Both the position numbers and the translations under genes were made by a program. The notes below the pieces were generated by a model. That model was not told where the DNA came from. It saw only the letters and a program-made list of their open reading frames with translations, and ran no database searches. Source: Candidatus Daviesbacteria bacterium (GTDB lineage: Bacteria > Patescibacteriota > Microgenomatia > Daviesbacterales > UBA10151). Taken from it: 64,000 bases of DNA. Location of the stretch: assembly GCA_028712705.1 (NCBI GenBank), contig JAQTPP010000001.1, positions 81,521 to 145,520 of the forward strand, written 5' to 3'. This document shows, piece after piece, positions 1 through 64,000 of the stretch (the stretch's first letter is position 1; each line of letters begins with the position of its first letter).

Positions 1-961
1 CGATATCATGTAAAAGCGCAGCAAACCTGACTAATGGGTCTTTCGGGGCGGTATATTTTAGCGTGAGGAGAGAATGTTCGCCTATATCGTAAACTCTGTC
101 GTGTTTTGGTCCTTTTTGGACAATGCCAAAACATTCTTCCAGTTCCGGTAAGATAATTTGTAATATTCCCGCACTCTTAAGTTTGACTATGCCGGCATAA
201 GGATTACTGGATGAAAGAATTTTAAATAGCTCATCCCGGATTCGTTCAAAGGCAATTTTTTTAATCAGATGTGCATTTGTTTCGATTGCCTGAAGAGTTT
301 TTGGGTCAATTTCAAATTCCAGCTCTGTGGCAATTCTGATGGCTCTGATTAGACGAAGGGCATCTTCCTGGAAGCGTTTGTTAGGGTCACCAACAGCCCG
401 GATTAATTTATTCTTGAGATCTTGTTGTCCGTTAAAAGGGTCAACCAATATTAGATTGTCATTGCGAACGACTAGCGAAGCAATCTTCAACGGATTGTGA
501 AGATTCCCACGGTCGCTTCGCTCCCTCGGAATGACAAGGGTGGTGTCCAATGCCATTGCATTGATAGTAAAATCTCTTCTTGCCAGGTCTTCTTCAATTT
601 TTTTTGTCCATGAAACCTCTACCGGATGACGGTGGTCTTTATAAATTCCCTCTTTGCGCATAGTCGTAATCTCGAAAATTCCACCTCCGAGGTGTAATCG
701 CATTTCTTCACCTCGGAGGTGTTTTGTGTCTTTTGACGGAATTCCTACTGTACCGAATTTGTTGTCATAGAATCCATCAGGGAAGAGTTTTAAAATTTCT
801 TCGGGTTTTGCATCTGTAGCAAAGTCCCAATCAGAAATCAGCCGGCTGGCGGATTCCATCAAAAGATCTCTAACTACCCCTCCCACAATATAAATTTGGA
901 AATTAGATTGCTGCAATTTATTTAAGATATTTTTTACCTCAGTTGGTAGTGTATAATTCAT
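1..961 (-). CDS. cca: CCA-adding tRNA nucleotidyltransferase (partial, C-terminus runs off the window start)
   Basis: Reverse-strand translation from the ATG at 961 gives MNYTLPTEVKNILNKLQQSNFQIYIVGGVVRDLLM..., the GGxVRD polymerase-beta head motif of class II CCA enzymes. The ORF continues to position 1 with no stop. Confidence 0.8.
   Translation of the reverse strand, partial: MNYTLPTEVKNILNKLQQSNFQIYIVGGVVRDLLMESASRLISDWDFATDAKPEEILKLFPDGFYDNKFGTVGIPSKDTKHLRGEEMRLHLGGGIFEITTMRKEGIYKDHRHPVEVSWTKKIEEDLARRDFTINAMALDTTLVIPRERSDRGNLHNPLKIASLVVRNDNLILVDPFNGQQDLKNKLIRAVGDPNKRFQEDALRLIRAIRIATELEFEIDPKTLQAIETNAHLIKKIAFERIRDELFKILSSSNPYAGIVKLKSAGILQIILPELEECFGIVQKGPKHDRVYDIGEHSLLTLKYTAPKDPLVRFAALLHDI
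682..721. repeat. Pair of inverted 13-nt palindromes CACCTCCGAGGTG / CACCTCGGAGGTG in-frame within cca (encodes HLRGEEMRLHLGGG)
   Basis: Seen directly. Same core as the elements at 977, 4465, 27498 and 30305. Confidence 0.7.
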
Positions 962-976
962 GATGTTATTGTACTA

Positions 977-989
977 CACCTCCGAGGTG
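977..989. repeat. Single CACCTCCGAGGTG palindrome between cca and recJ; its GAGGTG half sits at Shine-Dalgarno distance from the recJ ATG
   Basis: Seen directly, 8 nt upstream of the recJ start at 997. Confidence 0.6.
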
Positions 990-996
990 AAACAGC

Positions 997-2718
997 ATGA
1001 AGTGGAAAATAGCCCCCAGGAAATCTGATAATTTAGTCGAGCAACTTTTAATCAACCGTGGTATTAAAACCGAAAAAGAAAAAGAGCAATTTTTCCATCC
1101 TAAAATTTCCGACTTTGCTAGTGATTTACAAATTCCCGGTATCAAAAGGGCCAATAAAAGAATTTTACAAGCAATCGAAAGAGGTGAGTTAATAATAGTT
1201 TATGGTGATTATGATGCGGATGGAATATGCGCCGCGGCTGTTTTATACAAAGGCTTAACTTCAATCGGAGCAAAAGTGCTGCCTTACATTCCACACAGAG
1301 AAAAAGAAGGGTATGGGATATCAAATATAGGACTTCAGTCTGTAAAGAATTCCGGTGCTGCAGTAGTGGTGACGGTTGATAATGGAATTGCGGCAGCGGA
1401 TCAGGCAATATTCGCCAAGAGCTTAGGTTTAGATTTAATAATTACGGACCACCATATGCCCGCCGAGCGGAAAAATAAACTTTTATGGCCGGATGCATAT
1501 GCAATAATTCATTCAACTAAGATGTGTGGAGCGGCAGTTGCCTGGTGTTTAATTAGGGACTTGATTAAAAAAGAATTGAGCAATGAGCTTTTGCAGTTTG
1601 TGGCAATTGCCACAATTTGTGATCTTTTGCCGCTTTTAGGTTTAGGCAGGGCGTTTGTGTCAGAAGGACTGAAGGTTTTGAATAAGGACCTGCTTCGCTC
1701 GCGCTCTGAAGATAGTATAGCGCTCGCTCGCAGAACCTTGCCTTCGCCTAGCGGCGAACGTAAAACAACAAACCTAGGATTACAGATTCTTATTGAGGAA
1801 AGTGGAATTAAAGGACCTATTGGATCATATGAAATAGGTTATATAATCGGTCCACGGTTAAATGCTATGGGCAGGTTAGAACATGCCATTGATTCGCTGC
1901 GGTTACTTTGTACAAAAGATCCGGTTAAAGCAAAAAGATTGGCAAAACTTTTAGCTGATACAAATGTCACTCGTCAAAAAATGACCATGGAAGCGCTGGA
2001 GCAGGCAAAATTATTGATTGATAAACAAAAAAAGATTCATGTTATCTTTAGCAAAGATTGGTCTGCCGGAATTATTGGTTTAGTAGCCGGCAGGATTTGC
2101 GAGGAATACTCGCGTCCGGTAATTGCCATATCTGTTGGTGAGGAGATTTCTAAAGGTTCTGCCCGGTCTATTGACGGGATAAATATTATTGAGCTGATCA
2201 GGAAACATTCCGACATTTTAATTGATGCGGGAGGACATCCGGGCGCAGCCGGTTTTTCTCTTTTAAGCAAACATATTGAAGTTTTTAAAAAAAGGCTAGA
2301 GGAGATTATACTAGTACTTCCGGAGGAGAAAAAAGTTTTGGAAATTGATGCTGAAGTTATTGGTAAACAGTTAAATAAAACTTTAATTCATGAGTTACAA
2401 AGATTCGAGCCTTTTGGACTGGGCAACAGAAGGCCTGTTCTTGTAACCAAAAATGTGCAGATTTCTGATATTAGGACAGTAGGGGACGGGAAACATTTAA
2501 AATTTAAGGTCTCTCCCTCTGTCATCCTGAGCGGAGCGCAGCGAAGCGAAGGATCTAATGCGATTGATGCTATTGCCTTTGGAATGGGAGATTGGGTAAA
2601 TCTCTTAAAATCCGGCCAGGTACTAAACTTGGTATATAATTTAGAGTTGGATACTTATAATGGTAATGATAAAGTGCAATTAAAAGTTAAAGATATAGGT
2701 GTTAATCCTTCGGCGTAA
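997..2718 (+). CDS. recJ: Single-stranded-DNA-specific exonuclease RecJ
   Basis: 573 aa with DHH family motifs (IIVYGDYDADGICAAAV, ITDHHMP) and a DHHA1-like C-terminal region. Confidence 0.85.
   Translation: MKWKIAPRKSDNLVEQLLINRGIKTEKEKEQFFHPKISDFASDLQIPGIKRANKRILQAIERGELIIVYGDYDADGICAAAVLYKGLTSIGAKVLPYIPHREKEGYGISNIGLQSVKNSGAAVVVTVDNGIAAADQAIFAKSLGLDLIITDHHMPAERKNKLLWPDAYAIIHSTKMCGAAVAWCLIRDLIKKELSNELLQFVAIATICDLLPLLGLGRAFVSEGLKVLNKDLLRSRSEDSIALARRTLPSPSGERKTTNLGLQILIEESGIKGPIGSYEIGYIIGPRLNAMGRLEHAIDSLRLLCTKDPVKAKRLAKLLADTNVTRQKMTMEALEQAKLLIDKQKKIHVIFSKDWSAGIIGLVAGRICEEYSRPVIAISVGEEISKGSARSIDGINIIELIRKHSDILIDAGGHPGAAGFSLLSKHIEVFKKRLEEIILVLPEEKKVLEIDAEVIGKQLNKTLIHELQRFEPFGLGNRRPVLVTKNVQISDIRTVGDGKHLKFKVSPSVILSGAQRSEGSNAIDAIAFGMGDWVNLLKSGQVLNLVYNLELDTYNGNDKVQLKVKDIGVNPSA
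2521..2558. repeat. GTCATYCTGAG-family element (left half) inserted in-frame in recJ (encodes VILSGAQRSEGSN)
   Basis: gtcatcctgagcggagcgcagcgaagcgaaggatctaa shares the gtcattctgag ... cgaagaatctaa architecture with the elements at 15846, 25871 and 38006. Confidence 0.6.
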
Positions 2719-2943
2719 TTATGTTGTTATAACCCACGCTCTGCCTATCCAGAATTCTGGGTCTTTAGTTCTATCAAAACCTATTATCCTAAAAATTTTA
2801 TCTGCAGGATCTCTAAATCGTCCATTACCAATATAAATTCCTTCTGGTGAAACTGGTACGCTAACAGTTTTAAACTTTTCGCCTGGTTTAAGAGTTATGG
2901 CTGTTGGATTATTAAATAATTCTACTGCTTCAATATTGGGCAT
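2719..2943 (-). CDS. Hypothetical small protein (74 aa)
   Basis: ORF with a hairpin-GGAGGTTTCTTTATGGAAAAAAT-ATG leader that closely resembles the pheA leader. No recognisable domain. Confidence 0.4.
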   Translation of the reverse strand: MPNIEAVELFNNPTAITLKPGEKFKTVSVPVSPEGIYIGNGRFRDPADKIFRIIGFDRTKDPEFWIGRAWVITT

Positions 2944-2957
2944 ATTTTTTCCATAAA

Positions 2958-2992
2958 GAAACCTCCCGTTCGGGAGGTTTAATTTCTTTTTT
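2958..2992 (+). terminator. Intrinsic terminator-like hairpin (aaacctcccg ttcg ggaggttt) plus T-run downstream of recJ; it also forms part of the leader of the minus-strand small ORF
   Basis: Perfect 9-bp stem with a 4-nt loop followed by tttctttttt. Confidence 0.5.
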
Positions 2993-3010
2993 AGATTTTA
3001 ATTAAAACCT

Positions 3011-3059
3011 AAAAAGACCTCCCAAAGAGCGCTCCGGCAAGGAGCACCAAAAGGAGGCC
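3011..3059 (-). terminator. Intrinsic terminator for pheA (GGCCTCC...GGAGGTC hairpin followed by TTTTT on the minus strand)
   Basis: Inverted repeat gacctcc/ggaggcc with an A-run on the plus strand at 3011-3015, immediately 3' of pheA. Confidence 0.45.
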
Positions 3060-3165
3060 TAATAAGACTTCAATTCTTTTTAAATTTAAACTCAAACTTT
3101 TCGACATGATGATTATTATGCTAATAGCAGTCTCGTGATTTGTCAATAAGTGAGTAAACTACTTT

Positions 3166-4098
3166 TCATTGACCATTGATTGTGCCCGGATCTCTAGCAC
3201 CTGCTGGCAACTCGGCTTTTCTGTATGAACCCAGTATTCTAAGTGAGGAACAGTAAGTAGTTTCTAGATCATTTATACCTTGTTTGACCGTATCATTTTC
3301 AATATGCCCATCTATTGTAACCCAGAAAGCGTATTGTCTCATGATTCCGGTAGGTCGTGAATCTATTTTCGTTAAATTTATGTCGTAAGAAGCTAAAACC
3401 GTAAGGCATCTTGCTAACATTCCCGGACGATTGCTTTCGGGAACGACGAAGACGAGAGCAGTACTATCTTGACCGGTAGGTTTAGTCTCGCCTCTTCCCA
3501 GCATTAAGAAACGAGTAGAATTGCCTTTCACGTCGCCTATATCTTCTGCAAGGATAGGTACATTGTATATTTGCGCAGCTCTTCTGCCAGCTATTGCTGC
3601 AATTTGTTTATTGTTTCTTGCAAGTTCAACTGCTGCCGTAGTGCTGGAGGACGGCTCTTGTTTTGCTTGGGGATAATTATTTAAAAGATAAGTCCTGCAT
3701 TGAGCTAAAGCTTGAGGATGGGAATGAATTTCGCTTATTTCAAATCCTGGCCATCCTATTAGCATATGCTGAATACCTAATATTGTTTCCCCAAGTATAG
3801 TGATACGTCTTGTATGGTTTAGTTCTCTTAAAACCTCTACGACATCTCCTTCGATTGCATTCTCCACCGGAACGACCCCAATGTCATAACCGCCTGCTTC
3901 TACAGCTTGTACTACTGTTGCATTGTAAGGCAAAAAATCTGCATCCATTCCAGCTAAATATCTGCTCAATAATTCATATCTGGCTGCTTCCGTGTATGTT
4001 CCTTCAGGGCCTAAACAAGCTACTCTAGGTTTGGTTCTGCCTTGAGTAAGCTCGATCTTTACCGGATAATTATTTATTAATAATTCGATCTTATTCAT
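3166..4098 (-). CDS. pheA: Prephenate dehydratase (PDT domain plus C-terminal ACT domain)
   Basis: 310 aa. The N-terminal PDT domain and the C-terminal ACT regulatory domain (ALVFVVPESNRPGMLARCLTVLASYDINLTKIDSRP) are recognisable. Confidence 0.8.
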   Translation of the reverse strand: MNKIELLINNYPVKIELTQGRTKPRVACLGPEGTYTEAARYELLSRYLAGMDADFLPYNATVVQAVEAGGYDIGVVPVENAIEGDVVEVLRELNHTRRITILGETILGIQHMLIGWPGFEISEIHSHPQALAQCRTYLLNNYPQAKQEPSSSTTAAVELARNNKQIAAIAGRRAAQIYNVPILAEDIGDVKGNSTRFLMLGRGETKPTGQDSTALVFVVPESNRPGMLARCLTVLASYDINLTKIDSRPTGIMRQYAFWVTIDGHIENDTVKQGINDLETTYCSSLRILGSYRKAELPAGARDPGTINGQ

Positions 4099-4301
4099 AT
4101 ATTTTTTCCACTAAAAAACCTCCGCTTTTTAAACTGCGAAGGTTAGTAACTAAAGTTGATTTTTCTTAAGCAAAACCAACCTCCGCTTAAGCGAAGGTAA
4201 AGAAGAACAAATTAATTCTTCCTACTGGTTTTTGCATGAGCTTAATTTAACAAATATTTTTGATCTTGTCAACATGTACTTCCTGCTGTTATGATGCATT
4301 C

Positions 4302-5687
4302 ATGCAGAGTCGCACTTTAATTTTAGACTGTATTAGTAAAATAGAAGATGAAGTTAAAATTTGTGGTTGGGTGCAGGTAGTAAGAGATCACGGGAAGATT
4401 CTATTTTTAGATGTTTTGGATAGATCTGGAATCATTCAGGTTGTAGTATCTCCAGACAGTGTCCACCTCGAAGGAGTCAAAGCCCACCTTCGAGGTGAAG
4501 AGTTGCAGGTGCAACGCTACCTGGAAGGTGGATTGCATGCAATACATCCGCAAGATGTAGTTTGTATAACGGGAAAAGTAAATAAACGTCCGGAAAACCT
4601 TATAAACAAAAATATCCCAACAGGCGAGATTGAAATCTCAGCAAAAGAAATTGAAGTTTTATCTAAAGCGCGGGAGTTGCCTTTTGACATGGGCGGTAAA
4701 GATTTGGATTTGCAGCTTCCGACTTTGCTTGATTTTCGCTCCCTTACTTTACGCCACCCAAAAGTCAAAGCCATTTTTAAAGTTCAAGAAAGTTTATTAG
4801 AGGGATTTAGAAAAGCTGCCAAAGATTTGGGATGTACTGAAATTGTAGTGCCGACGATTGTGGCCGGAGCAACAGAAGGCGGTGCGGAAGTTTTTAGAAT
4901 AGACTATTTTGAACACAAAGCCTACCTTTCTCAAAGCCCCCAACTTTACAAACAAATGCTGGTTCCGGTATACGAGCGAGTTTTTGCCATAGCCAAGGCT
5001 TACCGGGCTGAGCCATCAGTGACGACCAGGCATTTGACTGAAAGCACTCAAATGGATGTTGAGATTGGTTTTGTGGAATTTGAAGAGTTACTGGATATTT
5101 TGGAGAGTGTAGCGATTAAGATGTTAAAAATTGCTGAAGAAGAATGTAAAGAGATTTTATCCGAATTTGGAGTGGAGAAAATTGCTTTCGGCAAAATTCC
5201 CAGGCTTACTTTAAGGGAAGCGCAAGATGTAATCTTAAAAGAATTTGGGCGCGATAACAGGAAGGAAAAGGATTTAACTCCGCAAGACGAAGTTGACTTA
5301 TGCAAATGGGCAAAGAAAAGTCACGGTAGTGATTTTGTGACGGTGACACATTTTCCTACTGCTGCCAAACCATTTTACACAATGCCGGATCCGAAAGATC
5401 CGGAATATTCTTTAAGTTATGATCTACTATTTAGGGGGGTAGAAATTATGAGCGGCAGTCAGAGGATTAATGATTATCAACAGTTGGTTGATTCAATCAA
5501 ATCAAGAGGTATGGATCCAAAATCTTTTGAGATGTATTTGCAGGCTTTTAAATTTGGTATGCCTCCGGAAGGTGGATTCTCCTTTGGGTTGGAAAGAATT
5601 ACCATGCATGTTTTGAATTTAGCTAATGTTAGAGAAGCCAGTCTTTTCCCAAGAGATATGGAAAGAGTAGACACCAGGTTGAGATGA
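4302..5687 (+). CDS. aspS: Aspartate--tRNA ligase, archaeal/AspRS2-like class IIb (AsnRS not excluded). The ORF track starts at 4260; the start at 4302 fits an OB-fold N-terminus better.
   Basis: Class II motifs FRIDYFEHKAYLSQSPQLYKQ and GGFSFGLERITM. The C-terminal LFPRDMERV resembles archaeal-type AspRS. Length is about 460 aa with no GAD insertion. Confidence 0.7.
   Translation: MQSRTLILDCISKIEDEVKICGWVQVVRDHGKILFLDVLDRSGIIQVVVSPDSVHLEGVKAHLRGEELQVQRYLEGGLHAIHPQDVVCITGKVNKRPENLINKNIPTGEIEISAKEIEVLSKARELPFDMGGKDLDLQLPTLLDFRSLTLRHPKVKAIFKVQESLLEGFRKAAKDLGCTEIVVPTIVAGATEGGAEVFRIDYFEHKAYLSQSPQLYKQMLVPVYERVFAIAKAYRAEPSVTTRHLTESTQMDVEIGFVEFEELLDILESVAIKMLKIAEEECKEILSEFGVEKIAFGKIPRLTLREAQDVILKEFGRDNRKEKDLTPQDEVDLCKWAKKSHGSDFVTVTHFPTAAKPFYTMPDPKDPEYSLSYDLLFRGVEIMSGSQRINDYQQLVDSIKSRGMDPKSFEMYLQAFKFGMPPEGGFSFGLERITMHVLNLANVREASLFPRDMERVDTRLR
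4465..4497. repeat. 33-nt hairpin element CACCTCGAAGG-AGTCAAAGCCCA-CCTTCGAGGTG inserted in-frame in aspS (encodes VHLEGVKAHLRGE)
   Basis: Perfect 11-bp inverted repeat with a 12-nt loop. A near-identical copy lies at 30305-30338 and a diverged reverse-orientation copy at 27498-27530. Confidence 0.75.
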
Positions 5688-6616
5688 AATACTATTTATA
5701 TTCCGCCGGTTTGATTATTCTGGCAATAATTATCACAACAGCAATCCCATTCGTGGTAGAGCTTAGTGAAAATGAATTAATCAGTTTGGCTATCCCTTTG
5801 AATAATTCAAGCGTTGCCGGTATTCAGAAATATAATATTCCACCGGTTGTTGGCAGTTTACCGGTTCCAATCGTTTCTGCCCGCGCAGTTTTTATTGAGG
5901 ATTTGGCGACCGATACAATTCTTTACCAGAAAGATGCTAATACTCCGTTTCCAATTGCATCTACTACGAAGATTATGACAGCTCTTGTCGGAGTAGAATA
6001 TTTTAAACAAAATTCCATACTAACCATTGGAAGCAGCGCAAATATCCCCGGTTCCCGGGTAGGTTTAGTTTCCGGAGAAAATCTTAGCTTTAGATCGCTG
6101 CTTTACGGTATGCTGTTAAATTCCGGTAATGATGCTGCTTTTGCTTTGGCAGAAAATTATCCGGGTGGAGTTTTGAGTTTTATATCGGCAATGAATAAAA
6201 AAGTTTTAGAGCTAAATTTGCGCAATACTCATTTCGACAACCCTGCAGGCTTTGATAGCCCAAATCATTACTCTTCCGCAGCAGATCTTGCTAAAATTAC
6301 AAAAGAAGCCTTAAAAAATTCCCAACTGGCAAGAATTTTTGCGACTAAAGAAACGAATATAGTTTCTTTAGATAAAAAATATTCCCATCAGTTATTTAAT
6401 CTTAATAAATTACTAACCCAGATTAATGGGGTTTTAGGAATAAAAACCGGTACTACTGATCAAGCTAAAGAGAACTTAGTGACGTTGATTGAAAGGGACT
6501 GGCATCGGGTTTTGATAATAATTCTCGGAAGCAATGACCGGTTTGGCGAAACTACGAGATTAATAGACTGGACTTATACGAATATTATTTGGCCGGAGAC
6601 TGAAACTCTTCGCTGA
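5684..6616 (+). CDS. D-alanyl-D-alanine carboxypeptidase (S11 family, PBP5/6-like), N-terminal TM anchor
   Basis: SxxK motif (ASTTKIMT), SxN motif (LLNSGNDAA) and KTG motif (IKTGTT). ATGA start/stop overlap with aspS. Confidence 0.8.
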   Translation: MKYYLYSAGLIILAIIITTAIPFVVELSENELISLAIPLNNSSVAGIQKYNIPPVVGSLPVPIVSARAVFIEDLATDTILYQKDANTPFPIASTTKIMTALVGVEYFKQNSILTIGSSANIPGSRVGLVSGENLSFRSLLYGMLLNSGNDAAFALAENYPGGVLSFISAMNKKVLELNLRNTHFDNPAGFDSPNHYSSAADLAKITKEALKNSQLARIFATKETNIVSLDKKYSHQLFNLNKLLTQINGVLGIKTGTTDQAKENLVTLIERDWHRVLIIILGSNDRFGETTRLIDWTYTNIIWPETETLR

Positions 6617-7664
6617 TTGCACTGACAAAAGCAACAAAATTTGGACCTTCAAAAATAAATATTGGCTGTAAATATGGGTTATACTCATCCGACAGGAAGT
6701 AACCAAGATATATAGAGGTTATAGAAACTTGCGGACTTTTCGGTTCAGAGATTACTATGCCTTTCCCGCTTTTTAGATCTTCAAATGCAACTTCAGCTCC
6801 CTTAATCGGGTATGTTGCAAAGGTTGAGGTATCAATGGGGTAGTAGATGAAATCTAAAGATAAATAATAATCTAGCTTGCCGGCGCTGCCTGAAACAACT
6901 GCATTTACTAAAGATTTATCAAAATCGGCCGTAAAAATTGATTTTTTATCGACAGGAGAGGGCCAAAGTGAAATTTGGGCAGCAACAGCTTCCGATCTAA
7001 GTTGGGTAGGGATTAGCGTCTCTCCGGCATTTTTTAAAAAGGTTACTTTGGTTCTGCCGGTTTTGAGGTCGTCTTTCATCACCCCCAAAGTTGTGAGAGT
7101 TTGCTCAAAATCAGATACCAGTTTATTATCGTTATCTAAATTTGCCTTTCCTGATATTGTTGCTTCATTTCTGTATGAAAAATTGCCTGAATCTAGGTTA
7201 ACAGTTAATGTTTTATTGCGAAGCAAGGAGGTTGCTTCATTTTGATCCGTATATTTGTATTTTGTATCGCTTAAAATTTCCGGCGGCGCTACCAGGCCGA
7301 AATTTGCAGCTAAAGCCGAAGATCTGTCTGCAGAAAGGAATGTGGCAAAAGTTTGGGTGACGAAATAGACTTTAGTTATTTTTTCAAAACCGGGATCAAC
7401 TCCTATTTTAGGTAAACCTCCTGTTGTTGTATCCAGCGAATAGGAGAAATTTGATGTAGACACTTTACTTTTTGGAAAATTAATTGGTGAGAGCAGGCCA
7501 AATCTGGTATCTGGTTTTTCTTCAACAGGCGGCAGATGAGCCAAATAATATGCATGCCAGGTTCGATAACATATAAAACTGATTGTACCCAACACCAGCG
7601 CAATTATTGATATAGTTACAACTTGTCTTACGATGGCAGCAGTTTGAGTTAAAGTCATAAGCAA
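6585..7664 (-). CDS. Hypothetical membrane-anchored extracytoplasmic protein (359 aa)
   Basis: Single N-terminal TM (VVTISIIALVLGTISFICY) followed by a Ser/Thr-rich soluble region. No recognisable catalytic motif. Confidence 0.5.
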   Translation of the reverse strand: MLMTLTQTAAIVRQVVTISIIALVLGTISFICYRTWHAYYLAHLPPVEEKPDTRFGLLSPINFPKSKVSTSNFSYSLDTTTGGLPKIGVDPGFEKITKVYFVTQTFATFLSADRSSALAANFGLVAPPEILSDTKYKYTDQNEATSLLRNKTLTVNLDSGNFSYRNEATISGKANLDNDNKLVSDFEQTLTTLGVMKDDLKTGRTKVTFLKNAGETLIPTQLRSEAVAAQISLWPSPVDKKSIFTADFDKSLVNAVVSGSAGKLDYYLSLDFIYYPIDTSTFATYPIKGAEVAFEDLKSGKGIVISEPKSPQVSITSIYLGYFLSDEYNPYLQPIFIFEGPNFVAFVSAISEEFQSPAK

Positions 7665-7732
7665 AAGTTCAATACGATCGCATACTGTTATTATACAAGA
7701 ATGGAAGATATAATAATCTGTGAACTCAAATT

Positions 7733-9040
7733 ATGAAAATTAAAACTAGATTTGCGCCTTCCCCAACAGGAGCATTGCATATCGGAGGGGTTAGAACTGC
7801 GCTTTATGCATATTTGGTAGCCAAAAAAGCCGGCGGAGTTTTTTCGTTGCGGATTGAGGATACTGACAGGGCAAGGTTTGTAGAAGGTGTGACAGAAGAT
7901 ATTATTAGAACACTCAAATGGCTGGGACTCACATTTGACGGAGAGCCAATCTTTCAATCTAAAAGAGTAGATTTATATAAAGAGTATGCCAAAAAATTGA
8001 TTGACTGCGGTAAAGCTTATGAAAAAGACGGGGCAATCTGGTTTAAGGTTAACTTAAGCGGTAAAACTGCAATCACTGATTTGGTAGGAGGGAGGAAAAT
8101 TGAATTTGAAAACTCCACCCAAAAAGATTTCGTAATTTTAAAATCCGACGGTTACCCGACTTATCATCTGGCTCATGTAGTTGATGACCATTTAATGGAA
8201 ACGAACCCTGTTATCAGAGGGGCGGAGTGGATCTCTTCTATTCCCAAGCATGTTCAACTTTTCGAGGCTTTCGGTTGGGAAATACCGCCATACGCTCATT
8301 TGCCGATTATTTTAGGCGTTGACCGGTCAAAACTTTCTAAAAGACATGGAGCAAAACCAGCATCGGAGTTCCGCACAGATGGATTTTTAGCGGAAGCGAT
8401 TTTAAATTATATGGCTCTACTTGGTTGGACACCGTCTTCGGGGAAAGAAATTTTAACTCTTTCGGAAATGGTTAAAGAATTTGATCTGTCTGATGTTAAT
8501 AGCGCAAATCCTATTTTTGATATTACAAAACTTGAATGGATGAACGGGGAATACATCAGGAAATTTCAAATTTCAAATTTCAAATTTCAAATATTGGAAT
8601 ATTTAAAAGAGCTTGCTGGTGGAGTCGCGCCGGATCATCCAACAGAGAAAGAGGTAGAAAAAGTTGCACCACTTGTTAAAGACCGGATTAAAAAACTGTC
8701 TGATTTTATCCCGTTGACTGATTTTTTGTGGGAAAAACCTGAATATGATAAAGAAATTTTTGATAGATTAAAGATTAATGATTTACGATTAAAAATGGAA
8801 AAAGTAGCAGAAAAAATGGAGGAGATGGAAAAGCCATGGAAAGCCGATATATTTGAAAATACATTTAGAAGATTGGCAGATGAAATGGGGATAAAAGCAG
8901 GGGATATATTTCAACTAATAAGAGTGGCGATTTCCGGTCAAACCGTAACTCCGCCTCTTTTTGAGAGTATAGACATTATAGGCGAGGAGGAAACCTTGAA
9001 AAGAATAAAAGCAGCAATAGAATTTTTACAAACTACTTAA
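7733..9040 (+). CDS. gltX: Glutamate--tRNA ligase
   Basis: HIGH motif (PSPTGALHIGG), KMSKS motif (KLSKRHG) and the class I catalytic core. Confidence 0.85.
   Translation: MKIKTRFAPSPTGALHIGGVRTALYAYLVAKKAGGVFSLRIEDTDRARFVEGVTEDIIRTLKWLGLTFDGEPIFQSKRVDLYKEYAKKLIDCGKAYEKDGAIWFKVNLSGKTAITDLVGGRKIEFENSTQKDFVILKSDGYPTYHLAHVVDDHLMETNPVIRGAEWISSIPKHVQLFEAFGWEIPPYAHLPIILGVDRSKLSKRHGAKPASEFRTDGFLAEAILNYMALLGWTPSSGKEILTLSEMVKEFDLSDVNSANPIFDITKLEWMNGEYIRKFQISNFKFQILEYLKELAGGVAPDHPTEKEVEKVAPLVKDRIKKLSDFIPLTDFLWEKPEYDKEIFDRLKINDLRLKMEKVAEKMEEMEKPWKADIFENTFRRLADEMGIKAGDIFQLIRVAISGQTVTPPLFESIDIIGEEETLKRIKAAIEFLQTT
8561..8591 (+). repeat. Tandem heptanucleotide repeat (AAATTTC) x about 4.4 inside gltX
   Basis: aaatttcaaatttcaaatttcaaatttcaaa, translated as KFQISNFKFQI. 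Confidence 0.8.
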
Positions 9041-9059
9041 AGTTGCGCAGCTCATAGTT

Positions 9060-9449
9060 TTGTGGTATATTCCGACCATGGAAGATTCAAGATGGTTTCG
9101 GTTAATAACAATCGGGTTAATATTGGCAGCTTTAGCTGTCGGCTATTTTTTATTGAGCGGTCGGTTGACTTCAAACAGTTTTATAAAAACAAAGCCCCAA
9201 ACAACTAATGAAGTATCCGGTACAGCAAGTGCTACCCCGTCAGCATCAGTTTTAGGACAAGATGTACAGACTACTCCCACATCCAGCCCCAAGCAGACAC
9301 CATCATCGGCATACGACAGGATAGCAAACCGTAATCAAAATCAGGTTCAGACATTGCCGAAAACCGGTTTTTCGCAAGTTCTGGCCGGAATTTTTTCAGT
9401 CGGGGTTATGATCTCCGGCTGGGGTCTCCGTAAATATCCTCATTATTAG
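9060..9449 (+). CDS. Small LPXTG-type sortase-anchored surface protein (Thr/Ser/Pro-rich)
   Basis: N-terminal TM/signal, a low-complexity TSAS...TTPTSSPKQTPSS region, then LPKTG plus a hydrophobic stretch plus RKYPHY, which is the canonical sortase sorting signal. Confidence 0.6.
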   Translation: MWYIPTMEDSRWFRLITIGLILAALAVGYFLLSGRLTSNSFIKTKPQTTNEVSGTASATPSASVLGQDVQTTPTSSPKQTPSSAYDRIANRNQNQVQTLPKTGFSQVLAGIFSVGVMISGWGLRKYPHY

Positions 9450-9466
9450 TTTCTAAATTCAAAAAT

Positions 9467-9475
9467 TGGTATAAT
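9467..9475 (+). promoter_or_regulatory. Extended -10 promoter element TGGTATAAT
   Basis: TGnTATAAT consensus in an intergenic region. It would initiate the candidate ncRNA at about 9483. Confidence 0.4.
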
Positions 9476-9482
9476 TTCCAAG

Positions 9483-9690
9483 GTAAGTATTGCGGGATCT
9501 GCTAATGGTAGGCAGCCAGGCTCTGAACCTGGTAATCATGGTCCGAGTCCATGTCCCGCAGCAAAAGCTCGGTTCACTGTGCTCTTCCGCAGCCCAAAGA
9601 GTGAAGGAGGAAATCCTAGTCTTGCACGGCTGCACACTTTAGGTATCTGTACCCAATATAACTTTAGACTGATGCAAAATTGATGCTTCT
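9483..9690 (+). ncRNA. Candidate structured non-coding RNA or 5' leader (unclassified)
   Basis: About 200 nt of intergenic sequence with no ORF and a higher GC than its surroundings. It contains multiple hairpins (tgcgggat...gtcccgca enclosing ccaggctctgaacctgg and catggtccgagtccatg). It matches no tmRNA, RNase P, SRP or 6S core motif I could recognise. Confidence 0.3.
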
Positions 9691-9706
9691 GATATAATCC
9701 CTAATT

Positions 9707-10339
9707 GTGATTACGGAGTTTAACAGAGGATCTCAGCCCGTTAGTCCTGAGCATCAAAAGTCTGTAGAAAGACTAATTTCCTTTTCCAAGGTTGCTAATG
9801 AAGGATGTTTTGATGAGTATGGTATGTTCGGGTTAGTACCAACTAACCGACCTACAACTTTAGAAAACCGTAGAAAATACTGGGCTTTAGATCTTTTAGG
9901 ATTTAGTCCTGCCGAGGATAGACTCTGGGTTAGGGAAGGCGATTTAATGATTGTATTTGGGGGAAGAGTCGATAGAATTCCTCATGCTTTAGCTGCAGGG
10001 AATGCAAGAGAGGTTAACCCGTATAGGTGCTTTAAGACTGTTGTACTTGAATCAGGATGGTTGTTTAGTATACATGCAGCCCTGAGGCAGCGTTTGCATG
10101 CTGGTTTAAGAGATGAAGATTTAGAAAAAATTTTGATGGGAGCAGAAGTAGGAAAGGAACCTCCGTTTTTTGATGACCATATCTATACCAAAGTTGAATC
10201 AGGACACGAAGGGAAAAGAGTGCAAGTTCTACCTTTTCATCCACAAAATGATGCAGTTGTTATAGATATGGAGACCAGGAAATTAATCCCAGTCCATAAT
10301 GCTGCCATATTGTCAGAGGCCAGATGGCCAAAACAATAA
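9707..10339 (+). CDS. Hypothetical protein (210 aa), GTG start
   Basis: Long ORF with a TATAAT at 9683-9688 closely upstream (near-leaderless). No recognisable domain. Confidence 0.5.
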   Translation: MITEFNRGSQPVSPEHQKSVERLISFSKVANEGCFDEYGMFGLVPTNRPTTLENRRKYWALDLLGFSPAEDRLWVREGDLMIVFGGRVDRIPHALAAGNAREVNPYRCFKTVVLESGWLFSIHAALRQRLHAGLRDEDLEKILMGAEVGKEPPFFDDHIYTKVESGHEGKRVQVLPFHPQNDAVVIDMETRKLIPVHNAAILSEARWPKQ

Positions 10340-10433
10340 CTACAAATTATTTATAAACTACAGTTTTGACCTTGATGCAAGATTATCGTTATAAGGACTA
10401 AGAAGTCTCTAAACTGGCCTGCTCAGCTGAAAT

Positions 10434-10655
10434 TTAGCCTCGATTGAAAAAGAAATTTTCTAATTTTTCAAGTTCTTTCATTGGTTTGTAATCAAAAGAC
10501 GATTGCCATTGATTATCTTTGGCTTCAAGAATAATAAGATGTTTAGAAGTTTTGTTTAGTAAGCATTTGGGTGGTAAATAATGGTGATGCCAATCAATTC
10601 CTTCTTTTGTTAAATTTTCTGCCCTTTCAAGTAACTCGTTATAACCAACATTCAT
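10434..10655 (-). CDS. Hypothetical small protein (73 aa)
   Basis: ORF only, convergent with the upstream gene. Confidence 0.3.
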   Translation of the reverse strand: MNVGYNELLERAENLTKEGIDWHHHYLPPKCLLNKTSKHLIILEAKDNQWQSSFDYKPMKELEKLENFFFNRG

Positions 10656-10739
10656 ATTCTTTAGAATTATATACCATAAAAATAATTTCCCACATAATCA
10701 ACCAGAGCTAGCTTTTTTAGCTTCTGGTATACTCTCATT

Positions 10740-11441
10740 ATGAGTAATAATAAAAAGATTGGGATAATCGGCGGAGTTGGGCCTCAGTCAACTGATTTTA
10801 TTTACGAGAGGATAATCCAGTTTTCTCAATCCAAGTATGGTGCTAAAGATAATGCTGATTATCCAAGACTGGTAATTGAGTCAGTTCCTGTACCAGATTT
10901 TATTTCAAATAAAGATCATATAGAGGTGGCTAAAGAAATGTTAATTGACGCTGCAAAATCCTTATCTAGCGCAGGAGCAACAAGGCTTTGCATTGGAAGT
11001 AATACGGTTCATATATTATTGGAAGAGTTAAGGATACAGACAGAAGTTCCTTTTATATCTATGATTGAGCTTGTTGCTAACAAATGTATAAACAGCGGTT
11101 TTAAGAAAGTGGGTATTCTTGGGACTCCTGTCCTAATGCAATCAAATCTGTATACTAAGCAACTGCAGAAAAATGACATTGAAGTTATTGCTCCGTCAGA
11201 AGAACAACTAAAAATAGTTGAAGAAATCATAAGACACATTCTTGCTGGATCTAAAAGTGAGGATCAGAAAAAAGCATACATTGATGTTCTTAATGATCTA
11301 TTTAGCAAAGGCGCAGAGGCAATAATATTAGGATGTACTGAGCTGCCTCTTGCCGTAAATTATGAAGCATTAGGCAACAGAACAATTAACTCAGATGAAG
11401 TCTTAGCTGAAGGTATAGTAGATTACTACTATTCTGGATGA
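10740..11441 (+). CDS. Aspartate/glutamate racemase family protein
   Basis: KIGIIGGVGPQST N-terminal motif and the second catalytic cysteine motif ILGCTELPL. Confidence 0.75.
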   Translation: MSNNKKIGIIGGVGPQSTDFIYERIIQFSQSKYGAKDNADYPRLVIESVPVPDFISNKDHIEVAKEMLIDAAKSLSSAGATRLCIGSNTVHILLEELRIQTEVPFISMIELVANKCINSGFKKVGILGTPVLMQSNLYTKQLQKNDIEVIAPSEEQLKIVEEIIRHILAGSKSEDQKKAYIDVLNDLFSKGAEAIILGCTELPLAVNYEALGNRTINSDEVLAEGIVDYYYSG

Positions 11442-11544
11442 TTTAAGTGATAAGTTTCTACATATTCAATCAGCACTAGTAGCATTTTGGTCTTAAAAAT
11501 AGGATCTTTTTAATGCTTTATGACAGTAGTATAATTAACCCGCT

Positions 11545-11787
11545 ATGAAAGTAAAAAAGTTAGATTATTTAATTAAATTAACCTACGATAAGGTTTATAA
11601 AGGCTATGTGGCTGATGTAGTTAATTTATATGGTTGTATGTCTCAAGGTAGAACTAAAGAAGAAGCTTTAGCCAATATAGAAAAAGCAATTAAAGCCTAT
11701 ATGAAAGTAATGAATCTAAAAAGAGATAAAAACTCTGAGTTTAGAGAAAAATCAGTTGATACCCCATATCCTGTACTAAATGCCTAA
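11545..11787 (+). CDS. hicB: HicB-family antitoxin (UPF0150 / RNase H-like fold)
   Basis: YKGYVADVVNLYGCMSQGRTKEEALANIEKAIKAYM matches the HicB N-terminal domain. Overlaps the downstream hicA by 8 nt. Confidence 0.7.
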   Translation: MKVKKLDYLIKLTYDKVYKGYVADVVNLYGCMSQGRTKEEALANIEKAIKAYMKVMNLKRDKNSEFREKSVDTPYPVLNA

Positions 11788-12001
11788 GTTAACAAATATT
11801 TCAGGGAAAGAGGCTGTTAAAGCTTTTACAAAGTTTGGATATGCACATGTTCATACATCAGGAGATCATGCTATTCTGCAAAAAATCGGATCACCAACGC
11901 TTTCGATACCATTACATAAAGAAGTAGCACCCTTTTTGCTAAAAGCTCAAGCAAAAAGAGCAAGCATTCCTCTAGAAGATTACATTAAGGCTTTGAAATG
12001 A
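11780..12001 (+). CDS. hicA: HicA-family mRNA interferase toxin (YcfA-like)
   Basis: SGKEAVKAFTKFGYAHVHTSGDHAILQK matches the HicA dsRBD-like fold, including the GSH-type catalytic segment. Confidence 0.7.
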   Translation: MPKLTNISGKEAVKAFTKFGYAHVHTSGDHAILQKIGSPTLSIPLHKEVAPFLLKAQAKRASIPLEDYIKALK

Positions 12002-12579
12002 AAAGTTCCAACATAAAAGCAATTTTTATTCCAGGTTACCATGGTGCAGGTGAGGACATTTTATCTGCTAAGCATCAAATGTGGTTTGCCTGGTTGAAAG
12101 AGGAGTTGGAGAAGCTAGGGATAGAGGTAATTGCTAAGGATTATCCTGATGCTTATCTTTGCAGGGCAAATTATTGGCTGCCTTTTATTAAGAAACTTGG
12201 AGCTGATGAGAACACTATTTTAGTTGGTCACTCAACAGGTGCAATTGCAGCTATGAGGTTTGCTGAAGAAAATAAAATTTTAGGGTCAGTTTTGGTTGGA
12301 AGTTATTATACTGATTTAGGTGATTCGGAAGAGAAAGCAAGCGGTTATTTTGACAATCCATGGCAATGGGAAAAGATAAAAAACAATCAAAAATGGATAA
12401 TCCAATTTCACTCAACAGATGATCCCTGGATTTCAAATGATGAAGCACACGTGGTTCATGAAATGCTTACCAGCGAACTCCATGAGTTCCATAACCAAGG
12501 ACATTTTGGAGCCGATAGACCAAAAATGGAATTCCCCGAGCTTTTAGAAGCTATTAAACAAAAATTAAATATAATTTAG
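11998..12579 (+). CDS. Alpha/beta hydrolase, YdeN/RBBP9-like serine hydrolase
   Basis: G-H-S-T-G nucleophile elbow (VGHSTGA). About 190 aa, typical of the Ser_hydrolase/DUF1234 family. Confidence 0.55.
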   Translation: MKSSNIKAIFIPGYHGAGEDILSAKHQMWFAWLKEELEKLGIEVIAKDYPDAYLCRANYWLPFIKKLGADENTILVGHSTGAIAAMRFAEENKILGSVLVGSYYTDLGDSEEKASGYFDNPWQWEKIKNNQKWIIQFHSTDDPWISNDEAHVVHEMLTSELHEFHNQGHFGADRPKMEFPELLEAIKQKLNII

Positions 12580-12595
12580 GTATTCTAATGTAAGC

Positions 12596-12850
12596 ATGTA
12601 TACGGTTTATATCCTAAGAACATCTTTAAATACTTTATACATCGGTCAAACAAACAATCTAGAAAAAAGATTAAAAGAACATCAAAAGAAAAGCTCCAAA
12701 TCAGCTAAATATATTCGCTACTTTAAATCTTCGCAGCTGGTTTATTCGGAAAAGTATGGGACTAGAATTGAAGCCATGAGTAGAGAATACGAGTTGAAAC
12801 AGTGGCCAAAAGCTAAAAAAGAAGCTTTAATTGCAGGGGAGATGAGATAA
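12596..12850 (+). CDS. GIY-YIG nuclease domain protein (UPF0213/YhbQ-like)
   Basis: YTVYILRTSLNTLYIGQTNNLEKRLKEH is a canonical GIY-YIG signature. Confidence 0.7.
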   Translation: MYTVYILRTSLNTLYIGQTNNLEKRLKEHQKKSSKSAKYIRYFKSSQLVYSEKYGTRIEAMSREYELKQWPKAKKEALIAGEMR

Positions 12851-12871
12851 TATTGTAAATGAGGTATTAAT

Positions 12872-13765
12872 ATGAATGGGTATCATGGAGTTTCAACTAA
12901 TATCAAAGCTTTAAGAATTAGCGCTTTATTAATTCTGATTTATTTTGTATTTGAAATTGCCATTGCTTTATCTACTGGTTCATTATCTTTACTTGCAGAT
13001 GCCGGACATGAACTTTCTACTTTTGTGGCAATTGCAATTTCTTTACTTGCCATGCAACTTGCTACCCAAAAACCTACTCCCAAAAAAACCTTCGGTCTTT
13101 TAAGGATAGAAATTCTGGCTGCATTATTTAATGGTTTACTTCTTTTGGGGATGGCCGGATTTATCATTATTCGAGGAATAGACAGATTACAAAATCCAAT
13201 GGAGGTATCATCTTTGCCAATGTTTATTATGGCTTTTGGCGGCATTGGTCTTGAAATAGCCTCACTTTGGATTATGTATAAAGGTCAAAAAGAAAGCTTG
13301 AATATAAGAGGTTCTTTTTGGCATGTAATGAATGCTTTTTTGGGGAGCGTGGCAGTGATCATTGCTGCAGCCTTTATTCAGTTTGGGCAAATCTATGTAG
13401 CTGATGCCTGGGCAGGTATACTTTTTGCCTTTATTCTTATTTGGGCGTCTTTTGGAATAATTAAAGACTCATTTTTCATATTGATTGATGTTGCACCCAA
13501 AGAAGTTAATCTTATTTCTATAGAAAAGGAACTTTCAAAAATCCCCGGGGTAAAAAAGGTTCATCATTTTCATGCCAGAACCTTAGTGGGTTCCATAAAG
13601 ACTTTTAGCGGACATCTGGTTGTTAAAGATATGAATCAAGCTGGAGGTATTCTTAAAAAAGCCAAACAGATCCTTGATAAAAAACATGGCTTTTCTCTAT
13701 CAACCGTTCAAATAGAGGATGAAAATCTTTCAGAGGCAGACATCAAACAGTTAGAATATAAATAA
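12872..13765 (+). CDS. Cation diffusion facilitator (CDF) family metal efflux transporter
   Basis: Six predicted TM helices plus a C-terminal cytoplasmic domain. LLADAGHELS metal-binding TM2 motif. Confidence 0.75.
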   Translation: MNGYHGVSTNIKALRISALLILIYFVFEIAIALSTGSLSLLADAGHELSTFVAIAISLLAMQLATQKPTPKKTFGLLRIEILAALFNGLLLLGMAGFIIIRGIDRLQNPMEVSSLPMFIMAFGGIGLEIASLWIMYKGQKESLNIRGSFWHVMNAFLGSVAVIIAAAFIQFGQIYVADAWAGILFAFILIWASFGIIKDSFFILIDVAPKEVNLISIEKELSKIPGVKKVHHFHARTLVGSIKTFSGHLVVKDMNQAGGILKKAKQILDKKHGFSLSTVQIEDENLSEADIKQLEYK

Positions 13766-13902
13766 GTGTTACAAGTCATACGGATATTCAATCTCAGGAT
13801 TGGGAATACTTATCGGCACTTTTTATGGATTTGTTGAAGGTTTTGTGTGGCTTGGAGTATTTGCCTGGTTGTATAATAAGTTATTAAAGAAGTAATCTTT
13901 AA

Positions 13903-14757
13903 ATGAATAAAAAACAATCTGTTGCACTAAGTTCTGTTTTTGCAAGCATAGCCCTAACCGTGCTTAAGCTTGTTGTCGGGTTGACAACAGGCAGTATGGG
14001 AATTTTATCCGAAGCAGCCCATTCTTTTTTGGATTTTGGAGCAGCGCTGTTGACCTTTTTTGCGGTAAGAGTTGGAGATAAAGAAGCTGATGAGAGTCAC
14101 CATTTTGGTCATGAAAAGGTAGAAAGCGTTTCCGCTTTAATCGAAACAGGCCTGCTTTTTCTAACAAGCGCCTGGATTATTTATGAAGCAGTAAAAAGGT
14201 TAAGTACCGGCAAGGTAGAAATAGAAGTAACCTGGTATGCTTTTGCGGTAATGATATTTTCTATAATTATAGATTACTCCCGTTCACGGGCACTCAAAAA
14301 AGTAGCAAAGGAAACAAAAAGCCAGGCTCTGGAAGCAGATGCACTTCATTTTAGTTCGGATATTTTAAGTTCTTTGACAGTAATAGCAGGTTTGATCTTT
14401 GTTTCCCTCGGAATTGCTAAAGCTGATGCTATTGCAGCAATTGGTGTTTCACTATTTGTATTGCGCGTCGGATATAGTTTAGGAAAAAGAACAATAGATA
14501 TATTAGTTGACAGCGTGCCTTCCGGTTTGACGGAAAGAATTATTGATCTTGCTCAACAAGTGGAAGGTGTTATTGCTATTAAGCGGATACGCGTTAGGCC
14601 GGCAGGCATTACTATCTTTATTGATATAACAATTACTGTAAGCACTAAATTGTCAATAACCAAAGCGCATACTATTTCTGACAAAATTGAAAATAAAATC
14701 AAAAATTCGATTCCAGAGGCAGATATAACAATACATCTGGAACCGCATAGGTTCTGA
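13903..14757 (+). CDS. Cation diffusion facilitator (CDF) family transporter (second, tandem copy)
   Basis: SEAAHSFLDFG and HHFGHEKVESVSALIE motifs of FieF/CzcD-type CDF proteins. Confidence 0.75.
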   Translation: MNKKQSVALSSVFASIALTVLKLVVGLTTGSMGILSEAAHSFLDFGAALLTFFAVRVGDKEADESHHFGHEKVESVSALIETGLLFLTSAWIIYEAVKRLSTGKVEIEVTWYAFAVMIFSIIIDYSRSRALKKVAKETKSQALEADALHFSSDILSSLTVIAGLIFVSLGIAKADAIAAIGVSLFVLRVGYSLGKRTIDILVDSVPSGLTERIIDLAQQVEGVIAIKRIRVRPAGITIFIDITITVSTKLSITKAHTISDKIENKIKNSIPEADITIHLEPHRF

Positions 14758-14763
14758 AATGCT

Positions 14764-15837
14764 TCATTCAGGATAACCGGTTATTAATAGGTTGTCGTCA
14801 AATTTTTTTAGAGTGACGTTTTTTAAACGGACGGCTTTTTTTACAGTTTCTACTCCTTTTCCTCCAATACAAATAGCTTTCCTCCCGCCGATGATAACAG
14901 GTGCATGGAATGTGTATACTTTATCAATTATTTTTGCATCAATAAAATTTCCCAAAGTCTCTCCGCCGCCTTCAACCAGGATGCTGATGATTTCTTTTTC
15001 TCGCAGTACAGATAATAGTTTTGGTATTGTAATGTGCTCTTCATTAAAGGTAAGAATTGTGAAACCTTTACTTTCCAACTTTTTTCTTTTTTGTTTATCT
15101 CCTTTTGCGGTGGTGACAATTATGACATTTGTGTCACGGAGGACGTCTGCATTCAGGGGGATTTGTAGTTTAGGATCAAGAATTATGCGTATCGGGTCTT
15201 TTTTGCCTTTTAATTTGGCTCCAAGGTTAGGGTTATCGGCAAGGACAGTATTAATACCGATAACCAATCCTTGATATCCGGCTCGCAGTCCCCGGGCAAA
15301 ACGTCTTGTCTTTTCATTGGTGATCCATTTCGAATCGCCGGCCCTGGTTGCCATTTTTCCATCTAAGGAAGTAGCAAATTTTATGGCAACAAAAGGGCGT
15401 TTTTTTTCATGAAAAGTAAAAAATGCTTCATTTAATTTCCTAACATCCTGTTCCAGCCTCCCAACAGAAGTTTCTATACCCGCTTTTTTTAATTTAGCAA
15501 TACCTTTTCCATGGATTTTTTGGTTGGGATCCAAACTGGCGCACACAACTTTTTCGATTCCGCTTTTAATGATAGTGTCTGTACACGGAGGAGTCCTGCC
15601 AAAAATCGCGCAAGGCTCCAGGCTGACATACATTGTGGCACCTTTGGGGTTTTCTGTTGCCGCATTTAACGCTTCAACTTCTGCATGGGCAAGTCCGACT
15701 TTACGGTGAAAGCCTTGTCCAATGACACGTCCATTTTTAACTATGATGGCTCCAACCATTGGGTTAGGATTGGTCCAACCCAAACCTTTTTTAGCTAATT
15801 CAAGCGTTTCCTTGAGGAATTTAATATCGTTATTCAT
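14764..15837 (-). CDS. ribD: Bifunctional riboflavin biosynthesis protein RibD (deaminase plus reductase)
   Basis: CMP/dCMP deaminase zinc motifs (HAEVEAL ... PCAIFGRTPPC) followed by a RibD C-terminal reductase domain. Confidence 0.85.
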   Translation of the reverse strand: MNNDIKFLKETLELAKKGLGWTNPNPMVGAIIVKNGRVIGQGFHRKVGLAHAEVEALNAATENPKGATMYVSLEPCAIFGRTPPCTDTIIKSGIEKVVCASLDPNQKIHGKGIAKLKKAGIETSVGRLEQDVRKLNEAFFTFHEKKRPFVAIKFATSLDGKMATRAGDSKWITNEKTRRFARGLRAGYQGLVIGINTVLADNPNLGAKLKGKKDPIRIILDPKLQIPLNADVLRDTNVIIVTTAKGDKQKRKKLESKGFTILTFNEEHITIPKLLSVLREKEIISILVEGGGETLGNFIDAKIIDKVYTFHAPVIIGGRKAICIGGKGVETVKKAVRLKNVTLKKFDDNLLITGYPE

Positions 15838-15845
15838 ATTGTTTC

Positions 15846-15927
15846 TGTCATTCTGAGTGATTAGCGAAGAATCTAATTATTTAATCTTTAGATCCTTCGG
15901 TCGTTACACTCCCTCAGGATGACAATG
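15846..15927. repeat. Nested-palindrome MITE-like element (GTCATTCTGAGTG...CACTCCCTCAGGATGAC) between ribD and ribA
   Basis: Outer inverted repeat gtcattctgagtg / cactccctcaggatgac. Inner inverted repeat cgaagaatctaa / ttagatccttcg. Related copies at 2521, 25871 and 38006. Confidence 0.75.
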
Positions 15928-15933
15928 ATGTTG

Positions 15934-16542
15934 TTAAACTAGTTTCAGTTTGTGACCGAGTTTATATTTTTTGGTGCGTAGATAGCCAGCATCTATTGGA
16001 TTAGGAGGAATTTCCAGCGGAATAATTTCTTTAATAGTTATCCCGAAATTTTCGATCTGGCTGATCTTATCGGGGTTGTTGGTTAGAAGATTAATCTTAC
16101 AGATATTAAGGTCTTGTAAAATTTGCGCAGCTACCTCATATGTGCGGGGATCTGCGGCAAATCCCAACTGTTCATTTGCCTGTACTGTGTCAAAACCTCG
16201 CTCCTGCAGGGCATAAGCCTTAATTTTACTCCCAAGTCCAATGCTTCTTCCTTCCTGATTTAAATAAATCAAGATGCCGTTTTTGGCTTTACCTATTTTT
16301 TTTAAACTTTCTTCCAATTGATCCCGGCAATCACACCGCAGGGAGGTAAAAACTTCGCCGGTTAGACATTGTGAGTGAATTCTGACTAAAGCCGGCTCTT
16401 TAATTTTTTTGCCAGCGAGTAATACAACATGTTCCAAACCGTCCTCAAGCGATTTGTAGATTCTTATTTGGAAGCTGCCATAAGCAGTAGGCAAGTGAGC
16501 AGAAGCTATTTTTATAATGGTTTGCGTATTGTTCATAATCAT
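15934..16542 (-). CDS. ribA: GTP cyclohydrolase II (no fused DHBP synthase domain)
   Basis: RIHSQCLTGEVFTSLRCDCRDQL zinc/catalytic motif. About 200 aa, the GCHII domain only. Confidence 0.8.
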   Translation of the reverse strand: MIMNNTQTIIKIASAHLPTAYGSFQIRIYKSLEDGLEHVVLLAGKKIKEPALVRIHSQCLTGEVFTSLRCDCRDQLEESLKKIGKAKNGILIYLNQEGRSIGLGSKIKAYALQERGFDTVQANEQLGFAADPRTYEVAAQILQDLNICKINLLTNNPDKISQIENFGITIKEIIPLEIPPNPIDAGYLRTKKYKLGHKLKLV

Positions 16543-17015
16543 AATTTTGTTAGCGTATTAATAGTTTCTAGTAAAGATTTCGCTGCTTCGATCCCCTTAT
16601 TATATTTTCCTGCACTTCTTTTTTTGGCCTGTGCCAAGTTGTAGGTGGTGAGAATTTCAAAGATTATGGGAATATCAAACTCCAGGGCAATCTTCATGAG
16701 GGCTTTGGCAGACTGGTTAGCCAGGACTTCAAAATGGTAAGTTTCCCCTTTGATAATGATTCCAAAGGTAGCTATTCCGTCATATATATTTTTGGCGGCA
16801 AGCCGCTTGGTTACAAGTGGAATTTCCCAGGAACCAGGTACTTCAAATGTAGTGATATTGCTCATTTTGACACCGCTTTTGATCAGCTGGTTTCTGCAGG
16901 CATCTTCTAAGCTTTTAGTTAAATCCTGATGGTAATTAGCTCTGACAATGGCAATTTTTAAGTTTTGATTATTTTTGCTATATTTAATTGGATTTTTGGA
17001 TAAATCTTTAATCAT
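16539..17015 (-). CDS. ribH: 6,7-dimethyl-8-ribityllumazine synthase
   Basis: KIAIVRANYHQDLT...FEVPGSWEIP...GIIIKGETYHFE matches the lumazine synthase fold motifs. Confidence 0.85.
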   Translation of the reverse strand: MIKDLSKNPIKYSKNNQNLKIAIVRANYHQDLTKSLEDACRNQLIKSGVKMSNITTFEVPGSWEIPLVTKRLAAKNIYDGIATFGIIIKGETYHFEVLANQSAKALMKIALEFDIPIIFEILTTYNLAQAKKRSAGKYNKGIEAAKSLLETINTLTKL

Positions 17016-17611
17016 TTTAGCCTCTCCACATACTTTGCCAGAATATCAACTTCTATATTGACCACATCGTTTTTATGGAGATTGGAGAGCATGGTGTTTG
17101 TCCAGGTATAGGGAATTATTCCAACGGTAAAGTAATTTTTACTTGCCTCAATGATAGTTAAAGAGATTCCATTAACAGCCACTGAGCCTTTCCTGACCAT
17201 GTATTTGGAAAGTTTGCGGGGAACAGAGAATTTTAAGATATGACTGATTCCCTGCTTGGTGATATTAGTCAGTTTGGCTACTGCGTCTACATGACCCTGG
17301 ACAATATGGCCTGATATAAATCCCGCCGGAGTTAGAGGTAATTCCAGATTGACCAGGTCGTCTGTTTTAAGATTTTCTAGCATTGTTTTATTTAATGTTT
17401 CGGGCATAATTTCAACTGAAAACATGCGGGGAGTTTTTTTTGAAACGGTCAGGCAAACTCCATTTATGGCAATACTTATGCCACTTCTAATTTTTTTACA
17501 AAAGTTAAGATCGGCAGTAAATATAAAAACCGGTCCGTCTTTTTTATTAAGTTTTCCTAAATGTGTAATAATTCCTGTAAACACGCACAAAGTATACCAT
17601 GTCTCCCACAA
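17012..17611 (-). CDS. ribE: Riboflavin synthase alpha chain (track start is TTG at 17611; a GTG at 17584 giving (M)FTGIITH is more likely)
   Basis: FTGIITHLGK N-terminal signature and two lumazine-binding repeats. Confidence 0.8.
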   Translation of the reverse strand: MWETWYTLCVFTGIITHLGKLNKKDGPVFIFTADLNFCKKIRSGISIAINGVCLTVSKKTPRMFSVEIMPETLNKTMLENLKTDDLVNLELPLTPAGFISGHIVQGHVDAVAKLTNITKQGISHILKFSVPRKLSKYMVRKGSVAVNGISLTIIEASKNYFTVGIIPYTWTNTMLSNLHKNDVVNIEVDILAKYVERLK

Positions 17612-17640
17612 AAAAACTCGCGCAAAGCGAGTTTTCTTGA
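17605..17640 (-). terminator. Hairpin (ACTCGC-GCAAA-GCGAGT) plus a U7 run immediately upstream of ribE; candidate attenuator/terminator of a regulatory leader
   Basis: On the minus strand the 6-bp stem is followed by TTTTTTT and then gtgggagacATG. Confidence 0.45.
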
Positions 17641-17751
17641 AAAGCTATCTTTCGATAACTTTTAATCTTATATCAAATGGTTTAAGTTTGGTCAAGTAGT
17701 ACAAAATAGATCAAAACTTTTTTGTGTACTTTTGTAACCAAAAGTACCAAA

Positions 17752-17900
17752 AGTTTCTTTGACGGGAAGTCGCGCTAAATCTTCACTGTCGCTAATCGGG
17801 GGCTCACCCCCTCACGAATTCACTAATCGTTCAGTTCGTGGTTCCCCCTGATAGCTCCAGTTCAGATTTTTAACGCGCTTTGTTCCAAGTCAAAGAGAGA
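17752..17900 (-). promoter_or_regulatory. Candidate structured rib-operon leader/aptamer (possibly a divergent FMN riboswitch)
   Basis: About 149 nt closed by a perfect 8-bp helix (ucuuugac...gucaaaga). It contains GACAGUGAAG near the 3' side, as in the FMN element, and GGGGGUGAGCCCCC hairpins, but lacks a clear GGGCAGGGUGAAAUUCCC core. Confidence 0.25.
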
Positions 17901-17910
17901 AAAATGGAAT

Positions 17911-18525
17911 CTATCTTGTAAGGAGAACAAGGCTACCCATAGCTAATTTAATTGCAAAGAATAGAAGGATTAAAGCAAGGATTTTAAATACAACAGACAC
18001 AAAATTGCCTTTTGTGAGAAGTGGCCTAAATCGAGAAAAAAGGAATGTTAATCCAGTAGTTGCAATAAGCCAACCTAATTCAAAGAGTATTAAAAATAAA
18101 AACTGCCCTCCAGCAATCTTTTGTTTTAGTAAAAATGCCTGGGGAACACAAATTGCCAGCCAAAAAATCCAGAAAGGGCCACTAAAAACTGTTAGAAGAA
18201 ATATTTTCTTAAAAGAGAAAATTGTTTCTTCGCCATCAAACTTTTTAATTTTCCATACTTGGAGTGCTAGCCAGATTAAAACAGCTGTTCCAATAAGAGA
18301 GATGACGGAGAAAATTATTTGTGGAATATGAAATGAAAAGAATATACTCAAAATAAGAAGCGCGACTATTACTTCTGAAATCATTGCCATAAAAATAATA
18401 CGCAGACTGTTAATGAAGCCTTTTCTTAAACTTTCGGCAAAAGCGGATGTGAGTATTGGTCCAGGAGTAGCTCCACCAATCAAACCCAGCATAAAAGCGC
18501 TAAATATTTGAAGTAAGAGTTCCAT
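17911..18525 (-). CDS. LysE/RhtB-family translocator
   Basis: 204 aa with 6 TM helices. N-terminal GLIGGATPGPILTS motif of LysE-type exporters. Confidence 0.6.
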   Translation of the reverse strand: MELLLQIFSAFMLGLIGGATPGPILTSAFAESLRKGFINSLRIIFMAMISEVIVALLILSIFFSFHIPQIIFSVISLIGTAVLIWLALQVWKIKKFDGEETIFSFKKIFLLTVFSGPFWIFWLAICVPQAFLLKQKIAGGQFLFLILFELGWLIATTGLTFLFSRFRPLLTKGNFVSVVFKILALILLFFAIKLAMGSLVLLTR

Positions 18526-18596
18526 ATGATTTTATAGTAGCATAAAATTTTCAAATAGCTTCGCGTAGACAATAAGTTGTGATATAGTATCTTTGA

Positions 18597-19052
18597 ATGA
18601 AAGTATATCTTGCCACAGATCATGCGGGGTTTCAGTTAAAAGAAAAAATTAAAGAATTTCTAAAAAAAGCAGGATATGAAGCAGAAGATTTTGGCGCAAA
18701 TACGTTTGATCCGGAGGATGATTATCCTGATTTTATTTCTAAAGCTGCAGAAAAAGTATCAAAAGATCCAAGCAGCAGAGCTATAATTTTGGGGGGTTCA
18801 GGACAAGGAGAGGCAATGGTTGCCAATAAATTTCCAAATGTCAGAGCGGCAGTATATTATGGGTCCGCAGAGCAAATACCTAGCTTAACCCGTCAGCACA
18901 ACGATTCTAATGTTTTGTCCCTGGGGGCGAGATTCTTAAAAGAGGATACGGCAATTGAGGCTGTTAAATTATTTTTACAAACCCCGTTTTCAAATGAAGA
19001 ACGGCACACCAGAAGAATTGAGAAGATTAAAAAGATAGAAGAAAAACCTTAA
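18597..19052 (+). CDS. rpiB: Ribose-5-phosphate isomerase B (RpiB/LacAB family)
   Basis: MKVYLATDHAGFQLKEKI... and GGSGQGEAMVANK motifs. Confidence 0.85.
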   Translation: MKVYLATDHAGFQLKEKIKEFLKKAGYEAEDFGANTFDPEDDYPDFISKAAEKVSKDPSSRAIILGGSGQGEAMVANKFPNVRAAVYYGSAEQIPSLTRQHNDSNVLSLGARFLKEDTAIEAVKLFLQTPFSNEERHTRRIEKIKKIEEKP

Positions 19053-19694
19053 ATGGTGCAAATTATTCCTGCGATACTGGATACAACTCCCGAAGATTTT
19101 AGAAATCATGTTGAGCAATTGAAACATTCGGCATCTTTTCAGGAAGGTTGGATACATATTGACTTTGCGGATAATGAATTTGTTCAAAATAAGACAGTTG
19201 ACATTACTACAGTTGCCAAAAACCCCATTTCTCTTAACAAGGAAGCGCATTTAATGGTTATGCATCCTTTGCAGTGGATAGACAAGCTAAAAGAAGCTTT
19301 CTTTAAGAGAGTTATTTTTCACTTTGAATCAAAGGATGATATTTTGAGATGTATCAGTAAGATAAAACAGTTAGAGATGGAAGCTGGAATTGCTTTAAAT
19401 ATTGATACTCCGATTGAGAAGTTGGAGCCGTTTAAAGATAAAATAGATTTAGTATTAATTATGGCAGTTATTCCAGGACTTCAAGGCCAGCCGTTCCTGC
19501 TGGAAGCGCTTGATAAAATTAAGGCTTTAAAAAAATTGAGCTGGTCTGTTAGAATTTCAGTTGACGGGGCAGTCAGAGACAGTAATGCTAAGCAAATTGT
19601 TGAGGCAGGCGCGGACCAGCTGACAATTGGCTCGTATCTTTTAAAAGGAGATATTGATGAGAATTTGGAAAATCTATGGGAAGTCATCAAATGA
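19053..19694 (+). CDS. rpe: Ribulose-phosphate 3-epimerase family protein
   Basis: IIPAILDT...WIHIDFADNEFVQNKT...HLMV matches the RPE TIM-barrel motifs. Confidence 0.7.
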   Translation: MVQIIPAILDTTPEDFRNHVEQLKHSASFQEGWIHIDFADNEFVQNKTVDITTVAKNPISLNKEAHLMVMHPLQWIDKLKEAFFKRVIFHFESKDDILRCISKIKQLEMEAGIALNIDTPIEKLEPFKDKIDLVLIMAVIPGLQGQPFLLEALDKIKALKKLSWSVRISVDGAVRDSNAKQIVEAGADQLTIGSYLLKGDIDENLENLWEVIK

Positions 19695-20320
19695 GTAACG
19701 GAATACCTAAAGCTGAATCTATAAATCAGATTGCTATTTTCGGTTCATCTCATACAGAAGAAAATAGCGTGTTATGCAAGGAAACTTTTACAGTTTGTAA
19801 GAAATTAACGGAAGCCGGTTATGTGGTAGTAGACGGAGGCGGACCGGGAGTAATGAGAGCGGCAAGTTTGGGAGCAAAAGCAGGCGGAGGTAAAGTTATT
19901 GGGGTGACTTTTCAGGCAGAGGAGATAATGCATTTTGAAGGAAGGGATTTTCTTAATAAGATAGATGTAGAAATAAAAACAAAAAATTACCTGGAAAGGA
20001 CCCTGACCCTTTTAAAGGAAGGACAAGTGTATGTAATTTTCAATGGGGGAACCGGGACTATTTCCGAATTCGGCATGGCTTGGGGTTTGGCTAAACTTTA
20101 TTTCGGTCATCATAAACCATTGATTTTATACGGCAAATTCTGGGAAAACATTATCAAGGCATTTAAGGATAATATGATTCTGCGGCCGGAAGAGCTGGAA
20201 GTTTATAAAATTGTTGATAATCCAGATGCAGTTCTGCAGGCAATACTGGATTTTGAACATGAATTAAAACAGGGGCAACACTTGTACGTTAAAGCAATAA
20301 CTGACGATTTTAGTGTATGA
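19691..20320 (+). CDS. LOG-family protein (TIGR00730; cytokinin riboside 5'-monophosphate phosphoribohydrolase-like)
   Basis: VVDGGGPGVMRAAS and NGGTGTISEFGMAWGL motifs. ATGA overlap with rpe. Confidence 0.7.
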   Translation: MSNGIPKAESINQIAIFGSSHTEENSVLCKETFTVCKKLTEAGYVVVDGGGPGVMRAASLGAKAGGGKVIGVTFQAEEIMHFEGRDFLNKIDVEIKTKNYLERTLTLLKEGQVYVIFNGGTGTISEFGMAWGLAKLYFGHHKPLILYGKFWENIIKAFKDNMILRPEELEVYKIVDNPDAVLQAILDFEHELKQGQHLYVKAITDDFSV

Positions 20321-21135
20321 ATATTTATAAATTAGAAGAAACAGCCAATTTAATCCGCCAGGATATTATCAAGATGTTACTTGAGGCAGGATCAGGGCAT
20401 TCAGCCGGGTCTTTGGGGATGGCTGATATTTTTGCCGCACTCTATTTTCATATCCTAAATCATAATCCGGCAAAGCCGGACTGGAACGGGAGAGATCGGT
20501 TGATTTTATCTAACGGCCATATTTGCCCGGCACTTTATGCAACTATGGCCCGTGCGGGCTATTTTCCTATCTCAGAGCTTAAGACCTTGCGTAAGTTGGG
20601 TAGCAGATTACAAGGCCATCCCCATCGGACTTCTTTGCCCGGGATTGAAACAACCTCCGGACCCTTAGGTTCCGGCTTGTCGCAGGCTGCGGGTTTGGCT
20701 TTAGCCGGACGTATGGATAAGGCCAGCTGGCGGGTGATTTGTTTAACATCAGACGGGGAGCATGACGAGGGCAATACCTGGGAAGCAGTGATGTTCGCCG
20801 GTAGAAATAAGCTGCATAATTTAACAGCTGTAATTGATAGAAATAATATTCAAATTGACGGATTTACGGAAGATGTTATGCCGCTTGATAGTTTACGGGC
20901 AAAATATGAAGCTTTTAACTGGCATGTTATTGAGATTGACGGACATAATATGCAGGAAATTATTAATTCTTTTAACAAAGCTAAGACGATTTTGGAAAAA
21001 CCGACGGTAATAATTGCCCATACGATTCCGGGGAAAGGGGTAAGTTTTATGGAAGGAAAATACGAATGGCATGGAAAATCACCTGATAAAGAAGAGGCAA
21101 AAAGGGCCTTGGCAGAGCTTAAAAATCATGATTAA
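20317..21135 (+). CDS. Transketolase, N-terminal (thiamine-diphosphate-binding) subunit of a split transketolase
   Basis: GHPHRTSLPGIETTSGPLGSGLSQAAGLALA and TSDGEHDEGNTWEA motifs. Confidence 0.85.
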   Translation: MNIYKLEETANLIRQDIIKMLLEAGSGHSAGSLGMADIFAALYFHILNHNPAKPDWNGRDRLILSNGHICPALYATMARAGYFPISELKTLRKLGSRLQGHPHRTSLPGIETTSGPLGSGLSQAAGLALAGRMDKASWRVICLTSDGEHDEGNTWEAVMFAGRNKLHNLTAVIDRNNIQIDGFTEDVMPLDSLRAKYEAFNWHVIEIDGHNMQEIINSFNKAKTILEKPTVIIAHTIPGKGVSFMEGKYEWHGKSPDKEEAKRALAELKNHD

Positions 21136-22114
21136 TTCAAAAGCATATTTGAACCCGAAATTATTTGATCCCGGTGTTGAACAGGCGCCGACCCGGAATG
21201 GTTACGGCGAAGGTTTAGTTTTAGCAGGGGAAGAAGATGAACAAGTAGTGGCGCTTTGCGCAGACTTAACCGAATCTACAAAGGCCAAAGCTTTTGCCGA
21301 AAAATTTCCGCAAAGGTTTATTGAGGTGGGGGTAGCTGAGCAAAATTTAGTGACAGTTGCAGCTGGTATGGCTCTTTTGGGAAAAATTCCTTTTGCTTCA
21401 TCTTTTGCTACTTTTTCGCCGGGCAGAAACTGGGAGCAGATTAGAACAACTGTTTGTTATAACGACATGCCAGTTAAGATTATCGGTTCTCATGTCGGTG
21501 TCAGTGTTGGACCTGATGGAGCAACACATCAAGCTTTGGAAGATATAGCCATGATGCGGTGTTTGCCTAATATGATAGTAATTTCTCCGGTAGATGCAAT
21601 TGAAGCTAAAAAAGCTACGCTGGCTATGGCCAAGCTATCTAAGCCTTGTTACCTCAGGTTGTCCAGAGATAAAATACCTGTTGTAACTACGGAGCAAACC
21701 CCTTTTAAGATAGGAAATGCAGAAATTTTCTATGAGGGAAATGATGTGGCGGTGATTGCCACCGGTCCGATGGTTTATAGGGCTTTGCTGGCTGCTAAAG
21801 AGCTACAGTCGCGCAAAATATCTGTTCGAGTAATAAATTGCCACACTATTAAACCTTTAGATAAGGAGTTAGTGATAAATGCAGCTAAAGATTGCGGAGC
21901 AATAGTTACAGCAGAAGAACATCAGGTTACAGGCGGTTTGGGAGGTGCGGTTGCGGAAGTCATTTCGCAAAATTTTCCTGTGCCTTTAAAAATTATCGGT
22001 GTTGAAGATAAATTTGGAGAATCAGGTGAATCAGAGGAGCTGTTTACAAAATTCGGCTTAACGGAAAAAGCAATTATTTCGGCTATAAACCATATCTTGA
22101 AAATGAAAATATGA
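21128..22114 (+). CDS. Transketolase, C-terminal (pyrimidine-binding plus C-terminal) subunit
   Basis: EVGVAEQNLVTVAAGMAL plus the transketolase C-terminal domain. The start overlaps the upstream subunit (ATGATTAA). Confidence 0.85.
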   Translation: MINSKAYLNPKLFDPGVEQAPTRNGYGEGLVLAGEEDEQVVALCADLTESTKAKAFAEKFPQRFIEVGVAEQNLVTVAAGMALLGKIPFASSFATFSPGRNWEQIRTTVCYNDMPVKIIGSHVGVSVGPDGATHQALEDIAMMRCLPNMIVISPVDAIEAKKATLAMAKLSKPCYLRLSRDKIPVVTTEQTPFKIGNAEIFYEGNDVAVIATGPMVYRALLAAKELQSRKISVRVINCHTIKPLDKELVINAAKDCGAIVTAEEHQVTGGLGGAVAEVISQNFPVPLKIIGVEDKFGESGESEELFTKFGLTEKAIISAINHILKMKI

Positions 22115-22533
22115 TTTCATCCAATTTATCCAACCGGTTTATCTTTGTTTTGAGCTTGTTAGGGCTTTTTGTGAGTTCTTTTTTATTTTATGAATATAAC
22201 TTGCAAGGCTCGGTTATTTGTCCGATAGGTACAGGCTGCAATGTTGTCCGGACCAGTTCTTATTCCAGTTTTATCGGGATCTCGATCCCCTTTTTAGGCA
22301 TGCTTTTTTATTTTGCAATGGCAATACTTTCAGTGGCGCATGCCCAAAAAACGTTTAATAATTTATTATTCCGGCTGAAACTTTTAATCTCTTTGTCCGG
22401 GGTTGGTTTTGGTATATATCTTACTTTCTTGGAGATCTTTGTGATCAAAGCGATTTGCTTTTGGTGCGTATTGTCGTTTATAATATCGCTTGCGATATTA
22501 CTATCGGTTATTCTAGATGAAAACAGAAACTAA
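22111..22533 (+). CDS. Vitamin K epoxide reductase (VKOR) family membrane protein
   Basis: 4-5 TM helices. Loop cysteines (CPIGTGC) and a CFWC active-site motif in the last TM. Confidence 0.65.
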   Translation: MISSNLSNRFIFVLSLLGLFVSSFLFYEYNLQGSVICPIGTGCNVVRTSSYSSFIGISIPFLGMLFYFAMAILSVAHAQKTFNNLLFRLKLLISLSGVGFGIYLTFLEIFVIKAICFWCVLSFIISLAILLSVILDENRN

Positions 22534-23161
22534 ATGGCTGGGTATGATTTTAATATGCACCCTGATTCTTTTGTTCGGAGGTATATTTCTGCTGACCCGA
22601 GGCAATCCCTTAGAAGTAGTTGATGGCGCAACCGTTTTCCAGATCGATTATTCCAGGGGACAAAAAATTGGCAGCGATAGCGCCAAAGTAAGGATAGTAG
22701 AGTTTTCGGATTTTGAGTGTCTTGCCTGCGCAGCTGTTGAATCATATGTTGCAAGGCTCCGGGCTGCGGATCCAAACAAAATCCAGTTTATTTATCGCCA
22801 TTTTCCGCTTTCTCAGCATGTCCATTCCAGCCAGGCGGCAGCCTTGGCTGAGGCGGCCGGAGAGCAGGGCAAATTTTGGGAAATGCATGACAAACTTTTA
22901 GAGACTCAAGCGAGGTGGTCTTCTATGAACGACGCAACATCCTTTTTTATGGATTTAGTGAAAGAGCTGGGGCTGGATGAAGATAAAATTAAGCAGGCGA
23001 TGGCAGGAAATGTTATAAAAGCGAAAATTGACAGCGATGCAGCTGAGGGAAACAGTTTGGGAATCAGTCAAACGCCAACCTTTTTTGTAAATGGACGAAA
23101 ACTTGATTTGCAAAAGTTTGAAGATTTAGATACTCTTGTAGAGCAAGAACTAAAGAAGTAA
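22517..23161 (+). CDS. DsbA-like thioredoxin-fold disulfide oxidoreductase, membrane-anchored
   Basis: N-terminal TM and a CLAC (CxxC) active site in FSDFECLACAAVESY. Adjacent to VKOR. Confidence 0.7.
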   Translation: MKTETKWLGMILICTLILLFGGIFLLTRGNPLEVVDGATVFQIDYSRGQKIGSDSAKVRIVEFSDFECLACAAVESYVARLRAADPNKIQFIYRHFPLSQHVHSSQAAALAEAAGEQGKFWEMHDKLLETQARWSSMNDATSFFMDLVKELGLDEDKIKQAMAGNVIKAKIDSDAAEGNSLGISQTPTFFVNGRKLDLQKFEDLDTLVEQELKK

Positions 23162-23177
23162 GATAAAAATACTAGAA

Positions 23178-23990
23178 ATGAGCGATTTTTCTCCAATAAA
23201 TGACATAATTAATCTTTCCGGAAAGGCAGCTGTGGTGACAGGAGGGGCTATGGGTATTGGTTTTGGAATAACCTACAGGTTGGCTGAGGCTGGGGCAAAA
23301 GTGATGATTGCCGATTTTAAGGAAGCAGAATCGCTGATAGCTGTCCGGAAATTAACGGAAAAAGGCTGGACGGCAAAATCTGTTAAAGTGGATGTTTCAA
23401 ACGAAGAAAATGTTAAAGAGATGGTTAAAGAAACCGTTAGTGCTTTTGGGAGTTTGGATATACTAGTTAATAATGCCGGAATTTACCCAAGTATTGCGGT
23501 TTCGCAAATGAGTCTGGCTGATTTTGATAAGGTTTTGTCTGTGAACCTAAAAGGAGTTTTTCTATGCACAAAATATGTTTGTGAACAAATGATAAAACAA
23601 GGAAAGGGAGGAAAGATAATTAACATTACTTCTATTGATGCGCTTCATCCTTCTTCCATAGGGCTAGCTCATTACGATGCTTCCAAACACGGAGTTTGGG
23701 GTTTTACCAAAAACGTGGCCCTGGAGTTGGCCTCCCACAAAATTTGGGTTAATGCTATTGCGCCGGGGGGGATTGCAACGCCGGGAGTACAGGTAGCGCA
23801 AGGTAAAGCTTCTGTGCCGGCAGGCGTGGATATGTCTAAAATGCTGGAAGGTTTCCTGGCTAAAATTCCCATGCGCAGGATGGGAGAGCCGGACGATATT
23901 GGTAAAGTTGCGCTGTTTTTGGCTTCAGACATGTCTTCATATATGACCGGTAGCCAGATAGTGGTGGACGGCGGAGTTTTGCTTTCTTAA
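23178..23990 (+). CDS. Short-chain dehydrogenase/reductase (SDR) family oxidoreductase
   Basis: TGGAMGIGFG cofactor motif, NNAG, and the YDASKHGV catalytic YxxxK. Confidence 0.8.
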   Translation: MSDFSPINDIINLSGKAAVVTGGAMGIGFGITYRLAEAGAKVMIADFKEAESLIAVRKLTEKGWTAKSVKVDVSNEENVKEMVKETVSAFGSLDILVNNAGIYPSIAVSQMSLADFDKVLSVNLKGVFLCTKYVCEQMIKQGKGGKIINITSIDALHPSSIGLAHYDASKHGVWGFTKNVALELASHKIWVNAIAPGGIATPGVQVAQGKASVPAGVDMSKMLEGFLAKIPMRRMGEPDDIGKVALFLASDMSSYMTGSQIVVDGGVLLS

Positions 23991-24059
23991 AAATTTCCGG
24001 TATCATAGCTTTTGAAAAGGGTGAAAATCTAATATAATAATTACTAATTCGCCGGCCGG

Positions 24060-25058
24060 TTGATTTATAAAAACATGCTAGATTTAATCTCTATCGGAGA
24101 TGCCAGGATTGATAATTTTGTCCATTTGCCAAAGGCCCATATAAGCTGTACTTTGAACAGGGAAAGCTGTGAAATTTGTTTGAATTACGGGGATAAAATT
24201 CCGGTAGACGAGATGCGGTGTTTGCCTGCAGGAAATAATAACAATAACGCTGTGGGCGCAGCCAGATTGAAGATGAAAACAGCGCTTTACGGCAATGTCG
24301 GCGACGACGGCAACGGCAGAATGATTCTGGATCATTTAAGAAAGGAAGGCGTTGTCACGCGTTACGTGGTTGTAAACAAAGATGTGCCGACAGAGCAATC
24401 AATAGTTTTAACATACCAGGGCGAGCGGACGATTTTAGTTTATCACTATCCCTGGGATTACAGTCTGCCTGATTTGGAGCGGGCCAGATGGATCTATTTT
24501 AGTTCCGTATCTTATTCATACACCAAGACCTCTTTAATTTCTCAAATTGAAAGTTATATAGAAAGAACCGGAGCGAATTTGGCTTTCGGTCCGGGGACAA
24601 ATCAATTAAAAGACGGGGTCAAAAAATATCCGAAGCTGCTTTCTTTGACCAAAGTTTTTATTGTGAATTATGAAGAGGCCAAGAAAGTTTTGGAAATTGC
24701 GGAGGAGAAAAAAGCGGACATCAAAAAGTTACTTACCGGTTTGGCGGATTTAGGTCCAGGGATGGTGGTAATTACCGATGGAGAGGATGGATCATACGGA
24801 TTTGATGGAGATAAATTCTACAAAATCGGAATTTTTCCGGCAAATTTAGCGGAGATGACTGGAGCAGGTGACGCGTATTCGACAGGTCTTTTGGCAGGTC
24901 TTTTTCATGGAAATAGTTTAGCTCTGGCAATGCGGTGGGGTGCGGCAAACGGGGCCTCAGTTGTGGAGCAAATCGGCGCGCAAACAGGACTTTTGAGCTT
25001 GCATCAAATGCAGGAGAAATTAAAGATGAATCCTAAAATTATTGCAAAAGAAATATAG
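24060..25058 (+). CDS. PfkB-family carbohydrate kinase
   Basis: DLISIGDARID N-terminus and the C-terminal GAGDAYSTGLLAGL motif. Confidence 0.7.
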   Translation: MIYKNMLDLISIGDARIDNFVHLPKAHISCTLNRESCEICLNYGDKIPVDEMRCLPAGNNNNNAVGAARLKMKTALYGNVGDDGNGRMILDHLRKEGVVTRYVVVNKDVPTEQSIVLTYQGERTILVYHYPWDYSLPDLERARWIYFSSVSYSYTKTSLISQIESYIERTGANLAFGPGTNQLKDGVKKYPKLLSLTKVFIVNYEEAKKVLEIAEEKKADIKKLLTGLADLGPGMVVITDGEDGSYGFDGDKFYKIGIFPANLAEMTGAGDAYSTGLLAGLFHGNSLALAMRWGAANGASVVEQIGAQTGLLSLHQMQEKLKMNPKIIAKEI

Positions 25059-25070
25059 CGCAGCCGGTTT

Positions 25071-25793
25071 TTAATGTACGACCACGCGGGTACCGGGATT
25101 TTCTGCAGTTGCTCTGACAGCACCCTGGCCGGATGGAACAGTTGGTCCGGCCCAATCAAAAATTTGGGCAGCAGAGGCAAGAGGAGAGTTAACGCAGCCA
25201 TGACTCATCGGGTGGCCGAAATTATTATGCCAGTAAGCCCCGTGAATAGCATAACCCAGGTGAAAGAACATATTATTTGGAACATTAGGCAGGTTGTAGT
25301 AAGTGCCCAAGGCTTGCGATCCTCCTGCCATGCTTTGACTTCTGGTTTTATACCAGATATTGAACGTTCCTTTGGGGGTAGGAGCCCATAGGCCGGTAGA
25401 GATCGGGAATTCCATGACTAGCCTGTTTCCTTCCCAAGCCCTAAGCCGTTGTTCGTCTAAAGATATATCAATCCATTTTTCTTCCCCGGCGGGATTGGTT
25501 GTACCCAGTACTGTTTGGTTGTTGTCCTGGTTTTCGGCTAGAGATTCTGAATACGCATAAGCAAGCGATGTTTTAGGATAGTCTATAACTTTGTTGTTAT
25601 AGGTAGCGGTACTGGCTTCCTCGTTAAACTTGCCGTCTGATTTGGCAACCGTACCGGCATCACAGCAGGAGGTGGTTGGGTCGCCGGAAATGTCTAATTT
25701 ATAAACGATTGTCCGCCTGATTGATTGAAAATTAAAAGCAACGAAGGCAATAACAGCTACTATCAGCAAAAGAGGTATCAGACGGTGCAGCAT
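25071..25793 (-). CDS. L,D-transpeptidase (YkuD domain), membrane-anchored
   Basis: N-terminal TM and a catalytic HG...SHGCVN motif (HLGYAIHGAYWHNNFGHPMSHGCVNSP). Confidence 0.75.
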   Translation of the reverse strand: MLHRLIPLLLIVAVIAFVAFNFQSIRRTIVYKLDISGDPTTSCCDAGTVAKSDGKFNEEASTATYNNKVIDYPKTSLAYAYSESLAENQDNNQTVLGTTNPAGEEKWIDISLDEQRLRAWEGNRLVMEFPISTGLWAPTPKGTFNIWYKTRSQSMAGGSQALGTYYNLPNVPNNMFFHLGYAIHGAYWHNNFGHPMSHGCVNSPLASAAQIFDWAGPTVPSGQGAVRATAENPGTRVVVH

Positions 25794-25870
25794 ATAAAAG
25801 TTTTGCGCTTCCGTCTTAGCACAATTTAATTGTGAGGCAAAATTGCTCTGGACGTCAAGAGGGAGTTTAC

Positions 25871-25899
25871 TTTTTCTCTGTCATTCTGAAGCATAGCGT
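25871..25899. repeat. Half-copy of the GTCATTCTGAG-family element upstream of the second dacA-like gene
   Basis: gtcattctgaagcatagcgtaagaatctg. Confidence 0.5.
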
Positions 25900-25922
25900 A
25901 AGAATCTGTTATCATTACTGTC

Positions 25923-26834
25923 ATGAAAAAATTAGCTGTCTTGGCAACTATTTTGACTGCTCTCCTTGCAGTTTTGTTTATAATCAGTTCAAGCAAGGAG
26001 GCGGGAAATTTAATTTCCCCTCTGGCGGAGGGGACAAGAGTTTTAGGGATAAACCAATGGTTTCCGGGAAATACAAATATAGCTCAAGCAGATGCTCCAG
26101 GAGTGAGCGCGGAAGCGGTTTTGTTTGTTGATACAAAAACCGGGCAGGTTCTTTTTTCAAAAAATCCCAATAAAAAATTGCCGATTGCCTCTTTGGTTAA
26201 GGTTATGACAGCGCTCGTGGCTTTGGAACACAAAAGTATGGATGATGAATTTTTTGTTTCCCGGCATGCAGCCGAGACTGAACCTGACAAAATGTTGCTT
26301 ATTGCCGGAGAAAAATTAACTTTGAGAGAGCTTTTGGATGGAGTCTTTTTAATATCGGCAAATGATGCGGCAGAAGTTTTGAGCGAAGGTACAGCGGGAA
26401 GCAGGGATGAATTTATCAAGTTGATGAATGATAAGACGGAACAGTTAGGAATGAAAGAAACTTATTTCGTAAATCCCACCGGGTTGGATGAAGATTCCAA
26501 TAATTCATATTCAACGGTTTATGATTTGGCTATTTTGACGCGATTTCTGATAAGGCACTACCCGGAAGTTGTTGATATTTCCAAGACGGAACATATTTAT
26601 TTACCGAAGACGGAGAATCACCAGGATTATGATATGTATTCAGGGATAAATCTGTTGACAACTTATCCGGGGGTTGTGGGTTTTAAAACCGGTTATACCC
26701 CGGAGGCAGGGTTGACTTTAATAACTTTGGCAAAGAAAAATGGACATGAGGTGATAGGGGTATTGCTCGGGTCAGGGGATAGGCGGGATGAGGCAAGAGA
26801 AATTTTGGACTATTCATTTAATAAACTAAAGTGA
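25923..26834 (+). CDS. D-alanyl-D-alanine carboxypeptidase (S11 family), second paralog
   Basis: SLVKVMT (SxxK), SANDAA (SxN) and FKTGYT (KTG). Confidence 0.8.
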   Translation: MKKLAVLATILTALLAVLFIISSSKEAGNLISPLAEGTRVLGINQWFPGNTNIAQADAPGVSAEAVLFVDTKTGQVLFSKNPNKKLPIASLVKVMTALVALEHKSMDDEFFVSRHAAETEPDKMLLIAGEKLTLRELLDGVFLISANDAAEVLSEGTAGSRDEFIKLMNDKTEQLGMKETYFVNPTGLDEDSNNSYSTVYDLAILTRFLIRHYPEVVDISKTEHIYLPKTENHQDYDMYSGINLLTTYPGVVGFKTGYTPEAGLTLITLAKKNGHEVIGVLLGSGDRRDEAREILDYSFNKLK

Positions 26835-26870
26835 GTGGAAAAAATTTTGGGGAAGGGGTATGCTGGGGGT

Positions 26871-27005
26871 ATGATTGTAAAAGTTAAGGAAGGATTTAGG
26901 GTGGTGGCGGAGAGCGGGAGAAATATGGGAACTTATTCAACCAAAGAACAGGCAGAGAAAAGACTTAGACAGATTGAAATGTTCAAACACATGAGGAAAA
27001 GATAA
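26871..27005 (+). CDS. Hypothetical small basic protein (44 aa), translationally coupled (TAATG) to the downstream membrane protein
   Basis: MIVKVKEGFRVVAESGRNMGTYSTKEQAEKRLRQIEMFKHMRKR. A GGGGGT Shine-Dalgarno lies 4 nt upstream. Absent from the ORF track because it is under 60 aa. Confidence 0.35.
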   Translation: MIVKVKEGFRVVAESGRNMGTYSTKEQAEKRLRQIEMFKHMRKR

Positions 27006-27274
27006 TGCTAGGCTTTAGCCGGAAAAGATTTTTCATTACTTTGGGATTAAGTGTGGGGATGTGGGTGATCACAGCTTTGATCCAGGCATATGTAACTTTT
27101 AGTAAATATCTAGGTACTTTTTCCAGTGGCTGTCAAGTTACTGGTTATCCAATAGACGTATGTGTATTAATGGGTCCTGATGTGCCTGCTATTTTGATTA
27201 TATTAATCAATATATTTTTCTGGTTCTGGATTATTCATCTATTTTGGAATTTTTTTCAGGAACGTGGCAAGTAA
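27005..27274 (+). CDS. Hypothetical small membrane protein (89 aa, about 3 TM helices)
   Basis: Hydrophobic segments. Start overlaps the upstream small ORF stop. Confidence 0.4.
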   Translation: MLGFSRKRFFITLGLSVGMWVITALIQAYVTFSKYLGTFSSGCQVTGYPIDVCVLMGPDVPAILIILINIFFWFWIIHLFWNFFQERGK

Positions 27275-30211
27275 ACCAAAAGAGGCTAAGGTTATTATGC
27301 CTCCGGAAACTATCAGTAAACCGCCAAGAAATTCGTTTGCCGAATTTTTGGGGATTAAATTTTTCTGTTCTTCCAGGATTTTGCTGATATTGATTTGATC
27401 GGAAATATGGTTGGGGTTTTGGAAGGTAACTCCTAAGACGTCCGGCGTAGATAGGATGGAGTTTGATGATTGATTTGTGGTTTCGCTCCTAGAGCTTACC
27501 TCGGAGGAGTCAGAGCCCATCTCCGAGGTGCTAGCTGTACTGGAGGTAGAATTTGATGAGGTACCAGAGGAGATGGTTGAAGTGGGAGTTTGTGTAGGAA
27601 TTGGGGTGGGAGTAGGAGACGGGGGTATAGCAATTTCTATAGTGATGGATTGGGGGATTTCTTCGTTGCCCAGGTTATCAATTGATTTGATTTGTAAAGT
27701 GGTTTTACCCGGAGTAGAAATAATAAACGGATTTGAGTAAATATGTACAGTTTGCCCGTTATCCAAACTATATTCAATTCTTAGTATTCCTGATTCAGTA
27801 TCGTTACCGGTTAAAGTTACAGTAACTGGTTCAGTATAAACCCCTGAAAAATCTTTTGTTCCGGAGATTTGAATGTTGGTAACGGGCGGCGTTTGATCTA
27901 ATGCTGCAGAACCGGTAATTTCGCTGGTAGGACTAATGGGGACATTTATTTCGCTTGACGAATCAGGATAAAAATTAAGCGAGGGAGAAGTATCTAAAGC
28001 AGGATCAAGAGTAAATTCTACTTTGCCAACTTGAGGAACAGCAATGTCTTTATAGATTGTGGTTTTGGATATTTTATCTTGTTTATAGGTCCTTTTTTTG
28101 AGGTTAGTAGTTTTAGAGTTATTGGACGGATTTTTACGAGTTGTTTTTACTTTTACTTTTGCAGCTTTCTTTTTAACAAAAGCATGTTTAGTGTTTCCGG
28201 AAGTAATGCAAGAGACATCCGGAATATTTTCTTCTATTTCTCCTTTGTCATTTAAACCGCAGTGGCGGTTTTGATCATCATATAAATCTAATTCTCCGTC
28301 ATCCAAAGAAATTTGCTCGCCTTCCAAAACAATTCTTTCGTCTTTTACTTCCACAGGGAAAGAATTGTCATCATTTAAAATTGCTTTGACGGTTTGCATA
28401 GCTATGCCGCTGGAACTGACCAGGTCAGAGTGTTTTTGTTCTACATAATAGATTTTGATAGCACCGGAAATATCTAAAGAATCACTTTTTAAAGAGGCGC
28501 TATAAAGCGGAACAGTGCCGTCGCCATTGATAAAAATTTCATCTATTTTAGGGATTATATTAACAGGCCAGGTGATCCACCAAGTTTCATGAATTTGTCC
28601 TAAAGTTGGTTGGCTAGAACCAATGACTTCATAGATTTTAGTCCCATTAGTTTGATTTAATATCGGATCCAGCGAGCTATGGAGTGTTTCTCCAAATACA
28701 AAAACAATCATATTGTAAGCTAGGTTAGAAATGAGAGTTTTAGTTTGATCGTAATCTAGAGAACCAGTAATCTTATTATTATCTATATCGCGGTCATCTT
28801 TAAATGGATAAGGCTGATTCTGACTAGAATTATTATAGAAATCAAAGTAAGTTTTTGATGGTAATAATTGGAAAGCAGTGGGTAGATTCTGAAAAATGTC
28901 TTTCACTTCTGATGCAGGCACTCCTAGATAAAAATCACCCAATATTTGTCTACCTAGTGGTTTGCCATACATAAGAGCTTTAGTAGTATCTACTGCCCCT
29001 AAGTGAGGAACTCCCAGTTCTATCAATTTATTAACCTTAGCAGCTTTACTAGCATCTGAAATATAATACCTAGCTACTAGGCCTCCCATAGAATGGACTA
29101 CCAGATTGACTTGAGATTGACCGGAAGCTGTTTTAGCAGTTTCAATGAGATTATCTAAACTGTCTTTAGTGTTTCTGACATCTTTTCTCCAGTCATATGG
29201 AAAGGTAAAGAAATTTTTACCTTTCTCGTACCCCATTCCGGTAAAAAACGAATCAATATCAGAATATCCAAAAGAAGTTAAGTCTCCTGTTAAACTTAAA
29301 GCAGCCTCTGGGGTTTGCCCATCGGTTTTTAACCGTAAAATATCAAAATAATCATCATTTCCCAGTTCCGCAGCCTTATCCTGATTTACCCAAATCTTTT
29401 CATTGCTGGAATAAGCATGAGAATATGTCCCGCCATGGCCGTCTTGAGCAGACCAAATAATATCCTGAGATGCCTTTATCTCTGACCCGCCAATTCCCGG
29501 AATAAAAATTACCGGTAATCTTGGAGGTGGAGGTGGAGGTGAAGTGTTACTTAAGATAAAATATAAATCATCTTTAGTGCTAGAAAATACATTGCAACCA
29601 GAATTTGAAGTTTGAGAATTCCAGATATATTGAGAAGCGTTACAGAATCCGTTATCAAAAGCATATCTTAAGCCTCCGCCGCTAAATAAATCAGATCCCC
29701 CATGTCCTCCCGGACCATAAGCAGCGCTTGTAAATAATATTTTACCGCTGCCCGCGTTACCATTATTAGCATTGGTTATTAATATTAAGTACCGGTGTCC
29801 AGGGATGAAATTATAATTCCGGCAGGAAAAATCGATGGTAACGTCTTCGTATCCGATTGGGACGCCAGTTGTTGTAAAAGTTAAGCCATCTAATGGGTCA
29901 TTATGATTAGTTCCAGGACAGCCAATTATATATGAATTATTATTCTTGTCGTAGATACGGGTGTTTCTGGTGGTAAAATCAAATTGATTTAGATTGGTTC
30001 GGGAAGTACTGACTCTGAACGTGAAGGAGGATGCGGTGCCGGATAAATTATTTCCTAATTCTTGTAAAGCCCCCCAAACAGTTAGTGGATCGCTCCAAGC
30101 TTGAGTTTGTTCTGCTACAGAAACAGCAGAAATATTAGAAGTTGAGATCACAAAAAGTCCTACTACAAAAGTAAGCCGTATATATTGACGAAATGGCAGT
30201 TTTATATTCAC
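27239..30211 (-). CDS. Large secreted, C-terminally membrane-anchored surface protein with a lipase/alpha-beta-hydrolase domain (990 aa)
   Basis: Signal peptide, beta-rich N-domain and a PPPPPP linker. Lipase nucleophile elbow VVHSMGGLVARYY following PVIFIPGIGGSE. Lys-rich segment, Ig-like region, Pro/Thr/Ser-rich stalk and a C-terminal TM plus KKIPK. Confidence 0.7.
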   Translation of the reverse strand: MNIKLPFRQYIRLTFVVGLFVISTSNISAVSVAEQTQAWSDPLTVWGALQELGNNLSGTASSFTFRVSTSRTNLNQFDFTTRNTRIYDKNNNSYIIGCPGTNHNDPLDGLTFTTTGVPIGYEDVTIDFSCRNYNFIPGHRYLILITNANNGNAGSGKILFTSAAYGPGGHGGSDLFSGGGLRYAFDNGFCNASQYIWNSQTSNSGCNVFSSTKDDLYFILSNTSPPPPPPRLPVIFIPGIGGSEIKASQDIIWSAQDGHGGTYSHAYSSNEKIWVNQDKAAELGNDDYFDILRLKTDGQTPEAALSLTGDLTSFGYSDIDSFFTGMGYEKGKNFFTFPYDWRKDVRNTKDSLDNLIETAKTASGQSQVNLVVHSMGGLVARYYISDASKAAKVNKLIELGVPHLGAVDTTKALMYGKPLGRQILGDFYLGVPASEVKDIFQNLPTAFQLLPSKTYFDFYNNSSQNQPYPFKDDRDIDNNKITGSLDYDQTKTLISNLAYNMIVFVFGETLHSSLDPILNQTNGTKIYEVIGSSQPTLGQIHETWWITWPVNIIPKIDEIFINGDGTVPLYSASLKSDSLDISGAIKIYYVEQKHSDLVSSSGIAMQTVKAILNDDNSFPVEVKDERIVLEGEQISLDDGELDLYDDQNRHCGLNDKGEIEENIPDVSCITSGNTKHAFVKKKAAKVKVKTTRKNPSNNSKTTNLKKRTYKQDKISKTTIYKDIAVPQVGKVEFTLDPALDTSPSLNFYPDSSSEINVPISPTSEITGSAALDQTPPVTNIQISGTKDFSGVYTEPVTVTLTGNDTESGILRIEYSLDNGQTVHIYSNPFIISTPGKTTLQIKSIDNLGNEEIPQSITIEIAIPPSPTPTPIPTQTPTSTISSGTSSNSTSSTASTSEMGSDSSEVSSRSETTNQSSNSILSTPDVLGVTFQNPNHISDQINISKILEEQKNLIPKNSANEFLGGLLIVSGGIITLASFGLLATFLKKIPK
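27498..27530. repeat. Reverse-orientation diverged copy of the 33-nt CACCTCG...CGAGGTG hairpin element, in-frame in the lipase gene stalk region (encodes TSEMGSDSSEVSS)
   Basis: The reverse complement reads CACCTCGGAGATGGGCTCTGACTCCTCCGAGGTA. Confidence 0.6.
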
Positions 30212-30304
30212 TTTTAATACTAGAATTGTTGATCGTGAAAAAGATCAATACAATATGTCTTTAAGATGATTTAAGGTAACAAACAAATACAGATTCACCT
30301 CGTT

Positions 30305-30338
30305 CACCTCGAAGGAGTCAAAGCCCACCTTCGAGGTG
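30305..30338. repeat. Intergenic copy of the 33-nt hairpin element CACCTCGAAGGAGTCAAAGCCCACCTTCGAGGTG, preceded by a duplicated TTCACCTCG
   Basis: Identical to the aspS-internal copy. Located 14 nt upstream of the cyclophilin ATG. Confidence 0.75.
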
Positions 30339-30351
30339 TATAATTGGGCAG

Positions 30352-31050
30352 ATGTTTACAAATCAAAAGGTTTTGGGAATACTTTTAATTGTTTTTATAA
30401 TCGGAACGGCAATTTATTTTACTGTTACAAAGTTTAGTCGGGATGTCAGTAATTTATCTGCGACTCCGACTCCTGTTCCACAAGATATAAATTTTACACT
30501 TAATTCAACCCCTGCTCCTTCGGCGGCGAACGTGGCGCAGACCCAACAGACCCAATCAACTGAACTGCCCTTAGCCAAAAACAAAAGACTTGACCGGTTT
30601 CCCGGCATATTAAGACCGGAAGTTTTGCAAAATAAAAAAGCGGTTATCCAAACTTCCAAAGGTCTCATCCAGTTGCAAATTTACCCCGAAGCATCTATGG
30701 CTGCTTCTAATTTTATGCTTTTAGCTGCTAATGGTTTTTATGACGGATTAATTTTTCATCGGGTAGAAGATTGGGTGGTTCAGGGCGGCGATCCAACCGG
30801 TATAGGGTCTGGCGGGCCGGGATATGAGTTTCCTGATGAGTCGGTTACAAGAGCTTATGTGAAAGGTATAGTTGCCATGGCAAATTCAGGCCCGAATACT
30901 AACGGCAGCCAGTTTTTTATATTAAAAAAAGATGTTTCACTCCAGCCGAATTACACTATTTTCGGACAAATTATTTCGGGTGAGGACATAGTTGAAAAAC
31001 TCATTATAGGGGATGTAATGCAGAAGGTAGTAATCCAAAATCTACAATAG
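30352..31050 (+). CDS. Peptidyl-prolyl cis-trans isomerase, cyclophilin type, membrane-anchored
   Basis: FHRVEDWVVQGGDPTGIGSGGPGYEFPDE and MANSGPNTNGSQFFI cyclophilin motifs. N-terminal TM. Confidence 0.8.
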   Translation: MFTNQKVLGILLIVFIIGTAIYFTVTKFSRDVSNLSATPTPVPQDINFTLNSTPAPSAANVAQTQQTQSTELPLAKNKRLDRFPGILRPEVLQNKKAVIQTSKGLIQLQIYPEASMAASNFMLLAANGFYDGLIFHRVEDWVVQGGDPTGIGSGGPGYEFPDESVTRAYVKGIVAMANSGPNTNGSQFFILKKDVSLQPNYTIFGQIISGEDIVEKLIIGDVMQKVVIQNLQ

Positions 31051-31114
31051 CTCTATACAATATATTGTATATTGACACTTTAAGGTACCAATATGTTATG
31101 TTATACTGGGTTTC

Positions 31115-31555
31115 ATGAAATGCCCATTTTGCCAAAGTAATTTGAGTAAAGTTAAAGACAAAAGAGCAGTTTTGCGTCGCGGAGAGATAAGACGTCGTCG
31201 GGAGTGTTTAAAATGCTCGAAGCGTTTTACAACCTACGAAATTCTGGCTGAGATAGAAATTTTGGTAATTAAAAAGGACGGAAGAAAAGAGTCATTTAAG
31301 CGGGAAAAATTGCAGAGGGGATTAAATAGAGCTTTAGAGAAAAGGCCGGGTATTGACAGAGTTGAAAGCATGCTTGATAGAATAGAAAGCCGGATTAGAA
31401 CTAAGCACTTGCAGGAAATTCCCTCGCAAACTTTAGGGAAGTGGGTATTATCAGAGTTGAAAAAACTAGATCCGGTTGCCTATTTGCGATTTGCAAGCGT
31501 TTACCGGACTTTTTCTGACCCGAAAGATTTTAAGAAAGAACTGGAAGCTTTATGA
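31115..31555 (+). CDS. nrdR: Transcriptional repressor NrdR
   Basis: MKCPFCQ...CLKCSKRFTTYE zinc ribbon followed by an ATP-cone. Confidence 0.9.
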   Translation: MKCPFCQSNLSKVKDKRAVLRRGEIRRRRECLKCSKRFTTYEILAEIEILVIKKDGRKESFKREKLQRGLNRALEKRPGIDRVESMLDRIESRIRTKHLQEIPSQTLGKWVLSELKKLDPVAYLRFASVYRTFSDPKDFKKELEAL

Positions 31556-34161
31556 AAAAAACAAAAACTACACTGCAAGTTGTTTCTGTCAGGGAACATA
31601 AACCTAATGGTATGGATCCGTTTTCGCCAAGGCTTCAACGGGCAGGTCGTAATGGTCGGAGTTTCGAAACAAGATTTATCCCGCGCTATAAACTTATACC
31701 GGAGTTGCCGAGCGGTTTACCTGAACCGGCATTCTCCGAGAGCGCAAATAAAATTTTGAATGAAAGATATCTTCTCAAGAGTAGTAATTTGGAAATAGCT
31801 GAAACTGTTGCGGAGAGGTTTTGGCATATTGCTTTTGATATTGCCTCCGGTGATATTGATTTTGGCGCAACGATAAAAAATGTGACAGAAATGGCAAAAA
31901 GTTTCTATACCATGATGGTGCGCCAGGAATTTTTGCCTAATTCTCCGACAATAATGAATGCCGGAAAACAAAACGGGTTGCAGTATTCTGCCTGTTTTGT
32001 TTTGCCGATTGGGGATTCGCTGCCGGAAATTTTTGATACCATAAAATATGCGGCTTTGATTCACCAAACAGGCGGGGGAACGGGTTTTGCTTTTTCCAGG
32101 CTTCGCCCGGCAGGGAGCATTGTCAATACCACAGGTGGTGTGGCCTCCGGACCGGTTTCGTTTTTGCGGGTATTTAATGCTGCTACAGAATCTATTAAGC
32201 AGGGCGGTACGAGACGTGGGGCGAATATGGGAATTTTGCGGGTTGACCACCCGGATATTCTGGAATTTATCAGATGCAAGGCAGAATTGGATGATTTAAA
32301 TAAATCGGTATATGAAGGCATTGCTCAGTTTTTGCCGGATTCCTCTGCCAGAGATTTTGTCAAGACTTTGCTTTTGGATAAACAGATTGCCAATTTTAAT
32401 ATCTCTGTAGCGCTGACAAATAAATTTATGGAAGCGCTGGCAAAAGGCAAAGATTATGATTTGGTGAATCCCGGCAGCGGAGAGGTAGTTGGTAAATTAA
32501 ACTCAAGAGAGGTTTTTGATGAGATTGTGGAACGGGCTTGGAAAACAGGCGACCCTGGACTTATATTTATTGACAGGATTAATGATTCACCTTCCAACCC
32601 GGTGCCATCTTTAGAAACTATTGAATCTACAAATCCATGCGGGGAGCAACCATTAGCTCCTTGGGACGCATGTAATTTAGGATCCATAAATTTGGGTAAA
32701 TTTGTCCGTCAGCTGGCGGATGGGGGCTTGGATGTGGATTGGGAAAGATTGGAACAAACTACCAGACTGGCGGTACATTTTCTGGATAATGTGGTTCAGA
32801 CAAACCCTTTTACCTTAAAACAAATTTATGATGAAGTGCACCAAAACAGAAGAATAGGTCTTGGGGTAATGGGTTTTGCCGACATGTTGTTTAAGCTAAA
32901 GATTTCATATAACTCTGTGGAAGCGCTGGATTTGGCCGGCAGACTAATGAAGTTTATTAATGAAGTAGGACACGGCGCTTCGCAAGATCTGGCAGCGGAA
33001 AGAGGCTCTTTTCCAAACTGGACCCTATCAATTTATGCCGATAAACGCTCTTCGGCTTTCAAAAACAGGCCGGAATCCAGTGCTTATGTTGGCGGAAGAA
33101 AAATCAGAAATTCAACAATCACAACCATTGCCCCAACAGGCACGATTTCTATTATTGGGGATTGTTCCTCCGGAATTGAGCCGGTATTTGCGCTTAGTTT
33201 TATCCACAAAGCCAAAGCTAAAGGTGATGAGTACAGGACATTAACCATCGCCAATCAAACTTTTGCCGATATTGCCAAAGAACAGGGTTTTTGGAGCGAA
33301 GACCTGGCAGCTAAGGTACTTGAGCATGGGTCTGTTAGAAATATCCCTGATGTGCCGGAAGACTGGCAGAAAGTTTTTGTGACGGCCCAGGAGATTGAGC
33401 CAGCGTGGCATGTTAAAATGCAGGCAGCTTTCCAGGCATATACGGATAATGGGGTTTCTAAAACAATAAACCTTCCCGGTATCGCAACGCGTGATGATGT
33501 AAGGACTGCATACATGATGGCTTATGAGACAGGTTGTAACGGGATAACAATTTATAGGGACGGCTCCAAAAGCACTCAGGTTTTAAATGTTTCTTCCAGT
33601 TTGAATGAACAAGTCGAGTCTGAATCGGCTCCCATTGCCGAGAGGCCGATGATCCTCCGGGGTAGGACTTACAAAGTTTCAACGCCTGTGGGGGAGGCTT
33701 TTATTACTGTTAATAGGGATGCAAGTGGTCAACCTTTTGAAGTTTTTGTAACTGTCGGGAGAGCCGGTATGCATACTATGGCAGATGCGGAAGCTATGGG
33801 ACGACTGGTTTCCTTATCGCTTCGTTTGGCAAGAGGAACAAAGGAGACAGATCCAAAAGCAGTAGCATTGAAAATTGTCGGGCAACTGCGGGGGATTGGC
33901 GGAGCGTCATCAGTAGGTTTTGGAAAAAATAGGGTGCAGAGTCTGGCAGATGCAATTGCCAAAGTTTTGGCAGAAGATTTAGCGGAGATTGGAACGGAGG
34001 AGACTGTGGAAACTTTACCGCAGTCAAATACAGGTACAGATGACGTGATGCTGGCTCTATCACACAACCAAGCAGATCTTTGTCCGGAATGCGGCTCAGT
34101 TTCTTTTGTACTGGAAGAAGGCTGCAAAAAATGTCACTCCTGCGGTTACTCCATGTGTTAA
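31552..34161 (+). CDS. nrdJ: Ribonucleoside reductase, class II (adenosylcobalamin-dependent)
   Basis: 869 aa. NPCGEQPL active-site loop and a C-terminal CPECG...CKKCHSCG zinc ribbon typical of class II RNR. ATGA overlap with nrdR. Confidence 0.8.
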   Translation: MKKTKTTLQVVSVREHKPNGMDPFSPRLQRAGRNGRSFETRFIPRYKLIPELPSGLPEPAFSESANKILNERYLLKSSNLEIAETVAERFWHIAFDIASGDIDFGATIKNVTEMAKSFYTMMVRQEFLPNSPTIMNAGKQNGLQYSACFVLPIGDSLPEIFDTIKYAALIHQTGGGTGFAFSRLRPAGSIVNTTGGVASGPVSFLRVFNAATESIKQGGTRRGANMGILRVDHPDILEFIRCKAELDDLNKSVYEGIAQFLPDSSARDFVKTLLLDKQIANFNISVALTNKFMEALAKGKDYDLVNPGSGEVVGKLNSREVFDEIVERAWKTGDPGLIFIDRINDSPSNPVPSLETIESTNPCGEQPLAPWDACNLGSINLGKFVRQLADGGLDVDWERLEQTTRLAVHFLDNVVQTNPFTLKQIYDEVHQNRRIGLGVMGFADMLFKLKISYNSVEALDLAGRLMKFINEVGHGASQDLAAERGSFPNWTLSIYADKRSSAFKNRPESSAYVGGRKIRNSTITTIAPTGTISIIGDCSSGIEPVFALSFIHKAKAKGDEYRTLTIANQTFADIAKEQGFWSEDLAAKVLEHGSVRNIPDVPEDWQKVFVTAQEIEPAWHVKMQAAFQAYTDNGVSKTINLPGIATRDDVRTAYMMAYETGCNGITIYRDGSKSTQVLNVSSSLNEQVESESAPIAERPMILRGRTYKVSTPVGEAFITVNRDASGQPFEVFVTVGRAGMHTMADAEAMGRLVSLSLRLARGTKETDPKAVALKIVGQLRGIGGASSVGFGKNRVQSLADAIAKVLAEDLAEIGTEETVETLPQSNTGTDDVMLALSHNQADLCPECGSVSFVLEEGCKKCHSCGYSMC

Positions 34162-34164
34162 GCC

Positions 34165-34961
34165 TTCCGCCCCAAGGGTACAAAAATATCTAAATATCCG
34201 CAGGTGTCAATACAAATCCACCCCAAGGGTGGACACGGCTGTCAGTTTAGTCTTCAACATCTAATAGTTGGTGTTTTATTAATTCCAATTTCTGGGCATA
34301 ATCAACTTGGTCTAGAACAAATTGCTGATAGTGTTTGGATGATTTGAAAAGACATAGGATAGCTTCTTTATTACAAATTCCGTCGGTATCACTCTCAATG
34401 TATTCCCTATAAGAAGACCAGCGATATTGATTTAGATCTTTTACCAAAAATGAAGCAATTGGATTTAAATGGATGTAACGGGAAGCATGGCTTAATTGCT
34501 CGTCAGATTCTATAAGTACTGCCTTGAATTCTCCTTGTAGCAGAGGACCAACACGGTTATATTTTACATTGTAATATTTAGTATAACTGTTGCTTAGTTT
34601 GCTAATAAATTCTGTAATTCCACCATCTTTTAACTGCTTTATTAGGAAATGAAAATGATTTGACATGAGGCAATAACAGATTACTTCAACTATTTTTTTA
34701 CTTGAATCAGGTTTGAAAATTGAACCAGCGAGAAATTTAGAAAGTTTTGGCTTGGGTCCTGCAAGCTGGTAGTAACACATTGTTTTAATGAGTCGTGAAT
34801 AATCCCAACTTTTTTCAAAAACACTTCTTTTTTCTACACCACGATTGTAAATGTGGTAATATTGCCCGTTTACAAATGGAAAAATTCTAGAAGGCATCTG
34901 AAGCTAGCATAGCTTAAATATCCGCAGGTGTCAATACCAATCCACCCCAAGGGTGGACATT
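34165..34961 (-). mobile_element. RayT-like HUH transposase unit flanked by about 45-bp direct repeats carrying a TCCACCC-CAA-GGGTGGA hairpin
   Basis: Repeats at 34191-34235 and 34917-34961 (aaatatccgcaggtgtcaatacaaatccaccccaagggtggaca). A degenerate extra copy lies at 34167-34182. The unit is inserted between nrdJ and the cobalamin adenosyltransferase gene. Confidence 0.7.
34247..34897 (-). CDS. REP-associated tyrosine transposase-like protein (COG1943 / IS200-like Y1 HUH)
   Basis: YYHIYNRGVEKRSVF, HUH motif CYCLMSNHFHFLI, GPLLQGEFKAVLIESDEQLSHASRYIHLNP and the catalytic-Tyr region YRWSSY. Confidence 0.8.
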   Translation of the reverse strand: MPSRIFPFVNGQYYHIYNRGVEKRSVFEKSWDYSRLIKTMCYYQLAGPKPKLSKFLAGSIFKPDSSKKIVEVICYCLMSNHFHFLIKQLKDGGITEFISKLSNSYTKYYNVKYNRVGPLLQGEFKAVLIESDEQLSHASRYIHLNPIASFLVKDLNQYRWSSYREYIESDTDGICNKEAILCLFKSSKHYQQFVLDQVDYAQKLELIKHQLLDVED

Positions 34962-34993
34962 CTATTATAGACATGGTTTGTTAAAATCAGCTC

Positions 34994-35527
34994 ATGAATA
35001 AAGAAAAAGGTTTGGTTATTTTATATACCGGTGAGGGGAAAGGGAAAACCACAGCTGCCTTGGGTTTGGTACTCCGGGCCGTGGGTCATAAGAAAAAGTG
35101 CTTGGTAGTTCAGTTTGGCAAAGCTTCTTTCACTGGTGAACTGGAAGCAGTAAAAAAACTTAAAACTGATGTTAAATTTATCCAGGGCGGTAAAGGGTTT
35201 GTTAAAATTTTAGGGGACAAGCTGCCCTTAAAAGAACATAAAAAAGCTGCAAAGAAAACATTTGATATATTATATAAGGAAATTATTAGTGGTAAATGGA
35301 ATGTAGCGGTGGCAGATGAAATAATTGGAGCAGTCTCATCCGGACTTCTTCCCGAGAGCTTAGTTGTGAAATTAATTACAGATAAACCTGAGAAGCTGGA
35401 TTTAGTATTAACCGGTCACCATGCGTCAAAGAAATTAATTGGGGTGGTTGATTTAGTAACCGAAATGCGGAGAGTAAAACATCCTTACCAAAAAGGAATT
35501 CTGGCAAAAAAGGGTATTGACTTTTAG
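34994..35527 (+). CDS. Cob(I)yrinic acid a,c-diamide / cob(I)alamin adenosyltransferase (CobA/CobO/BtuR family)
   Basis: GEGKGKTTAALGLVLRAVGHKKKCLVVQFGKASFTGE P-loop signature of PF02572. Confidence 0.8.
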   Translation: MNKEKGLVILYTGEGKGKTTAALGLVLRAVGHKKKCLVVQFGKASFTGELEAVKKLKTDVKFIQGGKGFVKILGDKLPLKEHKKAAKKTFDILYKEIISGKWNVAVADEIIGAVSSGLLPESLVVKLITDKPEKLDLVLTGHHASKKLIGVVDLVTEMRRVKHPYQKGILAKKGIDF

Positions 35528-35565
35528 CACTCATTGCACTAAACTGCTAATAGTTTTAAGAAAAT

Positions 35566-37998
35566 ATGGTTGATTTCATTAAATCGATTACGCCAACTTC
35601 AACAGAACCTTTAAAGTTGAAACCGACTATGCCGGTTGGACCGCTTCGTGATACGGTAATTTTTCCCGGCAACTCAGTCCCGATTATATCCGGCAGACCA
35701 AGGTCTAAGGCCGCGCTAGATGCAGTATGGGGTAGCGATAAATTGATAGTTTTTGTCACTCAAAAAAATTCCCGGATTGAAGACCCAACAGAAAAAGACC
35801 TGTATAAAGTTGGTACTGTTTGTCTGATAAGACGGGTAGTTAAAAATCCTGAAGGAGAATACACACTGCAGGCAGAAGGGCTTTCCAGGGTATACTTAAA
35901 AAGTTTTACCAAGATAGAGCCTTATTTAGAAGCGGAAATAGAAGAAATCCCCGAACTTTACGAAAAAAGCGAACAAACAGAAGCATTGGTTAGAACTGTT
36001 AGAGAACAAATGAAACGGTTTCTGGAGTTGGGCGGTAACCCATTTTTTGACCAAAGCAATTTCGCCAACTGGTCCCTTTTTACCTATAGCGATGATCCAA
36101 ATCAGTTGGTAAACTCGATAACCCAATCTATAGATTTTAAAACCATAGACAAACAACAGATCTTAGAAATGGTTTCTGCAGGAGAAAGGTTGCAACGGCT
36201 ATCCGAGCTTTTGGCAAAAGAGATAAGAATTCTGGAAATATCACAGAAAATTTCATCGCAAACTCAAGAGCGTGTTTCCAAAATGACCAAGGAAGCGATT
36301 CTGCGGGAACAGATGAAGAGCATTGAAGAAGAGCTGGGCGGGGCAGATACGGAGCATCAGGAAATTAAAGAATTTGAACTCAAAATCAAAAAGAGCGGCA
36401 TGCCGAAAGAGGTTTTGGAAAGGGCAAAGAAAGAACTGGGGAGGTTGGCAAAGATGTCTTCCTATAACCCGGAAGCAGGTTATATCAGAAATTATCTGGA
36501 ATGGTTGACAGATTTACCTTGGAAGCATAGTAAAAAAGGTAAAGTTGATTTGAAAAAAGCAGAAGAGATTTTAGAAGAGGATCATTACGGTTTAAAGAAA
36601 GTAAAAGAGCGTATTCTTGAGTATTTGGCCGTTTACAAGCTTGCAGGCAAAATGAGGGGACCGATCCTTTGTTTCGTCGGCCCGCCGGGTACAGGTAAAA
36701 CTTCCATCGGAAAATCTATTGCCAGAGCTTTGAGCCGGAAATTTATCAAAGTATCTCTGGGTGGAATACGCGATGAGGCGGAAATAAGAGGACACCGCAG
36801 AACTTATGTCGGCTCTATGCCAGGCAGGATTATCCAGGGAATAAAACAGGCCGGCACCACCAACCCGGTTTTTATGCTGGATGAGATTGATAAAATTGGG
36901 ACAGACTACAGAGGTGATCCTTCGGCAGCGCTTCTTGAGGCGCTTGATCCTGAACAAAACGAAGGCTTTTCCGATCATTATTTGGAAGTATCATACGATC
37001 TTTCCAATGTTATGTTTATTACAACTGCAAATATTTTGGACACAATTCCACCGGCACTTCGGGACAGGCTTGAAGTGATCAGATACCCGGGTTACACGGA
37101 AGATGAAAAGTTCCATATTGCCAAAAAATTCTTAATTCCCAAGCAAATGCAAAATCATGGGTTCAAAAAGGACCAGATCGAGTTTCAAGATGAAGCTATT
37201 TATTCAATTATTAGAGGTTACACAAGAGAGGCCGGAGTTAGAAATTTGGAAAGAGAAATTTCAGCGGTCCTAAGAAAGGTGGCAAGAAAAATAGCAGAAG
37301 GAAATGGTGAGGTGAAGAAATTTATAATCCTTTCTAAGGATATCCATAGTTTTCTGGGACCAATCAAATTCTTACCAATTTTGGCTGAAAAGATGGATGA
37401 AATCGGGATGGTTACCGGTCTTTCCGTGACAGAGGCCGGAGGAGAGATTTTGTTTATTGAAGTCACTTTAATGCCCGGAAAAGGCAATTTGCTTTTGACA
37501 GGGCAACTGGGGGATGTGATGAAAGAATCTGGTCAAGCAGCAATGTCTTATGTTAGGGCTCACTGGACTGATTTGGGATTGCCGGAGCGGTTTTTCCAAA
37601 AGGTTGATGTGCATGTTCATGTTCCGGAAGGAGCAATTCCAAAAGATGGCCCCTCGGCAGGGATAGCTCTTACAACTGCCATTGTTTCCGCATTCACAAA
37701 GATTCCGGTCCATAAAGATATAGCCATGACCGGTGAGGTTACGTTAAGAGGACGAGTTTTGGAAATAGGTGGATTCAAAGAAAAAGTTTTGGCAGCTCAC
37801 CGGGCCGGAGTAAAAGTTATAATTGCGCCGGCTGATAATGAAAAAGATTTGGAAGATATTCCGGATTATGTACAAAAGGATCTTAAATTTATCTTTGTCA
37901 AACATATGGATGATGTTTTAAGAGTTGCGCTGGTGAGACCTCCTCAACCAGCAACCAGAAAAAGAATCCCAATTTCTCCTCCGGCCTATTTAGCATAA
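35566..37998 (+). CDS. lon: ATP-dependent protease Lon
   Basis: Lon N-domain, AAA+ Walker A (GPPGTGKTS) and the protease Ser site ([20 protein letters not shown]). Confidence 0.9.
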
Positions 37999-38005
37999 AG
38001 TTTTT

Positions 38006-38102
38006 GTCATTCCGAGTGATTAGCGAGGAGTCCCGATTAAATCGGGATTGCCGCGTCGCGGAGTTTACACTGAGCGAAGTCGAAGCGCTCCTCGCAATGA
38101 CA
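38006..38102. repeat. Nested-palindrome MITE-like element (TTGTCATTCCGAG...CTCGCAATGACAA) between lon and hppA
   Basis: Outer inverted repeat ttgtcattccgagtgattagcgaggag / cgctcctcgcaatgacaa. Inner hairpin cccgattaaatcggg. Same family as 15846-15927. Confidence 0.7.
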
Positions 38103-38175
38103 ACAATACTAGTCTCCCCCTTGACTTAGTTTATAATGCTGGTGTAAATTTTAAGGTACTGCTCCGAAAGACTTC

Positions 38176-40182
38176 ATGGATTTCATATTAAATAATGTCA
38201 ATTTAATAATTTGGACTGCCGTGGCGGCCGCTCTCCTGTATGGCTTTTGGCTGATTGTGGAAATTTTAAGGAAAGATTCCGGTGATGAGAAAATGCGGGA
38301 AATCGCCTCGGCGATTCAGGTTGGAGCTGGGGCATATTTACAAAGGCAATACAAAGTTGTTGCTTTGGTTGCAGCTGTTCTGGCAGTCTTAATATATTAT
38401 ATTTTAGGTCAGAATACCGCAATTGGATTTATAATCGGCGCTTTTCTTTCGGCTCTGGCCGGGTTTATCGGTATGAGTGTGGCAGTGAGGGCTAATGTTC
38501 GGGTGGCAGAGGAGGCCAAGAAAGGTTTATCCGAGGCTTTTATTTTGGCATATAAAGGCGGGGCAGTGACGGGATTTCTGGTAGTAGGTTTGGCGCTGGC
38601 AGCAGTTTTTGGATTTTATCAGTATACTGGCGGGGATTTAAAATCTCTGGTTGGACTTGGTTTTGGCGGATCCTTAATTTCTGTTTTTGCCCGTCTTGGT
38701 GGGGGCATTTTTACCAAAGGGGCAGATGTGGGGGCGGATTTGGTGGGGAAGATTGAAGCAGGAATACCTGAAGATGACCCCAGAAATCCGGCAGTAATTG
38801 CCGATAATGTGGGGGATAATGTTGGGGATTGTGCCGGAATGGCAGCAGATATTTTTGAAACTTATATTGTGACCGCCATTGCCTCTATGATTTTAGGTCA
38901 ACTCTTGTTTCCGGGATACAGCAATGCCGTGATGTTTCCCCTTTTAATCCTTGCTATGGGAATCCTGGCTTCGATTGTAGGATCGTTCTTTGTTAAATTG
39001 ACGGGTAAAAACATTATGAAAGCTCTTTATAAAGGGATGATAGCAACTAGCGCTGTCTGCGCAGTTTTATTTTATCCTGTTGTCTACAGCGTTATGGGAG
39101 ACAATGGCATCATAAGCGTTTTTAATTTATACCTGGCATCTTTAATCGGAATACTGGTGACTGCGGGAATGGTACTCATAACCGAATATTATACAGGTGC
39201 GGAGTACTCCCCTGTCCAAAATTTAGGATTGGCTTCCAAGACAGGTCATGCTACCAATATTATTGCGGGACTTGCTTTGTCTATGCGTTCAACTTTTGCT
39301 CCGGTAATTCTAATTTCCACAGCGGTATTATTAAGTTTTATGTTTGCGGGGCTTTATGGAATTGCTCTGGCCGGTGCGGCAATGCTTTCTTTAGCCGGAA
39401 TTGTAGTGGCAATAGATGCATTCGGTCCGATTACAGATAATGCAGGCGGAATCGCAGAGATGGCAAATCTTTCTTCCAAAGTTCGCGATGTGACAGATCC
39501 GCTGGATGCTGTTGGGAATACGACTAAGGCTGTGACTAAAGGTTATGCGATTGCTTCGGCAGCGCTGGCAGCAATGGTTTTGTTTACAGCATATGCTCAG
39601 GAATTTTCTTCTCAAGGTTCAGAGCTACAGTTTTCATTATCAGACCCTAATGTTTTGGTAGGGCTTTTTATTGGAGGTTCGCTTCCTTATCTTTTTGCCT
39701 CCTATGCAATGGAAGCTGTAGGGCGGGCCGGAGGAGCAGTGGTTGAGGAAGTCAGGCGTCAGTTTAGAACTATCAAAGGCATTATGGAGGGTAAAGCCAA
39801 ACCTGATTATGCAAAGTGTGTTGATATTGTGACTCAATCGGCGCAAAAAGAGATGCTGGTGCCTGCTTTAATTCCTGTTTTGTCGCCGGTCATTGTGGGA
39901 TTTGCCCTGGGTCCGGTCGCTTTGGGTGGGATGCTGGTGGGATCAATTGTGACAGGGATTTTTGTAGCGGTTTCTATGACAACAGGTGGCGCTGCCTGGG
40001 ATAATGCCAAAAAGTATATTGAGAGTGGTAAATTTGGCGGGAAGGGTTCTGAAACCCATAAAGCAGCAGTCACAGGAGATACAGTTGGCGACCCTTACAA
40101 AGACACCGCCGGTCCTGCCATTAATCCAATGATTAAAGTTGTAAATATTGTGGCTTTACTTTTAGTTCCCTTCTTGAGATAA
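38176..40182 (+). CDS. hppA: Membrane-bound proton/sodium-translocating pyrophosphatase
   Basis: [37 protein letters not shown] and the C-terminal [14 protein letters not shown] motifs. About 15 TM helices. Confidence 0.9.
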
Positions 40183-40183
40183 T

Positions 40184-40519
40184 TTGCAAATTATGGTTGT
40201 TGAATACGGACTACATGGATCTTGGGCTGAAAGACAAAAGCAAACTACGGGAGTAGTTGAGCCTGGTAATACGCTAACTATTTATATTTCAGAAAATAGA
40301 ATATTACATATTCTATGCGACGGAGAAGATAACGGAGGTAGGATTTTTGTTTCTGAACCAAATACTGTAGAATTGCGAGCTTCGCTAACACCTCGTGGAC
40401 CTTTGGTTGGTATTTGTGGCTTAAGAGCTAAAATGGAATTAGATAGGATGTGTAGTGCCGAAATTAGAGATGGCGGAGAAGTTGTTGCAACCATAAAACA
40501 CGTACCCTCACAAAGATAA
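40184..40519 (+). CDS. Hypothetical protein (111 aa), 2 nt downstream of hppA
   Basis: ORF only, with no recognised domain. Adjacent to the second RayT unit. Confidence 0.35.
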   Translation: MQIMVVEYGLHGSWAERQKQTTGVVEPGNTLTIYISENRILHILCDGEDNGGRIFVSEPNTVELRASLTPRGPLVGICGLRAKMELDRMCSAEIRDGGEVVATIKHVPSQR

Positions 40520-40564
40520 ATATACACATACCCGCATATTTACATGGAACTTATTGAGAAGATG

Positions 40565-41300
40565 CTTACAAACCCGGTTTGCAAGTTCAAAGTTCTTCAT
40601 CAATAGTGGTATGCTTAATTAATTCCAGCTTTGCTCCATAATCTGCCTGATCCAAGACAAATTTTTCATAAGCTTTTGGAGATTTGAAAAAATTTAATAT
40701 CTCCTCTTTGTTGATTGCAAGATTATCGCGCATGTTTATGTATTCTAAATAAGAAGACCAGGGATAGAGTTTTAGATCTTTTACAATCAGTGCTACTAAT
40801 GGGTTTAGATGGATATATCTAGATACGTGAATAAGTTGTTCATCTGTTTCTATTCTAACAGCCTTAAAGAGAGCCTGAAAAATGGGCCCTTGAGAGTTAT
40901 GCTTTATGTTTCTATATTTTGTATAGCTGTGGACAAATTTTCTAATTAGTTCAGAAATACCTCCATCATGTATTTGTTTAACCAGTAGATGAAAGTGATT
41001 AGGCATTAAACAGTAAGCTATGATTTCAACAATCTTTTTAGTTTCATCTATGGGAAAAGTTTTTTGCTGTCTGTGTACCGAAAATCGCGGTTTAGGATTT
41101 GCTATCTGGTAATAAAATAAAGTCTTGGCAAAACGATCATAATCTCTTTTATCTAAAAATGTCTGCTGTTTATTTATCCCCCTATTATAGAGGTGATAGT
41201 AGTCTCCATTGATAAAAGGAATTATTCTGTAGGGCATATAATTATTACCTTAGCTTTACAAACCCGGTTTGTCAATACGAATTCAAACCGGGTTTGCAGG
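40565..41300 (-). mobile_element. Second RayT-like HUH transposase unit flanked by CAAACCCGGTTTG-type palindromes
   Basis: acaaacccggtttgcaag abuts the stop codon (40568-40585). ctttacaaacccggtttgtcaatacgaattcaaaccgggtttgcagg lies at 41254-41300. The linker TGTCAATACGAATTC resembles the GTCAATACAAATCC in the first unit's repeats. Confidence 0.7.
40587..41237 (-). CDS. REP-associated tyrosine transposase-like protein (second paralog)
   Basis: YYHLYNRGINKQQTF, HUH AYCLMPNHFHLLV, GPIFQALFKAVRIETDEQLIHVSRYIHLNP and YPWSSY. About 55% identical to the copy at 34247-34897. Confidence 0.8.
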   Translation of the reverse strand: MPYRIIPFINGDYYHLYNRGINKQQTFLDKRDYDRFAKTLFYYQIANPKPRFSVHRQQKTFPIDETKKIVEIIAYCLMPNHFHLLVKQIHDGGISELIRKFVHSYTKYRNIKHNSQGPIFQALFKAVRIETDEQLIHVSRYIHLNPLVALIVKDLKLYPWSSYLEYINMRDNLAINKEEILNFFKSPKAYEKFVLDQADYGAKLELIKHTTIDEEL

Positions 41301-41313
41301 TTGGTTGTGGTAC

Positions 41314-41733
41314 TTATTGGGTAGGTCCGCCAGTTGGGGGAGGGGGTGGTTGGCTGCCGAAAAGCGCATTTTTTACTTCATTTACTACCTGATCAGGTGT
41401 GTATGAAGCTTTTATTAAATAAGCCTGGGCCCCTAGTTCAAACCCTTCTTTTATAACTGCTTCCTGACCTAAATTTGTTAAAAGAATGGTGATCATCGGG
41501 GAGTTTGGATTTTGGGTCTTAAATTCCCGGAGAAGTTGTAAACCGTTAATCCCCGGAAGCATGATATCCAAAAGAAGCAAATCAAAAGTTTCATTTTTTA
41601 GTGTTTCCAAACCGCTTTGTCCGTCCACTGCGCTTTTCACCGCAAATCCTGCTTTGGCGAGTTGTCTTGTGTACAGTTCTCTTATGAAATCTTCGTCTTC
41701 AACAAGTAAAATTTTCTTTGGTGTCGGATCCAT
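41314..41733 (-). CDS. Stand-alone response regulator receiver (CheY-like) with a Pro-rich C-terminal tail
   Basis: KILLVEDEDFIREL...DLLLLDIMLPGINGL receiver signature. Ends GSQPPPPPTGGPTQ. Confidence 0.8.
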   Translation of the reverse strand: MDPTPKKILLVEDEDFIRELYTRQLAKAGFAVKSAVDGQSGLETLKNETFDLLLLDIMLPGINGLQLLREFKTQNPNSPMITILLTNLGQEAVIKEGFELGAQAYLIKASYTPDQVVNEVKNALFGSQPPPPPTGGPTQ

Positions 41734-41756
41734 ACACTTTATTTTATATTAATAGT

Positions 41757-43298
41757 CTAATAATTCAAAGTCCCGGATTGAATAGCTCCGGAAACAAATT
41801 TGTTGCTTTCTGAAACAGCGGTACTTAAGGTTACAATTGGTAAAGTAAAGGAAAATCTGCTGCCTTTTCCTGGTTCTGATTCAACCCAGATTTTACCATG
41901 GAGTTTTTCTACAATTGATTTAGAGATGTATAATCCCAGACCCGTGCCTTTGCTGGCTTGTTGCAGCTTATTAGAAACTCTGAAGAATTTACTAAAAAGG
42001 TGTGGGATTGCCTCCTGGGGGATTCCGACACCATTATCTGAGATAGTAGTCGTAATGTCATTCGGGGAAACTTTTACAGAAACCTCTATTTTTCCATTTG
42101 GATTAGTGTAGTTTATTGCATTAGAGACAAGGTTGGTTATTACTTCGTTTATTCTGATAGGGTCGGTAATAACTTTGGGTAATGTTTCAGTTGGCAAAAG
42201 CATATTCAAGACAATATTTTTTTGAGTAGCTTGACTTTTTAAATCTTCAACTGTCTTGGTTAGTATGGGCAGATAATCGGTTGGTTGCGGAGAAACGGAT
42301 AGTTGTTCTTTTTCGATTTTATTGACATTAAGCAGATTTTGAATCAAGGTTTGGAGTTGTTTGGCAGCAACAAATGCTTTATTCAGTAGGTTTAAGCTTT
42401 CTGCAGGGATTTTGCCTTTGTTTTCATCGAGGAATACAGACAGATAACCGACAATACTGGTTAAAGGTGTTTTTAGCTCATGTGATGCCATAGATACAAA
42501 ATCCAGTTTCATTTGTTCCAGCTCTTCTTCTCTGGATAAATCATGGATTATTAAAATGCAGTTTAGATTAGTTTGTACGGCACTGCCGACCTGTGTAGTC
42601 GTGAGACTAACTTTTGTCTGTTTGCCATTTTTGCCGACAAGCCTCGCTGTTTGATTAAAACTTTCCTGGCAGTAGGTTTTAGGCAGGATTTCTTCCTGTT
42701 CGGAAAATAGATGGATCGCCTGGTCAACTGATTTACCGAGGACATCGGATTCCCTGAAACCTGTCAGTTCTTCCGAAGCTTTATTCAAAAACATGATATT
42801 TTTATTGAAATCCAACGCAATAATCCCGTCAATGATGGATGAAAGAATCTCATCAAATTTATTTTTTTCCGAAACTGCAATTGCCTCATCGTTTTCAAGC
42901 TTTTGAATTGCGGCAGAAAGTTTTTCTGCCATGAGATTAAATGAATCTCCTACGTCTTCAAATTCATCACCAGATTGTAGATTAATTCGATGGTTAAGAT
43001 TGCCATCGGAAAAAACCCTTGTGCTTTTAATAAACAAATCCAATGGCCGCAATACCCAAAGGAGTAATATAATGGCTAAAATTGCGCTGGCTGCTGCTAC
43101 CAGAATATAAACTAAGGCTGTGAGTGGAATAAACAGTCCCAGAATATAGGGGGAGGTTACCGCTAAGGCTATAATTAGGGCAACCTTTAAACGGAGTGTT
43201 TTTTTGGTCTTTTTAATAAGCGAACCTTGGGCAGCTTGGTCCATGATCCAAGCGTAACAGAAGTGAGATCCTTGTTCAACTCTAACTTTGGCCTGCAC
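41757..43298 (-). CDS. Sensor histidine kinase (TM, HAMP-like, PAS, HisKA, HATPase_c); an alternative start at 43244 is possible
   Basis: H-box SHELKTPLTSIVGY, N-box and G-boxes (GTGLGLYISKSIVEKLHGKIWVESEPGKGSRFSFTLP), and two N-terminal TM helices. Confidence 0.8.
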   Translation of the reverse strand: MQAKVRVEQGSHFCYAWIMDQAAQGSLIKKTKKTLRLKVALIIALAVTSPYILGLFIPLTALVYILVAAASAILAIILLLWVLRPLDLFIKSTRVFSDGNLNHRINLQSGDEFEDVGDSFNLMAEKLSAAIQKLENDEAIAVSEKNKFDEILSSIIDGIIALDFNKNIMFLNKASEELTGFRESDVLGKSVDQAIHLFSEQEEILPKTYCQESFNQTARLVGKNGKQTKVSLTTTQVGSAVQTNLNCILIIHDLSREEELEQMKLDFVSMASHELKTPLTSIVGYLSVFLDENKGKIPAESLNLLNKAFVAAKQLQTLIQNLLNVNKIEKEQLSVSPQPTDYLPILTKTVEDLKSQATQKNIVLNMLLPTETLPKVITDPIRINEVITNLVSNAINYTNPNGKIEVSVKVSPNDITTTISDNGVGIPQEAIPHLFSKFFRVSNKLQQASKGTGLGLYISKSIVEKLHGKIWVESEPGKGSRFSFTLPIVTLSTAVSESNKFVSGAIQSGTLNY

Positions 43299-43339
43299 CT
43301 AGTCCTTCGGCAGAACTCAGGGTAGACTGCGCCGAAGTG

Positions 43340-43413
43340 TACCGCCAACGGGAGTTGAACCCGTGATTTCTTGGATGAGAACCAAGTGTCCTAGGCCACT
43401 AGACGATGGCGGC
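43340..43413 (-). tRNA. tRNA-Glu (anticodon CUC); 3' CCA not encoded
   Basis: Minus-strand read GCCGCCATCGTCTAGTGGCCTAGGACACTTGGTTCTCATCCAAGAAATCACGGGTTCAACTCCCGTTGGCGGTA gives an acceptor stem, a D-arm (GTCTAGTGG), an anticodon loop TTCTCAT and a T-arm GGTTCAACTCC. Confidence 0.8.
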
Positions 43414-43421
43414 GTGGTCAA

Positions 43422-43451
43422 ATTATACCCACAAGGCACTTAATTGACAAG
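43422..43451 (-). promoter_or_regulatory. Sigma70-type promoter for tRNA-Glu (TTGTCA-17-TATAAT on the minus strand)
   Basis: Minus-strand cTTGTCAattaagtgccttgtgggTATAATttgaccac immediately precedes the tRNA 5' end. Its -35 overlaps the plus-strand greA -35. Confidence 0.5.
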
Positions 43452-43472
43452 GTATGTTAATCAATATATAAT
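43444..43472 (+). promoter_or_regulatory. Consensus sigma70 promoter (TTGACA-17-TATAAT) for the greA leader
   Basis: TTGACA at 43444-43449, a 17-nt spacer and TATAAT at 43467-43472. Confidence 0.6.
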
Positions 43473-43564
43473 TCATTTCAATATGGCACTTGCTAAAGCA
43501 ATGGTTTCAAAAAAAATTGTCTCCCTTTCTACATTCCCTTGCCGGGGGGGCCGCTATGGCCAAC

Positions 43565-43642
43565 AGGCGCAGGGAGGTCTTTTTAGGTAAAAAAACCTAA
43601 AATCCCAAAGCAAAGGAGACCTCCTCAAAAGGGAGGTTTTTT
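43565..43642 (+). promoter_or_regulatory. Structured greA leader: long hairpin (GGAGGTC...GACCTCC), then a CCTCC-tcaaaag-GGAGG hairpin that sequesters the Shine-Dalgarno, then T6 immediately before the ATG
   Basis: Seen directly. Terminator-like geometry 6 nt upstream of the greA start codon. Confidence 0.45.
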
Positions 43643-44134
43643 ATGGCCGGAGCAAAACAACAATTGACAAGAAACGGACAAAATACCTACATTACTGCCA
43701 AGGGTTTAGCTGATGCTAAAGTAGAGCTGGAGTTTTTGAAAAAGACTAGGAGGGTTCAAATTGCCGAAAAAATTCATCAGGCCAGAGAATATGGAGATCT
43801 GACTGAGAACTCTGAGTATGATGCTGCGCTGGAAGAGCAGGCTATGGCAGAAAGCCGCATTTCGGACTTAGAGGATATCCTTAAAAGCGCAAAAGTCATA
43901 GAAAATCAGCATAATCAAGATTTTGTGGTGATCGGATCAACAGTCAAAATTGAGATGGATGAAGGAATTGATGAATTTACTATAGTGGGAAGAGTTGAAG
44001 CTGATCCCTCCAAAAAAAGAATCTCCAACGAATCGCCTTTAGGTTTGGCTTTAGTTGGTGCCAAAAAAGGAGAAACGGTTGAGGTTACAACACCGATAGT
44101 TAGATACAAATGTAAAGTACTGGAGATAAAATAA
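43643..44134 (+). CDS. greA: Transcription elongation factor GreA
   Basis: N-terminal coiled-coil ITAKGLADAKVELEFLKKTRRVQIAEKIHQAREYGDLTENSEYDAA plus the FKBP-like C-domain. Confidence 0.9.
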   Translation: MAGAKQQLTRNGQNTYITAKGLADAKVELEFLKKTRRVQIAEKIHQAREYGDLTENSEYDAALEEQAMAESRISDLEDILKSAKVIENQHNQDFVVIGSTVKIEMDEGIDEFTIVGRVEADPSKKRISNESPLGLALVGAKKGETVEVTTPIVRYKCKVLEIK

Positions 44135-45420
44135 TGGATGAGCCTTTAATTGTCTTTAATCCTAAATTACCTAGACTTTCAAAGAATGAAGGTAAAGTCT
44201 TAAAGCTTTTGGTGGAAGCGGGAAAATCAATCTCTCCTCTTTATCTTGAACAAGAAAAACAGATCAAGAAAAATTCTTTAATCAAAGAAGAAATTAATAA
44301 AGCAAGTAAAACTAATGCAGCAATTTTGTCTCCATATACAGTTTTAGAAAAAATAGATGGGAAAATTGTGACAATTCCTTATCATGTAAAATATGCAAAA
44401 CTACTCCGACCAATTGCAGACAAATTAAGTGAGGCTGCAAGTATTACTGATGATAAAGATTTTGGAAAAGTTCTTCAGTTACAAGCAAAAGCGTTACTGG
44501 ATGGTTCTTATGATAAAGCAACTATAGCTTGGCTTAAATTTAAACCATATATTTTGGATATTCAAATCGGTCCTGTTGCGTATAACCTTGATGATCAAAT
44601 ATTCCATGAAAAGGCGCCATATCAAGCTTGGGTTGGAGTAATGGATACAGAGGGAACAAAGAGGCTTAATAATTATAAAACTATAGTTTTGGGAACAAGA
44701 AGAAAAGCAATGTCCGAAGACAGAATAGATAATTACGAAAAGGTGAGGGCAAGGGTTAATGACGTTATTTTATTTTCTGGATTCATGGCGAGAATGAAAT
44801 TTGTGGGAATAAATTTGCCAATGGATCTTAATATTGTTGAAAGGTATGGTTCTCAAATAACACTTTTTAATCAGTCTAATGATTTAAGGATGAAAGAAAT
44901 AATCTTGCCAACTTTCAACCAACTATTCTCATCTGAATTTCGGGAAGGCTTTGAGTTGGAAGATTTAAGAAGAGGTTATCTACGTGCTACCGCTCTCCAT
45001 GAGTTAGCGCATAGCTTTTTATACTACAAACACGCATCAGAAAATTTAAAAGATTTATTCCCAGCTATTTATGAACTTGCCGCAACAATTTTAGGTATGA
45101 GGATGGCAGGTTCTTTACTACTGAAAGAAAGAATTACAGAAAAAATGTTAGAGTCAATGATTATTACATTTTTGTGTAGAAGTCTCTATTATATGAAACA
45201 AAGTAAAGTGAATAACCCTATGATAAATTATGTTTTGGGTGGGTCAATATTTGTTAATTCTATGCTTGAGTCTGGAGCATTGAATATGATAAAGGGAATG
45301 GCTGTAGTTAATTTCATGAAGATGTTCTTATCCTTACATGAGTTATCAGATACACTAGAACATCTACTCTCTTTCGGAACTTACATAGAGGCCGAAAATT
45401 TCGTCAAGAAATACACCTAA
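44134..45420 (+). CDS. Hypothetical protein with an HExxH motif (428 aa), start overlapping the greA stop
   Basis: RATALHELAHSFLYYKH contains HELAH. No further family assignment possible by eye. Confidence 0.5.
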   Translation: MDEPLIVFNPKLPRLSKNEGKVLKLLVEAGKSISPLYLEQEKQIKKNSLIKEEINKASKTNAAILSPYTVLEKIDGKIVTIPYHVKYAKLLRPIADKLSEAASITDDKDFGKVLQLQAKALLDGSYDKATIAWLKFKPYILDIQIGPVAYNLDDQIFHEKAPYQAWVGVMDTEGTKRLNNYKTIVLGTRRKAMSEDRIDNYEKVRARVNDVILFSGFMARMKFVGINLPMDLNIVERYGSQITLFNQSNDLRMKEIILPTFNQLFSSEFREGFELEDLRRGYLRATALHELAHSFLYYKHASENLKDLFPAIYELAATILGMRMAGSLLLKERITEKMLESMIITFLCRSLYYMKQSKVNNPMINYVLGGSIFVNSMLESGALNMIKGMAVVNFMKMFLSLHELSDTLEHLLSFGTYIEAENFVKKYT

Positions 45421-45450
45421 AGAAACTTTTTTAAATTTAAGAGCTTATAG

Positions 45451-45479
45451 TTGAAAAAAAATTGAAAAAAGGCTATAAT
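45451..45479 (+). promoter_or_regulatory. Consensus-like sigma70 promoter (TTGAAA-17-TATAAT)
   Basis: TTGAAA at 45451-45456, a 17-nt spacer and TATAAT at 45474-45479. Lies 16 nt upstream of the 45496 ORF. Confidence 0.5.
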
Positions 45480-45495
45480 TGGAATCCAAATTAAT

Positions 45496-46362
45496 ATGGC
45501 TATGACAGCAGAAAATCCATTTGCGAGGCTACCTAAGACAGCTAGGTTGGCGGACTATGGTGACTACAGGATATTAGGTTATGCAGAGAGGGATAGAGAG
45601 TTTAATCGGGGGGTCTTATTAAGAATTGCTAGTCAGATTGAGGAGGGTGTATTTGGAGTAACGCGTGCTTATGCCATGCAGGATATTGCATTTAATCTTC
45701 GAAATGGTGGCAGTATGACTGTTGTTGTTGACTCTGAAACAGGTGAACCTTTCGGATATTCGTCACAGCGCGTTTTAGCACCAACACTAGAGGGTGATCG
45801 TCGAACAATAATGTTTACTAGTACAAGAGCTATTAATGAAAAATTCCAAGGTGGAGGAATAGGGCCAGAGACCTTACGATTTTCATTCAATATGCACGGT
45901 GCTCCAGATATTGTGGCCGGGATAATGGGATGGAGCCCTCCAGTAATTGCTTATTATAAATCAGGAGTAGTTGCTGAACTTGAAGGTCAGGATAAAGAAG
46001 CAGCAGAAGCAGGAATAGAGCCATCCGGAGATGATGAATTAGACGGAATAATGAAGCAGATTGTAAGAGTAAAACTCTATCCTTTCTGTAGACCATATGA
46101 TAAATCTTCATTAATGAATGAAGCCTTGAAATATGTTTTACAACAAAGCAGGTACAGAGGGATTCCTTTTGATCCAGGGTCAGGTTTAATGAAAGGACTT
46201 TGGGATAAAGATTCATCGATGCTTTTTAGAGTCGAGAAAGCAAGTCGTAGAGTTGAAGTAATAGGTGGGTTGTTAAGAGATAAATTCAACTGTGATCCAA
46301 CTACGGGGGATGCAATAGTGGTAATGGGTCCAAAAGCGGGTTGGAGAGCTTTTTTAGATTAA
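45496..46362 (+). CDS. Hypothetical protein, possibly GNAT-like acyltransferase fold (288 aa)
   Basis: MTVVVDSETGEPFGY...RAINEKFQGGGIGPETL resembles GNAT motif A (Q/RxxGxG). Slightly higher GC than its neighbours. Confidence 0.4.
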   Translation: MAMTAENPFARLPKTARLADYGDYRILGYAERDREFNRGVLLRIASQIEEGVFGVTRAYAMQDIAFNLRNGGSMTVVVDSETGEPFGYSSQRVLAPTLEGDRRTIMFTSTRAINEKFQGGGIGPETLRFSFNMHGAPDIVAGIMGWSPPVIAYYKSGVVAELEGQDKEAAEAGIEPSGDDELDGIMKQIVRVKLYPFCRPYDKSSLMNEALKYVLQQSRYRGIPFDPGSGLMKGLWDKDSSMLFRVEKASRRVEVIGGLLRDKFNCDPTTGDAIVVMGPKAGWRAFLD

Positions 46363-46412
46363 TTTTCCAATCTCTTCTTTAAAAAAAATCTAGCTTCGGT
46401 TATACTCTAGGC

Positions 46413-47891
46413 ATGGCATTACAAGATTTACAAAAGGAGAGAATTAAAAAGTTAAAAAATATTCAAAGATTGGGAATAAATCCCTATCCCACCTACGTTA
46501 AAGCTTCGGCGGGCAAGCCTGCAAGAATTGGTATTGATCGCGCGCGCAAGTTGATGGGGAAGAAAGTGGTGGTGACCGGAAGGATTAGGTCGCTGCGTCC
46601 CCATGGCAAAATTACTTTTGCCGACATAGAAGATACCACAGGGAAGATTCAGCTTTTTTTTAGACAGGATAATCTCAAGGGTGAGAAATATGATTTTTTA
46701 TCAAACCTTGATTTAGGTGATTTTATTGAAAGTTCGGGTGAGGTCATGAGAACTCAAGCCGGTGAAATTACAGTTGATGTTTTTGATTTTAAAATTTTAA
46801 CAAAAAGTCTCCGTCCACTTCCCTCGAGCTGGTATGGCTTAAAAGACGTTGAAGAAAGATACAGAAAGCGATACGTCGATCTTTTAATGAATCCAGAGGT
46901 TCGTGAAATAATTGAGATCCGCTCCAAAATCATTTATACGATTCGCAAGTTTTTAGTAGAAGAAAAGGGTTATATTGAGGTGGAAAATCCGGTTTTGCAA
47001 CCAGTTTATGGCGGGGGAAGGGCTAAACCTTTTAAAACTCATCACAACTCCTTGAACAGCGATTTTTTCCTTCGTATTTCCAATGAGCTTTATTTAAAAA
47101 GGTTAATAGTCGGCGGTTTTGAAAAAGTATTTGAGATTGGACATGTTTTCCGTAATGAAGGCATGGATAGAAATCACAATCCGGAATTTACCATGTTTGA
47201 AACTATGGAAGCATATGCAGATTATATGGATAACATGAACCTGATAGAAGAAATGTTTGAATATGTGGCAAAAAAGATTTTTGATAAAACAAAGCTAACT
47301 TATCAAGGGAAGATGATTGAATTTAAAAGACCCTGGCAAAGGATTAAACTGATAGATTTATTTAAAAAGCATACAGGCGTGCATTTACATGAAATTGATA
47401 CTTTAGAAGAAGCGATTGCTTTGGCTAAAAAATTAGGAGTTGAAGTAAAAGATTATATGACTGATGGAGAAATATTACTGGAGATTTTTGAAAAAAAATG
47501 CACGGATCAATTGATCCAGCCCACTTTTGTTTATGATTATCCTGCTGATTTTTATCCTTTGGCAAAAAGATGTGCTGATAATCCAAAGCTGGTTGAAAGT
47601 TTTGACATATATGTTGCTGGAATGGAAATGGGGACTAATTGGAGTGAGCAAAACGACCCGCAGGCTCTAAAAGAGGCTTGGGATCAAGAAAAAAAGAAAA
47701 TGAAAAAAGGAAATTTGGAGGCTCAAAAATTAGATGAGGATTTTCTGGAAGCTTTGGAATATGGGATGCCTCCTACTTCTGGAATCGGTCCGGGGTTGGA
47801 TAGATGGATTATGGTGATGACAGATTCCCCTTCTATTTCAGATGTGATAGCATTTCCCATGCTAAGACCTGCGAAGAAAAACAAAAAATGA
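46413..47891 (+). CDS. lysS: Lysine--tRNA ligase, class II
   Basis: N-terminal OB fold (RIRSLRPHGKITFADIED), motif 2 (FRNEGMDRNHNPEFTMFE) and motif 3 (GMPPTSGIGPGLDR). Confidence 0.9.
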   Translation: MALQDLQKERIKKLKNIQRLGINPYPTYVKASAGKPARIGIDRARKLMGKKVVVTGRIRSLRPHGKITFADIEDTTGKIQLFFRQDNLKGEKYDFLSNLDLGDFIESSGEVMRTQAGEITVDVFDFKILTKSLRPLPSSWYGLKDVEERYRKRYVDLLMNPEVREIIEIRSKIIYTIRKFLVEEKGYIEVENPVLQPVYGGGRAKPFKTHHNSLNSDFFLRISNELYLKRLIVGGFEKVFEIGHVFRNEGMDRNHNPEFTMFETMEAYADYMDNMNLIEEMFEYVAKKIFDKTKLTYQGKMIEFKRPWQRIKLIDLFKKHTGVHLHEIDTLEEAIALAKKLGVEVKDYMTDGEILLEIFEKKCTDQLIQPTFVYDYPADFYPLAKRCADNPKLVESFDIYVAGMEMGTNWSEQNDPQALKEAWDQEKKKMKKGNLEAQKLDEDFLEALEYGMPPTSGIGPGLDRWIMVMTDSPSISDVIAFPMLRPAKKNKK

Positions 47892-48478
47892 ATATAATTG
47901 ACTTAAAGAAAATTTTGAAAGTTTTTTTGACTTTACAATGGGCTAAAGAGCTGCCCAGACAGGGTTTTATTGCCATGGGATTTAAGAGAAATGAAGCAGA
48001 TTCTGTGGCGGCCCATTCTTTTTCTACATCCCTCCTTGCATACTTTTTGGCTAAGAGACTGCAAAAAGAAGGGGTTAAAATTGATCCTGAAAAAGCTTTA
48101 AAAATGGGGTTGATGCATGATATAGGTGAAACAATTGTTGGAGATGTGGGAACTTTTGTTAAAAATATGGCAGAGGGAGTATTTAAAAATATTGAAGAAG
48201 AAGGCGTGAAGGCTTTGGTTGAAGGTTTGGATTCGGAGCAAGAAATAATAGAGTTGGTTGAAGAATATAACGAGAGAAAATCTGTTGAAGCAAGGGTGGT
48301 GAAAGCGGCAGACAATCTTGATGCCTTGGCGCAAGCCATGGGTGTACCGGGAGCTCAAGATGCGTTAAAATATTTTAAGCAAGTGCATAATATAACTAAA
48401 TTTGACTGGCACAAAAAGGCAGTTGATTTGATACTTTCCGGGGAGGTAGAACCTGCCAGAGGCTGGCAGAAACATTAA
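47888..48478 (+). CDS. HD-domain phosphohydrolase (YfbR-like 5'-deoxynucleotidase family)
   Basis: HSFSTSLLAYFLA ... LMHDIGETIVGDV HD motif. ATGA overlap with lysS. Confidence 0.65.
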   Translation: MNIIDLKKILKVFLTLQWAKELPRQGFIAMGFKRNEADSVAAHSFSTSLLAYFLAKRLQKEGVKIDPEKALKMGLMHDIGETIVGDVGTFVKNMAEGVFKNIEEEGVKALVEGLDSEQEIIELVEEYNERKSVEARVVKAADNLDALAQAMGVPGAQDALKYFKQVHNITKFDWHKKAVDLILSGEVEPARGWQKH

Positions 48479-48480
48479 TT

Positions 48481-49713
48481 ATGTTAGATATAAATTACAT
48501 TCGAGACAATTTAGAAAAAGTGAAAAAATCTATTGAAGCCAGAAAGGCGGATGTAGATTTGGATAAACTGCTTAAATTTGATAATGAAAGACGAGAATTG
48601 ATTACAAAGGTAGACGAGCTAAGGGCTAAAAGAAATGAGGCAGCTAAAGCCAGGGATAAGGGTTTAGGGTTAAGGGTAAAAGGGGAGCTGCAGGAATTAG
48701 AGAAAAAACTTGCAGAGATAGAAAGGCAATATCAAGATTTAATGCTTCAAGTTCCCAATGTTTTGATAGATGAGGTGCCAATTGGGGATGCCACTAAAAA
48801 TAAAATTATCAGAAAAGAAGGAGAGTTACCTAAGTTTTCTTTTAAACCCAAAGATCATATTACACTCGGGAAACTTTTGAATATTATTGATTTTGAGAGG
48901 GGAGTGAAGGTGGGAGGTTTCAGGGGATATTTTTTGAAAAATGAAGGGGCAAGATTACATTGGGCAGTTTTACAATTTGCGCTGGATCATCTGGTGCAGA
49001 AAGGTTTTATCCCTGTGGTACCACCGGTAGTAAATCGAAGATTTGCCCTTACAGGTGGTGGGCAATTTCCTTGGGGGCAGGAAGATACATACAAGGTTAG
49101 CGAGGAAGATTTTTTGGTGGGGACTTCAGAGATTCCTTTAATGGCTATGCATGCTGATGAGACTTTCGATATTAAAGATTTACCCAAAAAGTATGTAGGG
49201 ATGTCTGCCTGTTTTAGAACTGAAATTGGTTCTTATGGCAAGGATACAAAAGGTTTATATAGGGTACATGAGTTTTATAAAGTAGAACAAGTGATTCTTG
49301 GTGAGGCGGACGAGGAGGAATCGATAGGATTTTTTGAGGAGTTGCAAGATAATAGTGAAGATATTTTGCAAGAGATCGGTCTTCCCTATCAAGTGGTAGT
49401 TTTATCCTCAGAAGACATGGGTAAAAAAGCAGCCTTAACTTATGATATAGAAACCTGGATGCCGGGAAGAGGCAGCTATGGCGAAACCCATTCTAATTCA
49501 ATTGTTTTGGATTTTCAGACCAGAAGATTAAAAATAAAATACCGCGATAAAGATGGAGTTGTAAAATTCTGTCATGCTTTGAACAATACTGCCATTGCTT
49601 CTCCCAGGATTTTAATTGCAATCTTAGAAAATTTTCAAACTGAAGACGGTTCGGTAAAAATTCCGGAAGTCTTACACAGATATACTGGTTTTTCAGAGAT
49701 TAAACCCAAATAA
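48481..49713 (+). CDS. serS: Serine--tRNA ligase
   Basis: N-terminal coiled-coil MLDINYIRDNLEKVKKSIEARK and class II motifs FRTEIGSYGKDTKGLYRVHEF and GETHSNS. Confidence 0.9.
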   Translation: MLDINYIRDNLEKVKKSIEARKADVDLDKLLKFDNERRELITKVDELRAKRNEAAKARDKGLGLRVKGELQELEKKLAEIERQYQDLMLQVPNVLIDEVPIGDATKNKIIRKEGELPKFSFKPKDHITLGKLLNIIDFERGVKVGGFRGYFLKNEGARLHWAVLQFALDHLVQKGFIPVVPPVVNRRFALTGGGQFPWGQEDTYKVSEEDFLVGTSEIPLMAMHADETFDIKDLPKKYVGMSACFRTEIGSYGKDTKGLYRVHEFYKVEQVILGEADEEESIGFFEELQDNSEDILQEIGLPYQVVVLSSEDMGKKAALTYDIETWMPGRGSYGETHSNSIVLDFQTRRLKIKYRDKDGVVKFCHALNNTAIASPRILIAILENFQTEDGSVKIPEVLHRYTGFSEIKPK

Positions 49714-49718
49714 ATTAT

Positions 49719-50759
49719 CTATTTTCCTTGTCTTTGGCGGATGAGATCAGCTGCAGAAGTTGCAGACGGAGCGCCTCCTACTTGCCCAAAGCTTGCTGAA
49801 CCTGTGGCAGTTGAGGGAGAAGGTTGCGCAGAAGTTGTGGCAATTGGTAGAGTAGGTTTAACTTGAGTTGTTTGCGGCGTGGTCGTTGCCGGCAAACTTG
49901 TTGTCCCCTTAGATGGTTGGCCAATGCCAAGTATAAAATATGCGGAAGCGCCTATTACTAAGATTAGCAGTCCTCCTCCTACACCAATTAGCCATTTTGA
50001 TATACCTTTACGGTTTTCGACAGAAAGCGTTGATACTTCAGGATTTGTAGTTGGGCTTGTGGGAGATGTAACTAATGTTTCAGGCGCAGATTGAATCAAA
50101 TCTTGCTGCGGGGTATTAGTTATTAGATGAGAAAGATCTGTCGGAGCAGCTTCCTGGTTATTCATCCAGCTTGGCTGTGAGGGATTTGCAGGTGTTTCAC
50201 CCCATGGATTGTCTAGCGGTGAAGTAGCAGGAGAGGGTTCATTGATGCTGCCGGCAGGGGTAGCAGCCGGAGGAGTGAAAGTAGGGGTTGGTTCCGGTTG
50301 AGTCGGAATTTGCGGCTGTGGAATTGGTTCCGGTTCGCTCGGAACTGGAGGGGTCCAGGTAGAAGGTTGTGGATTTGACCACGGATTTGATACTGCTGGT
50401 TCCGGTAGTACTGTAGGTTGGGTCGGCGGTTGGACTGGGGATGGAGGAGTCCAAGCTGAGCTAAGATCAAGTCCGGCATTTCCTGATACAGGCGGGTTGA
50501 CACCCGGATTGGTTTGGGTTGTATCTTGAGCCCATGGAGAAGGAGAAGCTTGAGCGGGGTTTGATCCCATAAAGGATGTAGCAGGTTCTGAAACTGGAGG
50601 CCAACTTGGTGTCGGAGACGGTGATGGCGGTGGAGCTGGCATCTGGTTTGGTTCAACAATTGGTTGCGGTTGGGTAGGGGTTGGTTCCGGTTTGCTCGGA
50701 ACTGGTTCCGGTATCGGATTCAAGTTAGCGGATGAATTTTGGTTATTAGGGTTATCCAT
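49719..50759 (-). CDS. Proline/threonine-rich bitopic membrane protein (346 aa), low complexity
   Basis: A PxP-rich N-terminal about 240 aa, one TM helix (WLIGVGGGLLILVIGASAYFILG) and a Thr/Ser-rich C-terminal region. Confidence 0.5.
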   Translation of the reverse strand: MDNPNNQNSSANLNPIPEPVPSKPEPTPTQPQPIVEPNQMPAPPPSPSPTPSWPPVSEPATSFMGSNPAQASPSPWAQDTTQTNPGVNPPVSGNAGLDLSSAWTPPSPVQPPTQPTVLPEPAVSNPWSNPQPSTWTPPVPSEPEPIPQPQIPTQPEPTPTFTPPAATPAGSINEPSPATSPLDNPWGETPANPSQPSWMNNQEAAPTDLSHLITNTPQQDLIQSAPETLVTSPTSPTTNPEVSTLSVENRKGISKWLIGVGGGLLILVIGASAYFILGIGQPSKGTTSLPATTTPQTTQVKPTLPIATTSAQPSPSTATGSASFGQVGGAPSATSAADLIRQRQGK

Positions 50760-50879
50760 TAGGGCAGTTTTTTAGATAGTGTTAGTGTAAAGCAAGAATA
50801 TACTTATTGTCAATCATTTTATTGCGAAGCAAGAAGCTTGTCTTATATAATATGTGGTACAAAACAAAGCATACTATTT

Positions 50880-53621
50880 ATGTTAAATTTCCTTGGAAAA
50901 CTGTTAGATTCAAACGAGAGAGAAATAAAAAAATTTAAAGCTATTGTTGATGCGATAAATAATCTCGAAAAAAGAGTATCAAAATTATCGGATAAAGAGC
51001 TTAAAGGTAGTTTTGCAAAATTTAGGTTAGAGCATAGAAACGGGAAAAGTTTAGATGAGCTATTGCCGGAAGTATTCGCTTTTGTCCGCGAAGCTTCCAA
51101 AAGAACTATCAAGCAGCGCCATTTCGATGTCCAAATGATGGCTGCAGTGACTTTGCATCAAGGTAAAGTAGCCGAACAGAAAACAGGCGAAGGAAAGACG
51201 CTGTCGGCAACTCCGTCATTATTTTTAAATGCAATAACCGGAAAAGGCGTGCATCTTGTGACTGTTAACGATTATCTGGCTCAGAGAGATTGCGGCTGGA
51301 TGGGACCAATCTATTTCGCGCTTGGAGCAAGTTGCGCCACCATAATTCATGAGGGTGCTTTTATTTATGATCCGAAATATAAAGATCTTGGCCACGGCGA
51401 TAAACGCTTACAACATCTTCGTCCGGTTACCAGGCAAGACGCTTACAATGCGGATATAACTTACGGAACGAATAATGAGTTTGGTTTTGATTACCTTAAA
51501 GATAATATGGTTTTTCGGTTGGCGGATCAATCGCAGCGCGGCCACTTCTTTGCGGTTGTTGATGAGGTGGACTCGATATTAATTGATGAAGCCAGGACTC
51601 CGCTTATTATCTCTCAACCGGCACAGGAAGCAACGGAAAAATATTACGAGTTTGCCAAGATTATCGATACTCTTTCCCCGTCCGATTATGTCGTTGACGA
51701 AAGGTTAAAGACAGCTAATCTTACAGAGCATGGAACTCTGAAAATAGAGAAGATGCTAAAAGTAGACAACCTCTACGAAAAGGATTTTTCTACTCTGCAT
51801 CATTTGGAGGAAGCGCTAAAGGCAAAAACTTTATTTCAGAAGGATAAAGATTATGTAGTGAAAGACGGGGAAGTAATTATTGTTGATGAATTTACCGGAA
51901 GACTTATGTTAGGACGAAGGTACTCGGAAGGATTGCATCAGGCAATCGAAGCCAAGGAGGGCGTTTCAATTCAACAAGAGTCTCAAACGCTGGCGACAAT
52001 TTCTTTTCAAAACTATTTCAGGATGTATGAGAAACTAGCCGGTATGACAGGTACTGCAGCAACAGAGGCAGAGGAATTTAATAAAATCTATAAACTTGAG
52101 GTTGTGGTAATACCCACAAATAATCCAATGATCAGGATTGACCATCCGGATACAATTTATAAGACTCAAAGCGCAAAATATACTGCTGTTGCCGGTTTGG
52201 TTGAGGAATTATACAAAAAAGGTCAGCCTGTTTTAGTTGGAACTACCGCCATTGACAGAAACGAATTCCTTTCCGATCTTCTAAAAAGAAAAGGTATATC
52301 ACATGCTCTTTTGAATGCCAAGAATCATGAGAAAGAAGCGGAAATTATTGCTAAGGCGGGAGAGAAGGGCGCGGTGACTGTTGCCACCAATATGGCAGGT
52401 AGGGGGGTAGATATCATTTTGGGCAAAGGCGCTGCTGATCTGGGAGGTCTTTATGTGATTGGGACCGAAAGACATGAATCAAGAAGAATTGATAATCAGC
52501 TGCGGGGGCGGTCAGGCCGTCAGGGAGACTTGGGCGAGACTAGGTTTTTTGTATCCTTGGAAGATGATTTGATGAGGATTTTTGGCGGAGAGCAAGTTTC
52601 CAAAGTGATGAATTTTTTGAAGATGCCGGAAGATGTACCTGTGGAACACGGATTAATCTCCAAAGCTATAGAGGGAGCTCAAAAAAAGGTGGAAGGTCAT
52701 AATTTTGACATCAGAAAACACACCGTTGAATACGACGATGTGATGAATCAACAGCGAAAAATTATTTATGAGATAAGAAAAAAAGTTTTGGAAACAGCTG
52801 AAAAAGTACAAAGTTCTTCTGCTTCGCAGAAAAAAGATGCTTCTTTGAAAGAAGAGGTGCTGGAAAAGATAGCGAAAGAAATCGGGAATATCGTAACTAT
52901 CAATTGCGAAGAGGGAGTAAAACCTCAAAAAATCGTGGAAGAGTTTGCAACTATTGTACCGGTAGACGAAAACAGTCAAAAGGAAATCGGAAAAAATATT
53001 GCTGCGTTTTCCAGAGTTGGAGAAATAACAGATTTTCTGACGCAAGTTTGCAGGAATTTTTACGATCAGAGGGAAAAACAGGTTGGAGAAGATTTAGCCA
53101 GACAAATGGAGGTTTTTGTTTATCTAAATACCATAGATATTTTATGGATTGAGCATTTAGATACGATGGATGATTTGCGTTCCGGAATAGGACTTCGGGG
53201 ATACGCTCAAAGAGACCCATTGATTGAATACAAAAGAGAAGGTTTTGATTTGTTTGAGAAATTAATGGTGGAAATAGATTACGAGATTGTTCACAGAATC
53301 TATAAAGTGGCGGTGCAGGGTCAGGCTCCGGTGGTTGAACAAAGACCGGTGGTGGTTGAGGAAAGGCGTCCGGAAATTGAAACAGGAGTTAAAATAGAGA
53401 AGCAGGAGATCAAAGAAGTTGCTCAAGGTAAGCCGCTGGATGAAATATTGGAGAAAGAAGGGGGAGTTACCAAGGTCACAATTGAAAGGGACGGGGTTGT
53501 ATCTGAACAAGTTTATGGGGGGCAAGGACAATTAACAAAACCCCATGGTAAGCTAGGCAGAAATGATCCATGCTGGTGTGGCTCCGGAAAAAAGTATAAA
53601 CGATGCCATTACCCGAATTAG
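50880..53621 (+). CDS. secA: Preprotein translocase ATPase SecA
   Basis: Walker A (KTGEGKTL), DEAD-like motifs and a C-terminal zinc-binding tail (GRNDPCWCGSGKKYKRCH). Confidence 0.9.
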   Translation: MLNFLGKLLDSNEREIKKFKAIVDAINNLEKRVSKLSDKELKGSFAKFRLEHRNGKSLDELLPEVFAFVREASKRTIKQRHFDVQMMAAVTLHQGKVAEQKTGEGKTLSATPSLFLNAITGKGVHLVTVNDYLAQRDCGWMGPIYFALGASCATIIHEGAFIYDPKYKDLGHGDKRLQHLRPVTRQDAYNADITYGTNNEFGFDYLKDNMVFRLADQSQRGHFFAVVDEVDSILIDEARTPLIISQPAQEATEKYYEFAKIIDTLSPSDYVVDERLKTANLTEHGTLKIEKMLKVDNLYEKDFSTLHHLEEALKAKTLFQKDKDYVVKDGEVIIVDEFTGRLMLGRRYSEGLHQAIEAKEGVSIQQESQTLATISFQNYFRMYEKLAGMTGTAATEAEEFNKIYKLEVVVIPTNNPMIRIDHPDTIYKTQSAKYTAVAGLVEELYKKGQPVLVGTTAIDRNEFLSDLLKRKGISHALLNAKNHEKEAEIIAKAGEKGAVTVATNMAGRGVDIILGKGAADLGGLYVIGTERHESRRIDNQLRGRSGRQGDLGETRFFVSLEDDLMRIFGGEQVSKVMNFLKMPEDVPVEHGLISKAIEGAQKKVEGHNFDIRKHTVEYDDVMNQQRKIIYEIRKKVLETAEKVQSSSASQKKDASLKEEVLEKIAKEIGNIVTINCEEGVKPQKIVEEFATIVPVDENSQKEIGKNIAAFSRVGEITDFLTQVCRNFYDQREKQVGEDLARQMEVFVYLNTIDILWIEHLDTMDDLRSGIGLRGYAQRDPLIEYKREGFDLFEKLMVEIDYEIVHRIYKVAVQGQAPVVEQRPVVVEERRPEIETGVKIEKQEIKEVAQGKPLDEILEKEGGVTKVTIERDGVVSEQVYGGQGQLTKPHGKLGRNDPCWCGSGKKYKRCHYPN

Positions 53622-53661
53622 AAATTCGGAGCATCGTTTGCGAGCTAGTCGCTTTTTAAAA

Positions 53662-55215
53662 ATGCCACTTAAGAATTGGATAAATTCAAATAGTGTAATT
53701 TTAATTATTATCCTCATCTACTTTTTAATTTCCATAATAAAAATTGAACACCCGGGGGTTAATAATGACCAATTGATGTTTGTAAATACTGCAACCCTAC
53801 ATCCTGACAATCAATTTTTATGGAAAAGCTGGCACGGGATACCGACGATGATCTTTCCTTATATTGGGGCTTTGAAGTCCTATCTTTACATGCCGATTTT
53901 TTATTTTTTTGGTGTGAATATCTGGTCTATCAGATTACCGCAAATTATTTTAATTTCCATTTCCTGGTTTATGCTTTATCAAACAGTAATGTTGGGATTT
54001 AATAAAAAATTAGCAGTACTGACAATTTTACTTCTTAGTTTGGATCCCAGTATTATTATTTATTCAAAAACTGACCAAGGTCCAACTGTTTTGGAATTTT
54101 TTTTGAAAATTGCGGCAGTTTATTTATTATATCTTTATCTGTCTAAGAAAAAACGTATTTTTTACTTTTCTATTTTTCCTATTCTGGCTTTGGGAATCTT
54201 TAACAAGTTAAATTTCATTTGGTTTGTGAATGCTTTCATGATTAGTTTCATAATTTTTTATTGGCGAATTTTTTATAACGATTTTAAAAAAGTGGATAAA
54301 TTATTCCCATTTTTAATTTTCTGTATACCATATTTTTTCTTGATCAAAATATTTACTAAAATTTCCAGGGAAGTAGTATTAAGCTATAAGGATTTTACCG
54401 ATCCGGTTGCTTTATCCAATGTCTTTAATAATCTGTTAATTTTTTATAATAATTTAATAAACATTATTAATGGAAGTATCTTTTATAATATAATCTACGG
54501 GCACAGTCCAACACCTTTAGGCATTTATTTTAGCGGTTTAATTTTACTAATTTTGTTTACTGGCACCTATTATTTAATCGCTAAACATAAAGAACCTTTG
54601 AGACCATTCTATTTCTTTTCATCCCTTGTGTTATTAACTATCCTGCAACTTCTTTTGACAAAAAAGGCCATCTCTGTCTGGCACGCTTTATCTATTTATC
54701 CTTTCTTTGTCGTAATTTTGGCTCTGGCAATCTTACAATTTAAAAAGAATATTTTTTTGGCTTTGGTTGGAATAATAATTTCTTATCAAATTATCGTGAA
54801 TCTAATATATTTTGATACTTATTCCAAACCCACAAAATTAGTGGCTTATACATCAGCAATTTACGATTTGATTGATTTTGCCAAAACTACAAAAGCAAAC
54901 TTTGTTTGTTTGGATGTTGATATTTGTAATCAACTGTTAAGCTTTAATCAGGAAGTGAAAAAATACCAAGAGCTTTTCTTTTTCCTGGATCCGCCCACAT
55001 ATACTTATTCATTTATAAAATTAGCCGGAAATTTTAGCAGACCTGAAGAATTTTTATATATAGCCCATGGAGATTCAAACTCGCATTTTCCAAATTTGAA
55101 AAAGGAATTCTTTAAATATCTGGATGATAATAAGATAAATTATAAAAAAGTTAAGGAATTTAAAGATGGTGATAGTATTAATATAGCCTTTGAAATTTAC
55201 GAGGTTAGCAAATGA
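53662..55215 (+). CDS. Polytopic membrane protein, GT39/ArnT-like glycosyltransferase family (paralog 1)
   Basis: At least 10 TM helices. Architecture resembles Dol-P-Man/undecaprenyl-phosphate sugar transferases. Family assignment is by topology only. Confidence 0.45.
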   Translation: MPLKNWINSNSVILIIILIYFLISIIKIEHPGVNNDQLMFVNTATLHPDNQFLWKSWHGIPTMIFPYIGALKSYLYMPIFYFFGVNIWSIRLPQIILISISWFMLYQTVMLGFNKKLAVLTILLLSLDPSIIIYSKTDQGPTVLEFFLKIAAVYLLYLYLSKKKRIFYFSIFPILALGIFNKLNFIWFVNAFMISFIIFYWRIFYNDFKKVDKLFPFLIFCIPYFFLIKIFTKISREVVLSYKDFTDPVALSNVFNNLLIFYNNLINIINGSIFYNIIYGHSPTPLGIYFSGLILLILFTGTYYLIAKHKEPLRPFYFFSSLVLLTILQLLLTKKAISVWHALSIYPFFVVILALAILQFKKNIFLALVGIIISYQIIVNLIYFDTYSKPTKLVAYTSAIYDLIDFAKTTKANFVCLDVDICNQLLSFNQEVKKYQELFFFLDPPTYTYSFIKLAGNFSRPEEFLYIAHGDSNSHFPNLKKEFFKYLDDNKINYKKVKEFKDGDSINIAFEIYEVSK

Positions 55216-56075
55216 ATCAGGGGATTACCGAATTAACTGAAGAATGGGTGGTTAAGAGATTGCCGCCGAGATCAAAAGATGCCAATAAAGGAACTTTTGG
55301 TAAGGTTTTAGTGATAGCAGGGTCTAAAGAATACCCGGGAGCAGCATATTTAGCTTGCGCAGCAGCTTACAGAGCAGGAGCAGGTTTGGTAACTTTAGCA
55401 ACAGAGAAAGAAACGAAGATTATAATCTCCAGGAAATTATCTGAAGCGACTTTTTTATCACGGGATGAAGTGCTCGAAAAAATAGACGAGTATGATGTTT
55501 TGCTGATTGGTCCGGGTTTGGGGCAAAGCGATCAAACAGTAAAACTGGTGGAGCAAATTTTAAGCCGTAACTTGCCGCCGACAGTCATTGACGGTGATGG
55601 GTTAAATATCCTGTCTAAAATGGAGAAATGGTGGGAGAGAATAGATGGAGCAGTCGTATTGACGCCTCACCCTGGTGAGATGTCCAGACTGACAGGTTTA
55701 TCTATAGAAGAAATTCAAAAAAATAGATTAAATACCGCTCAAAGTTTTGCCAAAAAATGGAATCAAGTAGTAGTTTTAAAAGGCGCAAATACTGTGATTG
55801 CCCCGTCTTGTGGCGGGGTTGTGGTTAGCCCGTTTGCAAATCCGGCATTAGCTACTGCCGGAACCGGAGATGTACTCTCAGGAGTGATAGCCGGTTTATT
55901 AGCTCAGGGTTTAGATCTGTTTGATGCTGCTGGTGTCGGAGTATACATTCACGGTTTGGCAGGGGAAAGGATAAGAAAAAAAACTGGGAATGCGGGCGCT
56001 TTGGCAAATGAACTGCTGCCTCTCCTGCCGCTAGTTATATACTTTCTTACGAAAGACTATAATTCTCGCAAATAG
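55212..56075 (+). CDS. ADP-dependent (S)-NAD(P)H-hydrate dehydratase (YjeF C-terminal domain / Nnr2)
   Basis: GTFGKVLVIAGSKEYPGAAYLACAAAYRAGAGLVT and GTGDVLSGVIAGLLAQG motifs. Confidence 0.8.
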   Translation: MNQGITELTEEWVVKRLPPRSKDANKGTFGKVLVIAGSKEYPGAAYLACAAAYRAGAGLVTLATEKETKIIISRKLSEATFLSRDEVLEKIDEYDVLLIGPGLGQSDQTVKLVEQILSRNLPPTVIDGDGLNILSKMEKWWERIDGAVVLTPHPGEMSRLTGLSIEEIQKNRLNTAQSFAKKWNQVVVLKGANTVIAPSCGGVVVSPFANPALATAGTGDVLSGVIAGLLAQGLDLFDAAGVGVYIHGLAGERIRKKTGNAGALANELLPLLPLVIYFLTKDYNSRK

Positions 56076-56165
56076 CTTCAAATTATAAAAAATTTAATAT
56101 AAAATTGGCAATATTTAAAATTAATCTATTGACAATTGTATTAATTGTTGTAAATTTAATGATTA

Positions 56166-57605
56166 ATGCAAGATAATAATCCTCAAATAAAAAACTTCTT
56201 AGAAATCCCCTATGACCGGCTTGAAGAAATGAATCTGAAGGCTAAAGAAAAACAACAAGTTGCGGATCCGCAACTGCTGGAGAAAGAATATCGCCTTTAT
56301 TTACAGAAAGAAAAACGGATTAAAGCAATCACTTTATGTTTCACAGACATTGAGGGCAGATTTCATATGCTGGATTATGATAAAAAATATCTACTGGAAT
56401 CTGCTTCAAATTTAACTTTTGACGGTTCTTCGATAAGAGGTTTTACTGCCCAGCGCGAATCAGATTTAAGACTTCGGGTTGACTGGCCAAGTTTAATCTG
56501 GCTTCCTTCTGATGTTTTTGGCTGCGGCAAGATCGTGATGTTTGCGGATGTATTGGGAAGGGACGGAACTCTTTATATCTCGGATTTCAGGGGTCAATTA
56601 AAATTATATACTCAAGAACTGAAGAAAAAAGAGGGTATTAATGCATATACCGCAACGGAAACCGAAGGATTTTTGGTAGAAGGCGTAGGTGCGGAACAAA
56701 GTTTTGATGAAGATATCGGCTTTAAATTAATTTCAACAGGCGGTTATTATCACTCTCTGCCACTGGATAAATTGCGAAGATTTATAGATGCATCGGCAGA
56801 GGCGCAAAGGGCAATGGGTTTTAAAAATGAGAAAGATCACCCGGAAGTAGCCCCTTCGCAATTCGAATTGAATTTTGGTTATACCGAGGTTGTTCGGGCT
56901 TGTGATCAAATTCAGCTTTATAAATTAGTATGTAGGCAAGTTGCCAATAATATGGGGTTAACAGCCACTTTTCTACCAAAACCAATTGCTAACATAAATG
57001 GTTCTGGTATGCACACTAATTTTTCTCTAGCTAAGAATGGGAAAAATATCTTTTATCAAAAAGACGGACAAGACGAATTATCGGAAATTGCCTGGGATTT
57101 TATCTTAAAGATTTTAAATCACGCTCCTGAAATTTCCTTAGTGTTTGGTTCGTCAGTTAATGCATACAGAAGACTAGATCCACACTTTGAAGCTCCAAAC
57201 CAAATTAAAGTTTCACCAATTGATAGAGGGGCAATGATCAGGATTCCGGCCGGTAATGAGAAAACAGCCAGGATTGAAGTTAGGGCTGTGGCACCGGATG
57301 CAAACCCTTATCTTGTCCTTTATACGATTTTAAAAACGGGATTGGAAGGTAAAAAACTTGCTCAACCAAAACGTAGACGAAACAGGTTAAGATTCTTGCC
57401 TGGAACAATTAATGACGCGATCAGGCTTTTTAGGACAAGTGATTTTATAGGGAAAATTTTAGGCGAGGAAAATAAACAAAAATATTTGTTTTTTAAAGAA
57501 GTAGTGGCAGATAGAAGTCCTAAAGAACTTGGAAAAAAAGTTAAAACATCGGAAATTATTTACCACCATGAAGTAACCAATCAGGTATTGTGGAATAATT
57601 TTTAA
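56166..57605 (+). CDS. Glutamine synthetase family ligase (type I-like GlnA fold)
   Basis: NLTFDGSSIRGF, KPIANINGSGMHTNFSL, NAYRRLDPHFEAP and DRGAMIRIP correspond to GS catalytic motifs. Confidence 0.75.
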   Translation: MQDNNPQIKNFLEIPYDRLEEMNLKAKEKQQVADPQLLEKEYRLYLQKEKRIKAITLCFTDIEGRFHMLDYDKKYLLESASNLTFDGSSIRGFTAQRESDLRLRVDWPSLIWLPSDVFGCGKIVMFADVLGRDGTLYISDFRGQLKLYTQELKKKEGINAYTATETEGFLVEGVGAEQSFDEDIGFKLISTGGYYHSLPLDKLRRFIDASAEAQRAMGFKNEKDHPEVAPSQFELNFGYTEVVRACDQIQLYKLVCRQVANNMGLTATFLPKPIANINGSGMHTNFSLAKNGKNIFYQKDGQDELSEIAWDFILKILNHAPEISLVFGSSVNAYRRLDPHFEAPNQIKVSPIDRGAMIRIPAGNEKTARIEVRAVAPDANPYLVLYTILKTGLEGKKLAQPKRRRNRLRFLPGTINDAIRLFRTSDFIGKILGEENKQKYLFFKEVVADRSPKELGKKVKTSEIIYHHEVTNQVLWNNF

Positions 57606-59095
57606 TCTACATATCCCCACATTAGATCAGTCAAATTAGTATTTGGTGTTTGGCAACTTTTTTGGATAGTTTCTTTTGGTGGAATTTTAGTTGGAGGAAT
57701 TATTCCAATATGTCCAAATTTATATTTTACTTCTTTAGATAATTCTTCCGGGATGACAATGTTGTAAACAGGGACATCTATTGAAGGGTGTACAAGATGT
57801 AATCTATTTAAATAGAAGAAGTACCGGAATCCGACATTCTCTCCGGGCCTTGTTATATAGGTAATTCCGACACAAGGATAGCCTTGTATTTTAACATCCT
57901 GCTCTATAAAATTTGTTACTGCTTTGCGGTCTAAATATCCTATTTGATAAGGGTTTGAATTTACAAAAAATAAAATATTTTTAACTAAAATAAGTCCAAA
58001 AATAAAAACGGCTAAGCTTAGTCCCAGCTTTCCAGATTTTATTAAAAGAGCAAAAATCAAACTAACGATAGTTAATAATATAACTTCAAGATTTGCGAAA
58101 TAATATTCGGAAATTTGGGTATGGGAAAAAGAAAAGAACAATATAATACTTGCTAACCATATGAAAATTATTGAAACCTCCCTGATTTTTATTTGGCGAT
58201 ATTTAATAAGCAAAAAAACCGAAGAAAGTATTATAAATAAAAATGGCAGTCTTAAAGTCGAAGGTATCGATTGAGGAGATAAAAACAGGTTTTCGGTATT
58301 TTTAGAGATCATTTCCAGAACCAACATTAATTTGCGCAAGCCAATTTCCCCTTCTTTTGTAGAGAATAAATTTATGAATAAACCCTGAGTTTGTATGAAG
58401 CGGTGTTTTATTTCAAATAATATAAGCGGTAAGGAGGTAATTAAGAGGGCTGTAAAAAATAGTATTGTTTGTTTTAAATTAGGTAGTTTACGGGCAAAAA
58501 ATAAGGCAGCAGGAATTGCTAAAAGTGCAGGAAGCAGAGCTATGTGTATATGCCAAATTAATCCGATTAAAATTCCTAAAATAGGTAAAACTGAAAAGTT
58601 TCTCCGGCTTATCATTATTAGCGTATAGAAATACCAGATAGCCCAAAGTTTGGTTGGAAGTGTGGGAACTATCCATCGATCAAACCCTACGGTTGAAAGA
58701 AGTACTGCATGTAAAAAAGCTGCCAATATCCCGACTGTTTTATTAAATAATTTGGTTAAGACAAAATAATAACTCAGTATTGTTAAGACTCCTACTAAAA
58801 CCCCAAGTCCAAAAACCCCAATAGGATCCATCTTTGATGCTAAGAAAAAGGGGATCAATAAGTAATAAAACAAGCCTCCAATAAAGATACCGGGGGCAGA
58901 AGTAAGCTGGCCAATTAAACGAAAATGGTGATTTACTACAATATCTTTAACAATCCAGGAATAAAGATCGCCGTCGTGAGCAAATTCAAACCGTTCGACT
59001 ATTTTATAAGTTCTAAAAAATAATCCAATAATCAGGATAAAAATTAAGACGAGCAAGTACGGTTTTTTCTTAAAATATGAAATTACAGAGGACAT
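57602..59095 (-). CDS. Polytopic membrane protein, GT39/ArnT-like (paralog 2)
   Basis: Shares N-terminal (DGDLYSWIVKDIV...LIGQLTSAPGIFIGGLFYYL) and C-terminal (YPCVGITYITRPGENVGFRYFFYLN) blocks with the 60991-62484 protein. Confidence 0.5.
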   Translation of the reverse strand: MSSVISYFKKKPYLLVLIFILIIGLFFRTYKIVERFEFAHDGDLYSWIVKDIVVNHHFRLIGQLTSAPGIFIGGLFYYLLIPFFLASKMDPIGVFGLGVLVGVLTILSYYFVLTKLFNKTVGILAAFLHAVLLSTVGFDRWIVPTLPTKLWAIWYFYTLIMISRRNFSVLPILGILIGLIWHIHIALLPALLAIPAALFFARKLPNLKQTILFFTALLITSLPLILFEIKHRFIQTQGLFINLFSTKEGEIGLRKLMLVLEMISKNTENLFLSPQSIPSTLRLPFLFIILSSVFLLIKYRQIKIREVSIIFIWLASIILFFSFSHTQISEYYFANLEVILLTIVSLIFALLIKSGKLGLSLAVFIFGLILVKNILFFVNSNPYQIGYLDRKAVTNFIEQDVKIQGYPCVGITYITRPGENVGFRYFFYLNRLHLVHPSIDVPVYNIVIPEELSKEVKYKFGHIGIIPPTKIPPKETIQKSCQTPNTNLTDLMWGYVD

Positions 59096-59148
59096 ACTTA
59101 ATGATAGTAGCAGTTGCGATTTGAATGTGCAATTAGATCCTGATAGAC

Positions 59149-59910
59149 TTGAGATCCATGAAAATTAAAGCTATTAAAACCCGTAAATTTCTGCCGCCAA
59201 AAGACGATTTATGGGAACTACTTTCCGCAGTAAAGTCTTTAAAAGAAAACTGCGTTGTAGCAGTGACGTCTAAAGTAGTGGCAGTCGGTGAAGGCAGATG
59301 TGTACCTTTAAATAAGGTAACTAAGGATGAGCTAGCAATACAAGAATCCGATAAATACATCCCCAGAGAATTATCTCCCGGAGGACACATCTTACATACA
59401 ATTAAAGATAATATGCTGATAGCGTCTGCAGGTATAGATGAAAGTAATGGCGCTGGTTTCTATATTCTCTGGCCAAAAAATCCAAAACTTTCTGCAAAAC
59501 TAATTTGGGAATTTTTAAAAAAGAAATTTAAACTCCAAAACCTTGGAGTGATTATAACCGATTCAAGATTAGTGCCGCTCCGGCGGGGGGTTGTTGGAAT
59601 AGCTATTGGATATTTCGGGTTTAAACCTCTAAAAGATTACCGTAAAACTAAAGATATTTTCGGAAGAGAATTCGAAATGGAAACTTCAAACTTTCCCGAT
59701 AGTTTGGCAACTGCGGCGGTACTGATAATGGGAGAGGGGTCTGAATTGCAACCGATTGCAATTCTAGAAGATATCCCCGGCTTAAAATTTTTACAAAAAG
59801 AATTTAAACCAAAGACTGAATATGATGATTTTAAAATTCCCGAAAAAGAAGATATGTTTTATCCGTTTTTATCTTCTGCCAAATGGGAAAAAGGCGGAAG
59901 CGGAAAATAA
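59149..59910 (+). CDS. CofE-like F420-0:gamma-glutamyl ligase family protein
   Basis: TSKVVAVGEGRCVPL, GIDESNGAGFYILWPKNP and VIITDSRLVPLRRGVVGIAIGYFGFKPLKDYR...FGREF match PF01996 conserved blocks. Confidence 0.65.
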   Translation: MRSMKIKAIKTRKFLPPKDDLWELLSAVKSLKENCVVAVTSKVVAVGEGRCVPLNKVTKDELAIQESDKYIPRELSPGGHILHTIKDNMLIASAGIDESNGAGFYILWPKNPKLSAKLIWEFLKKKFKLQNLGVIITDSRLVPLRRGVVGIAIGYFGFKPLKDYRKTKDIFGREFEMETSNFPDSLATAAVLIMGEGSELQPIAILEDIPGLKFLQKEFKPKTEYDDFKIPEKEDMFYPFLSSAKWEKGGSGK

Positions 59911-59993
59911 ATTTTAGGATACTCTGTTCACATTAAACATACGGTCGTAGCATTAATGTCAAGTTATATTAGGAGAAAGAGCGTGAAGGTATA

Positions 59994-60923
59994 TTACTTG
60001 GATGGCGTAAAGCTGGATTGGAAGAAGGCGATCGTTTTTTTGAGGCCTTCATCCAAGTTTACCTTTGCACTCCAACCCAATTCTTTTTTGATTTTTTCAG
60101 ACGATGCAACCAGCGAAGGTACATCACCTTTTCTTTTTCCTTTATCATCAATCGGAACTTCATATCCAACTAGTTCGAAAATTTTCTTGACTACATCAGC
60201 GACTTTTACTCCCGTTTCGGTTCCTACATTATAAATATGTAAGCCCTGTAAAGGCAGGGCAAGGACATGAGCTGCTGCTAAATCATCGATGTAAATAAAA
60301 TCTCTCACTTGTTCTCCTTTCCAAAAAAGAGGAACAGGTTGTTTTGATAAAATTGCTCTTACAAAATTTGGTATGGCATGGGTTTCCGGTTCATGCAATT
60401 CTCCCGGGCCATAAGGATTAAAATAACGCAAGATTGCGACATCAAAATTAAACAAATTATGGTAAAGTTTACAGAAAGCCTCCATGGTTATTTTGGTAAT
60501 CCCATAGGGATTTTCCTGTTCTCCTAATGGATCATCTTCCGTGATGGGTAACTTTTTTGGAACACCATACACACAAGCGCTTGAAGAAAAAATAATCTTT
60601 TTAACACCTGCATTTTTCATAGCCTCCAATAATTTGATTGTTCCGACAATATTGTTTTGGGCAAATCCCACAGGTTTTTTAACAGATTTACCTACTTCAA
60701 TGAAAGAGGCCATATGAATAACCGCATCATGTCCGGCCAAAATTTCTTCCAGTTGTTTTTGATCTTCTAAACCGACTTGGTGGAAACTTACTCTTTGATC
60801 TAAAGAGTCTTTGTGGCCTTTTGATAAATTATCTACCACGGTTACTTTATGCCCTTGATTGAGCAACAATTCATTGACATGAGATCCGATAAAACCCGCC
60901 CCTCCTGTAACAACGATTTTCAT
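59994..60923 (-). CDS. galE: UDP-glucose 4-epimerase / NAD-dependent epimerase-dehydratase
   Basis: MKIVVTGGAGFIGSH Rossmann motif. About 310 aa with GalE-like conserved blocks. Confidence 0.8.
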   Translation of the reverse strand: MKIVVTGGAGFIGSHVNELLLNQGHKVTVVDNLSKGHKDSLDQRVSFHQVGLEDQKQLEEILAGHDAVIHMASFIEVGKSVKKPVGFAQNNIVGTIKLLEAMKNAGVKKIIFSSSACVYGVPKKLPITEDDPLGEQENPYGITKITMEAFCKLYHNLFNFDVAILRYFNPYGPGELHEPETHAIPNFVRAILSKQPVPLFWKGEQVRDFIYIDDLAAAHVLALPLQGLHIYNVGTETGVKVADVVKKIFELVGYEVPIDDKGKRKGDVPSLVASSEKIKKELGWSAKVNLDEGLKKTIAFFQSSFTPSK

Positions 60924-60990
60924 GTAAATATTTTAATATAACTAGTCTTGTTTATCTACTGTGGTTTTTGTACAATTTTTCAATCACCAG

Positions 60991-62484
60991 ATGTCAAAAA
61001 TACCAAAACCCTTTATTTTATTTCTAATTATTGTCTTGTGTATTTTCATGCGTACATGGAGATATGAAGACTTCTATGGATTTGGACATGATCAGGATTT
61101 GTTTGCCTGGATAGCTAAAGATATTGTTATAGATAAACATATAAGACTGATTGGTCAGGAAACAAGTATAAACGGTTTATTCATCGGCCCTATATTTTAC
61201 TACTTAATTTCGCTGGCGCTTTTATTTTTTAATATGGATCCCCGGGTTGCTAATGTGGTTACGGTTGCAGTGAGTTTATTTACCGCACTAAGTTTCTATT
61301 TTGTGATATCAAAATTTTTTGGCAAGACAGCGGGTCTTATAATTTCATTTCTATATTCAGTTTCTTTAGGGACGGCTTTATTTGATCGTTGGGTAGTCCC
61401 GACTCAACCGACTCTACTTTGGTCAATCTGGTACCTTTATGTTTTATTGTCTTTTTTAAAGGGTAATTTTAAGGTGCTTCCTGTTTTAGCAATCCTGGTT
61501 GGTTTTATTTGGCATATCCATATCGCTTTTGCGCCTTTGCTCCTGCTTTTACCATTAACGATATTTTTAAAACGGAAAGCAATTAGAAAAAGTAATTTTC
61601 ACTTACAGTTTAAGAATATATTGTTATCGTCAGTTATCTTTTTTCTATTAATATCGCCTTTTTTGATTTTTGAAGTACGCCATAATTTTCAGCAAATTAA
61701 AGCTCTAACTCACGTTGCATCTGAAGAAAGAGGAAATGTAAAAGGGACAGCAAGGGTATTAAAAATAGCAAAATCTGCCGCTGTAATTTTTACCGGCGCT
61801 TTCTGGTATGACGAGAAACAGCAAAATTTACCACAAGAGATTTTTGTTATACCCTTGTTAGCTCTGTTTTTCTTTATATTTTTAGCCAGAAAAAAAGTAT
61901 TTGATAAAGAGCAAGTATCAATAATGGCAGCATGGATGGGGATCGGATTAATAGGGCAATTTATTTCCAAAAGGCAAATCAGTGAATATTATCTGACTAA
62001 CTTATTGGTAATTGTCTATCTTACTTTTGCTCTTTTTATTGCGTATCTTTATAGTTTTAAAAAATTGCGGTTGCCAATAATTTTGCTTTTACTCTTCTAT
62101 GTTTCTTTTAATATATTTTCTTTATTGAAATTGTCTAAATCATATGATAACTACGGTGACCGTAAAAGGCTGATTGAATATATTAAACAAGATGTGCTTG
62201 CGCATAATTATCCTTGTATTGGCGTAAATTTTATTGCTGACCCCGGAGCGGGAGTGGGCTTTAGATACCTTTTTTGGCTAAATAAAATTCCTATTATTAA
62301 ACCGGTTGCAGGTATTCCAGTATACAATATCGCTATACCCTGGATTTATGCTTCGCCAAAAGAGCTAAGTTTTAAGCAAGGATATTTTGGAGTGATTATC
62401 CCTAAACCAATTGAAGTAAAAAATCTAGGTTTATGTAATGACGTAAAAAACCAGTTTTTACCTTTATCCGGATTTGTAAACTAA
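60991..62484 (+). CDS. Polytopic membrane protein, GT39/ArnT-like (paralog 3); the ORF track starts at 60961
   Basis: Shares GHDQDLFAWIAKDIV...LIGQETSINGLFIGPIFYYL and YPCIGVNFIADPGAGVGFRYLFWLN blocks with paralog 2. Confidence 0.5.
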   Translation: MSKIPKPFILFLIIVLCIFMRTWRYEDFYGFGHDQDLFAWIAKDIVIDKHIRLIGQETSINGLFIGPIFYYLISLALLFFNMDPRVANVVTVAVSLFTALSFYFVISKFFGKTAGLIISFLYSVSLGTALFDRWVVPTQPTLLWSIWYLYVLLSFLKGNFKVLPVLAILVGFIWHIHIAFAPLLLLLPLTIFLKRKAIRKSNFHLQFKNILLSSVIFFLLISPFLIFEVRHNFQQIKALTHVASEERGNVKGTARVLKIAKSAAVIFTGAFWYDEKQQNLPQEIFVIPLLALFFFIFLARKKVFDKEQVSIMAAWMGIGLIGQFISKRQISEYYLTNLLVIVYLTFALFIAYLYSFKKLRLPIILLLLFYVSFNIFSLLKLSKSYDNYGDRKRLIEYIKQDVLAHNYPCIGVNFIADPGAGVGFRYLFWLNKIPIIKPVAGIPVYNIAIPWIYASPKELSFKQGYFGVIIPKPIEVKNLGLCNDVKNQFLPLSGFVN

Positions 62485-64000
62485 TATGAAAAAAATAAAA
62501 CCTCTCTGTTTAATAATTACCTTACTGCTCATTTCCGGTGTCCTATACAGATTAACTTTGACCTATGGCGGGAATTTTATTTTTAATATGGATAATGCCC
62601 GTGATATGGTTGATCTTCGGGAAATGATGGTTTTAGGTAAACTAAGACTGACAGGGCCCACTTCGGCAATTGAAGGGTTTTTTAATGGGCCTTTTTGGTA
62701 TTATCTTTTGGCAATCCCTTTTAGTCTATCCGGTGGCGATCCATATGCATCAATTCTGATGGAAATTGTCCTTTGGACGATAGGAGGATTTTTCCTTCTA
62801 AGGTTGATAAGCAGGTGGGGAAATTGGTTAGTTTGGCCGATAGGCGCTTTGTGGATTGCCTCGGATTACATAGTACTTACTAATCTTTATGCATTTAATC
62901 CGAATCCGGTAGTATTGCTTACTCCTTTATTTATTTATTTATTGGTTGAATATCTAGAAAGGAAAAAGACAATTTATGGAATTTACGTATGGATTCTAGC
63001 CGGGTTATTTTTTAATTTTGAGATGAATTTTGGGATTTTTATACCGCCTATAATTTTGGTAAGTACAGTATTTACAGGTAATACAAACTTGCTAAAACAA
63101 AAATGGTTTTGGGTAGGAGTTGCCGCGTTTGCCGCAACCTTACTGCCGCAGGTAATTTTTGATCTGAAACATCAATTTATAATGAGTAAAGCGCTACTCC
63201 GGCATCTCTCGGAAAATAGCGGCACCGGTTTTAATATTGTAAAACGTCTTCAGATTATTTCAGAGAGTTTTTACAATACATTCCAGGCAACTCTCATGAA
63301 TCACCAATTATTCACACGGCTCATCCTTGTATTTTTTATTCCAGTAATTTACTGGTTTCTAAAAGCGAAAAAGAAAGAAACGGTTGCTTGTGTAAGCTTT
63401 CTATTAATTTTTATTCCATTTTTAGGTTACTTAATTTTACCCGTTACAGTTAATCCTTGGCATCTTGGCGGTGAAATGGCTGCGTCATTAATACTGGTAG
63501 GCTATTTACTAAAAAAACTTATGGAAAGAAGTTTTGTAAGTAAAATCATTTCTGCTGCCCTTTTGATTTCAATTATTTGGTTTGCGCTATTGAATATTGC
63601 TAATTTTAACGGCTGGAGAGGGGTTAATTTGGACCCCTCGTTATATAAAAATGAAATTGCTGGCATAGATTATGTGTATAAAATAGCCAATGGAGGGAAT
63701 TTTAAAGTTTATACATATCTTCCTTCGGTTTACGATTATCCGTATCAATATCTCTTTTGGTGGTATGGTCAAAAAAAATACGGATATATTCCTGGAGAAT
63801 ATGTTTATTCTCCTGATAAACCGGTTTACATCCCCAGTCAAAATAAGTTTCAGGGCTCAAAGAAAAATTTTTCGGGACTGGTATTTTTAATCAAAGAACC
63901 TGACAGGATTAAAATGAGACAGGCTTGGGAAGGAGATTTTAAGGATATGGAATTTATCTCAAAAACAATGCTTGGTTCTATAGAAATAGAAATCAGGAGA
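62485..64000 (+). CDS. Polytopic membrane protein, GT39/ArnT-like (paralog 4), partial; it runs off the window end
   Basis: An open frame from the ATG at 62485 to the window end (absent from the ORF track because it has no stop). The N-terminal DNARDMVDLREMMVLGKLRLTGPTSAIEGFFNGPFWYYL block matches the other paralogs. Confidence 0.5.

Follow-up and report, generated by a model that had tools for sequence, protein, structure and literature searches.

A family of very small palindromic elements apparently read in frame within conserved genes of Microgenomates (CPR) genomes, probably spread by insertion

The stretch analyzed here, 64,000 nucleotides from a Candidatus Daviesbacteria contig (hereafter the window), carries short hairpin-forming palindromes both inside and between genes. 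The cca gene (minus strand, start 961) extends beyond the window edge and is divergent from recJ (ATG at 997); the lipase-like ORF (27239-30211, minus strand, 990 aa) is likewise divergent from a cyclophilin/PPIase gene. All copies listed in the initial annotation are present, and the features are as follows:

682..721, minus strand: 40-nt member of the 'double 13-mer' family inside cca, made of CACCTCCGAGGTG, a 14-nt spacer AAGAAATGCGATTA (coding strand) and CACCTCGGAGGTG
977..989, no strand: solo 13-nt palindrome CACCTCCGAGGTG in the 35 nt that separate cca from the divergent recJ
4464..4497, plus strand: canonical 34-nt hairpin of the GA/TC stem subtype, loop AGTCAAAGCCCA, in the AspRS ORF 4260-5687
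4518..4531 (approximate), plus strand: degenerate extra arm, TACCTGGAAGGTG-like, in the added ELQVQRYLEGGLHAIH segment of the AspRS loop; 4484-4496 pairs with 4519-4531 (inverted repeat I22)
27497..27530, plus strand: decayed 34-mer TACCTCGGAGG-AGTCAGAGCCCA-TCTCCGAGGTG in the Ser/Thr-rich C-terminal linker of the lipase-like ORF
30293..30310, plus strand: tandem duplication TTCACCTCG TTCACCTCG, comprising the 5' end of the element and three flanking bases
30305..30338, plus strand: 34-nt hairpin identical to that in AspRS, in the divergent intergenic region between the lipase-like ORF (minus, start 30211) and the PPIase gene (plus, ATG 30352)

Some details of the earlier description change: the aspS hairpin is 34 rather than 33 nt long, the 13-mer lies 7 rather than 8 nt upstream of the recJ ATG, and the hairpin before the PPIase gene lies 13 rather than 14 nt from its start. 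The lipase copy is indeed diverged, but it is not a reverse copy, as it has the same plus-strand orientation as the other two and is antisense only to its gene.

The 34-mer has the form CACCTCNNAGG-AGTCARAGCCCA-CCTNNGAGGTG, an 11-bp stem with a 12-nt loop, and its predicted folding (-11.3 kcal/mol as DNA, -18.0 kcal/mol as RNA) is far better than that of shuffled sequences (z ~ -5.5). The chance expectation for the long hairpin that is identical at 4464-4497 and 30305-30338 is 0. The pattern CACCTCSGAGGTG occurs exactly at 682-694, 709-721 and 977-989 and with one mismatch at 4485, 27518 and 30326, and these six matches in the window, against 0.03 expected from shuffles, place it well above chance. 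Beyond the window, about 40 species-level genomes of Microgenomates yielded 78 further copies of the 34-mer; the resulting set of 81 copies (the window plus 75 loci from ~40 species-level MAGs) was collected by a scan that held 26 of the 34 positions fixed, so that conservation within the set is partly built in. Strict 34-mers are few, with 1-7 per genome, and the density of elements is about one per 10-20 kb (six copies in the 64 kb of the window). The constant part of the family is the inverted arm pair CACCTCSGAGG(TG), and the subfamilies are set by the sequence between the arms, which is the 12-nt loop AGTCARAGCCCA in the 34-mer and a spacer of 11, 14, 17, 20 or 23 nt between two complete 13-mers in the others. 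Daviesbacteria, Curtissbacteria, Levybacteria and Gottesmanbacteria have the arms and the 34-mer loop in common. The sister 'double 13-mer' family comprises 126 copies from more than 120 metagenome loci, with complementary center bases in 124 of the 126 and a spacer length of 2 mod 3 in 99, which keeps both arms in the same frame. Solo arms are rare (18 versus ~220 complete hairpins). Rfam holds no family matching these hairpins, and in the Microgenomates literature we found no report of such in-frame palindromic elements. The initial proposal of a dispersed palindromic repeat that behaves in conserved genes like the Rickettsia palindromic elements (RPEs) is supported, with the element repeated in about 40 genomes and more than 120 metagenome contigs.

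As had been described, the copies within genes keep the reading frame and add peptides, HLEGVKAHLRG (frame 0) in AspRS and HLRGEEMRLHLGG in cca, the latter at the tip of a beta-hairpin according to a PDB alignment. The spacer class of the cca element recurs in unrelated proteins (L092, L200, L120, L194, L115), and the orthologous cca site is empty in L072 and L139 and filled by a 34-mer in L009, L020 and L039. In AspRS the first reading overlooked a third arm, TACCTGGAAGGTG, within the enlarged loop; the additional ELQVQRYLEGGLHAIH segment, confined to the window's AspRS among the orthologues compared, carries this degenerate arm and thereby points to a composite or decayed insertion. The insert is far from universal: in 98 of 120 AspRS orthologues from Daviesbacteria the loop is short, most often 11 residues within a range of 8-13, and of the 22 with a longer loop 14-15 show peptides of the element family. 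The longer loops are scattered over the neighbor-joining tree, with the insert in differing frames and variants, and the filled alleles, patchily distributed on the tree, share flanks. Residues 57-75 of AspRS are modeled by AF2 with pLDDT below 50, between confident beta-strands at 44-49 and 86-95. Variation reaches the level of a single population, as contigs L079 and L080 differ only in a ~165-nt tract that surrounds the AspRS loop; this tract contains a related element with CACCCC arms in one contig and is empty in the other.

The copy in the lipase linker is read antisense as TSEMGSDSSEV; its orthologue in L017 reads TSEVDSDSSEV, and that in L038, with the loop in the opposite orientation, TSKESEPTFEV. 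Upstream of the PPIase gene, the last two bases of the hairpin form the TG of an extended -10 box, TGTATAAT (30337-30344), that ends 7 nt before the ATG; transcription therefore probably begins downstream of the hairpin. In L017 the flanks of the orthologous copy are the same, and its stem is compensated to GG/CC. The duplicated TTCACCTCG reported before this hairpin is present (30293-30301 and 30302-30310), with TTTACCCTGTC at its position in L017; both copies lie on the same side of the element, and the duplication for this reason looks like a slippage product rather than a target-site duplication.

The suggestion that the intergenic copies, with one anti-SD-like and one SD-like arm, sequester ribosome-binding sites is not supported, because SD sequences are seldom used in this genome, the PPIase copy abuts a -10 box and about four fifths of all copies are intragenic. 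An SD-like motif precedes 8 of the 50 gene starts in the window, while a -10-like box lies 4-11 nt upstream of 10 of the 50 (2.9 at random positions), an excess that suggests leaderless starts. Few of the intergenic copies elsewhere are at SD distance from a start, and the cca-recJ spacers of the orthologues in L072, L020 and L009 lack the 13-mer whose GGAGGTG stops 7 nt short of the recJ ATG in the window. An intergenic copy may perhaps donate an SD-like GGAGGTG on occasion, as at recJ, where the solo 13-mer has the form to be expected of a deletion derivative of the full element. The likeness of the arms to anti-SD and SD sequences is probably incidental.

Most copies are located in genes. 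About 80% of the 34-mers (64 of 81) lie within ORFs of at least 150 aa, and the 67 coding copies with usable flanks represent about 40 distinct sites, in AspRS, the CCA-adding enzyme, Topo I, LeuRS, CysRS, Tyr/TrpRS, RF, PurL, TatD, TsaD, HMG-CoA reductase, MurB and NAD kinase, among others. The use of frames is strongly biased: 24, 22 and 15 of the 64 coding copies fall in the three benign frames, three in Pro/Arg-rich frames and none in the frame that contains a stop. For the 'double 13-mer' family, 98 of 126 copies are in long ORFs, with frame counts of 48, 46 and 4. The peptides of the tolerated frames are TS[KE]ESKPT[FS]EV, TS[KE]VG[FS]DS[FS]EV and HL[ERG]GVKAHL[RG]G, and one site may be read in different frames, as HLEGVKAHLRG or TSKESKPTFEV in AspRS and as HLEGVKAHLRG or TSKVGFDSFEV in PurL. 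Relative to transcription, 41 of the 34-mers are sense and 23 antisense. Given the open frames and the frame bias, the ribosome apparently reads through the element and so adds a loop of 10-14 residues to the host protein. Empty orthologous sites (cca, a SucC-like protein, polyprenyl synthase, thiolase and a G5-domain protein) are always short turns. The same protein loops are struck repeatedly, also by unrelated repeat families (L059, L047, L010), which could mean targeting instead of random insertion followed by selection.

Comparison of copies reveals how they change. Positions 7-28 and 8-27 of the 34-mer covary (GA/TC, GG/CC, CG/CG, CC/GG), further compensated variants occur besides these four, and 97.9% of the cells compared are paired. 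Double changes are found at orthologous sites (window 30305 versus L017; L037 versus L066), and at five orthologous sites the loop is inverted with identical junctions. L078 has a 34-mer where L081 has a 13-mer with the same flanks, and to judge from this alignment the 13-mer is evidently a 21-nt deletion derivative of the 34-mer. Other copies are decayed or nested (window 27497, L017, L036, L072), and the decayed ones stay in frame. The dinucleotides flanking the element are identical in 18 of 81 34-mers (10.8 expected, p ~0.007) and in 27 of 126 'double 13-mers' (12.8 expected, p <0.0002), in both cases with orthologous, non-independent copies counted; the flanks are T/A-rich and not specifically TA. 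We infer from this a 2-bp target duplication at insertion. The common elements all measure 3n+1 nt, two extra base pairs therefore give whole codons, and some gains fit this sum: +12 aa for the 34-mer in AspRS (L007, L032) and polyprenyl synthase, and +14 aa for the 40-mer in the window's cca. Other gains do not (+10/+11 aa in frame-0 AspRS, +11/+13 aa in cca, +8 aa in the SucC-like protein), which leaves the 2-bp duplication as a statistical hint. No transposase or other mobilizing enzyme was identified, and the 1.36 Mb examined contain no IS-like pair of solo arms.

We consider it probable that these elements form a very small palindromic repeat family that has spread through Microgenomates (CPR) genomes, and they are best read as REP-sized, MITE-like selfish palindromes that survive in protein loops in the fashion of RPEs. 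New copies would arrive by insertion through a MITE-like process, in which the arms would act as terminal inverted repeats, possibly with a 2-bp target duplication, and short homologous-recombination tracts would pass filled alleles between strains. The genome is ~90% coding, and most surviving copies are consequently in genes, where they would last only if 10-14 added residues are harmless, that is, in beta-turns and surface loops and in tolerated frames; there they would pass through transcription and translation into the host protein. Hairpin-templated repair may preserve the complementarity of the arms, giving rise to compensatory double changes, and may also flip the loop in situ, while slippage between the internal direct CACCT repeats would remove 21 nt and leave a solo 13-mer.

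The loop of the 34-mer is constant across class-level lineages, even at orthologous sites whose flanks are 40-80% identical in protein, and this constancy fits an active, homogenized element and a host-selected motif equally well. We regard it as unlikely that the elements are RNA or DNA structural signals selected by the host and tolerated in genes for their usefulness, such as RNase III-type processing or stability determinants, pause sites, binding sites of nucleoid or replication proteins, or SD-sequestering switches. Such signals would account for perfect stems maintained by compensatory changes, for arms and loop conserved over the four lineages, for arms that equal anti-SD and SD sequences, and for copies next to RNA genes or starts, like the element 8 nt after a tmRNA in L041 and the one at recJ; moreover, copies at orthologous sites that the search pattern had not picked are mostly intact hairpins despite diverged flanks. 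However, where only one side of a stem has changed, the result is not consistently a G-U pair in the mRNA sense, and a loop-specific RNA signal is unlikely because both orientations are common and loops flip at fixed sites. Presence differs among close orthologues and even inside one population, copies decay, shrink to 13-mers and are interrupted, their sites are protein loops and not gene boundaries, SD sequences are rare here with the PPIase copy probably ahead of a leaderless start, and Rfam offers no match. DNA-uptake signals are another kind of short sequence conserved throughout a lineage: the DUS of Neisseria and the USS of Haemophilus and other Pasteurellaceae are words of 10-12 nt that occur about once per kb in both orientations and in housekeeping genes, arise by substitution without changing length, keep to frames and protein regions that tolerate them, and are spread by recombination. 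Preferential uptake of element-bearing fragments by competent CPR cells, followed by recombination, would carry filled alleles through populations and would explain the short tract that separates filled and empty alleles on otherwise identical contigs, the patchy filled AspRS alleles with common flanks, the class-wide conservation in both orientations and the enrichment in housekeeping genes. We nevertheless think this improbable, as the Microgenomates unit adds length and occurs about once per 10 kb (10-20 kb), the rarity of solo arms identifies the hairpin and not a short word as the unit, and the origin of new sites is left unexplained. No copy was found on viral contigs, which is uninformative for this question.

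Two further readings concern the protein itself. Stable hairpins within ORFs are known as the bypass elements of T4 gene 60 and of yeast mitochondria, which our element resembles, and the host proteins would be unaltered if it were bypassed by the ribosome or excised from the message like an intron. CPR genomes do contain plentiful introns in RNA genes (PMC13011429), but the avoidance of the stop frame and of Pro/Arg-rich frames would be irrelevant for untranslated DNA, spacer lengths hold both arms in a benign frame, and decayed copies are still in frame, all of which makes this very improbable. It is hardly credible that a peptide module is selected at the protein level with palindromy as a secondary trait: the peptides do recur on surface loops of many proteins, but one and the same DNA yields three unrelated peptides, orthologous AspRS and PurL sites differ in frame, identical copies occur in non-coding DNA, and it is nucleotides rather than amino acids that are conserved.

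Under the preferred reading, a family inserting in MITE-like fashion, the elements extend RPE-like behavior to a lineage for which we found no report, and in a much smaller form. We know of no sequence relation to RPEs and of no parent IS. RPEs and the protein-coding palindromic repeats of Wolbachia (Ogata et al. 2000, 2002, 2005, as summarized in PMC10969869 and PMC2229807) are similarly dispersed and in frame in unrelated conserved genes; they also add a peptide compatible with the fold, are absent from orthologues, have intergenic copies and no known transposase, and reside in small, reduced genomes. However, RPEs measure 105-150 bp, with ~12-bp terminal repeats and a long imperfect stem, are found within one genus, and are intragenic in about half or fewer of their reported insertions (PMC10969869, PMC2229807), whereas the Microgenomates elements total 34-50 nt, hardly more than two arms and a loop, occur class-wide in CPR, and are ~80% intragenic. 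In size (20-40 nt), simple stem-loop form and copy abundance they resemble the RAYT-mobilized REPs and REPINs of the GTAG- and CGTC-tagged superfamilies; those, in contrast, have imperfect stems, bear a GTAG or CGTC tag at one of their ends and are mostly extragenic, downstream of genes, while ours have CACC/GGTG ends and perfect stems and lie mostly within genes, although intragenic REPs are reported occasionally, even at the same recB site in two Xanthomonas species (PMC3733652). Bacterial MITEs known to have intragenic copies in frame (the 107-bp form of Correia, ERIC/RU-1, RU-3) likewise combine constant terminal inverted repeats with an interior that varies, may duplicate 2 bp of the target and have ORFs through the element fused to host ORFs, but are 100-170 bp long, mostly intergenic and typically flanked by TA, not simply by T/A-rich sequence (PMC2229807, PMC2759123). 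Perfect inverted repeats that combine structure and coding are also kept in functional mitochondrial genes of Nematomorpha; these, unlike a dispersed family inserted into loops, reach 284 bp, and both of their arms encode conserved parts of the protein (PMC6649704).

All the palindrome copies cited in the initial annotation are present in the window sequence, but some of its positions were off by one base and have been corrected here. The 13-nt palindrome CACCTCSGAGGTG (the 13-mer) occurs exactly at 682, 709 and 977 and, with one mismatch, three more times, each at the 3' end of a longer hairpin, making six matches in the window against 0.03 expected. The long hairpin is 34 nt in length, reads CACCTCGAAGG-AGTCAAAGCCCA-CCTTCGAGGTG (the 34-mer), and is identical at 4464-4497 and 30305-30338. 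Folding shows the window hairpins to be far more stable than shuffled sequence, with the 13-mer of recJ giving a weak fold. The assignment of copies to AspRS, cca, recJ, a lipase-like gene and a cyclophilin gene (PPIase) also holds, and a degenerate third arm in the AspRS loop can be added to the list.

Further copies, related elements and host genes in the window
27497-27530: decayed 34-mer in the lipase-like gene
about 4518-4531: degenerate third arm in the AspRS loop
41259-41296: CAAACCSGGTTTG-12-CAAACCSGGTTTG element (CAAACCCGGTTTG, 12 nt, CAAACCGGGTTTG), intergenic
4260-5687: AspRS ORF (public annotation: aspartate--tRNA(Asn) ligase, Candidatus Daviesbacteria)
start 961, minus strand: CCA-adding enzyme (cca)
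start 997: recJ
minus strand: lipase-like protein of 990 aa
start 30352: membrane-anchored PPIase

Beyond the window, a scan of a species-representative genome collection with a pattern in which 26 of the 34 positions were invariant (a strict ascertainment) returned 78 further copies of the 34-mer at 75 loci in about 40 MAGs, with 1-7 strict copies per genome. The carriers are nearly all Daviesbacteria, Curtissbacteria, Levybacteria, Gottesmanbacteria or unclassified Microgenomates. The element is repeated across about 40 genomes and is, as in the class of the Rickettsia palindromic elements (RPEs), a dispersed palindromic repeat, whose 81 copies occupy about 40 coding sites as well as intergenic positions. 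Genome context was taken from 8-kb loci around the matches (1.36 Mb in all); L numbers denote loci from other MAGs or metagenome contigs that carry elements or orthologues. Several of these (L001, L004, L007, L008 and other CA... accessions, from binchicken co-assemblies) are titled 'uncultured Gammaproteobacteria', evidently as placeholders or errors, because their AspRS, cca and other genes are 60-80% identical to those of Daviesbacteria. Carriage by phages found no support, the 34-mer having no match among the IMG/VR viral contigs, and Rfam 15 at the gathering threshold recovers two tRNAs from the window and no family for the elements.

The copies lie mostly within genes. With coding status inferred from ORF length, 64 of the 81 fall inside ORFs no shorter than 150 codons and are flanked there by 15 codons or more on either side, and the 67 copies with usable flanks define about 40 distinct protein sites. 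Since about 92% of the window is ORF, the intergenic fraction is somewhat enriched in copies, though genes hold most of them. The hosts are ordinary core genes, identified with Pfam as TatD, TsaD, topoisomerase I, FGAM synthase, HMG-CoA reductase, polyprenyl synthase, thiolase, MurB, NAD kinase, PfkB kinase, M24 peptidase, a release factor, LeuRS, CysRS, Tyr/TrpRS, AspRS and the CCA-adding enzyme. The 34-mer is open in five of its six frames, which are used very unequally.

Reading frames through the 34-mer and copies found in each
sense, frame 2: TS[KE]ESKPT[FS]EV, 24 copies
antisense, frame 2: TS[KE]VG[FS]DS[FS]EV, 22 copies
sense, frame 0: HL[ERG]GV[KR]AHL[RG]G, 15 copies
Pro/Arg-rich frames: PRRSQSPPSR, PRRWALTPSR, 3 copies
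antisense, frame 0, contains TGA: HLEGGL*, 0 copies

When each site-by-frame combination is counted once, the numbers in the same order become 17, 17, 9, 5 and 0, the second rising to 18 if the decayed lipase copy of the window is included. Such a distribution would follow from translation of the insert combined with selection against harmful frames, and it argues against excision or ribosomal bypass of the element. Translation would thus have indirect support from the open frames, the unused stop frame and the avoidance of the Pro/Arg frames; for the RPE in gmk, the insert has been shown to be translated, with the protein still active. A selected peptide module is likewise argued against, because one DNA sequence gives unrelated peptides and orthologous sites, as in AspRS and PurL, are read in different frames.

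Comparison of filled and empty orthologues indicates that these segments are insertions, as the initial annotation had supposed. A short loop of 8-13 residues, most often 11 (e.g. ADGGKAPDLHP), joins the strands ...IQVV and QDVVCITG in 98 of 120 Daviesbacteria-type AspRS orthologues. The loop is longer in the other 22, of which 14-15 carry peptides of the element family in varied frames and variants (HLEGVKAHLRG, TSKESKPTFEV, HLGGVMASQAQPATIRG, HLPGEQRRHLEG, HLRGEPEVKSGLHLGGG, or HLRG alone), and the long-loop sequences are scattered on a neighbor-joining tree built with the loop masked. In cca, a bare turn (GTVGLVVGNGIFEITTM) is found in L072 and L139, the 34-mer occupies that turn in L009, L020 and L039, and the window gene holds the 40-nt variant. 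Empty turns were also found in a SucC-like protein, polyprenyl synthase, thiolase, a G5-domain protein and PurL; they are short turns rich in G/D/N, over which the copies add 30-42 nt. As for RPEs, then, insertion is in frame into ORFs of conserved proteins and is missing from orthologues. The positions also appear structurally permissive and exposed, judging from the empty turns, from solved CCA enzymes, in which the cca insert aligns with the tip of a beta-hairpin ahead of the E[IV]TTFR motif, and from the AlphaFold (AF2) model of the window AspRS, in which the insert has pLDDT <50 between confident strands 44-49 and 86-95. No DNA motif shared by the empty sites was found; the CATCCTCAGGATG palindrome adjoining the AspRS loop was rejected as such a motif, since it merely codes the conserved HPQD motif. 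The AspRS loop of L072 (about 5023-5106) is composite, with a further insertion of about 24 nt inside the loop of its 34-mer and, 12 nt after the 34-mer, a solo 13-mer (peptide TSKESPSTSLGTSKPTFEVDKKAHLRGE).

The 40-nt cca element belongs to a sister family, which we retrieved from metagenomes by scanning for two full 13-mers 6-30 nt apart. This family comprises at least 126 copies on at least 120 contigs, with spacer sequence classes of 11, 14, 17, 20 and 23 nt, and the window cca spacer AAGAAATGCGATTA (HLRGEEMRLHLGG) recurs in unrelated proteins. Of the 126 copies listed, 124 have 13-mers with complementary centre bases, and 98 lie in long ORFs, reading HLRG...HLGG in 48, TSEV...TSEV in 46 and PPRC in 4. 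In 99 of the 126 listed copies the spacer has a length of 2 mod 3, so that both arms are read in the same benign frame. The elements span 34-50 nt, and the common lengths (34, 37, 40, 43, 46 and 49 nt) are all 3n+1. Other arm types exist: the related element of L079 has arms CACCCCSGGGGTG, and the window element at 41259-41296 consists, like that of cca, of two 13-nt palindromes with complementary centres and has different arms. Overall, the arms CACCTCSGAGG(TG) are constant, and several sequence classes can be distinguished among the loops or spacers of 8-30 nt. Shared terminal inverted repeats with interchangeable interiors are, on the sequences compared, the pattern of MITEs.

The hairpin is maintained even as its bases change. 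Stem pairs 7-28 and 8-27 covary (GA/TC, GG/CC, CG/CG, CC/GG), with full pairing at these two free positions in 79 of the 81 copies; a loop-only search recovered further copies whose stems carry compensated changes elsewhere (L026, L008 and, in cca, L039), and double changes of this kind separate orthologues, for example GA/TC at window 30305 from GG/CC in L017. Moreover, the 12-nt loop is inverted at exactly the same junctions at five orthologous sites, in TatD (L004 vs L030 and L050), TsaD, the G5 protein, topoisomerase I and the lipase. Loop inversion accounts for the sense and antisense frame-2 readings being equally common, and frame 0 is found in one orientation only because its flipped form contains the stop. 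Selection on the RNA through G-U wobble was rejected, as changes on one side of the stem alone do not consistently leave a wobble pair when read on the mRNA strand. In quasipalindrome correction, a known process, imperfect palindromes are corrected; by analogy, hairpin-templated repair or template switching would produce both the perfect stems and the loop flips, which we infer may be explicable without selection for structure. The 13-mer can arise from the 34-mer: L078 has a 34-mer in AspRS and L081, with the same flanks, has CATCTTCGAGGTG alone, the difference being a 21-nt deletion between internal direct CNCCT repeats that keeps the frame. The solo 13-mer upstream of recJ is exactly this deletion form, and it is absent from the recJ spacers of L072, L020 and L009. 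Decay, nesting or interruption is seen as well at window 27497 and in L017, L036 and L072.

How copies arrive is suggested by their edges and lengths. The flanks usually carry T at -2, C or T at -1, and T/A/G at +1, and the palindrome edge is sharp, because G before or C after the element almost never occurs. Identical flanking dinucleotides are found in 18 of 81 34-mers against 10.8 expected from shuffled pairings (p ~0.007) and in 27 of the 126 listed double 13-mers against 12.8 (p <0.0002), the copies in both sets not being independent. We hypothesize a 2-bp target duplication on insertion, which together with a 3n+1 element would always yield whole codons. The gains of +12 aa (34-mer, two sites) and +14 aa (40-mer, window cca) fit the element plus 2 bp; gains at other sites range from +8 to +16 aa, most copies lack identical flanking dinucleotides, and the CACCTC family has no near-isogenic empty site. 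A metagenome search for an empty allele upstream of PPIase (flank-N{0,30}-flank) gave no match. In the 1.36 Mb of loci around matches, a small and biased sample, solo arms paired at a distance of 0.4-4 kb, as expected of a parent IS, were not found; two copies 1 kb apart in L193 were rejected as IS ends, both lying inside a single ORF. Replication-strand specificity of an IS200/IS605- or REP-like single-strand mechanism was likewise rejected, since only a 51:30 match to local skew is seen across the 81 copies. The three window copies do point the same way, on a strand whose GC skew is positive, but single genes elsewhere hold copies in both orientations (L014, L036, L068); the weak bias reflects gene orientation.

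Once present, filled alleles also move between strains through recombination, independently of insertion. Over about 1.6 kb, L079 and L080, from replicate samples of one groundwater well (Hainich H51), differ only by a few point changes, in their unaligned ends and in a tract of about 165 nt around the AspRS loop, where one allele has a palindromic element and the other an 11-residue loop; this pair, the only near-isogenic one with a filled and an empty allele, concerns a sister element whose arms are different. The tract is a short recombination tract or allelic cassette, and the divergence between L078 and L077 also peaks around the AspRS loop. Recombination of filled alleles weakens the inference of many independent insertions in one loop. 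Several events are still needed, given the different frames, orientations and subfamilies at one loop and the fact that unrelated repeat families (L059, L047, L010) have settled in the same loops.

The arms invite another explanation, as they are identical to the 3' tail of 16S rRNA and to a perfect SD. This likeness, pointed out in the initial annotation, stands, but sequestration of ribosome-binding sites as the purpose of the family is not supported. In the window, a loose SD-like motif is present at only 8 of 50 gene starts, and a -10-like (TATAAT-like) box ends 4-11 nt upstream of 10 of 50, compared with 2.9 +/- 1.7 at random positions (starts surveyed include 9707, 10740, 18597, 30352 and 46413), which suggests that leaderless mRNAs are widespread in this Daviesbacterium. 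The PPIase copy shares its terminal TG with TGTATAAT, which lies 7 nt before the ATG, with L017 arranged alike; the copy runs into an extended -10, read directly from the sequence, so the hairpin would lie in the promoter and outside the mRNA. A two-hexamer promoter scan did not call TGTATAAT, for want of a -35 match. The recJ 13-mer has good SD spacing but is a lineage-specific addition, and elsewhere GAGGTG stands at 5-10 nt from a start in only a handful of intergenic copies; an SD might now and then be supplied in this way. Chance SD-like words were rejected, CACCTC occurring 30 times against 15 expected, with 16 of the 30 in elements. Three tandem GAGGTG hexamers at 29524-29541 (plus strand, inside the lipase-like gene; CACCTC on the minus, coding strand) add to this excess and belong to no hairpin. 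A terminator role was rejected too, as a T-run follows none of the window copies. Two copies adjoin RNA genes: in L041 (region 5135-5601) a 34-mer begins 8 nt past the 3' end of a tmRNA gene, and in L068 (region 6552-6684) another lies 28 nt upstream of a tRNA gene, whereas RPEs are reported inside tmRNA and RNase P RNA genes.

Among known repeats, the behaviour matches, as had been proposed, that of RPEs and other in-frame MITE insertions (PMC10969869, PMC2229807). RPEs are 105-150 bp long (PMC2229807), and size alone excludes these 34-50-nt elements from Rickettsia RPE-1 to RPE-10. The REP/REPIN class has palindromic units of 20-40 nt, a size that the 34-mer shares (11-bp stem, 12-nt loop), but RAYT-associated REPs carry a GTAG or CGTC tag at one end and are predominantly extragenic, usually downstream of genes, whereas the Microgenomates elements have CACC...GGTG ends, flanks without either tag, and 64 of 81 and 98 of 126 (listed) copies within long ORFs; REP membership was rejected on both counts (PMC3733652). 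The elements are, for RPE/MITE-type behaviour, unusually small and unusually intragenic, and membership of the MITEs is plausible. DUS and USS are short words that arise by substitution at about one per kb. The window has about six elements in 64 kb, which add length and rarely occur as solo arms; a DUS-like drive is unlikely because of this low density and mode of origin. A full-text literature search of incomplete coverage found no such elements described for CPR, Patescibacteria or Microgenomates.

It is conceivable, if rather doubtful, that we are dealing with a family adapted to coding DNA and driven by a putative enzyme, conserved across Microgenomates, that recognises the hairpin or terminal repeats. 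Lengths of 3n+1 with a 2-bp duplication would add whole codons at each insertion, spacer lengths would hold both arms in two benign frames, loop flips and stem self-correction would run through the hairpin, and filled alleles would sweep from strain to strain in recombination tracts of about 150 nt. If so, no known class of transposable element would be smaller than this 'nano-MITE', which would also be a systematic source of odd loop insertions in CPR housekeeping proteins. CPR/Patescibacteria genomes are among the most streamlined, and selfish-looking palindromes nonetheless sit class-wide in core genes, including those for aminoacyl-tRNA synthetases, topoisomerase I, release factor and the CCA-adding enzyme. 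A phenomenon first described in Rickettsia now reaches a much smaller element in an unrelated bacterial branch and offers a concrete cause for some lineage-specific loop insertions in CPR proteins. Annotation and structure prediction should be wary of repeat-derived segments of 10-14 residues (HLEGVKAHLRG, TSKESKPTFEV). The elements are also natural markers of recombination among uncultivated strains, and their mobiliser is now approachable through the thousands of available MAGs.

Other repeats occur in the window. An unrelated palindromic element of about 78 nt (GTCATTCCGAGGGAGCGAAGCG...CGCTAGTCGTTCGCAATGAC) lies in cca at 458-535 on the minus strand, in frame as VIPRERSDRGNLHNPLKIASLVVRND, in a segment without counterpart in solved CCA enzymes. 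The repeat family GTCATYCTGAG...CGAAGRATC is present in recJ (2521-2555, in frame as VILSGAQRSEGS) and in intergenic positions (15847-15873, 38006-38032, 25868-25906), and its members in L059 and L047 fill the very loops that hold the 34-mer in other genomes. A 45-nt direct repeat with the palindrome TCCACCCCAAGGGTGGA, 98% identical between 34191-34235 and 34915-34959, flanks a minus-strand ORF (34247-34897) that has a paralogue at 40587-41237; the 34191-34959 unit may be a small duplicated or mobile cassette.

Follow-up and report, generated by a model that had tools for sequence, protein, structure and literature searches.

The window analysed here is a 64,000-nt stretch of Candidatus Daviesbacteria DNA (GCA_028712705.1, contig JAQTPP010000001.1, positions 81,521-145,520 of the forward strand). 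It carries eight oriented hairpin units at five loci (Table 1), with the pattern T-GTCAT-NNN-GAG…CGA-N'N'N'-ATC. Three of the loci are doublets whose tags face outward: doublet A (458-535) in the CCA-adding enzyme gene cca (minus strand, 1-961, partial), doublet B (15847-15923) in the gap from the ribA stop to the ribD start, and doublet C (38006-38101) in the spacer that separates the lon stop from the hppA promoter region. The remaining loci are single units, E in recJ (997-2718) and D between genes for a YkuD transpeptidase and a D-Ala-D-Ala carboxypeptidase. Three of the eight units, in cca and recJ, are intragenic and in frame.

Table 1. Hairpin units and the GIY-YIG gene of the window.
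Feature	Position	Strand	Remarks
Unit A-left	458..485	+	GTCATTGCGAAC…GCAATC, stem TGC/GCA; left half of doublet A in cca
Unit A-right	502..535	-	GTCATTCCGAGG…GGAATC, stem TCC/GGA; right half of doublet A
Unit E, single	2521..2555	+	GTCATCCTGAGCGGAGCGCAGCGAAGCGAAGGATC, in frame in recJ
GIY-YIG gene, 84 aa	12596..12850	+	Single-domain Ssn-family homologue
Unit B-left	15847..15873	+	Stem TCT/AGA; left half of doublet B
Unit B-right	15891..15923	-	Stem CCT/AGG; right half of doublet B
Unit D, single	25880..25906	+	GTCATTCTGAAGCATAGCGTAAGAATC, intergenic
Unit C-left	38006..38032	+	GTCATTCCGAG…GGAGTC, one stem mismatch
Unit C-right	38046..38101	-	Stem TGC/GCA, 30-nt "loop module"

A preliminary description of this DNA had proposed a repeat family, and the family is real: GTCATTCYGAG occurs seven times in the window with at most one mismatch (1.2 expected; seven reached by 0/100 shuffles), and a profile built from the units recovers exactly the eight units, with no other match in the window at E<1. 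The full copies had been placed essentially correctly, between genes rightly named as those for RibD, GTP cyclohydrolase II, Lon and H+-PPase. All four loci listed there exist, but the third full doublet, in cca, was missed, and the intergenic copy, given as 25871-25899, is shifted relative to the unit actually present. The two supposed half copies are complete single units rather than halves of a longer element. An inner hairpin is indeed found in the full copies, where it is formed by two inverted units facing one another.

The T-GTCAT head is present in 8/8 window units, while in a wider sample the base before GTCA is T in 626/792 cases and C in 126/792. A C directly follows the palindrome in 8/8 window units (…AT-C, or …GT-C in C-left). 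Among the window units there are four different kinds of complementary stem triplets. The pattern used to measure covariation did not demand complementarity and therefore introduced no selection bias; the triplets were complementary in 159/174 matches from viral contigs and 185/189 from genome contigs, against a chance expectation of 1/8. The folding energies of single units as ssDNA show no gain over shuffles (z -0.9 to +0.9), so that the hairpin of the single unit is supported by covariation and not by energy. Each unit is an oriented DNA stem-loop of 25-60 nt with a conserved 5' tag, T-GTC; its stem begins with A-T/T-A and goes on with three pairs that covary, the GAG…CGA junction leads to a variable loop, and the palindrome is followed directly by C. 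Of 112 adjacent +/- pairs, 98 are no more than 150 nt apart, and heterodimers make up 80/127 doublets (3/3 in the window).

Doublets, by contrast with single units, fold significantly better than shuffles when either strand is folded as RNA (z -3.4 to -4.9), as would be expected of a functional RNA element (a terminator, mRNA stabiliser or riboswitch-like structure) under selection in the transcript. Two of the doublets lie between genes of the same orientation, and REPs of other bacteria can stabilise mRNA (Di Nocera et al., BMC Genomics 2013, PMC3733652). We nevertheless consider this explanation quite unlikely. Rfam gives no match over the doublets, whether at the gathering threshold or at E<=1, the doublets are not followed by a T-run, copies occur in coding sequence, and the units of a doublet lie on both strands. 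In addition, the nuclease SsnA binds its hairpin as ssDNA only and does not bind RNA (Chenal et al., Nat Commun 2025, PMC11893778). A secondary effect of the doublets on expression is possible.

Relatives lack all three doublets at the orthologous sites. Doublet A is 78 nt (26 codons) long, encodes the in-frame peptide VIPRERSDRGNLHNPLKIASLVVRND and is missing from a relative (L002) at ~92% nucleotide identity. Doublet B, together with ~7 nt (15838-15845), is a clean insertion with precise boundaries: the ribA-ribD gap is 96 nt in the window and 7, 10 and 0 nt in three relatives that have the empty site (L325, L327 and L328, respectively). The lon-hppA spacer is 177 nt in the window and 73 nt in L334; the alignment is less clean here than at cca and ribA/ribD, where the empty sites are clean. 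A syntenic region of ~24 kb in the window contains five units, compared with one in ~37 kb of a relative. The family is dispersed, structured and apparently mobile, and the empty sites provide natural evidence of miniature doublets still moving. The earlier suggestion that the copy in the rib operon affects ribD coupling is plausible.

The preliminary description called the family MITE-like. MITEs have target-site duplications and are derived from insertion sequences with a transposase; a classical MITE would be an IS deletion derivative with terminal inverted repeats, moved in trans by a DDE transposase. The doublets resemble MITEs such as Correia/NEMIS, RUP and Nezha in size (78-96 nt), in their inverted ends (TGTCAT…ATGACA) and in presence/absence polymorphism between relatives, but the label is only partly right. 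First, comparison of the filled and empty ribA/ribD sites reveals no flanking direct repeat, and the search for target-site duplications that had been proposed around the full copies found neither a duplication nor a defined target motif at ribA/ribD or lon/hppA. Second, no transposase family recurs beside the units in ~2 Mb of loci. Third, single units are frequent, each a hairpin with a covarying stem. Fourth, the gene found between inverted units encodes a GIY-YIG nuclease. A classical MITE origin is thus very unlikely and largely refuted.

In recJ, unit E is read in frame as VILSGAQRSEGS, in agreement with the preliminary description. The site is in the OB domain between the conserved blocks GKHLK and IDAIAFGMG. 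Alignment of orthologues identifies the segment as an in-frame insertion, missing in about half of them and in a solved RecJ structure. The peptide VILSGAQRSEGS is kept in several RecJ orthologues, as it would be if the segment were an ordinary conserved or low-complexity loop with a coincidental likeness to the repeat. The chance of this is negligible, and the idea is refuted by what the same site holds in other species, namely units that are read in a different frame and have different loops (SSCHSEHICFAQCKLREES, SRHPDPERAKRVEGEGS). As DNA, these inserts are all GTCAT…ATC units with complementary stems, and the same DNA motif is intergenic at other loci. The recJ unit is old: many Daviesbacteria have it at the corresponding position of recJ, its interior remodelled but the frame preserved. 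Essential genes can therefore carry hairpins of this type for long periods, during which the hairpin interior changes without loss of the reading frame, and repeats are the source of peptides such as VILSGAQRSEGS or VIPRERSD in predicted proteomes.

The refuting condition named in the preliminary description, no further copies genome-wide together with a RecJ segment conserved in homologues that lack the repeat elsewhere, does not refute the family, because copies exist far beyond the Daviesbacteria genome; the unit type is spread over more than 15 phyla. Clustering of the neighbours in ~2 Mb of loci found a ~90-aa GIY-YIG protein to be the only recurrent non-phage family beside the units, with unit-flanked genes in, for example, Saccharibacteria, Gracilibacteria and Cyclobacteriaceae. 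Among 80 metagenome loci picked only by homology to this protein, the gene is preceded by a (+) unit in 56/76, followed by a (-) unit in 54/73 and bracketed by both in 43/69. The unit-bracketed protein of these loci is 46% identical to SsnA of Neisseria gonorrhoeae (hhalign probability 99.6%), the gene of which has eight literal NTS repeats around it. The window protein itself shares 36% identity with N. gonorrhoeae SsnA (E 3e-12), matches the Pfam GIY-YIG family at 1e-16 and retains counterparts of Y6, Y17 and E64 of Nm SsnA.

Because this unit type brackets a ~90-aa GIY-YIG gene whose product is homologous to SsnA, and because the window has its own homologue, we assign the window repeats to the SRM/NTS-Ssn system. 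They are probably Ssn-related hairpin motifs, that is, TGTC-tagged REP-like units, a reading to which we give a probability of about 0.78. The unit profile finds no intact unit flanking the ssn gene within the window, and this gene has a syntenic orthologue in L325; since ssn lacks flanking units and is syntenic in a relative with few units, its co-occurrence with the units in the Daviesbacteria genome is weak evidence of an active partnership.

The likeness to NTS/SRM extends to the unit itself. In both, the hairpin is oriented, carries a (C/T)GTCAT head and has a C immediately behind its palindrome (NTS CGTCATTCCCGCG…GCGGGAATC; window type TGTCATTCTGAGCG…CGAAGAATC). Binding by SsnA depends critically on this C, and cutting on the three nucleotides that precede it (PMC11893778). 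Both are widely distributed across phyla and lie on both sides of ~90-aa single-domain GIY-YIG genes: Ssn homologues have motifs nearby in 71% of cases and on both sides in 42% (PMC11893778), the latter comparable to the 43/69 given above. The NTS stem, however, is GC-rich and 8 bp long, whereas window units have five Watson-Crick pairs and a GAG/CGA junction, and NTS are rarely intragenic (2%; PMC11893778), unlike the window units (3/8). In the canonical 25-mer GTCATTCTGAGCGAAGCGAAGAATC, nine stem positions can be drawn if G·A/A·G count as pairs; the window units have longer interiors. The published degenerate SRM string, HGTCWYN(0-2)YYVSBRHN(0-5)WNVSBRGN(0-2)RNCYNB, matches the literal NTS and the Ng locus, but none of the eight window units (0 matches in the whole window) and 0/248 units of the 80 Ssn-selected metagenome loci. 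The units are a sequence subclass outside the pattern of Chenal et al. As the string misses the abundant GAG…CGA subtype, surveys that use it undercount the family.

The other close match is to the CGTC-tagged REPs, a superfamily to which Neisseria dRS3 and Rickettsia RPE-4 and RPE-6 belong and in which the tag is "changed to TGTC in many repeats" (PMC3733652). In these REPs the stem starts with complementary A-T pairs, most dimers are tag-outward (HH), with heterodimers also occurring, and in-frame intragenic units or dimers, many of which sit in genes for replication and repair, encode 20-30 aa. The window units all read TGTC-AT…AT-C, form HH dimers at 3/5 loci and have in-frame copies in cca (26 aa) and recJ. 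They differ in having loops of ~10-45 nt and a shorter paired stem, the CGTC families described in PMC3733652 having 8-9-bp stems and 4-5-nt loops. That survey identified no dedicated enzyme, and CPR genomes are outside its coverage. The SRM/NTS-Ssn system corresponds to these CGTC/TGTC-tagged REPs, including RPE-4 and RPE-6, and TGTC/CGTC-tagged REP, alias Ssn-related motif (PMC11893778, PMC3733652), is a better label for the window family than MITE. The kind of element has thus been described before; here it occurs in a candidate-phylum bacterium. The text of PMC11893778 mentions neither CPR/Patescibacteria nor doublets as miniature elements nor in-frame copies. An unannotated repeat of an ultra-small CPR genome is hereby tied to a system with recently characterised biochemistry.

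Rickettsia palindromic elements are a further parallel by description. As Ogata et al. are said to have described in 2000, they are inserted in frame in genes that stay functional, and the extra peptide at a tolerant site is shared with the window copies. RPE-1, reportedly ~100-150 bp and specific to Rickettsia, is longer than the window units.

REP/BIME/REPIN elements (PMC3116915, PMC3733652) have the same architecture, namely hairpin units whose oriented tags point outward in doublets, an arrangement in clusters and the single-strand hairpin as likely substrate. They likewise flank a single-copy enzyme gene, and the window repeats could in principle be moved by a RAYT, an IS200/IS605-type Y1 HUH transposase. 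This is unlikely. The tag of REP/REPIN elements is GTAG and their enzyme an HUH Y1 transposase, whereas the window type has a TGTC tag and a GIY-YIG protein; Di Nocera et al. (PMC3733652) saw no association of CGTC repeats with tyrosine transposases, and no such family emerged from neighbour clustering of the loci.

Returning to the assignment to the Ssn system, homology to the characterised Neisseria and Wolbachia systems predicts that the single-stranded unit is the binding site of Ssn, a small monomeric GIY-YIG endonuclease, which would make its cut a few nucleotides 5' of the tag, on the strand that carries the unit. We infer that the Daviesbacteria Ssn acts on the window units and that it, rather than another enzyme or recombination, spreads them. 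The ancestral or autonomous layout is probably unit(+)–ssn gene–unit(-), with gene-less, tag-outward doublets as miniature derivatives of this cassette; the doublets were inserted recently at three sites of the Daviesbacteria genome. A copy would be retained as an extra peptide where it meets a tolerant surface loop, adds a whole number of codons and offers a stop-free frame, as in cca and recJ.

More doubtful is the idea that the unit(+)–ssn–unit(-) cassette represents a new mechanistic class of autonomous mobile element, mobilised by a ~90-aa GIY-YIG single-strand endonuclease and with gene-less doublets as its active miniatures; we offer it as a tentative proposal, with the odds somewhat against it. 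The role demonstrated for Ssn in Neisseria, restriction of incoming single-stranded DNA, counts against a mobiliser. If the proposal is true, the doublets are currently active in this Daviesbacteria lineage, where an essential gene is the site of one of the three lineage-specific insertions; the GAG…CGA subtype, missed by the published SRM pattern, marks an unrecognised specificity class that is large and extends over more than 15 phyla; and the old puzzle of how CGTC-tagged REPs and RPE-like in-frame insertions spread is explained. If Ssn restricts incoming ssDNA as in Neisseria, the system might have a role in DNA uptake by CPR bacteria. In practical terms, the doublets are break points of short-read assemblies.

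The dispersed repeat that the preliminary description had called a nested-palindrome family is real and more extensive than first listed. Allowing one mismatch, GTCATTCYGAG has seven matches in the window compared with 1.2 expected (no shuffle reached seven), and a profile built from the units identifies eight of them in the window, with nothing further at E < 1. Two doublets and both single units had been recognized earlier, but the doublet at 458-535 had been missed. All sites share a common unit, T-GTC / AT NNN / GAG … loop … CGA / N'N'N' AT / C, and among the eight copies the stem triplet varies from copy to copy with the complementarity of its two sides kept. At three loci, two units lie in inverted orientation, 13-17 nt apart and with their GTC tags facing outward, and the two members of each such doublet have different stems. 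Folded as RNA, the doublets are far above shuffles on either strand (z -3.4 to -4.9). Because single units folded as single-stranded DNA gave no significant energies relative to shuffles, the case for a hairpin rests on covariation. A relaxed hairpin expression lacking the GTC/ATC anchors was no better than shuffles (23 matches versus 21), and the anchored pattern and profile were therefore adopted. Rfam analysis of the whole window (38.8% G+C) at the gathering threshold identified two tRNAs only; at E ≤ 1 over doublets B and C, there were no matches in the C region and two chance-level, sub-threshold matches in the B region, outside the doublet.

Repeat units and second-palindrome copies in the window, and alleles of the recJ insertion site in five other genomes
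Feature	Position	Strand	Stem triplet	Remark
Unit A-left	458-485	+	TGC/GCA	
Unit A-right	502-535	-	TCC/GGA	
Unit E (recJ)	2521-2555	+	CCT/AGG	
Unit B-left	15847-15873	+	TCT/AGA	
Unit B-right	15891-15923	-	CCT/AGG	
Unit D	25880-25906	+	TCT/AGA	
Unit C-left	38006-38032	+	TCC/GGA	one mismatch
Unit C-right	38046-38101	-	TGC/GCA	
Second palindrome CACCTCSGAGGTG	682-694, 709-721, 977-989, 4485-4497, 27518-27530, 30326-30338			
recJ site, L002				35-nt unit identical to window's
recJ site, L329			TCT/AGA	49-nt unit, different reading frame
recJ site, L330				46-nt unit
recJ site, L331				59-nt unit
recJ site, L332				empty

Further copies occur well beyond the window. The survey pattern GTCATYSYGAG-N(4-30)-CGARSRATC, which does not demand complementarity, matches at least 120 viral contigs (G+C 0.30-0.68) and at least 120 contigs of species-representative genomes. 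The phyla among the genome matches listed include Chloroflexota, Acidobacteriota, Nitrospirota, Planctomycetota, Bacteroidota, Verrucomicrobiota, Proteobacteria, Firmicutes, Omnitrophota, Patescibacteria (Saccharibacteria, Paceibacterota and Gracilibacteria) and others. Among the matches listed, the triplets are complementary in 159/174 viral and 185/189 genome cases (12.5% by chance), the commonest unit is the 25-mer GTCATTCTGAGCGAAGCGAAGAATC, tag-outward doublets predominate, with 98 of 112 adjacent +/- pairs lying no more than 150 nt apart (median spacer: 22 nt), and heterodimers account for 80 of 127 doublets. Long tandem arrays of alternating (+) and (-) units with a regular period, which look similar to BIME-like clusters, were observed at L253, L266, L296 and L172, either beside ssn homologues or alone, the latter with 7 units in 900 nt of a Dehalococcoidia chromosome.

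When all ORFs within 400 nt of units (about 2 Mb) were clustered, the recurrent families were phage structural proteins, expected because many loci are viral contigs, one uncharacterized 120-aa protein (a four-member phage-contig cluster) and, as the only other recurrent neighbor, a GIY-YIG protein of approximately 90 aa. The gene for this protein lies between a (+) unit and a (-) unit in all four clustered cases. When the search was loosened to any ORF with inverted units on either side, most of the pairs returned were due to chance, and the GIY-YIG cases alone were both tight and recurrent. As an independent test, 80 metagenome loci were fetched from the GIY-YIG protein alignment alone and scanned with a detector tolerating one mismatch. 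Units were present in 78 of the 80: 56/76 have a (+) unit no more than 200 nt upstream of the gene, 54/73 have a (-) unit no more than 250 nt downstream, and 43/69 have both; several of these loci contain doublet arrays.

The unit-bracketed protein matches a single N. gonorrhoeae gene, ssnA (46% identity, E-value: 4e-16; 99.6% probability in profile comparison), which is surrounded by eight literal copies of the Neisseria hairpin repeat NTS. Neisseria SsnA, which has 94 aa and consists of a single GIY-YIG domain, is described as binding NTS (CGTCATTCCCGCGMAVGCGGGAATCYRG) as single-stranded DNA only and cutting at a distance of a few nucleotides on its upstream side (Chenal et al. 2025, PMC11893778). 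Binding depends critically on the C that follows the palindrome, and cutting on the three nucleotides preceding this C (PMC11893778). DNA carrying NTS transforms N. meningitidis less well when SsnA is present (PMC11893778). Across many phyla, ssnA homologues are accompanied by Ssn-related motifs (SRMs), which lie nearby in 71% and on both sides in 42%, and the authors liken the NTS–ssnA–NTS arrangement to an insertion sequence and to REP/RAYT (PMC11893778). The window itself encodes an ssn homologue (bp 12596-12850, 84 aa, Pfam GIY-YIG 1e-16) that is 36% identical to N. gonorrhoeae SsnA (E-value: 3e-12), retains the residues aligned with Y6, Y17 and E64 and has a syntenic orthologue in a relative (L325). 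No intact units flank this gene. Just 5' of its start codon, GGTATTCTAATGTAAGCATG (12579-12598) loosely resembles a decayed unit head (GTCATTCTGAGCGAAGC) and may, with low confidence, be what is left of an earlier flanking unit.

A second description also applies. Di Nocera et al. (2013, PMC3733652) had already defined a superfamily of CGTC-tagged REPs, the tag often being TGTC, with stems beginning with A-T pairs, mostly tag-outward dimers and in-frame copies within genes, many of which are replication and repair genes (PMC3733652). Neisseria dRS3 and Rickettsia RPE-4 and RPE-6 belong to this superfamily, for which no dedicated transposase was known (PMC3733652). The window repeats fit both this and the SRM/NTS–Ssn description (PMC11893778), and extend a known system by a new lineage and a new sequence subtype. 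The published degenerate SRM string is matched by none of the window units and by none of 248 units beside metagenome Ssn homologues. The window subtype has five Watson-Crick pairs, then a GAG/CGA junction and loops of up to about 45 nt, whereas an 8-bp G+C-rich stem is published for SRMs. CPR bacteria, miniature doublets and in-frame copies do not appear in the main text of the Ssn paper (PMC11893778), in which 2% of NTS are inside genes, compared with three of the eight window units. A literature search with literal repeat strings returned primers and plasmid sequences only.

The window's RecJ, GTP cyclohydrolase II and H+-pyrophosphatase each match best to proteins from MAGs of Candidatus Daviesbacteria (Microgenomates, CPR). 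The closest relative compared, L002 (GCA_028715175.1, contig JAQUSJ010000001.1), is syntenic with approximately bp 1-24,000, with 91-95% nucleotide identity over most of this region and about 78% across part of cca; synteny is broken at the 25880 site, so this comparison leaves out unit D. Only one unit (in recJ) is found in ~37 kb of this relative, compared with five in the syntenic part of the window, and the cca doublet is missing from it (~92% identity). Between the ribA stop and the ribD start there are 7, 10 and 0 nt in three relatives and 96 nt in the window, and alignment shows doublet B plus about 7 nt to be a clean insertion. The lon/hppA spacer is 177 nt in the window and 73 nt in GCA_041643055.1, the surplus being doublet C. 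Because these three sites lack doublets in relatives and unit density is lower there, the doublets behave as recently acquired DNA in the window's lineage. A Logan contig of the same strain that carries hppA (L335) starts inside doublet C, at about window bp 38056, indicating that these repeats break short-read assemblies.

The target-site duplication raised in the preliminary description was not found at the clean ribA/ribD insertion, where alignment of filled and empty sites shows no flanking direct repeat. A search for duplications or a target motif at the three polymorphic sites identified a T/C-rich 5' leader only, which at ribA/ribD is 7 nt long and lies 5' of the tag on one side. The earlier label "MITE-like" was partly right in spirit, in that doublets are present or absent between relatives, but not in class, given the missing direct repeat and the recurrent GIY-YIG neighbor. 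Most likely, each unit is a hairpin recognized by a single-strand endonuclease of the Ssn type, and the doublets derive from a unit–ssn–unit cassette but lack the gene. Units spread, or are lost precisely, and insertion occurs without obvious target duplication; the leader at ribA/ribD is compatible with cleavage upstream of the hairpin. We infer that, in this genome, the window's own ssn gene acts as the partner of the units. Survival within genes reflects selection, persistence requiring a length that is a multiple of three, a stop-free frame and a tolerant loop.

Exactly 78 nt long, the cca doublet keeps the frame of the gene for the CCA-adding enzyme (minus strand, Pfam PolyA_pol) and encodes VIPRERSDRGNLHNPLKIASLVVRND within a loop that is short in some orthologues and holds other insert remnants in others. 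As initially proposed, the recJ unit is also in frame: the encoded segment, VILSGAQRSEGS, separates the conserved blocks GKHLK and IDAIAFGMG and is missing from about half of 28 Daviesbacteria orthologues and from solved RecJ 8y30, which has a 13-residue gap exactly at this position. Five other genomes were compared at this site at the DNA level. The flanks TCYCCYTCT / unit / TAAT are common to every filled allele, and the comparison points to a single old insertion, with later rewriting of the hairpin interior, including a compensatory stem change, with the total length still a multiple of three. In one RecJ orthologue (P0007, alignment A1 columns ~555-585), the flanking VSP…PNS is kept and the hairpin-encoded part is missing, a possible footprint of excision or deletion. 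A 30-nt loop module (CTTCGACTTCGCTCAGKGTAAACTCCGCG) occurs in the recJ units of two other species (L331, 2701-2759; L329, 6430-6478), intergenic unit C-right and L274 (1164-1198); its recurrence in the loops of otherwise differing units suggests sequence exchange or nested insertion between copies. Where the window has its cca doublet, L331 encodes TSFAQGKLD, which may, judging from the peptide alone, be a remnant of this module.

At bp 1687-1764, recJ carries a 78-nt in-frame insert (56% G+C, DLLRSRSEDSIALARRTLPSPSGERK) that is absent from 28/28 aligned orthologues, including one 93% identical, and is unaligned to solved RecJ. Its core resembles GAGCGCGAGCGAAG, but it is not recognizable as a decayed unit: the unit profile misses it, and the fetched DNA contains no second copy. 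In L002 (18448-18860), a 103-aa UPF0213-like GIY-YIG gene and a 70-nt palindrome are inserted into tRNA-Gln, with the 5' part of the tRNA duplicated; the window tRNA-Gln (9491-9562) is uninterrupted, and this is a second kind of GIY-YIG cassette differing between L002 and the window. The second palindrome family has six matches in the window (0.03 expected), two of which bracket a 27-nt in-frame cca insert (~689-715) missing from the relative. Another copy lies 8 nt upstream of the recJ start and, because it contains the Shine-Dalgarno-like GAGGTG, could form an anti-SD/SD hairpin; the same 40-nt paired form is also found upstream of recJ in another species (L331, 1220-1259).

Follow-up and report, generated by a model that had tools for sequence, protein, structure and literature searches.

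Each of the two loci analyzed here is probably a REPtron/TIRtron-like cassette, i.e. a vertically inherited gene, present in one copy per type, that encodes a Y1 HUH single-stranded DNA (ssDNA) endonuclease/transferase and is bracketed by copies of a paralog-specific module of about 45 nt, which combines a GC-rich hairpin with a neighbouring box. This is a known kind of system in a new bacterial lineage, here a Candidatus Daviesbacteria genome, and not a new kind of system. RAYT/REP systems have been studied mostly in large-genome Proteobacteria, whereas here they form a very large clade in CPR bacteria (Patescibacteria), where clustering of the family at 50% identity gives at least 1,526 groups. 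Genomes of about 1 Mb carry several diverged paralogs, each with a co-evolving hairpin module. Features of both loci within the window (the whole 64-kb stretch of DNA that was analyzed) are summarized in Table 1.

Table 1. Coordinates of genes, repeats and promoter elements of the two Y1 HUH loci in the window.
Feature	Position	Strand	Remarks
Copy 1 Y1 HUH gene, 216 aa	34247..34897	-	intact ORF
Upstream module of copy 1	34915..34959	-	hairpin 34941-34957, 6 nt, -35 box TTGACA (34934-34929), conserved box CACCTGCGGATATTT
-10 box TATGCT of copy 1	34911-34906	-	8 nt before ATG
Downstream module of copy 1	34191..34235	-	direct repeat of upstream module, 44/45 identical; hairpin 34217-34233
Degenerate third hairpin TCCGCCCCAAGGGTACA	34166..34182	-	directly after nrdJ stop codon
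Copy 2 Y1 HUH gene, 216 aa	40587..41237	-	intact ORF
Upstream module of copy 2	41256..41296	-	inverted 13-nt palindromes 41284-41296 and 41259-41271 around -35 box TTGACA (41275-41270)
Downstream repeat of copy 2, TTACAAACCCGGTTTG on plus strand	40566..40581	-	16-nt direct repeat of promoter-proximal palindrome

Protein class and predicted fold

The earlier note described two RayT-like ORFs with products about 55% identical. Both ORFs are present, and the identity of their products is 58% (124/215). Each protein passes the Pfam gathering score for Y1_Tnp (30.3 and 30.6 bits vs. a cutoff of 23), and the reported HUH motifs, NHFHFLI and NHFHLLV, were found in the respective sequences. Within the copy 1 protein the HUH triad corresponds to H81-F82-H83, RYIHLNP contains the predicted catalytic Y141 together with N145, and WSSY occupies positions 160-163. 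NHFH (80-83) and RYIHLNP (140-146) are invariant across 63 homologs. The Y---NP motif is the signature of TnpA_Y1 class 2, while class 1 is defined by Y---Q (Quentin et al. 2018, PMC6006769). The catalytic tyrosine had previously been placed in the YxWSSY region (YRWSSY and YPWSSY in the two proteins). This placement was ruled out by the profile alignment to 4ER8, the class signatures and the RayT active site (H59/H61/Y115/N119): Y141 and N145 match RayT Y115 and N119, so that the tyrosine is Y141 of SRYIHLNP, and YxWSSY represents the “SS” motif of the tail. All metal-site residues (HUH, Y and N) line up with those of E. coli RayT.

The structure of E. coli RayT (4ER8) was the best PDB match of the family profile, and was reached by this profile only; a PDB search with a single sequence returned nothing relevant. 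An AF2 model of the copy 1 protein (pLDDT 90.9) gave 4ER8 as the first Foldseek match (E 1.1e-6, TMt 0.68) and IS608 TnpA as the second (4.2e-5), with ISDra2 TnpA also ranking below 4ER8. The sole NCBIfam match was NF047646 (REP_Tyr_transpos), with 47.5 and 55.7 bits, i.e. under the equivalog cutoff of 80. Judging from motifs and the modelled fold, both proteins are members of TnpA_Y1 class 2 (RAYT sensu lato) and belong to the RayT class, not to IS200/IS605 TnpA; the lack of a tnpB and the divergence of the paralogs agree with this assignment.

The RayT label proposed earlier is therefore appropriate at the level of class 2, but not in the sense of the canonical GTAG-REP RayTs. By motifs and BLASTP, the closest described group comprises the TIRYT proteins of TIRtrons (Di Nocera et al. 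2013, PMC3733652), which largely correspond to TnpA_Y1 subclass 2.1 (Quentin et al. 2018, PMC6006769) and to RAYT Group 1 (Bertels et al. 2017, PMC5581495). The signature of subclass 2.1 includes NH[YF]H, FQ at the W position, Y[IV]HLNP, an SS tail and a length of ~238 aa (PMC6006769). The copy 1 protein (p1; 216 aa) fits it, with NHFH, LQ at the W position (consensus FQ), YIHLNP and WSSY. In a BLASTP comparison with the sequences of Di Nocera et al. (Additional file 5, PMC3733652), TIRYTs were matched with E values of 1e-22 to 1e-26 (top matches gbm_2474, dau_2153, rba_2408 and hch_1378), and canonical RAYTs with 1e-12 or worse.

TIRYTs share with the copies described here the motifs MP.R...YH.xNRG (N-terminus), CLMPNH[FV]H, (F/L)Q, Y[IV]..NP and WSS, a length of ~215-240 aa, a low copy number with diverged paralogs, gene-specific flanking repeats, some of them self-complementary, and small families of solo repeats. 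They differ in several respects. The TIRYT alignments stop near residue 176, and the C-terminus of our proteins is a segment of ~50 aa, modelled as a short helical tail, for which no C-terminal HTH-like domain (Bac_DnaA_C, HTH_23, HTH_28) and no Pfam match besides Y1_Tnp was found at E <= 0.1. Each of our flanking repeats consists of a short perfect hairpin and a box, the orientation is often direct and not inverted, and the GGGGWSAS motif is absent. Quentin et al. (PMC6006769) found no REP-like structures for subclass 2.1, the largest of the subclasses, and in their survey non-IS TnpA_Y1 genes occurred mostly in large genomes; the hosts of the present family are CPR bacteria with genomes of ~1 Mb.

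Flanking hairpins and the embedded promoter

Copy 1 is located between nrdJ (class II RNR domains) and a cobalamin adenosyltransferase gene (CobA/CobO/BtuR), the domains of both neighbours confirming the earlier description. The ~45-bp direct repeats reported around this gene were recovered, and both contain the hairpin TCCACCC-CAA-GGGTGGA, with five matches in the 64-kb window vs. 0.09 expected by chance. On the gene strand the downstream hairpin scores as terminator-like, and the downstream module has the same sequence plus extension as solo modules found in metagenome contigs. The degenerate hairpin TCCGCCCCAAGGGTACA is probably a remnant of a tandem module; similar tandem remnants are present in loci L105 and L106.

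Copy 2 is flanked by a response regulator gene and a 111-aa ORF that follows an H+-PPase gene. The palindromes said to bracket it were confirmed on both sides: CAAACCCGGTTTG occurs at 40569-40581 and 41259-41271, and its inverted form at 41284-41296. This palindrome has eight matches in the 64-kb window vs. 1.6 expected. As ssDNA the palindrome pair is predicted to fold into one REPIN-like hairpin of 14 bp (-15 kcal/mol, z = -6.3). In the copy 2 ortholog of L157 all three palindromes carry a compensated A>T/T>A stem, CAATCCCGGATTG.

The feet of the hairpins are ATG or CT preceding TCCACCC (copy 1) and CTG preceding CAAACC (copy 2); both thus lack the GT[AG]G foot typical of canonical REPs. This 5′ foot defines subclasses 2.2, 2.4, 2.5, 2.7 and 2.8 only (Quentin et al. 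2018, PMC6006769).

The pairing of each gene with its own cognate hairpin, noted earlier for these two loci, extends to the family. A perfect hairpin common to the upstream and downstream flanks of the same gene was detected in 52 of 87 family genes, compared with ~1 of 87 in a control with mismatched partners. The stems differ among subfamilies. At the level of sequence comparison, specificity of the flanking hairpin to each paralog holds.

A linker shared by both repeat types had been interpreted as a common recognition or cleavage context. The shared sequence GTCAATACNAATYC, whose middle base is A, C or G, was found exactly at three sites (34206, 34930 and 41271); when two mismatches were allowed, the pattern was not enriched in the window (7 found vs. 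4 expected). On reverse complementation, the “conserved linker” GTCAATAC gives TTGACA, the -35 box of the gene itself, and the promoter on the gene strand reads TTGACA, 17 nt, TATGCT, 8 nt, ATG. Among family genes, TTGAC is placed at -40 to -33 from the ATG in 45 of 91, and in 38 genes TAnnnT follows this box after 16-18 nt. A distance of 5-9 nt between the -10 box and the ATG implies that the mRNA is leaderless. Since the linker is mainly the -35 hexamer, this alone suffices to explain why it is common to loci with different stems. The interpretation as a pure recognition or cleavage context was thus largely rejected for the -35 box, although the box after TTGA co-varies with the hairpin and is still conserved in solo copies.

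Inheritance of the loci and dispersal of the modules

An ortholog of copy 1 adjoins cobO in the window, in L001, L005, L008, L009, L010, L012 and L015, and in many metagenome contigs. Syntenic copy 2 orthologs were identified in L015, L106 and L157/L158, and both copies are also ~6 kb apart in L015 and L106; overall, orthologs are syntenic in at least eight genomes or contigs. The genes show dN/dS of 0.04-0.10 with dS > 1, i.e. purifying selection. Over such divergence the 45-nt repeat of copy 1 is almost unchanged: in L001, L008 and L125 the upstream module is near-identical, despite a gene dS > 1. Gene order and divergence indicate that both loci are old and inherited vertically, with synteny kept across Daviesbacteria/Microgenomates.

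The scan for the copy 1 module located it at 69 metagenome loci. About 36 unique copies, mostly intergenic, are not accompanied by a Y1 gene and share a nearly invariant 44-nt core; these solo modules lie on metagenome contigs, which cannot be linked to any gene-bearing genome. Exact solo matches are sparse: long contigs have roughly one every 180 kb. A single presence/absence difference at a syntenic site was distinguished, namely between hppA and lon, where L106 contains a solo module and L015 a 57-nt gap. Other family members, in L042 and L061, have clear REP/BIME-like multi-copy arrays. The window contains no solo copy of either hairpin type. No solo copy 2 hairpin was detected in the 1.79 Mb of sequence searched, where the sole other occurrence of this hairpin flanks a copy-2-like gene (67% identical) in L132.

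As far as sequence matches reveal, gene-less dispersed copies of the copy 1 module exist in related genomes, and part of them may be relics of gene loss. Of the RayT-driven dispersal suggested in the earlier note, repeat dispersal is supported for the copy 1 module in relatives (the solo copies, and L106 vs. L015), but the suggestion that it shapes this genome finds no support within the 64-kb window for these two copies. In-frame palindromes elsewhere in the window had been read as a sign of the same systems. They represent a third hairpin type, CACCTYSRAGGTG, and the cognate gene of these in-frame doublets was not found within the window. The possibility that solo modules act as mobile promoters was rejected: the -10 box is kept in only 4 of 36 copies, and most copies point to the 3′ end of a convergent neighbour. 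An Rfam gathering scan identified only two tRNAs, and nothing in the Y1 region.

Proposed mechanism and alternative explanations

DNA binding, cleavage, mobilization and autoregulation by these proteins are inferred, with E. coli RayT and IS200/IS605 TnpA as the analogues. In this model the protein would bind its own hairpin in ssDNA and cleave nearby through Y141, with the metal held by H81, H83 and N145. By rejoining strands it could occasionally place a copy of the module in another intergenic site; copying of the entire cassette would be rarer. The sigma-70-type promoter of the gene is likewise part of the upstream module: a spacing of 6-8 nt separates the end of the hairpin from the -35 box, and the promoter spacer is covered by a second half-site or hairpin. 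Since the promoter lies inside this module, binding of the protein would probably repress its own transcription; the promoter-in-module layout makes such autoregulation directly testable. The downstream hairpin may serve as a terminator.

A broader hypothesis is put forward more tentatively, and we regard it as possible though not favoured. It holds that a very large CPR-wide clade of the subclass 2.1 type has cognate REP-like elements, namely a hairpin plus box derived from the promoter-bearing 5′ end of the gene. The enzyme would autoregulate through the site that it mobilizes. In genomes of only ~1 Mb the system would also give rise to small populations of repeats, some of them inserted in frame into essential genes.

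There is a small chance that the loci are active minimal IS200-like elements of ~770 bp, with the Y1 gene between same-strand end hairpins and the unit moving by peel-and-paste single-strand transposition. The proteins share the Y1 HUH fold with IS200/IS605 TnpA (IS200, IS608, ISDra2). Copy 1 has same-strand subterminal hairpins at both ends, with a promoter inside the left end, and the flanking repeats of its orthologs are direct, as are IS200/IS605 ends. The family is very abundant in metagenomes, and in the RIFCSPHIGHO2_02_FULL_41 lineage a copy 1 ortholog with both repeats lies between EamA and an F420-ligase gene, the cobO-nrdJ gap being without a Y1 gene. However, neither the window nor the 20-kb loci contain near-identical copies, paralogs within one genome are 30-60% identical, and the old, syntenic orthologs have kept their positions despite a dS above 1. 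Furthermore, the proteins carry Y---NP and not Y---Q, they have 216 aa and not ~150, tnpB is absent, 14 of the 49 family genes scored have an inverted downstream repeat, and solo modules far outnumber relocated cassettes. In genome annotation, such genes should not be labelled active IS200 transposases.

A still smaller chance is given to a domesticated DNA-binding or nicking factor that has ceased to move DNA and whose own flanks would be the sole conserved targets (for autoregulation or local DNA processing), with solo copies as decaying relics of genes that were lost. The promoter embedded between recognition sites, the window without solo copies, and locus L098, where a truncated module was kept beside cobO and an SDR gene occupies the place of the Y1 gene, are all compatible with such a factor. 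It is opposed by the ~36 contexts with one core, because paralogous cassettes carry different hairpins and a common core is not expected among relics of lost paralogs, as well as by the hppA-lon site and the arrays of L042 and L061. It is very improbable that the hairpins are ordinary promoter or terminator structures unrelated to the protein. The terminator-like downstream hairpin of copy 1 and the promoter in its upstream module speak for this view, but the same hairpin occurs on both sides and changes with the protein across the family, the upstream hairpin belongs to a divergent promoter region, which has no use for a terminator, the compensated changes in L157 are concerted in all copies, and most solo copies have no -10 box.

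For the preferred cassette, the REPtron of E. coli RayT (TnpA_REP, YafM) offers the closest solved protein structure by profile and fold, and a similar arrangement, i.e. a single-copy gene within cognate palindromes, which in E. coli are also found elsewhere in the genome. It differs from the loci described here in several features. Protein identity is ~14-25%, our proteins falling under the NCBIfam equivalog cutoff; our loci lack the 5′ GTAG foot; their solo copies are few and not hundreds; and their hairpins have perfect 6-8 bp stems with 3-nt loops and are not bulged. These simple perfect hairpins constitute a tractable system for the study of DNA reading by Y1 enzymes.

Protein class and predicted active site

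The two Y1 HUH genes recognized in the earlier note, p1 (copy 1) and p2 (copy 2), are real, as is the presence of separate hairpin repeats at each: ORF calls, Pfam Y1_Tnp matches and a repeat search agree. Their products share 58% identity over the full length (previously estimated at about 55%). Both proteins are already recorded, with identical sequence, from a 157-kb contig of a Candidatus Daviesbacteria MAG. Gene p1 has nrdJ (class II RNR domains) on one side and a divergent CobA/CobO/BtuR gene on the other; the neighbours of p2 are a response-regulator (RR) gene and a 111-aa ORF located after an H+-PPase gene. Coordinates are summarized in the table, in which relatives' loci or contigs bear L numbers.

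Features of the window and of related loci
Feature	Position	Strand	Remarks
p1 ORF	34247-34897	minus	216 aa; passes Pfam Y1_Tnp gathering score
p2 ORF	40587-41237	minus	216 aa; passes Pfam Y1_Tnp gathering score
Copy-1 direct repeat	34191-34235 and 34915-34959		45 nt, 44/45 identical; both sides of p1
Third copy-1-type hairpin	34166-34182		degenerate
Copy-2 palindrome CAAACCCGGTTTG	40569 and 41259		flanks p2
Copy-2 palindrome, inverted form	41284
Third hairpin type	682-721, 977-989, 4464-4497 (+4518-4530), 27497-27530, 30305-30338
Palindromic element, about 80-100 nt	456-537, 15846-15924, about 25868-25906, 38005-38102
Related to the preceding element	L157 11510-11540, 11815-11845, 12165-12205
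Short repeat GTAGGGGTTGGTTCCGGTT..CTCGGAA	50281-50308, 50317-50344, 50674-50701		three copies in 420 nt
Solo modules with extra 5' TCCACC(C)	L088, L089, L095, L106, L115, L142, L147, L151, L152

In a 63-sequence family alignment NHFH and R-Y-x-H-L-N-P are invariant (x is I in at least 90%) and W-S-S-Y is nearly so. The top match of the family profile among all PDB sequences was E. coli TnpA_REP (4ER8), with the HUH, YIxxNP and W/F-S motifs all lining up. Foldseek comparison of a confident AlphaFold2 model (pLDDT 90.9) also placed 4ER8 first (E 1e-6, TM 0.68), followed by IS608 and ISDra2 TnpA. On the basis of this profile alignment and the known RayT active site (H59/H61, Y115, N119, H123; PMC3479197), the catalytic residues are predicted to be H81, H83, Y141 and N145. 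The YxWSSY stretch, formerly taken for the tyrosine region, corresponds instead to the "SS" tail motif.

The signature of TnpA_Y1 class 2 is Y---NP; its subclass 2.1 is described by NH[YF]H, FQ, Y[IV]HLNP, the SS tail motif and a median length of 238 aa, and class 1 (IS200) by Y---Q and about 150 aa (Quentin et al. 2018, Table 1, PMC6006769). Judged by their motifs, p1 and p2 fit subclass 2.1. Membership of IS200/IS605 was rejected because its defining features fail (Y---NP versus Y---Q, 216 aa versus about 150 aa). The sole NCBIfam match of the two proteins was REP_Tyr_transpos (47.5 and 55.7 bits, under the equivalog cutoff of 80). In BLASTP against RAYT and TIRYT sequences rebuilt from print (Additional file 5 of Di Nocera et al. 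2013, PMC3733652), the top matches were the TIRYTs gbm_2474, dau_2153, rba_2408 and hch_1378 (E 1e-22 to 1e-26), canonical RAYTs being much weaker (pfs_3939, 1e-12; E. coli b228, 0.03 and 2e-4). The RayT-like reading is thus correct at class level, and the nearest described group is TIRYT/subclass 2.1. However, the alignments to TIRYTs end near residue 176, and the C-terminal 50 residues, unlike those of described subclass 2.1 members, have no HTH or Bac_DnaA_C match in Pfam.

Cognate hairpins and the embedded promoter

The copy-1 repeat holds the hairpin TCCACCC-CAA-GGGTGGA. As single-stranded DNA, the two upstream copy-2 palindromes are computed to pair as a single 14-bp REPIN-like hairpin (-15 kcal/mol, z = -6.3). 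Among 87 non-redundant family genes with sufficient flanks, a perfect upstream hairpin (stem of 5 bp or longer, within 110 nt) was repeated in the 110 nt downstream in 52, compared with about 1/87 when upstream flanks were paired with another gene's downstream flank. In a previous pass, 49 of these genes were scored for repeat orientation: direct in 32, inverted in 14 and symmetric in 3. Stems vary from subfamily to subfamily; in the copy-2 ortholog of L157, CAATCCCGGATTG replaces CAAACCCGGTTTG in all three cassette palindromes by a compensated A>T/T>A change. Many members (L022, L030, L035, L041) carry true 40-nt terminal inverted repeats of hairpin plus box, matching the description of TIRtrons. 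A copy-2-like gene (L132 361-1000; 67% identical to p2) has the same CAAACCCGGTTTG palindromes on its flanks. Its alignment is split between two frames (residues 1-163 and 166-214), perhaps because the gene is a frameshifted pseudogene or the assembly is wrong.

A linker next to the hairpin is indeed common to both loci, but it is mainly the -35 box TTGACA of the gene's own promoter, which explains its sharing despite different stems, and not purely the common recognition or cleavage context previously suggested. Read on the gene strand, GTCAATAC is GTATTGAC; in p1 the TTGACA within it is followed by 17 nt, TATGCT, 8 nt and ATG. Exact TTGAC begins 33-40 nt ahead of the ATG in 45 of 91 family genes examined, and TAnnnT follows TTGAC after 16-18 nt in 38 of them. 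The -10 box ends 5-9 nt from the ATG, which implies leaderless transcripts. In family flanks the hairpin lies upstream, ending 6-8 nt from the -35 box, and the bases past TTGA form a copy of the hairpin left arm or a second hairpin. Since candidate recognition sites thus surround the -35 box and cover the spacer, the Y1 protein may regulate its own gene there. By analogy with RayT and IS608, it would bind the hairpin in single-stranded DNA, with Y141 cleavage followed by rejoining.

Synteny and dispersal of the copy-1 module

As in the window, copy-1 orthologs (64-84% identical) adjoin cobO in L001, L005, L008, L009, L010, L012, L015 and many metagenome contigs. The RR-p2-hppA-lon-cobO block recurs with the window's spacing in L015 and L106 (the L106 sequence stops just past cobO), and its copy-2 part is kept in L157/L158. 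dN/dS is 0.04-0.10, with dS from 1.2 to saturated. Between the window and L001 the 45-nt module (hairpin plus adjacent box) differs at one position, while the remainder of the spacer is only about 60% identical (estimated by eye); the module is thus under constraint or being homogenised. In the RIFCSPHIGHO2_02_FULL_41 lineage other genes occupy the nrdJ-cobO gap and the copy-1 ortholog lies with both repeats between EamA and an F420-ligase gene, so whole cassettes (gene plus repeats) appear to relocate occasionally.

A metagenome scan for the copy-1 module (CCACCCTTGGGGTGG-N6-7-TTGACACC) yielded 69 loci, about 24 of them gene-linked. About 36 are unique solo copies with no Y1 gene nearby, in many different contexts on metagenome contigs; their 44-nt core, TCCACCCTTGGGGTGGA-N5-6-TTGACACCTGCGGATTTTT, is nearly invariant. 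The majority are intergenic, and the majority are antisense to both neighbours. Within the conserved block, L106 has a solo module in the hppA-lon gap; in L015 the corresponding gap measures 57 nt and is empty. Repeat dispersal, which the earlier note took to be RayT-driven, is therefore supported for this module in relatives; in the 64-kb window neither copy-1 nor copy-2 hairpins occur beyond the p1/p2 flanks. A role of solos as mobile promoters was rejected, as the -10 box is retained in only 4/36. Some may be relics of gene loss, since L098 has a truncated module by cobO and an SDR gene in place of the Y1 gene. Each long contig in the scan held at most one stretch, pointing to a density of exact matches of roughly one per 180 kb. 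The copy-1 module is thus a small repeat family, similar to Bertels Group 1, for which modest 16-mer counts were reported (PMC5581495). Arrays are clear elsewhere in the family: in L042 a roughly 106-nt element is present five times within 10.8 kb, two of these copies flanking the Y1 gene, and L061 contains BIME-like clusters.

In about a quarter of solo modules a TCCACC(C) resembling the left arm precedes the hairpin by 3-12 nt; this could reflect target preference, nested insertion or a further half-site. A module of the copy-1 type abuts one with a different hairpin (GCACACACCGGGTGTGTGC + TAGACACCTCAGG) in both L118 (84-190) and L152 (about 6340-6440, minus strand), a composite BIME-like arrangement of elements of different paralogs.

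Family range and other repeats

HMMER against 1.84 billion representatives at 50% identity gave 1,526 family clusters with a cutoff of E <= 1e-30, or 16,700 with E <= 1e-10; a genome scan found at least 576 confirmed relatives. Nearly all of those listed are Patescibacteria/CPR, a few being labelled Omnitrophota, DPANN-like archaea or others; twelve fetched loci hold two diverged copies within 20 kb. The p1/p2 loci are a lineage-level addition to the known REPtron/TIRtron-type systems, from which they differ in their perfect short hairpins, frequent direct orientation, embedded leaderless promoter, short C-terminus and very small host genomes. Many contigs that carry these Y1 genes and whose gene content is clearly of CPR type (L008, L010, L013, L014, L016 and others) bear the title "uncultured Gammaproteobacteria" (TPA "binchicken" assemblies), a label that looks wrong.

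A third hairpin type, CACCT(C/T)(C/G)(G/A)AGGTG, is found chiefly in inverted doublets that fold as a single long hairpin (-12 kcal/mol); identical 34-mers are present at 4464 and 30305. In three cases the doublet is in frame with the ORF that contains it; these ORFs encode a CCA-adding enzyme, a 990-aa protein and an archaeal-type AspRS with about 16 aa that 3NEL lacks. No cognate Y1 gene for this type was found in the window; it also flanks other members of the Y1 family (L016, L019, L041, L042). The separate 80-100-nt palindromic element, TGTCATTC(C/T)GAG...CGCAATGACA, has one copy in frame in the CCA-adding enzyme ORF and another filling the lon-hppA gap between p1 and p2. In L157, related repeats lie on either side of a 96-aa GIY-YIG gene in the cobO-nrdJ interval, a hint that the element is linked to small GIY-YIG genes.
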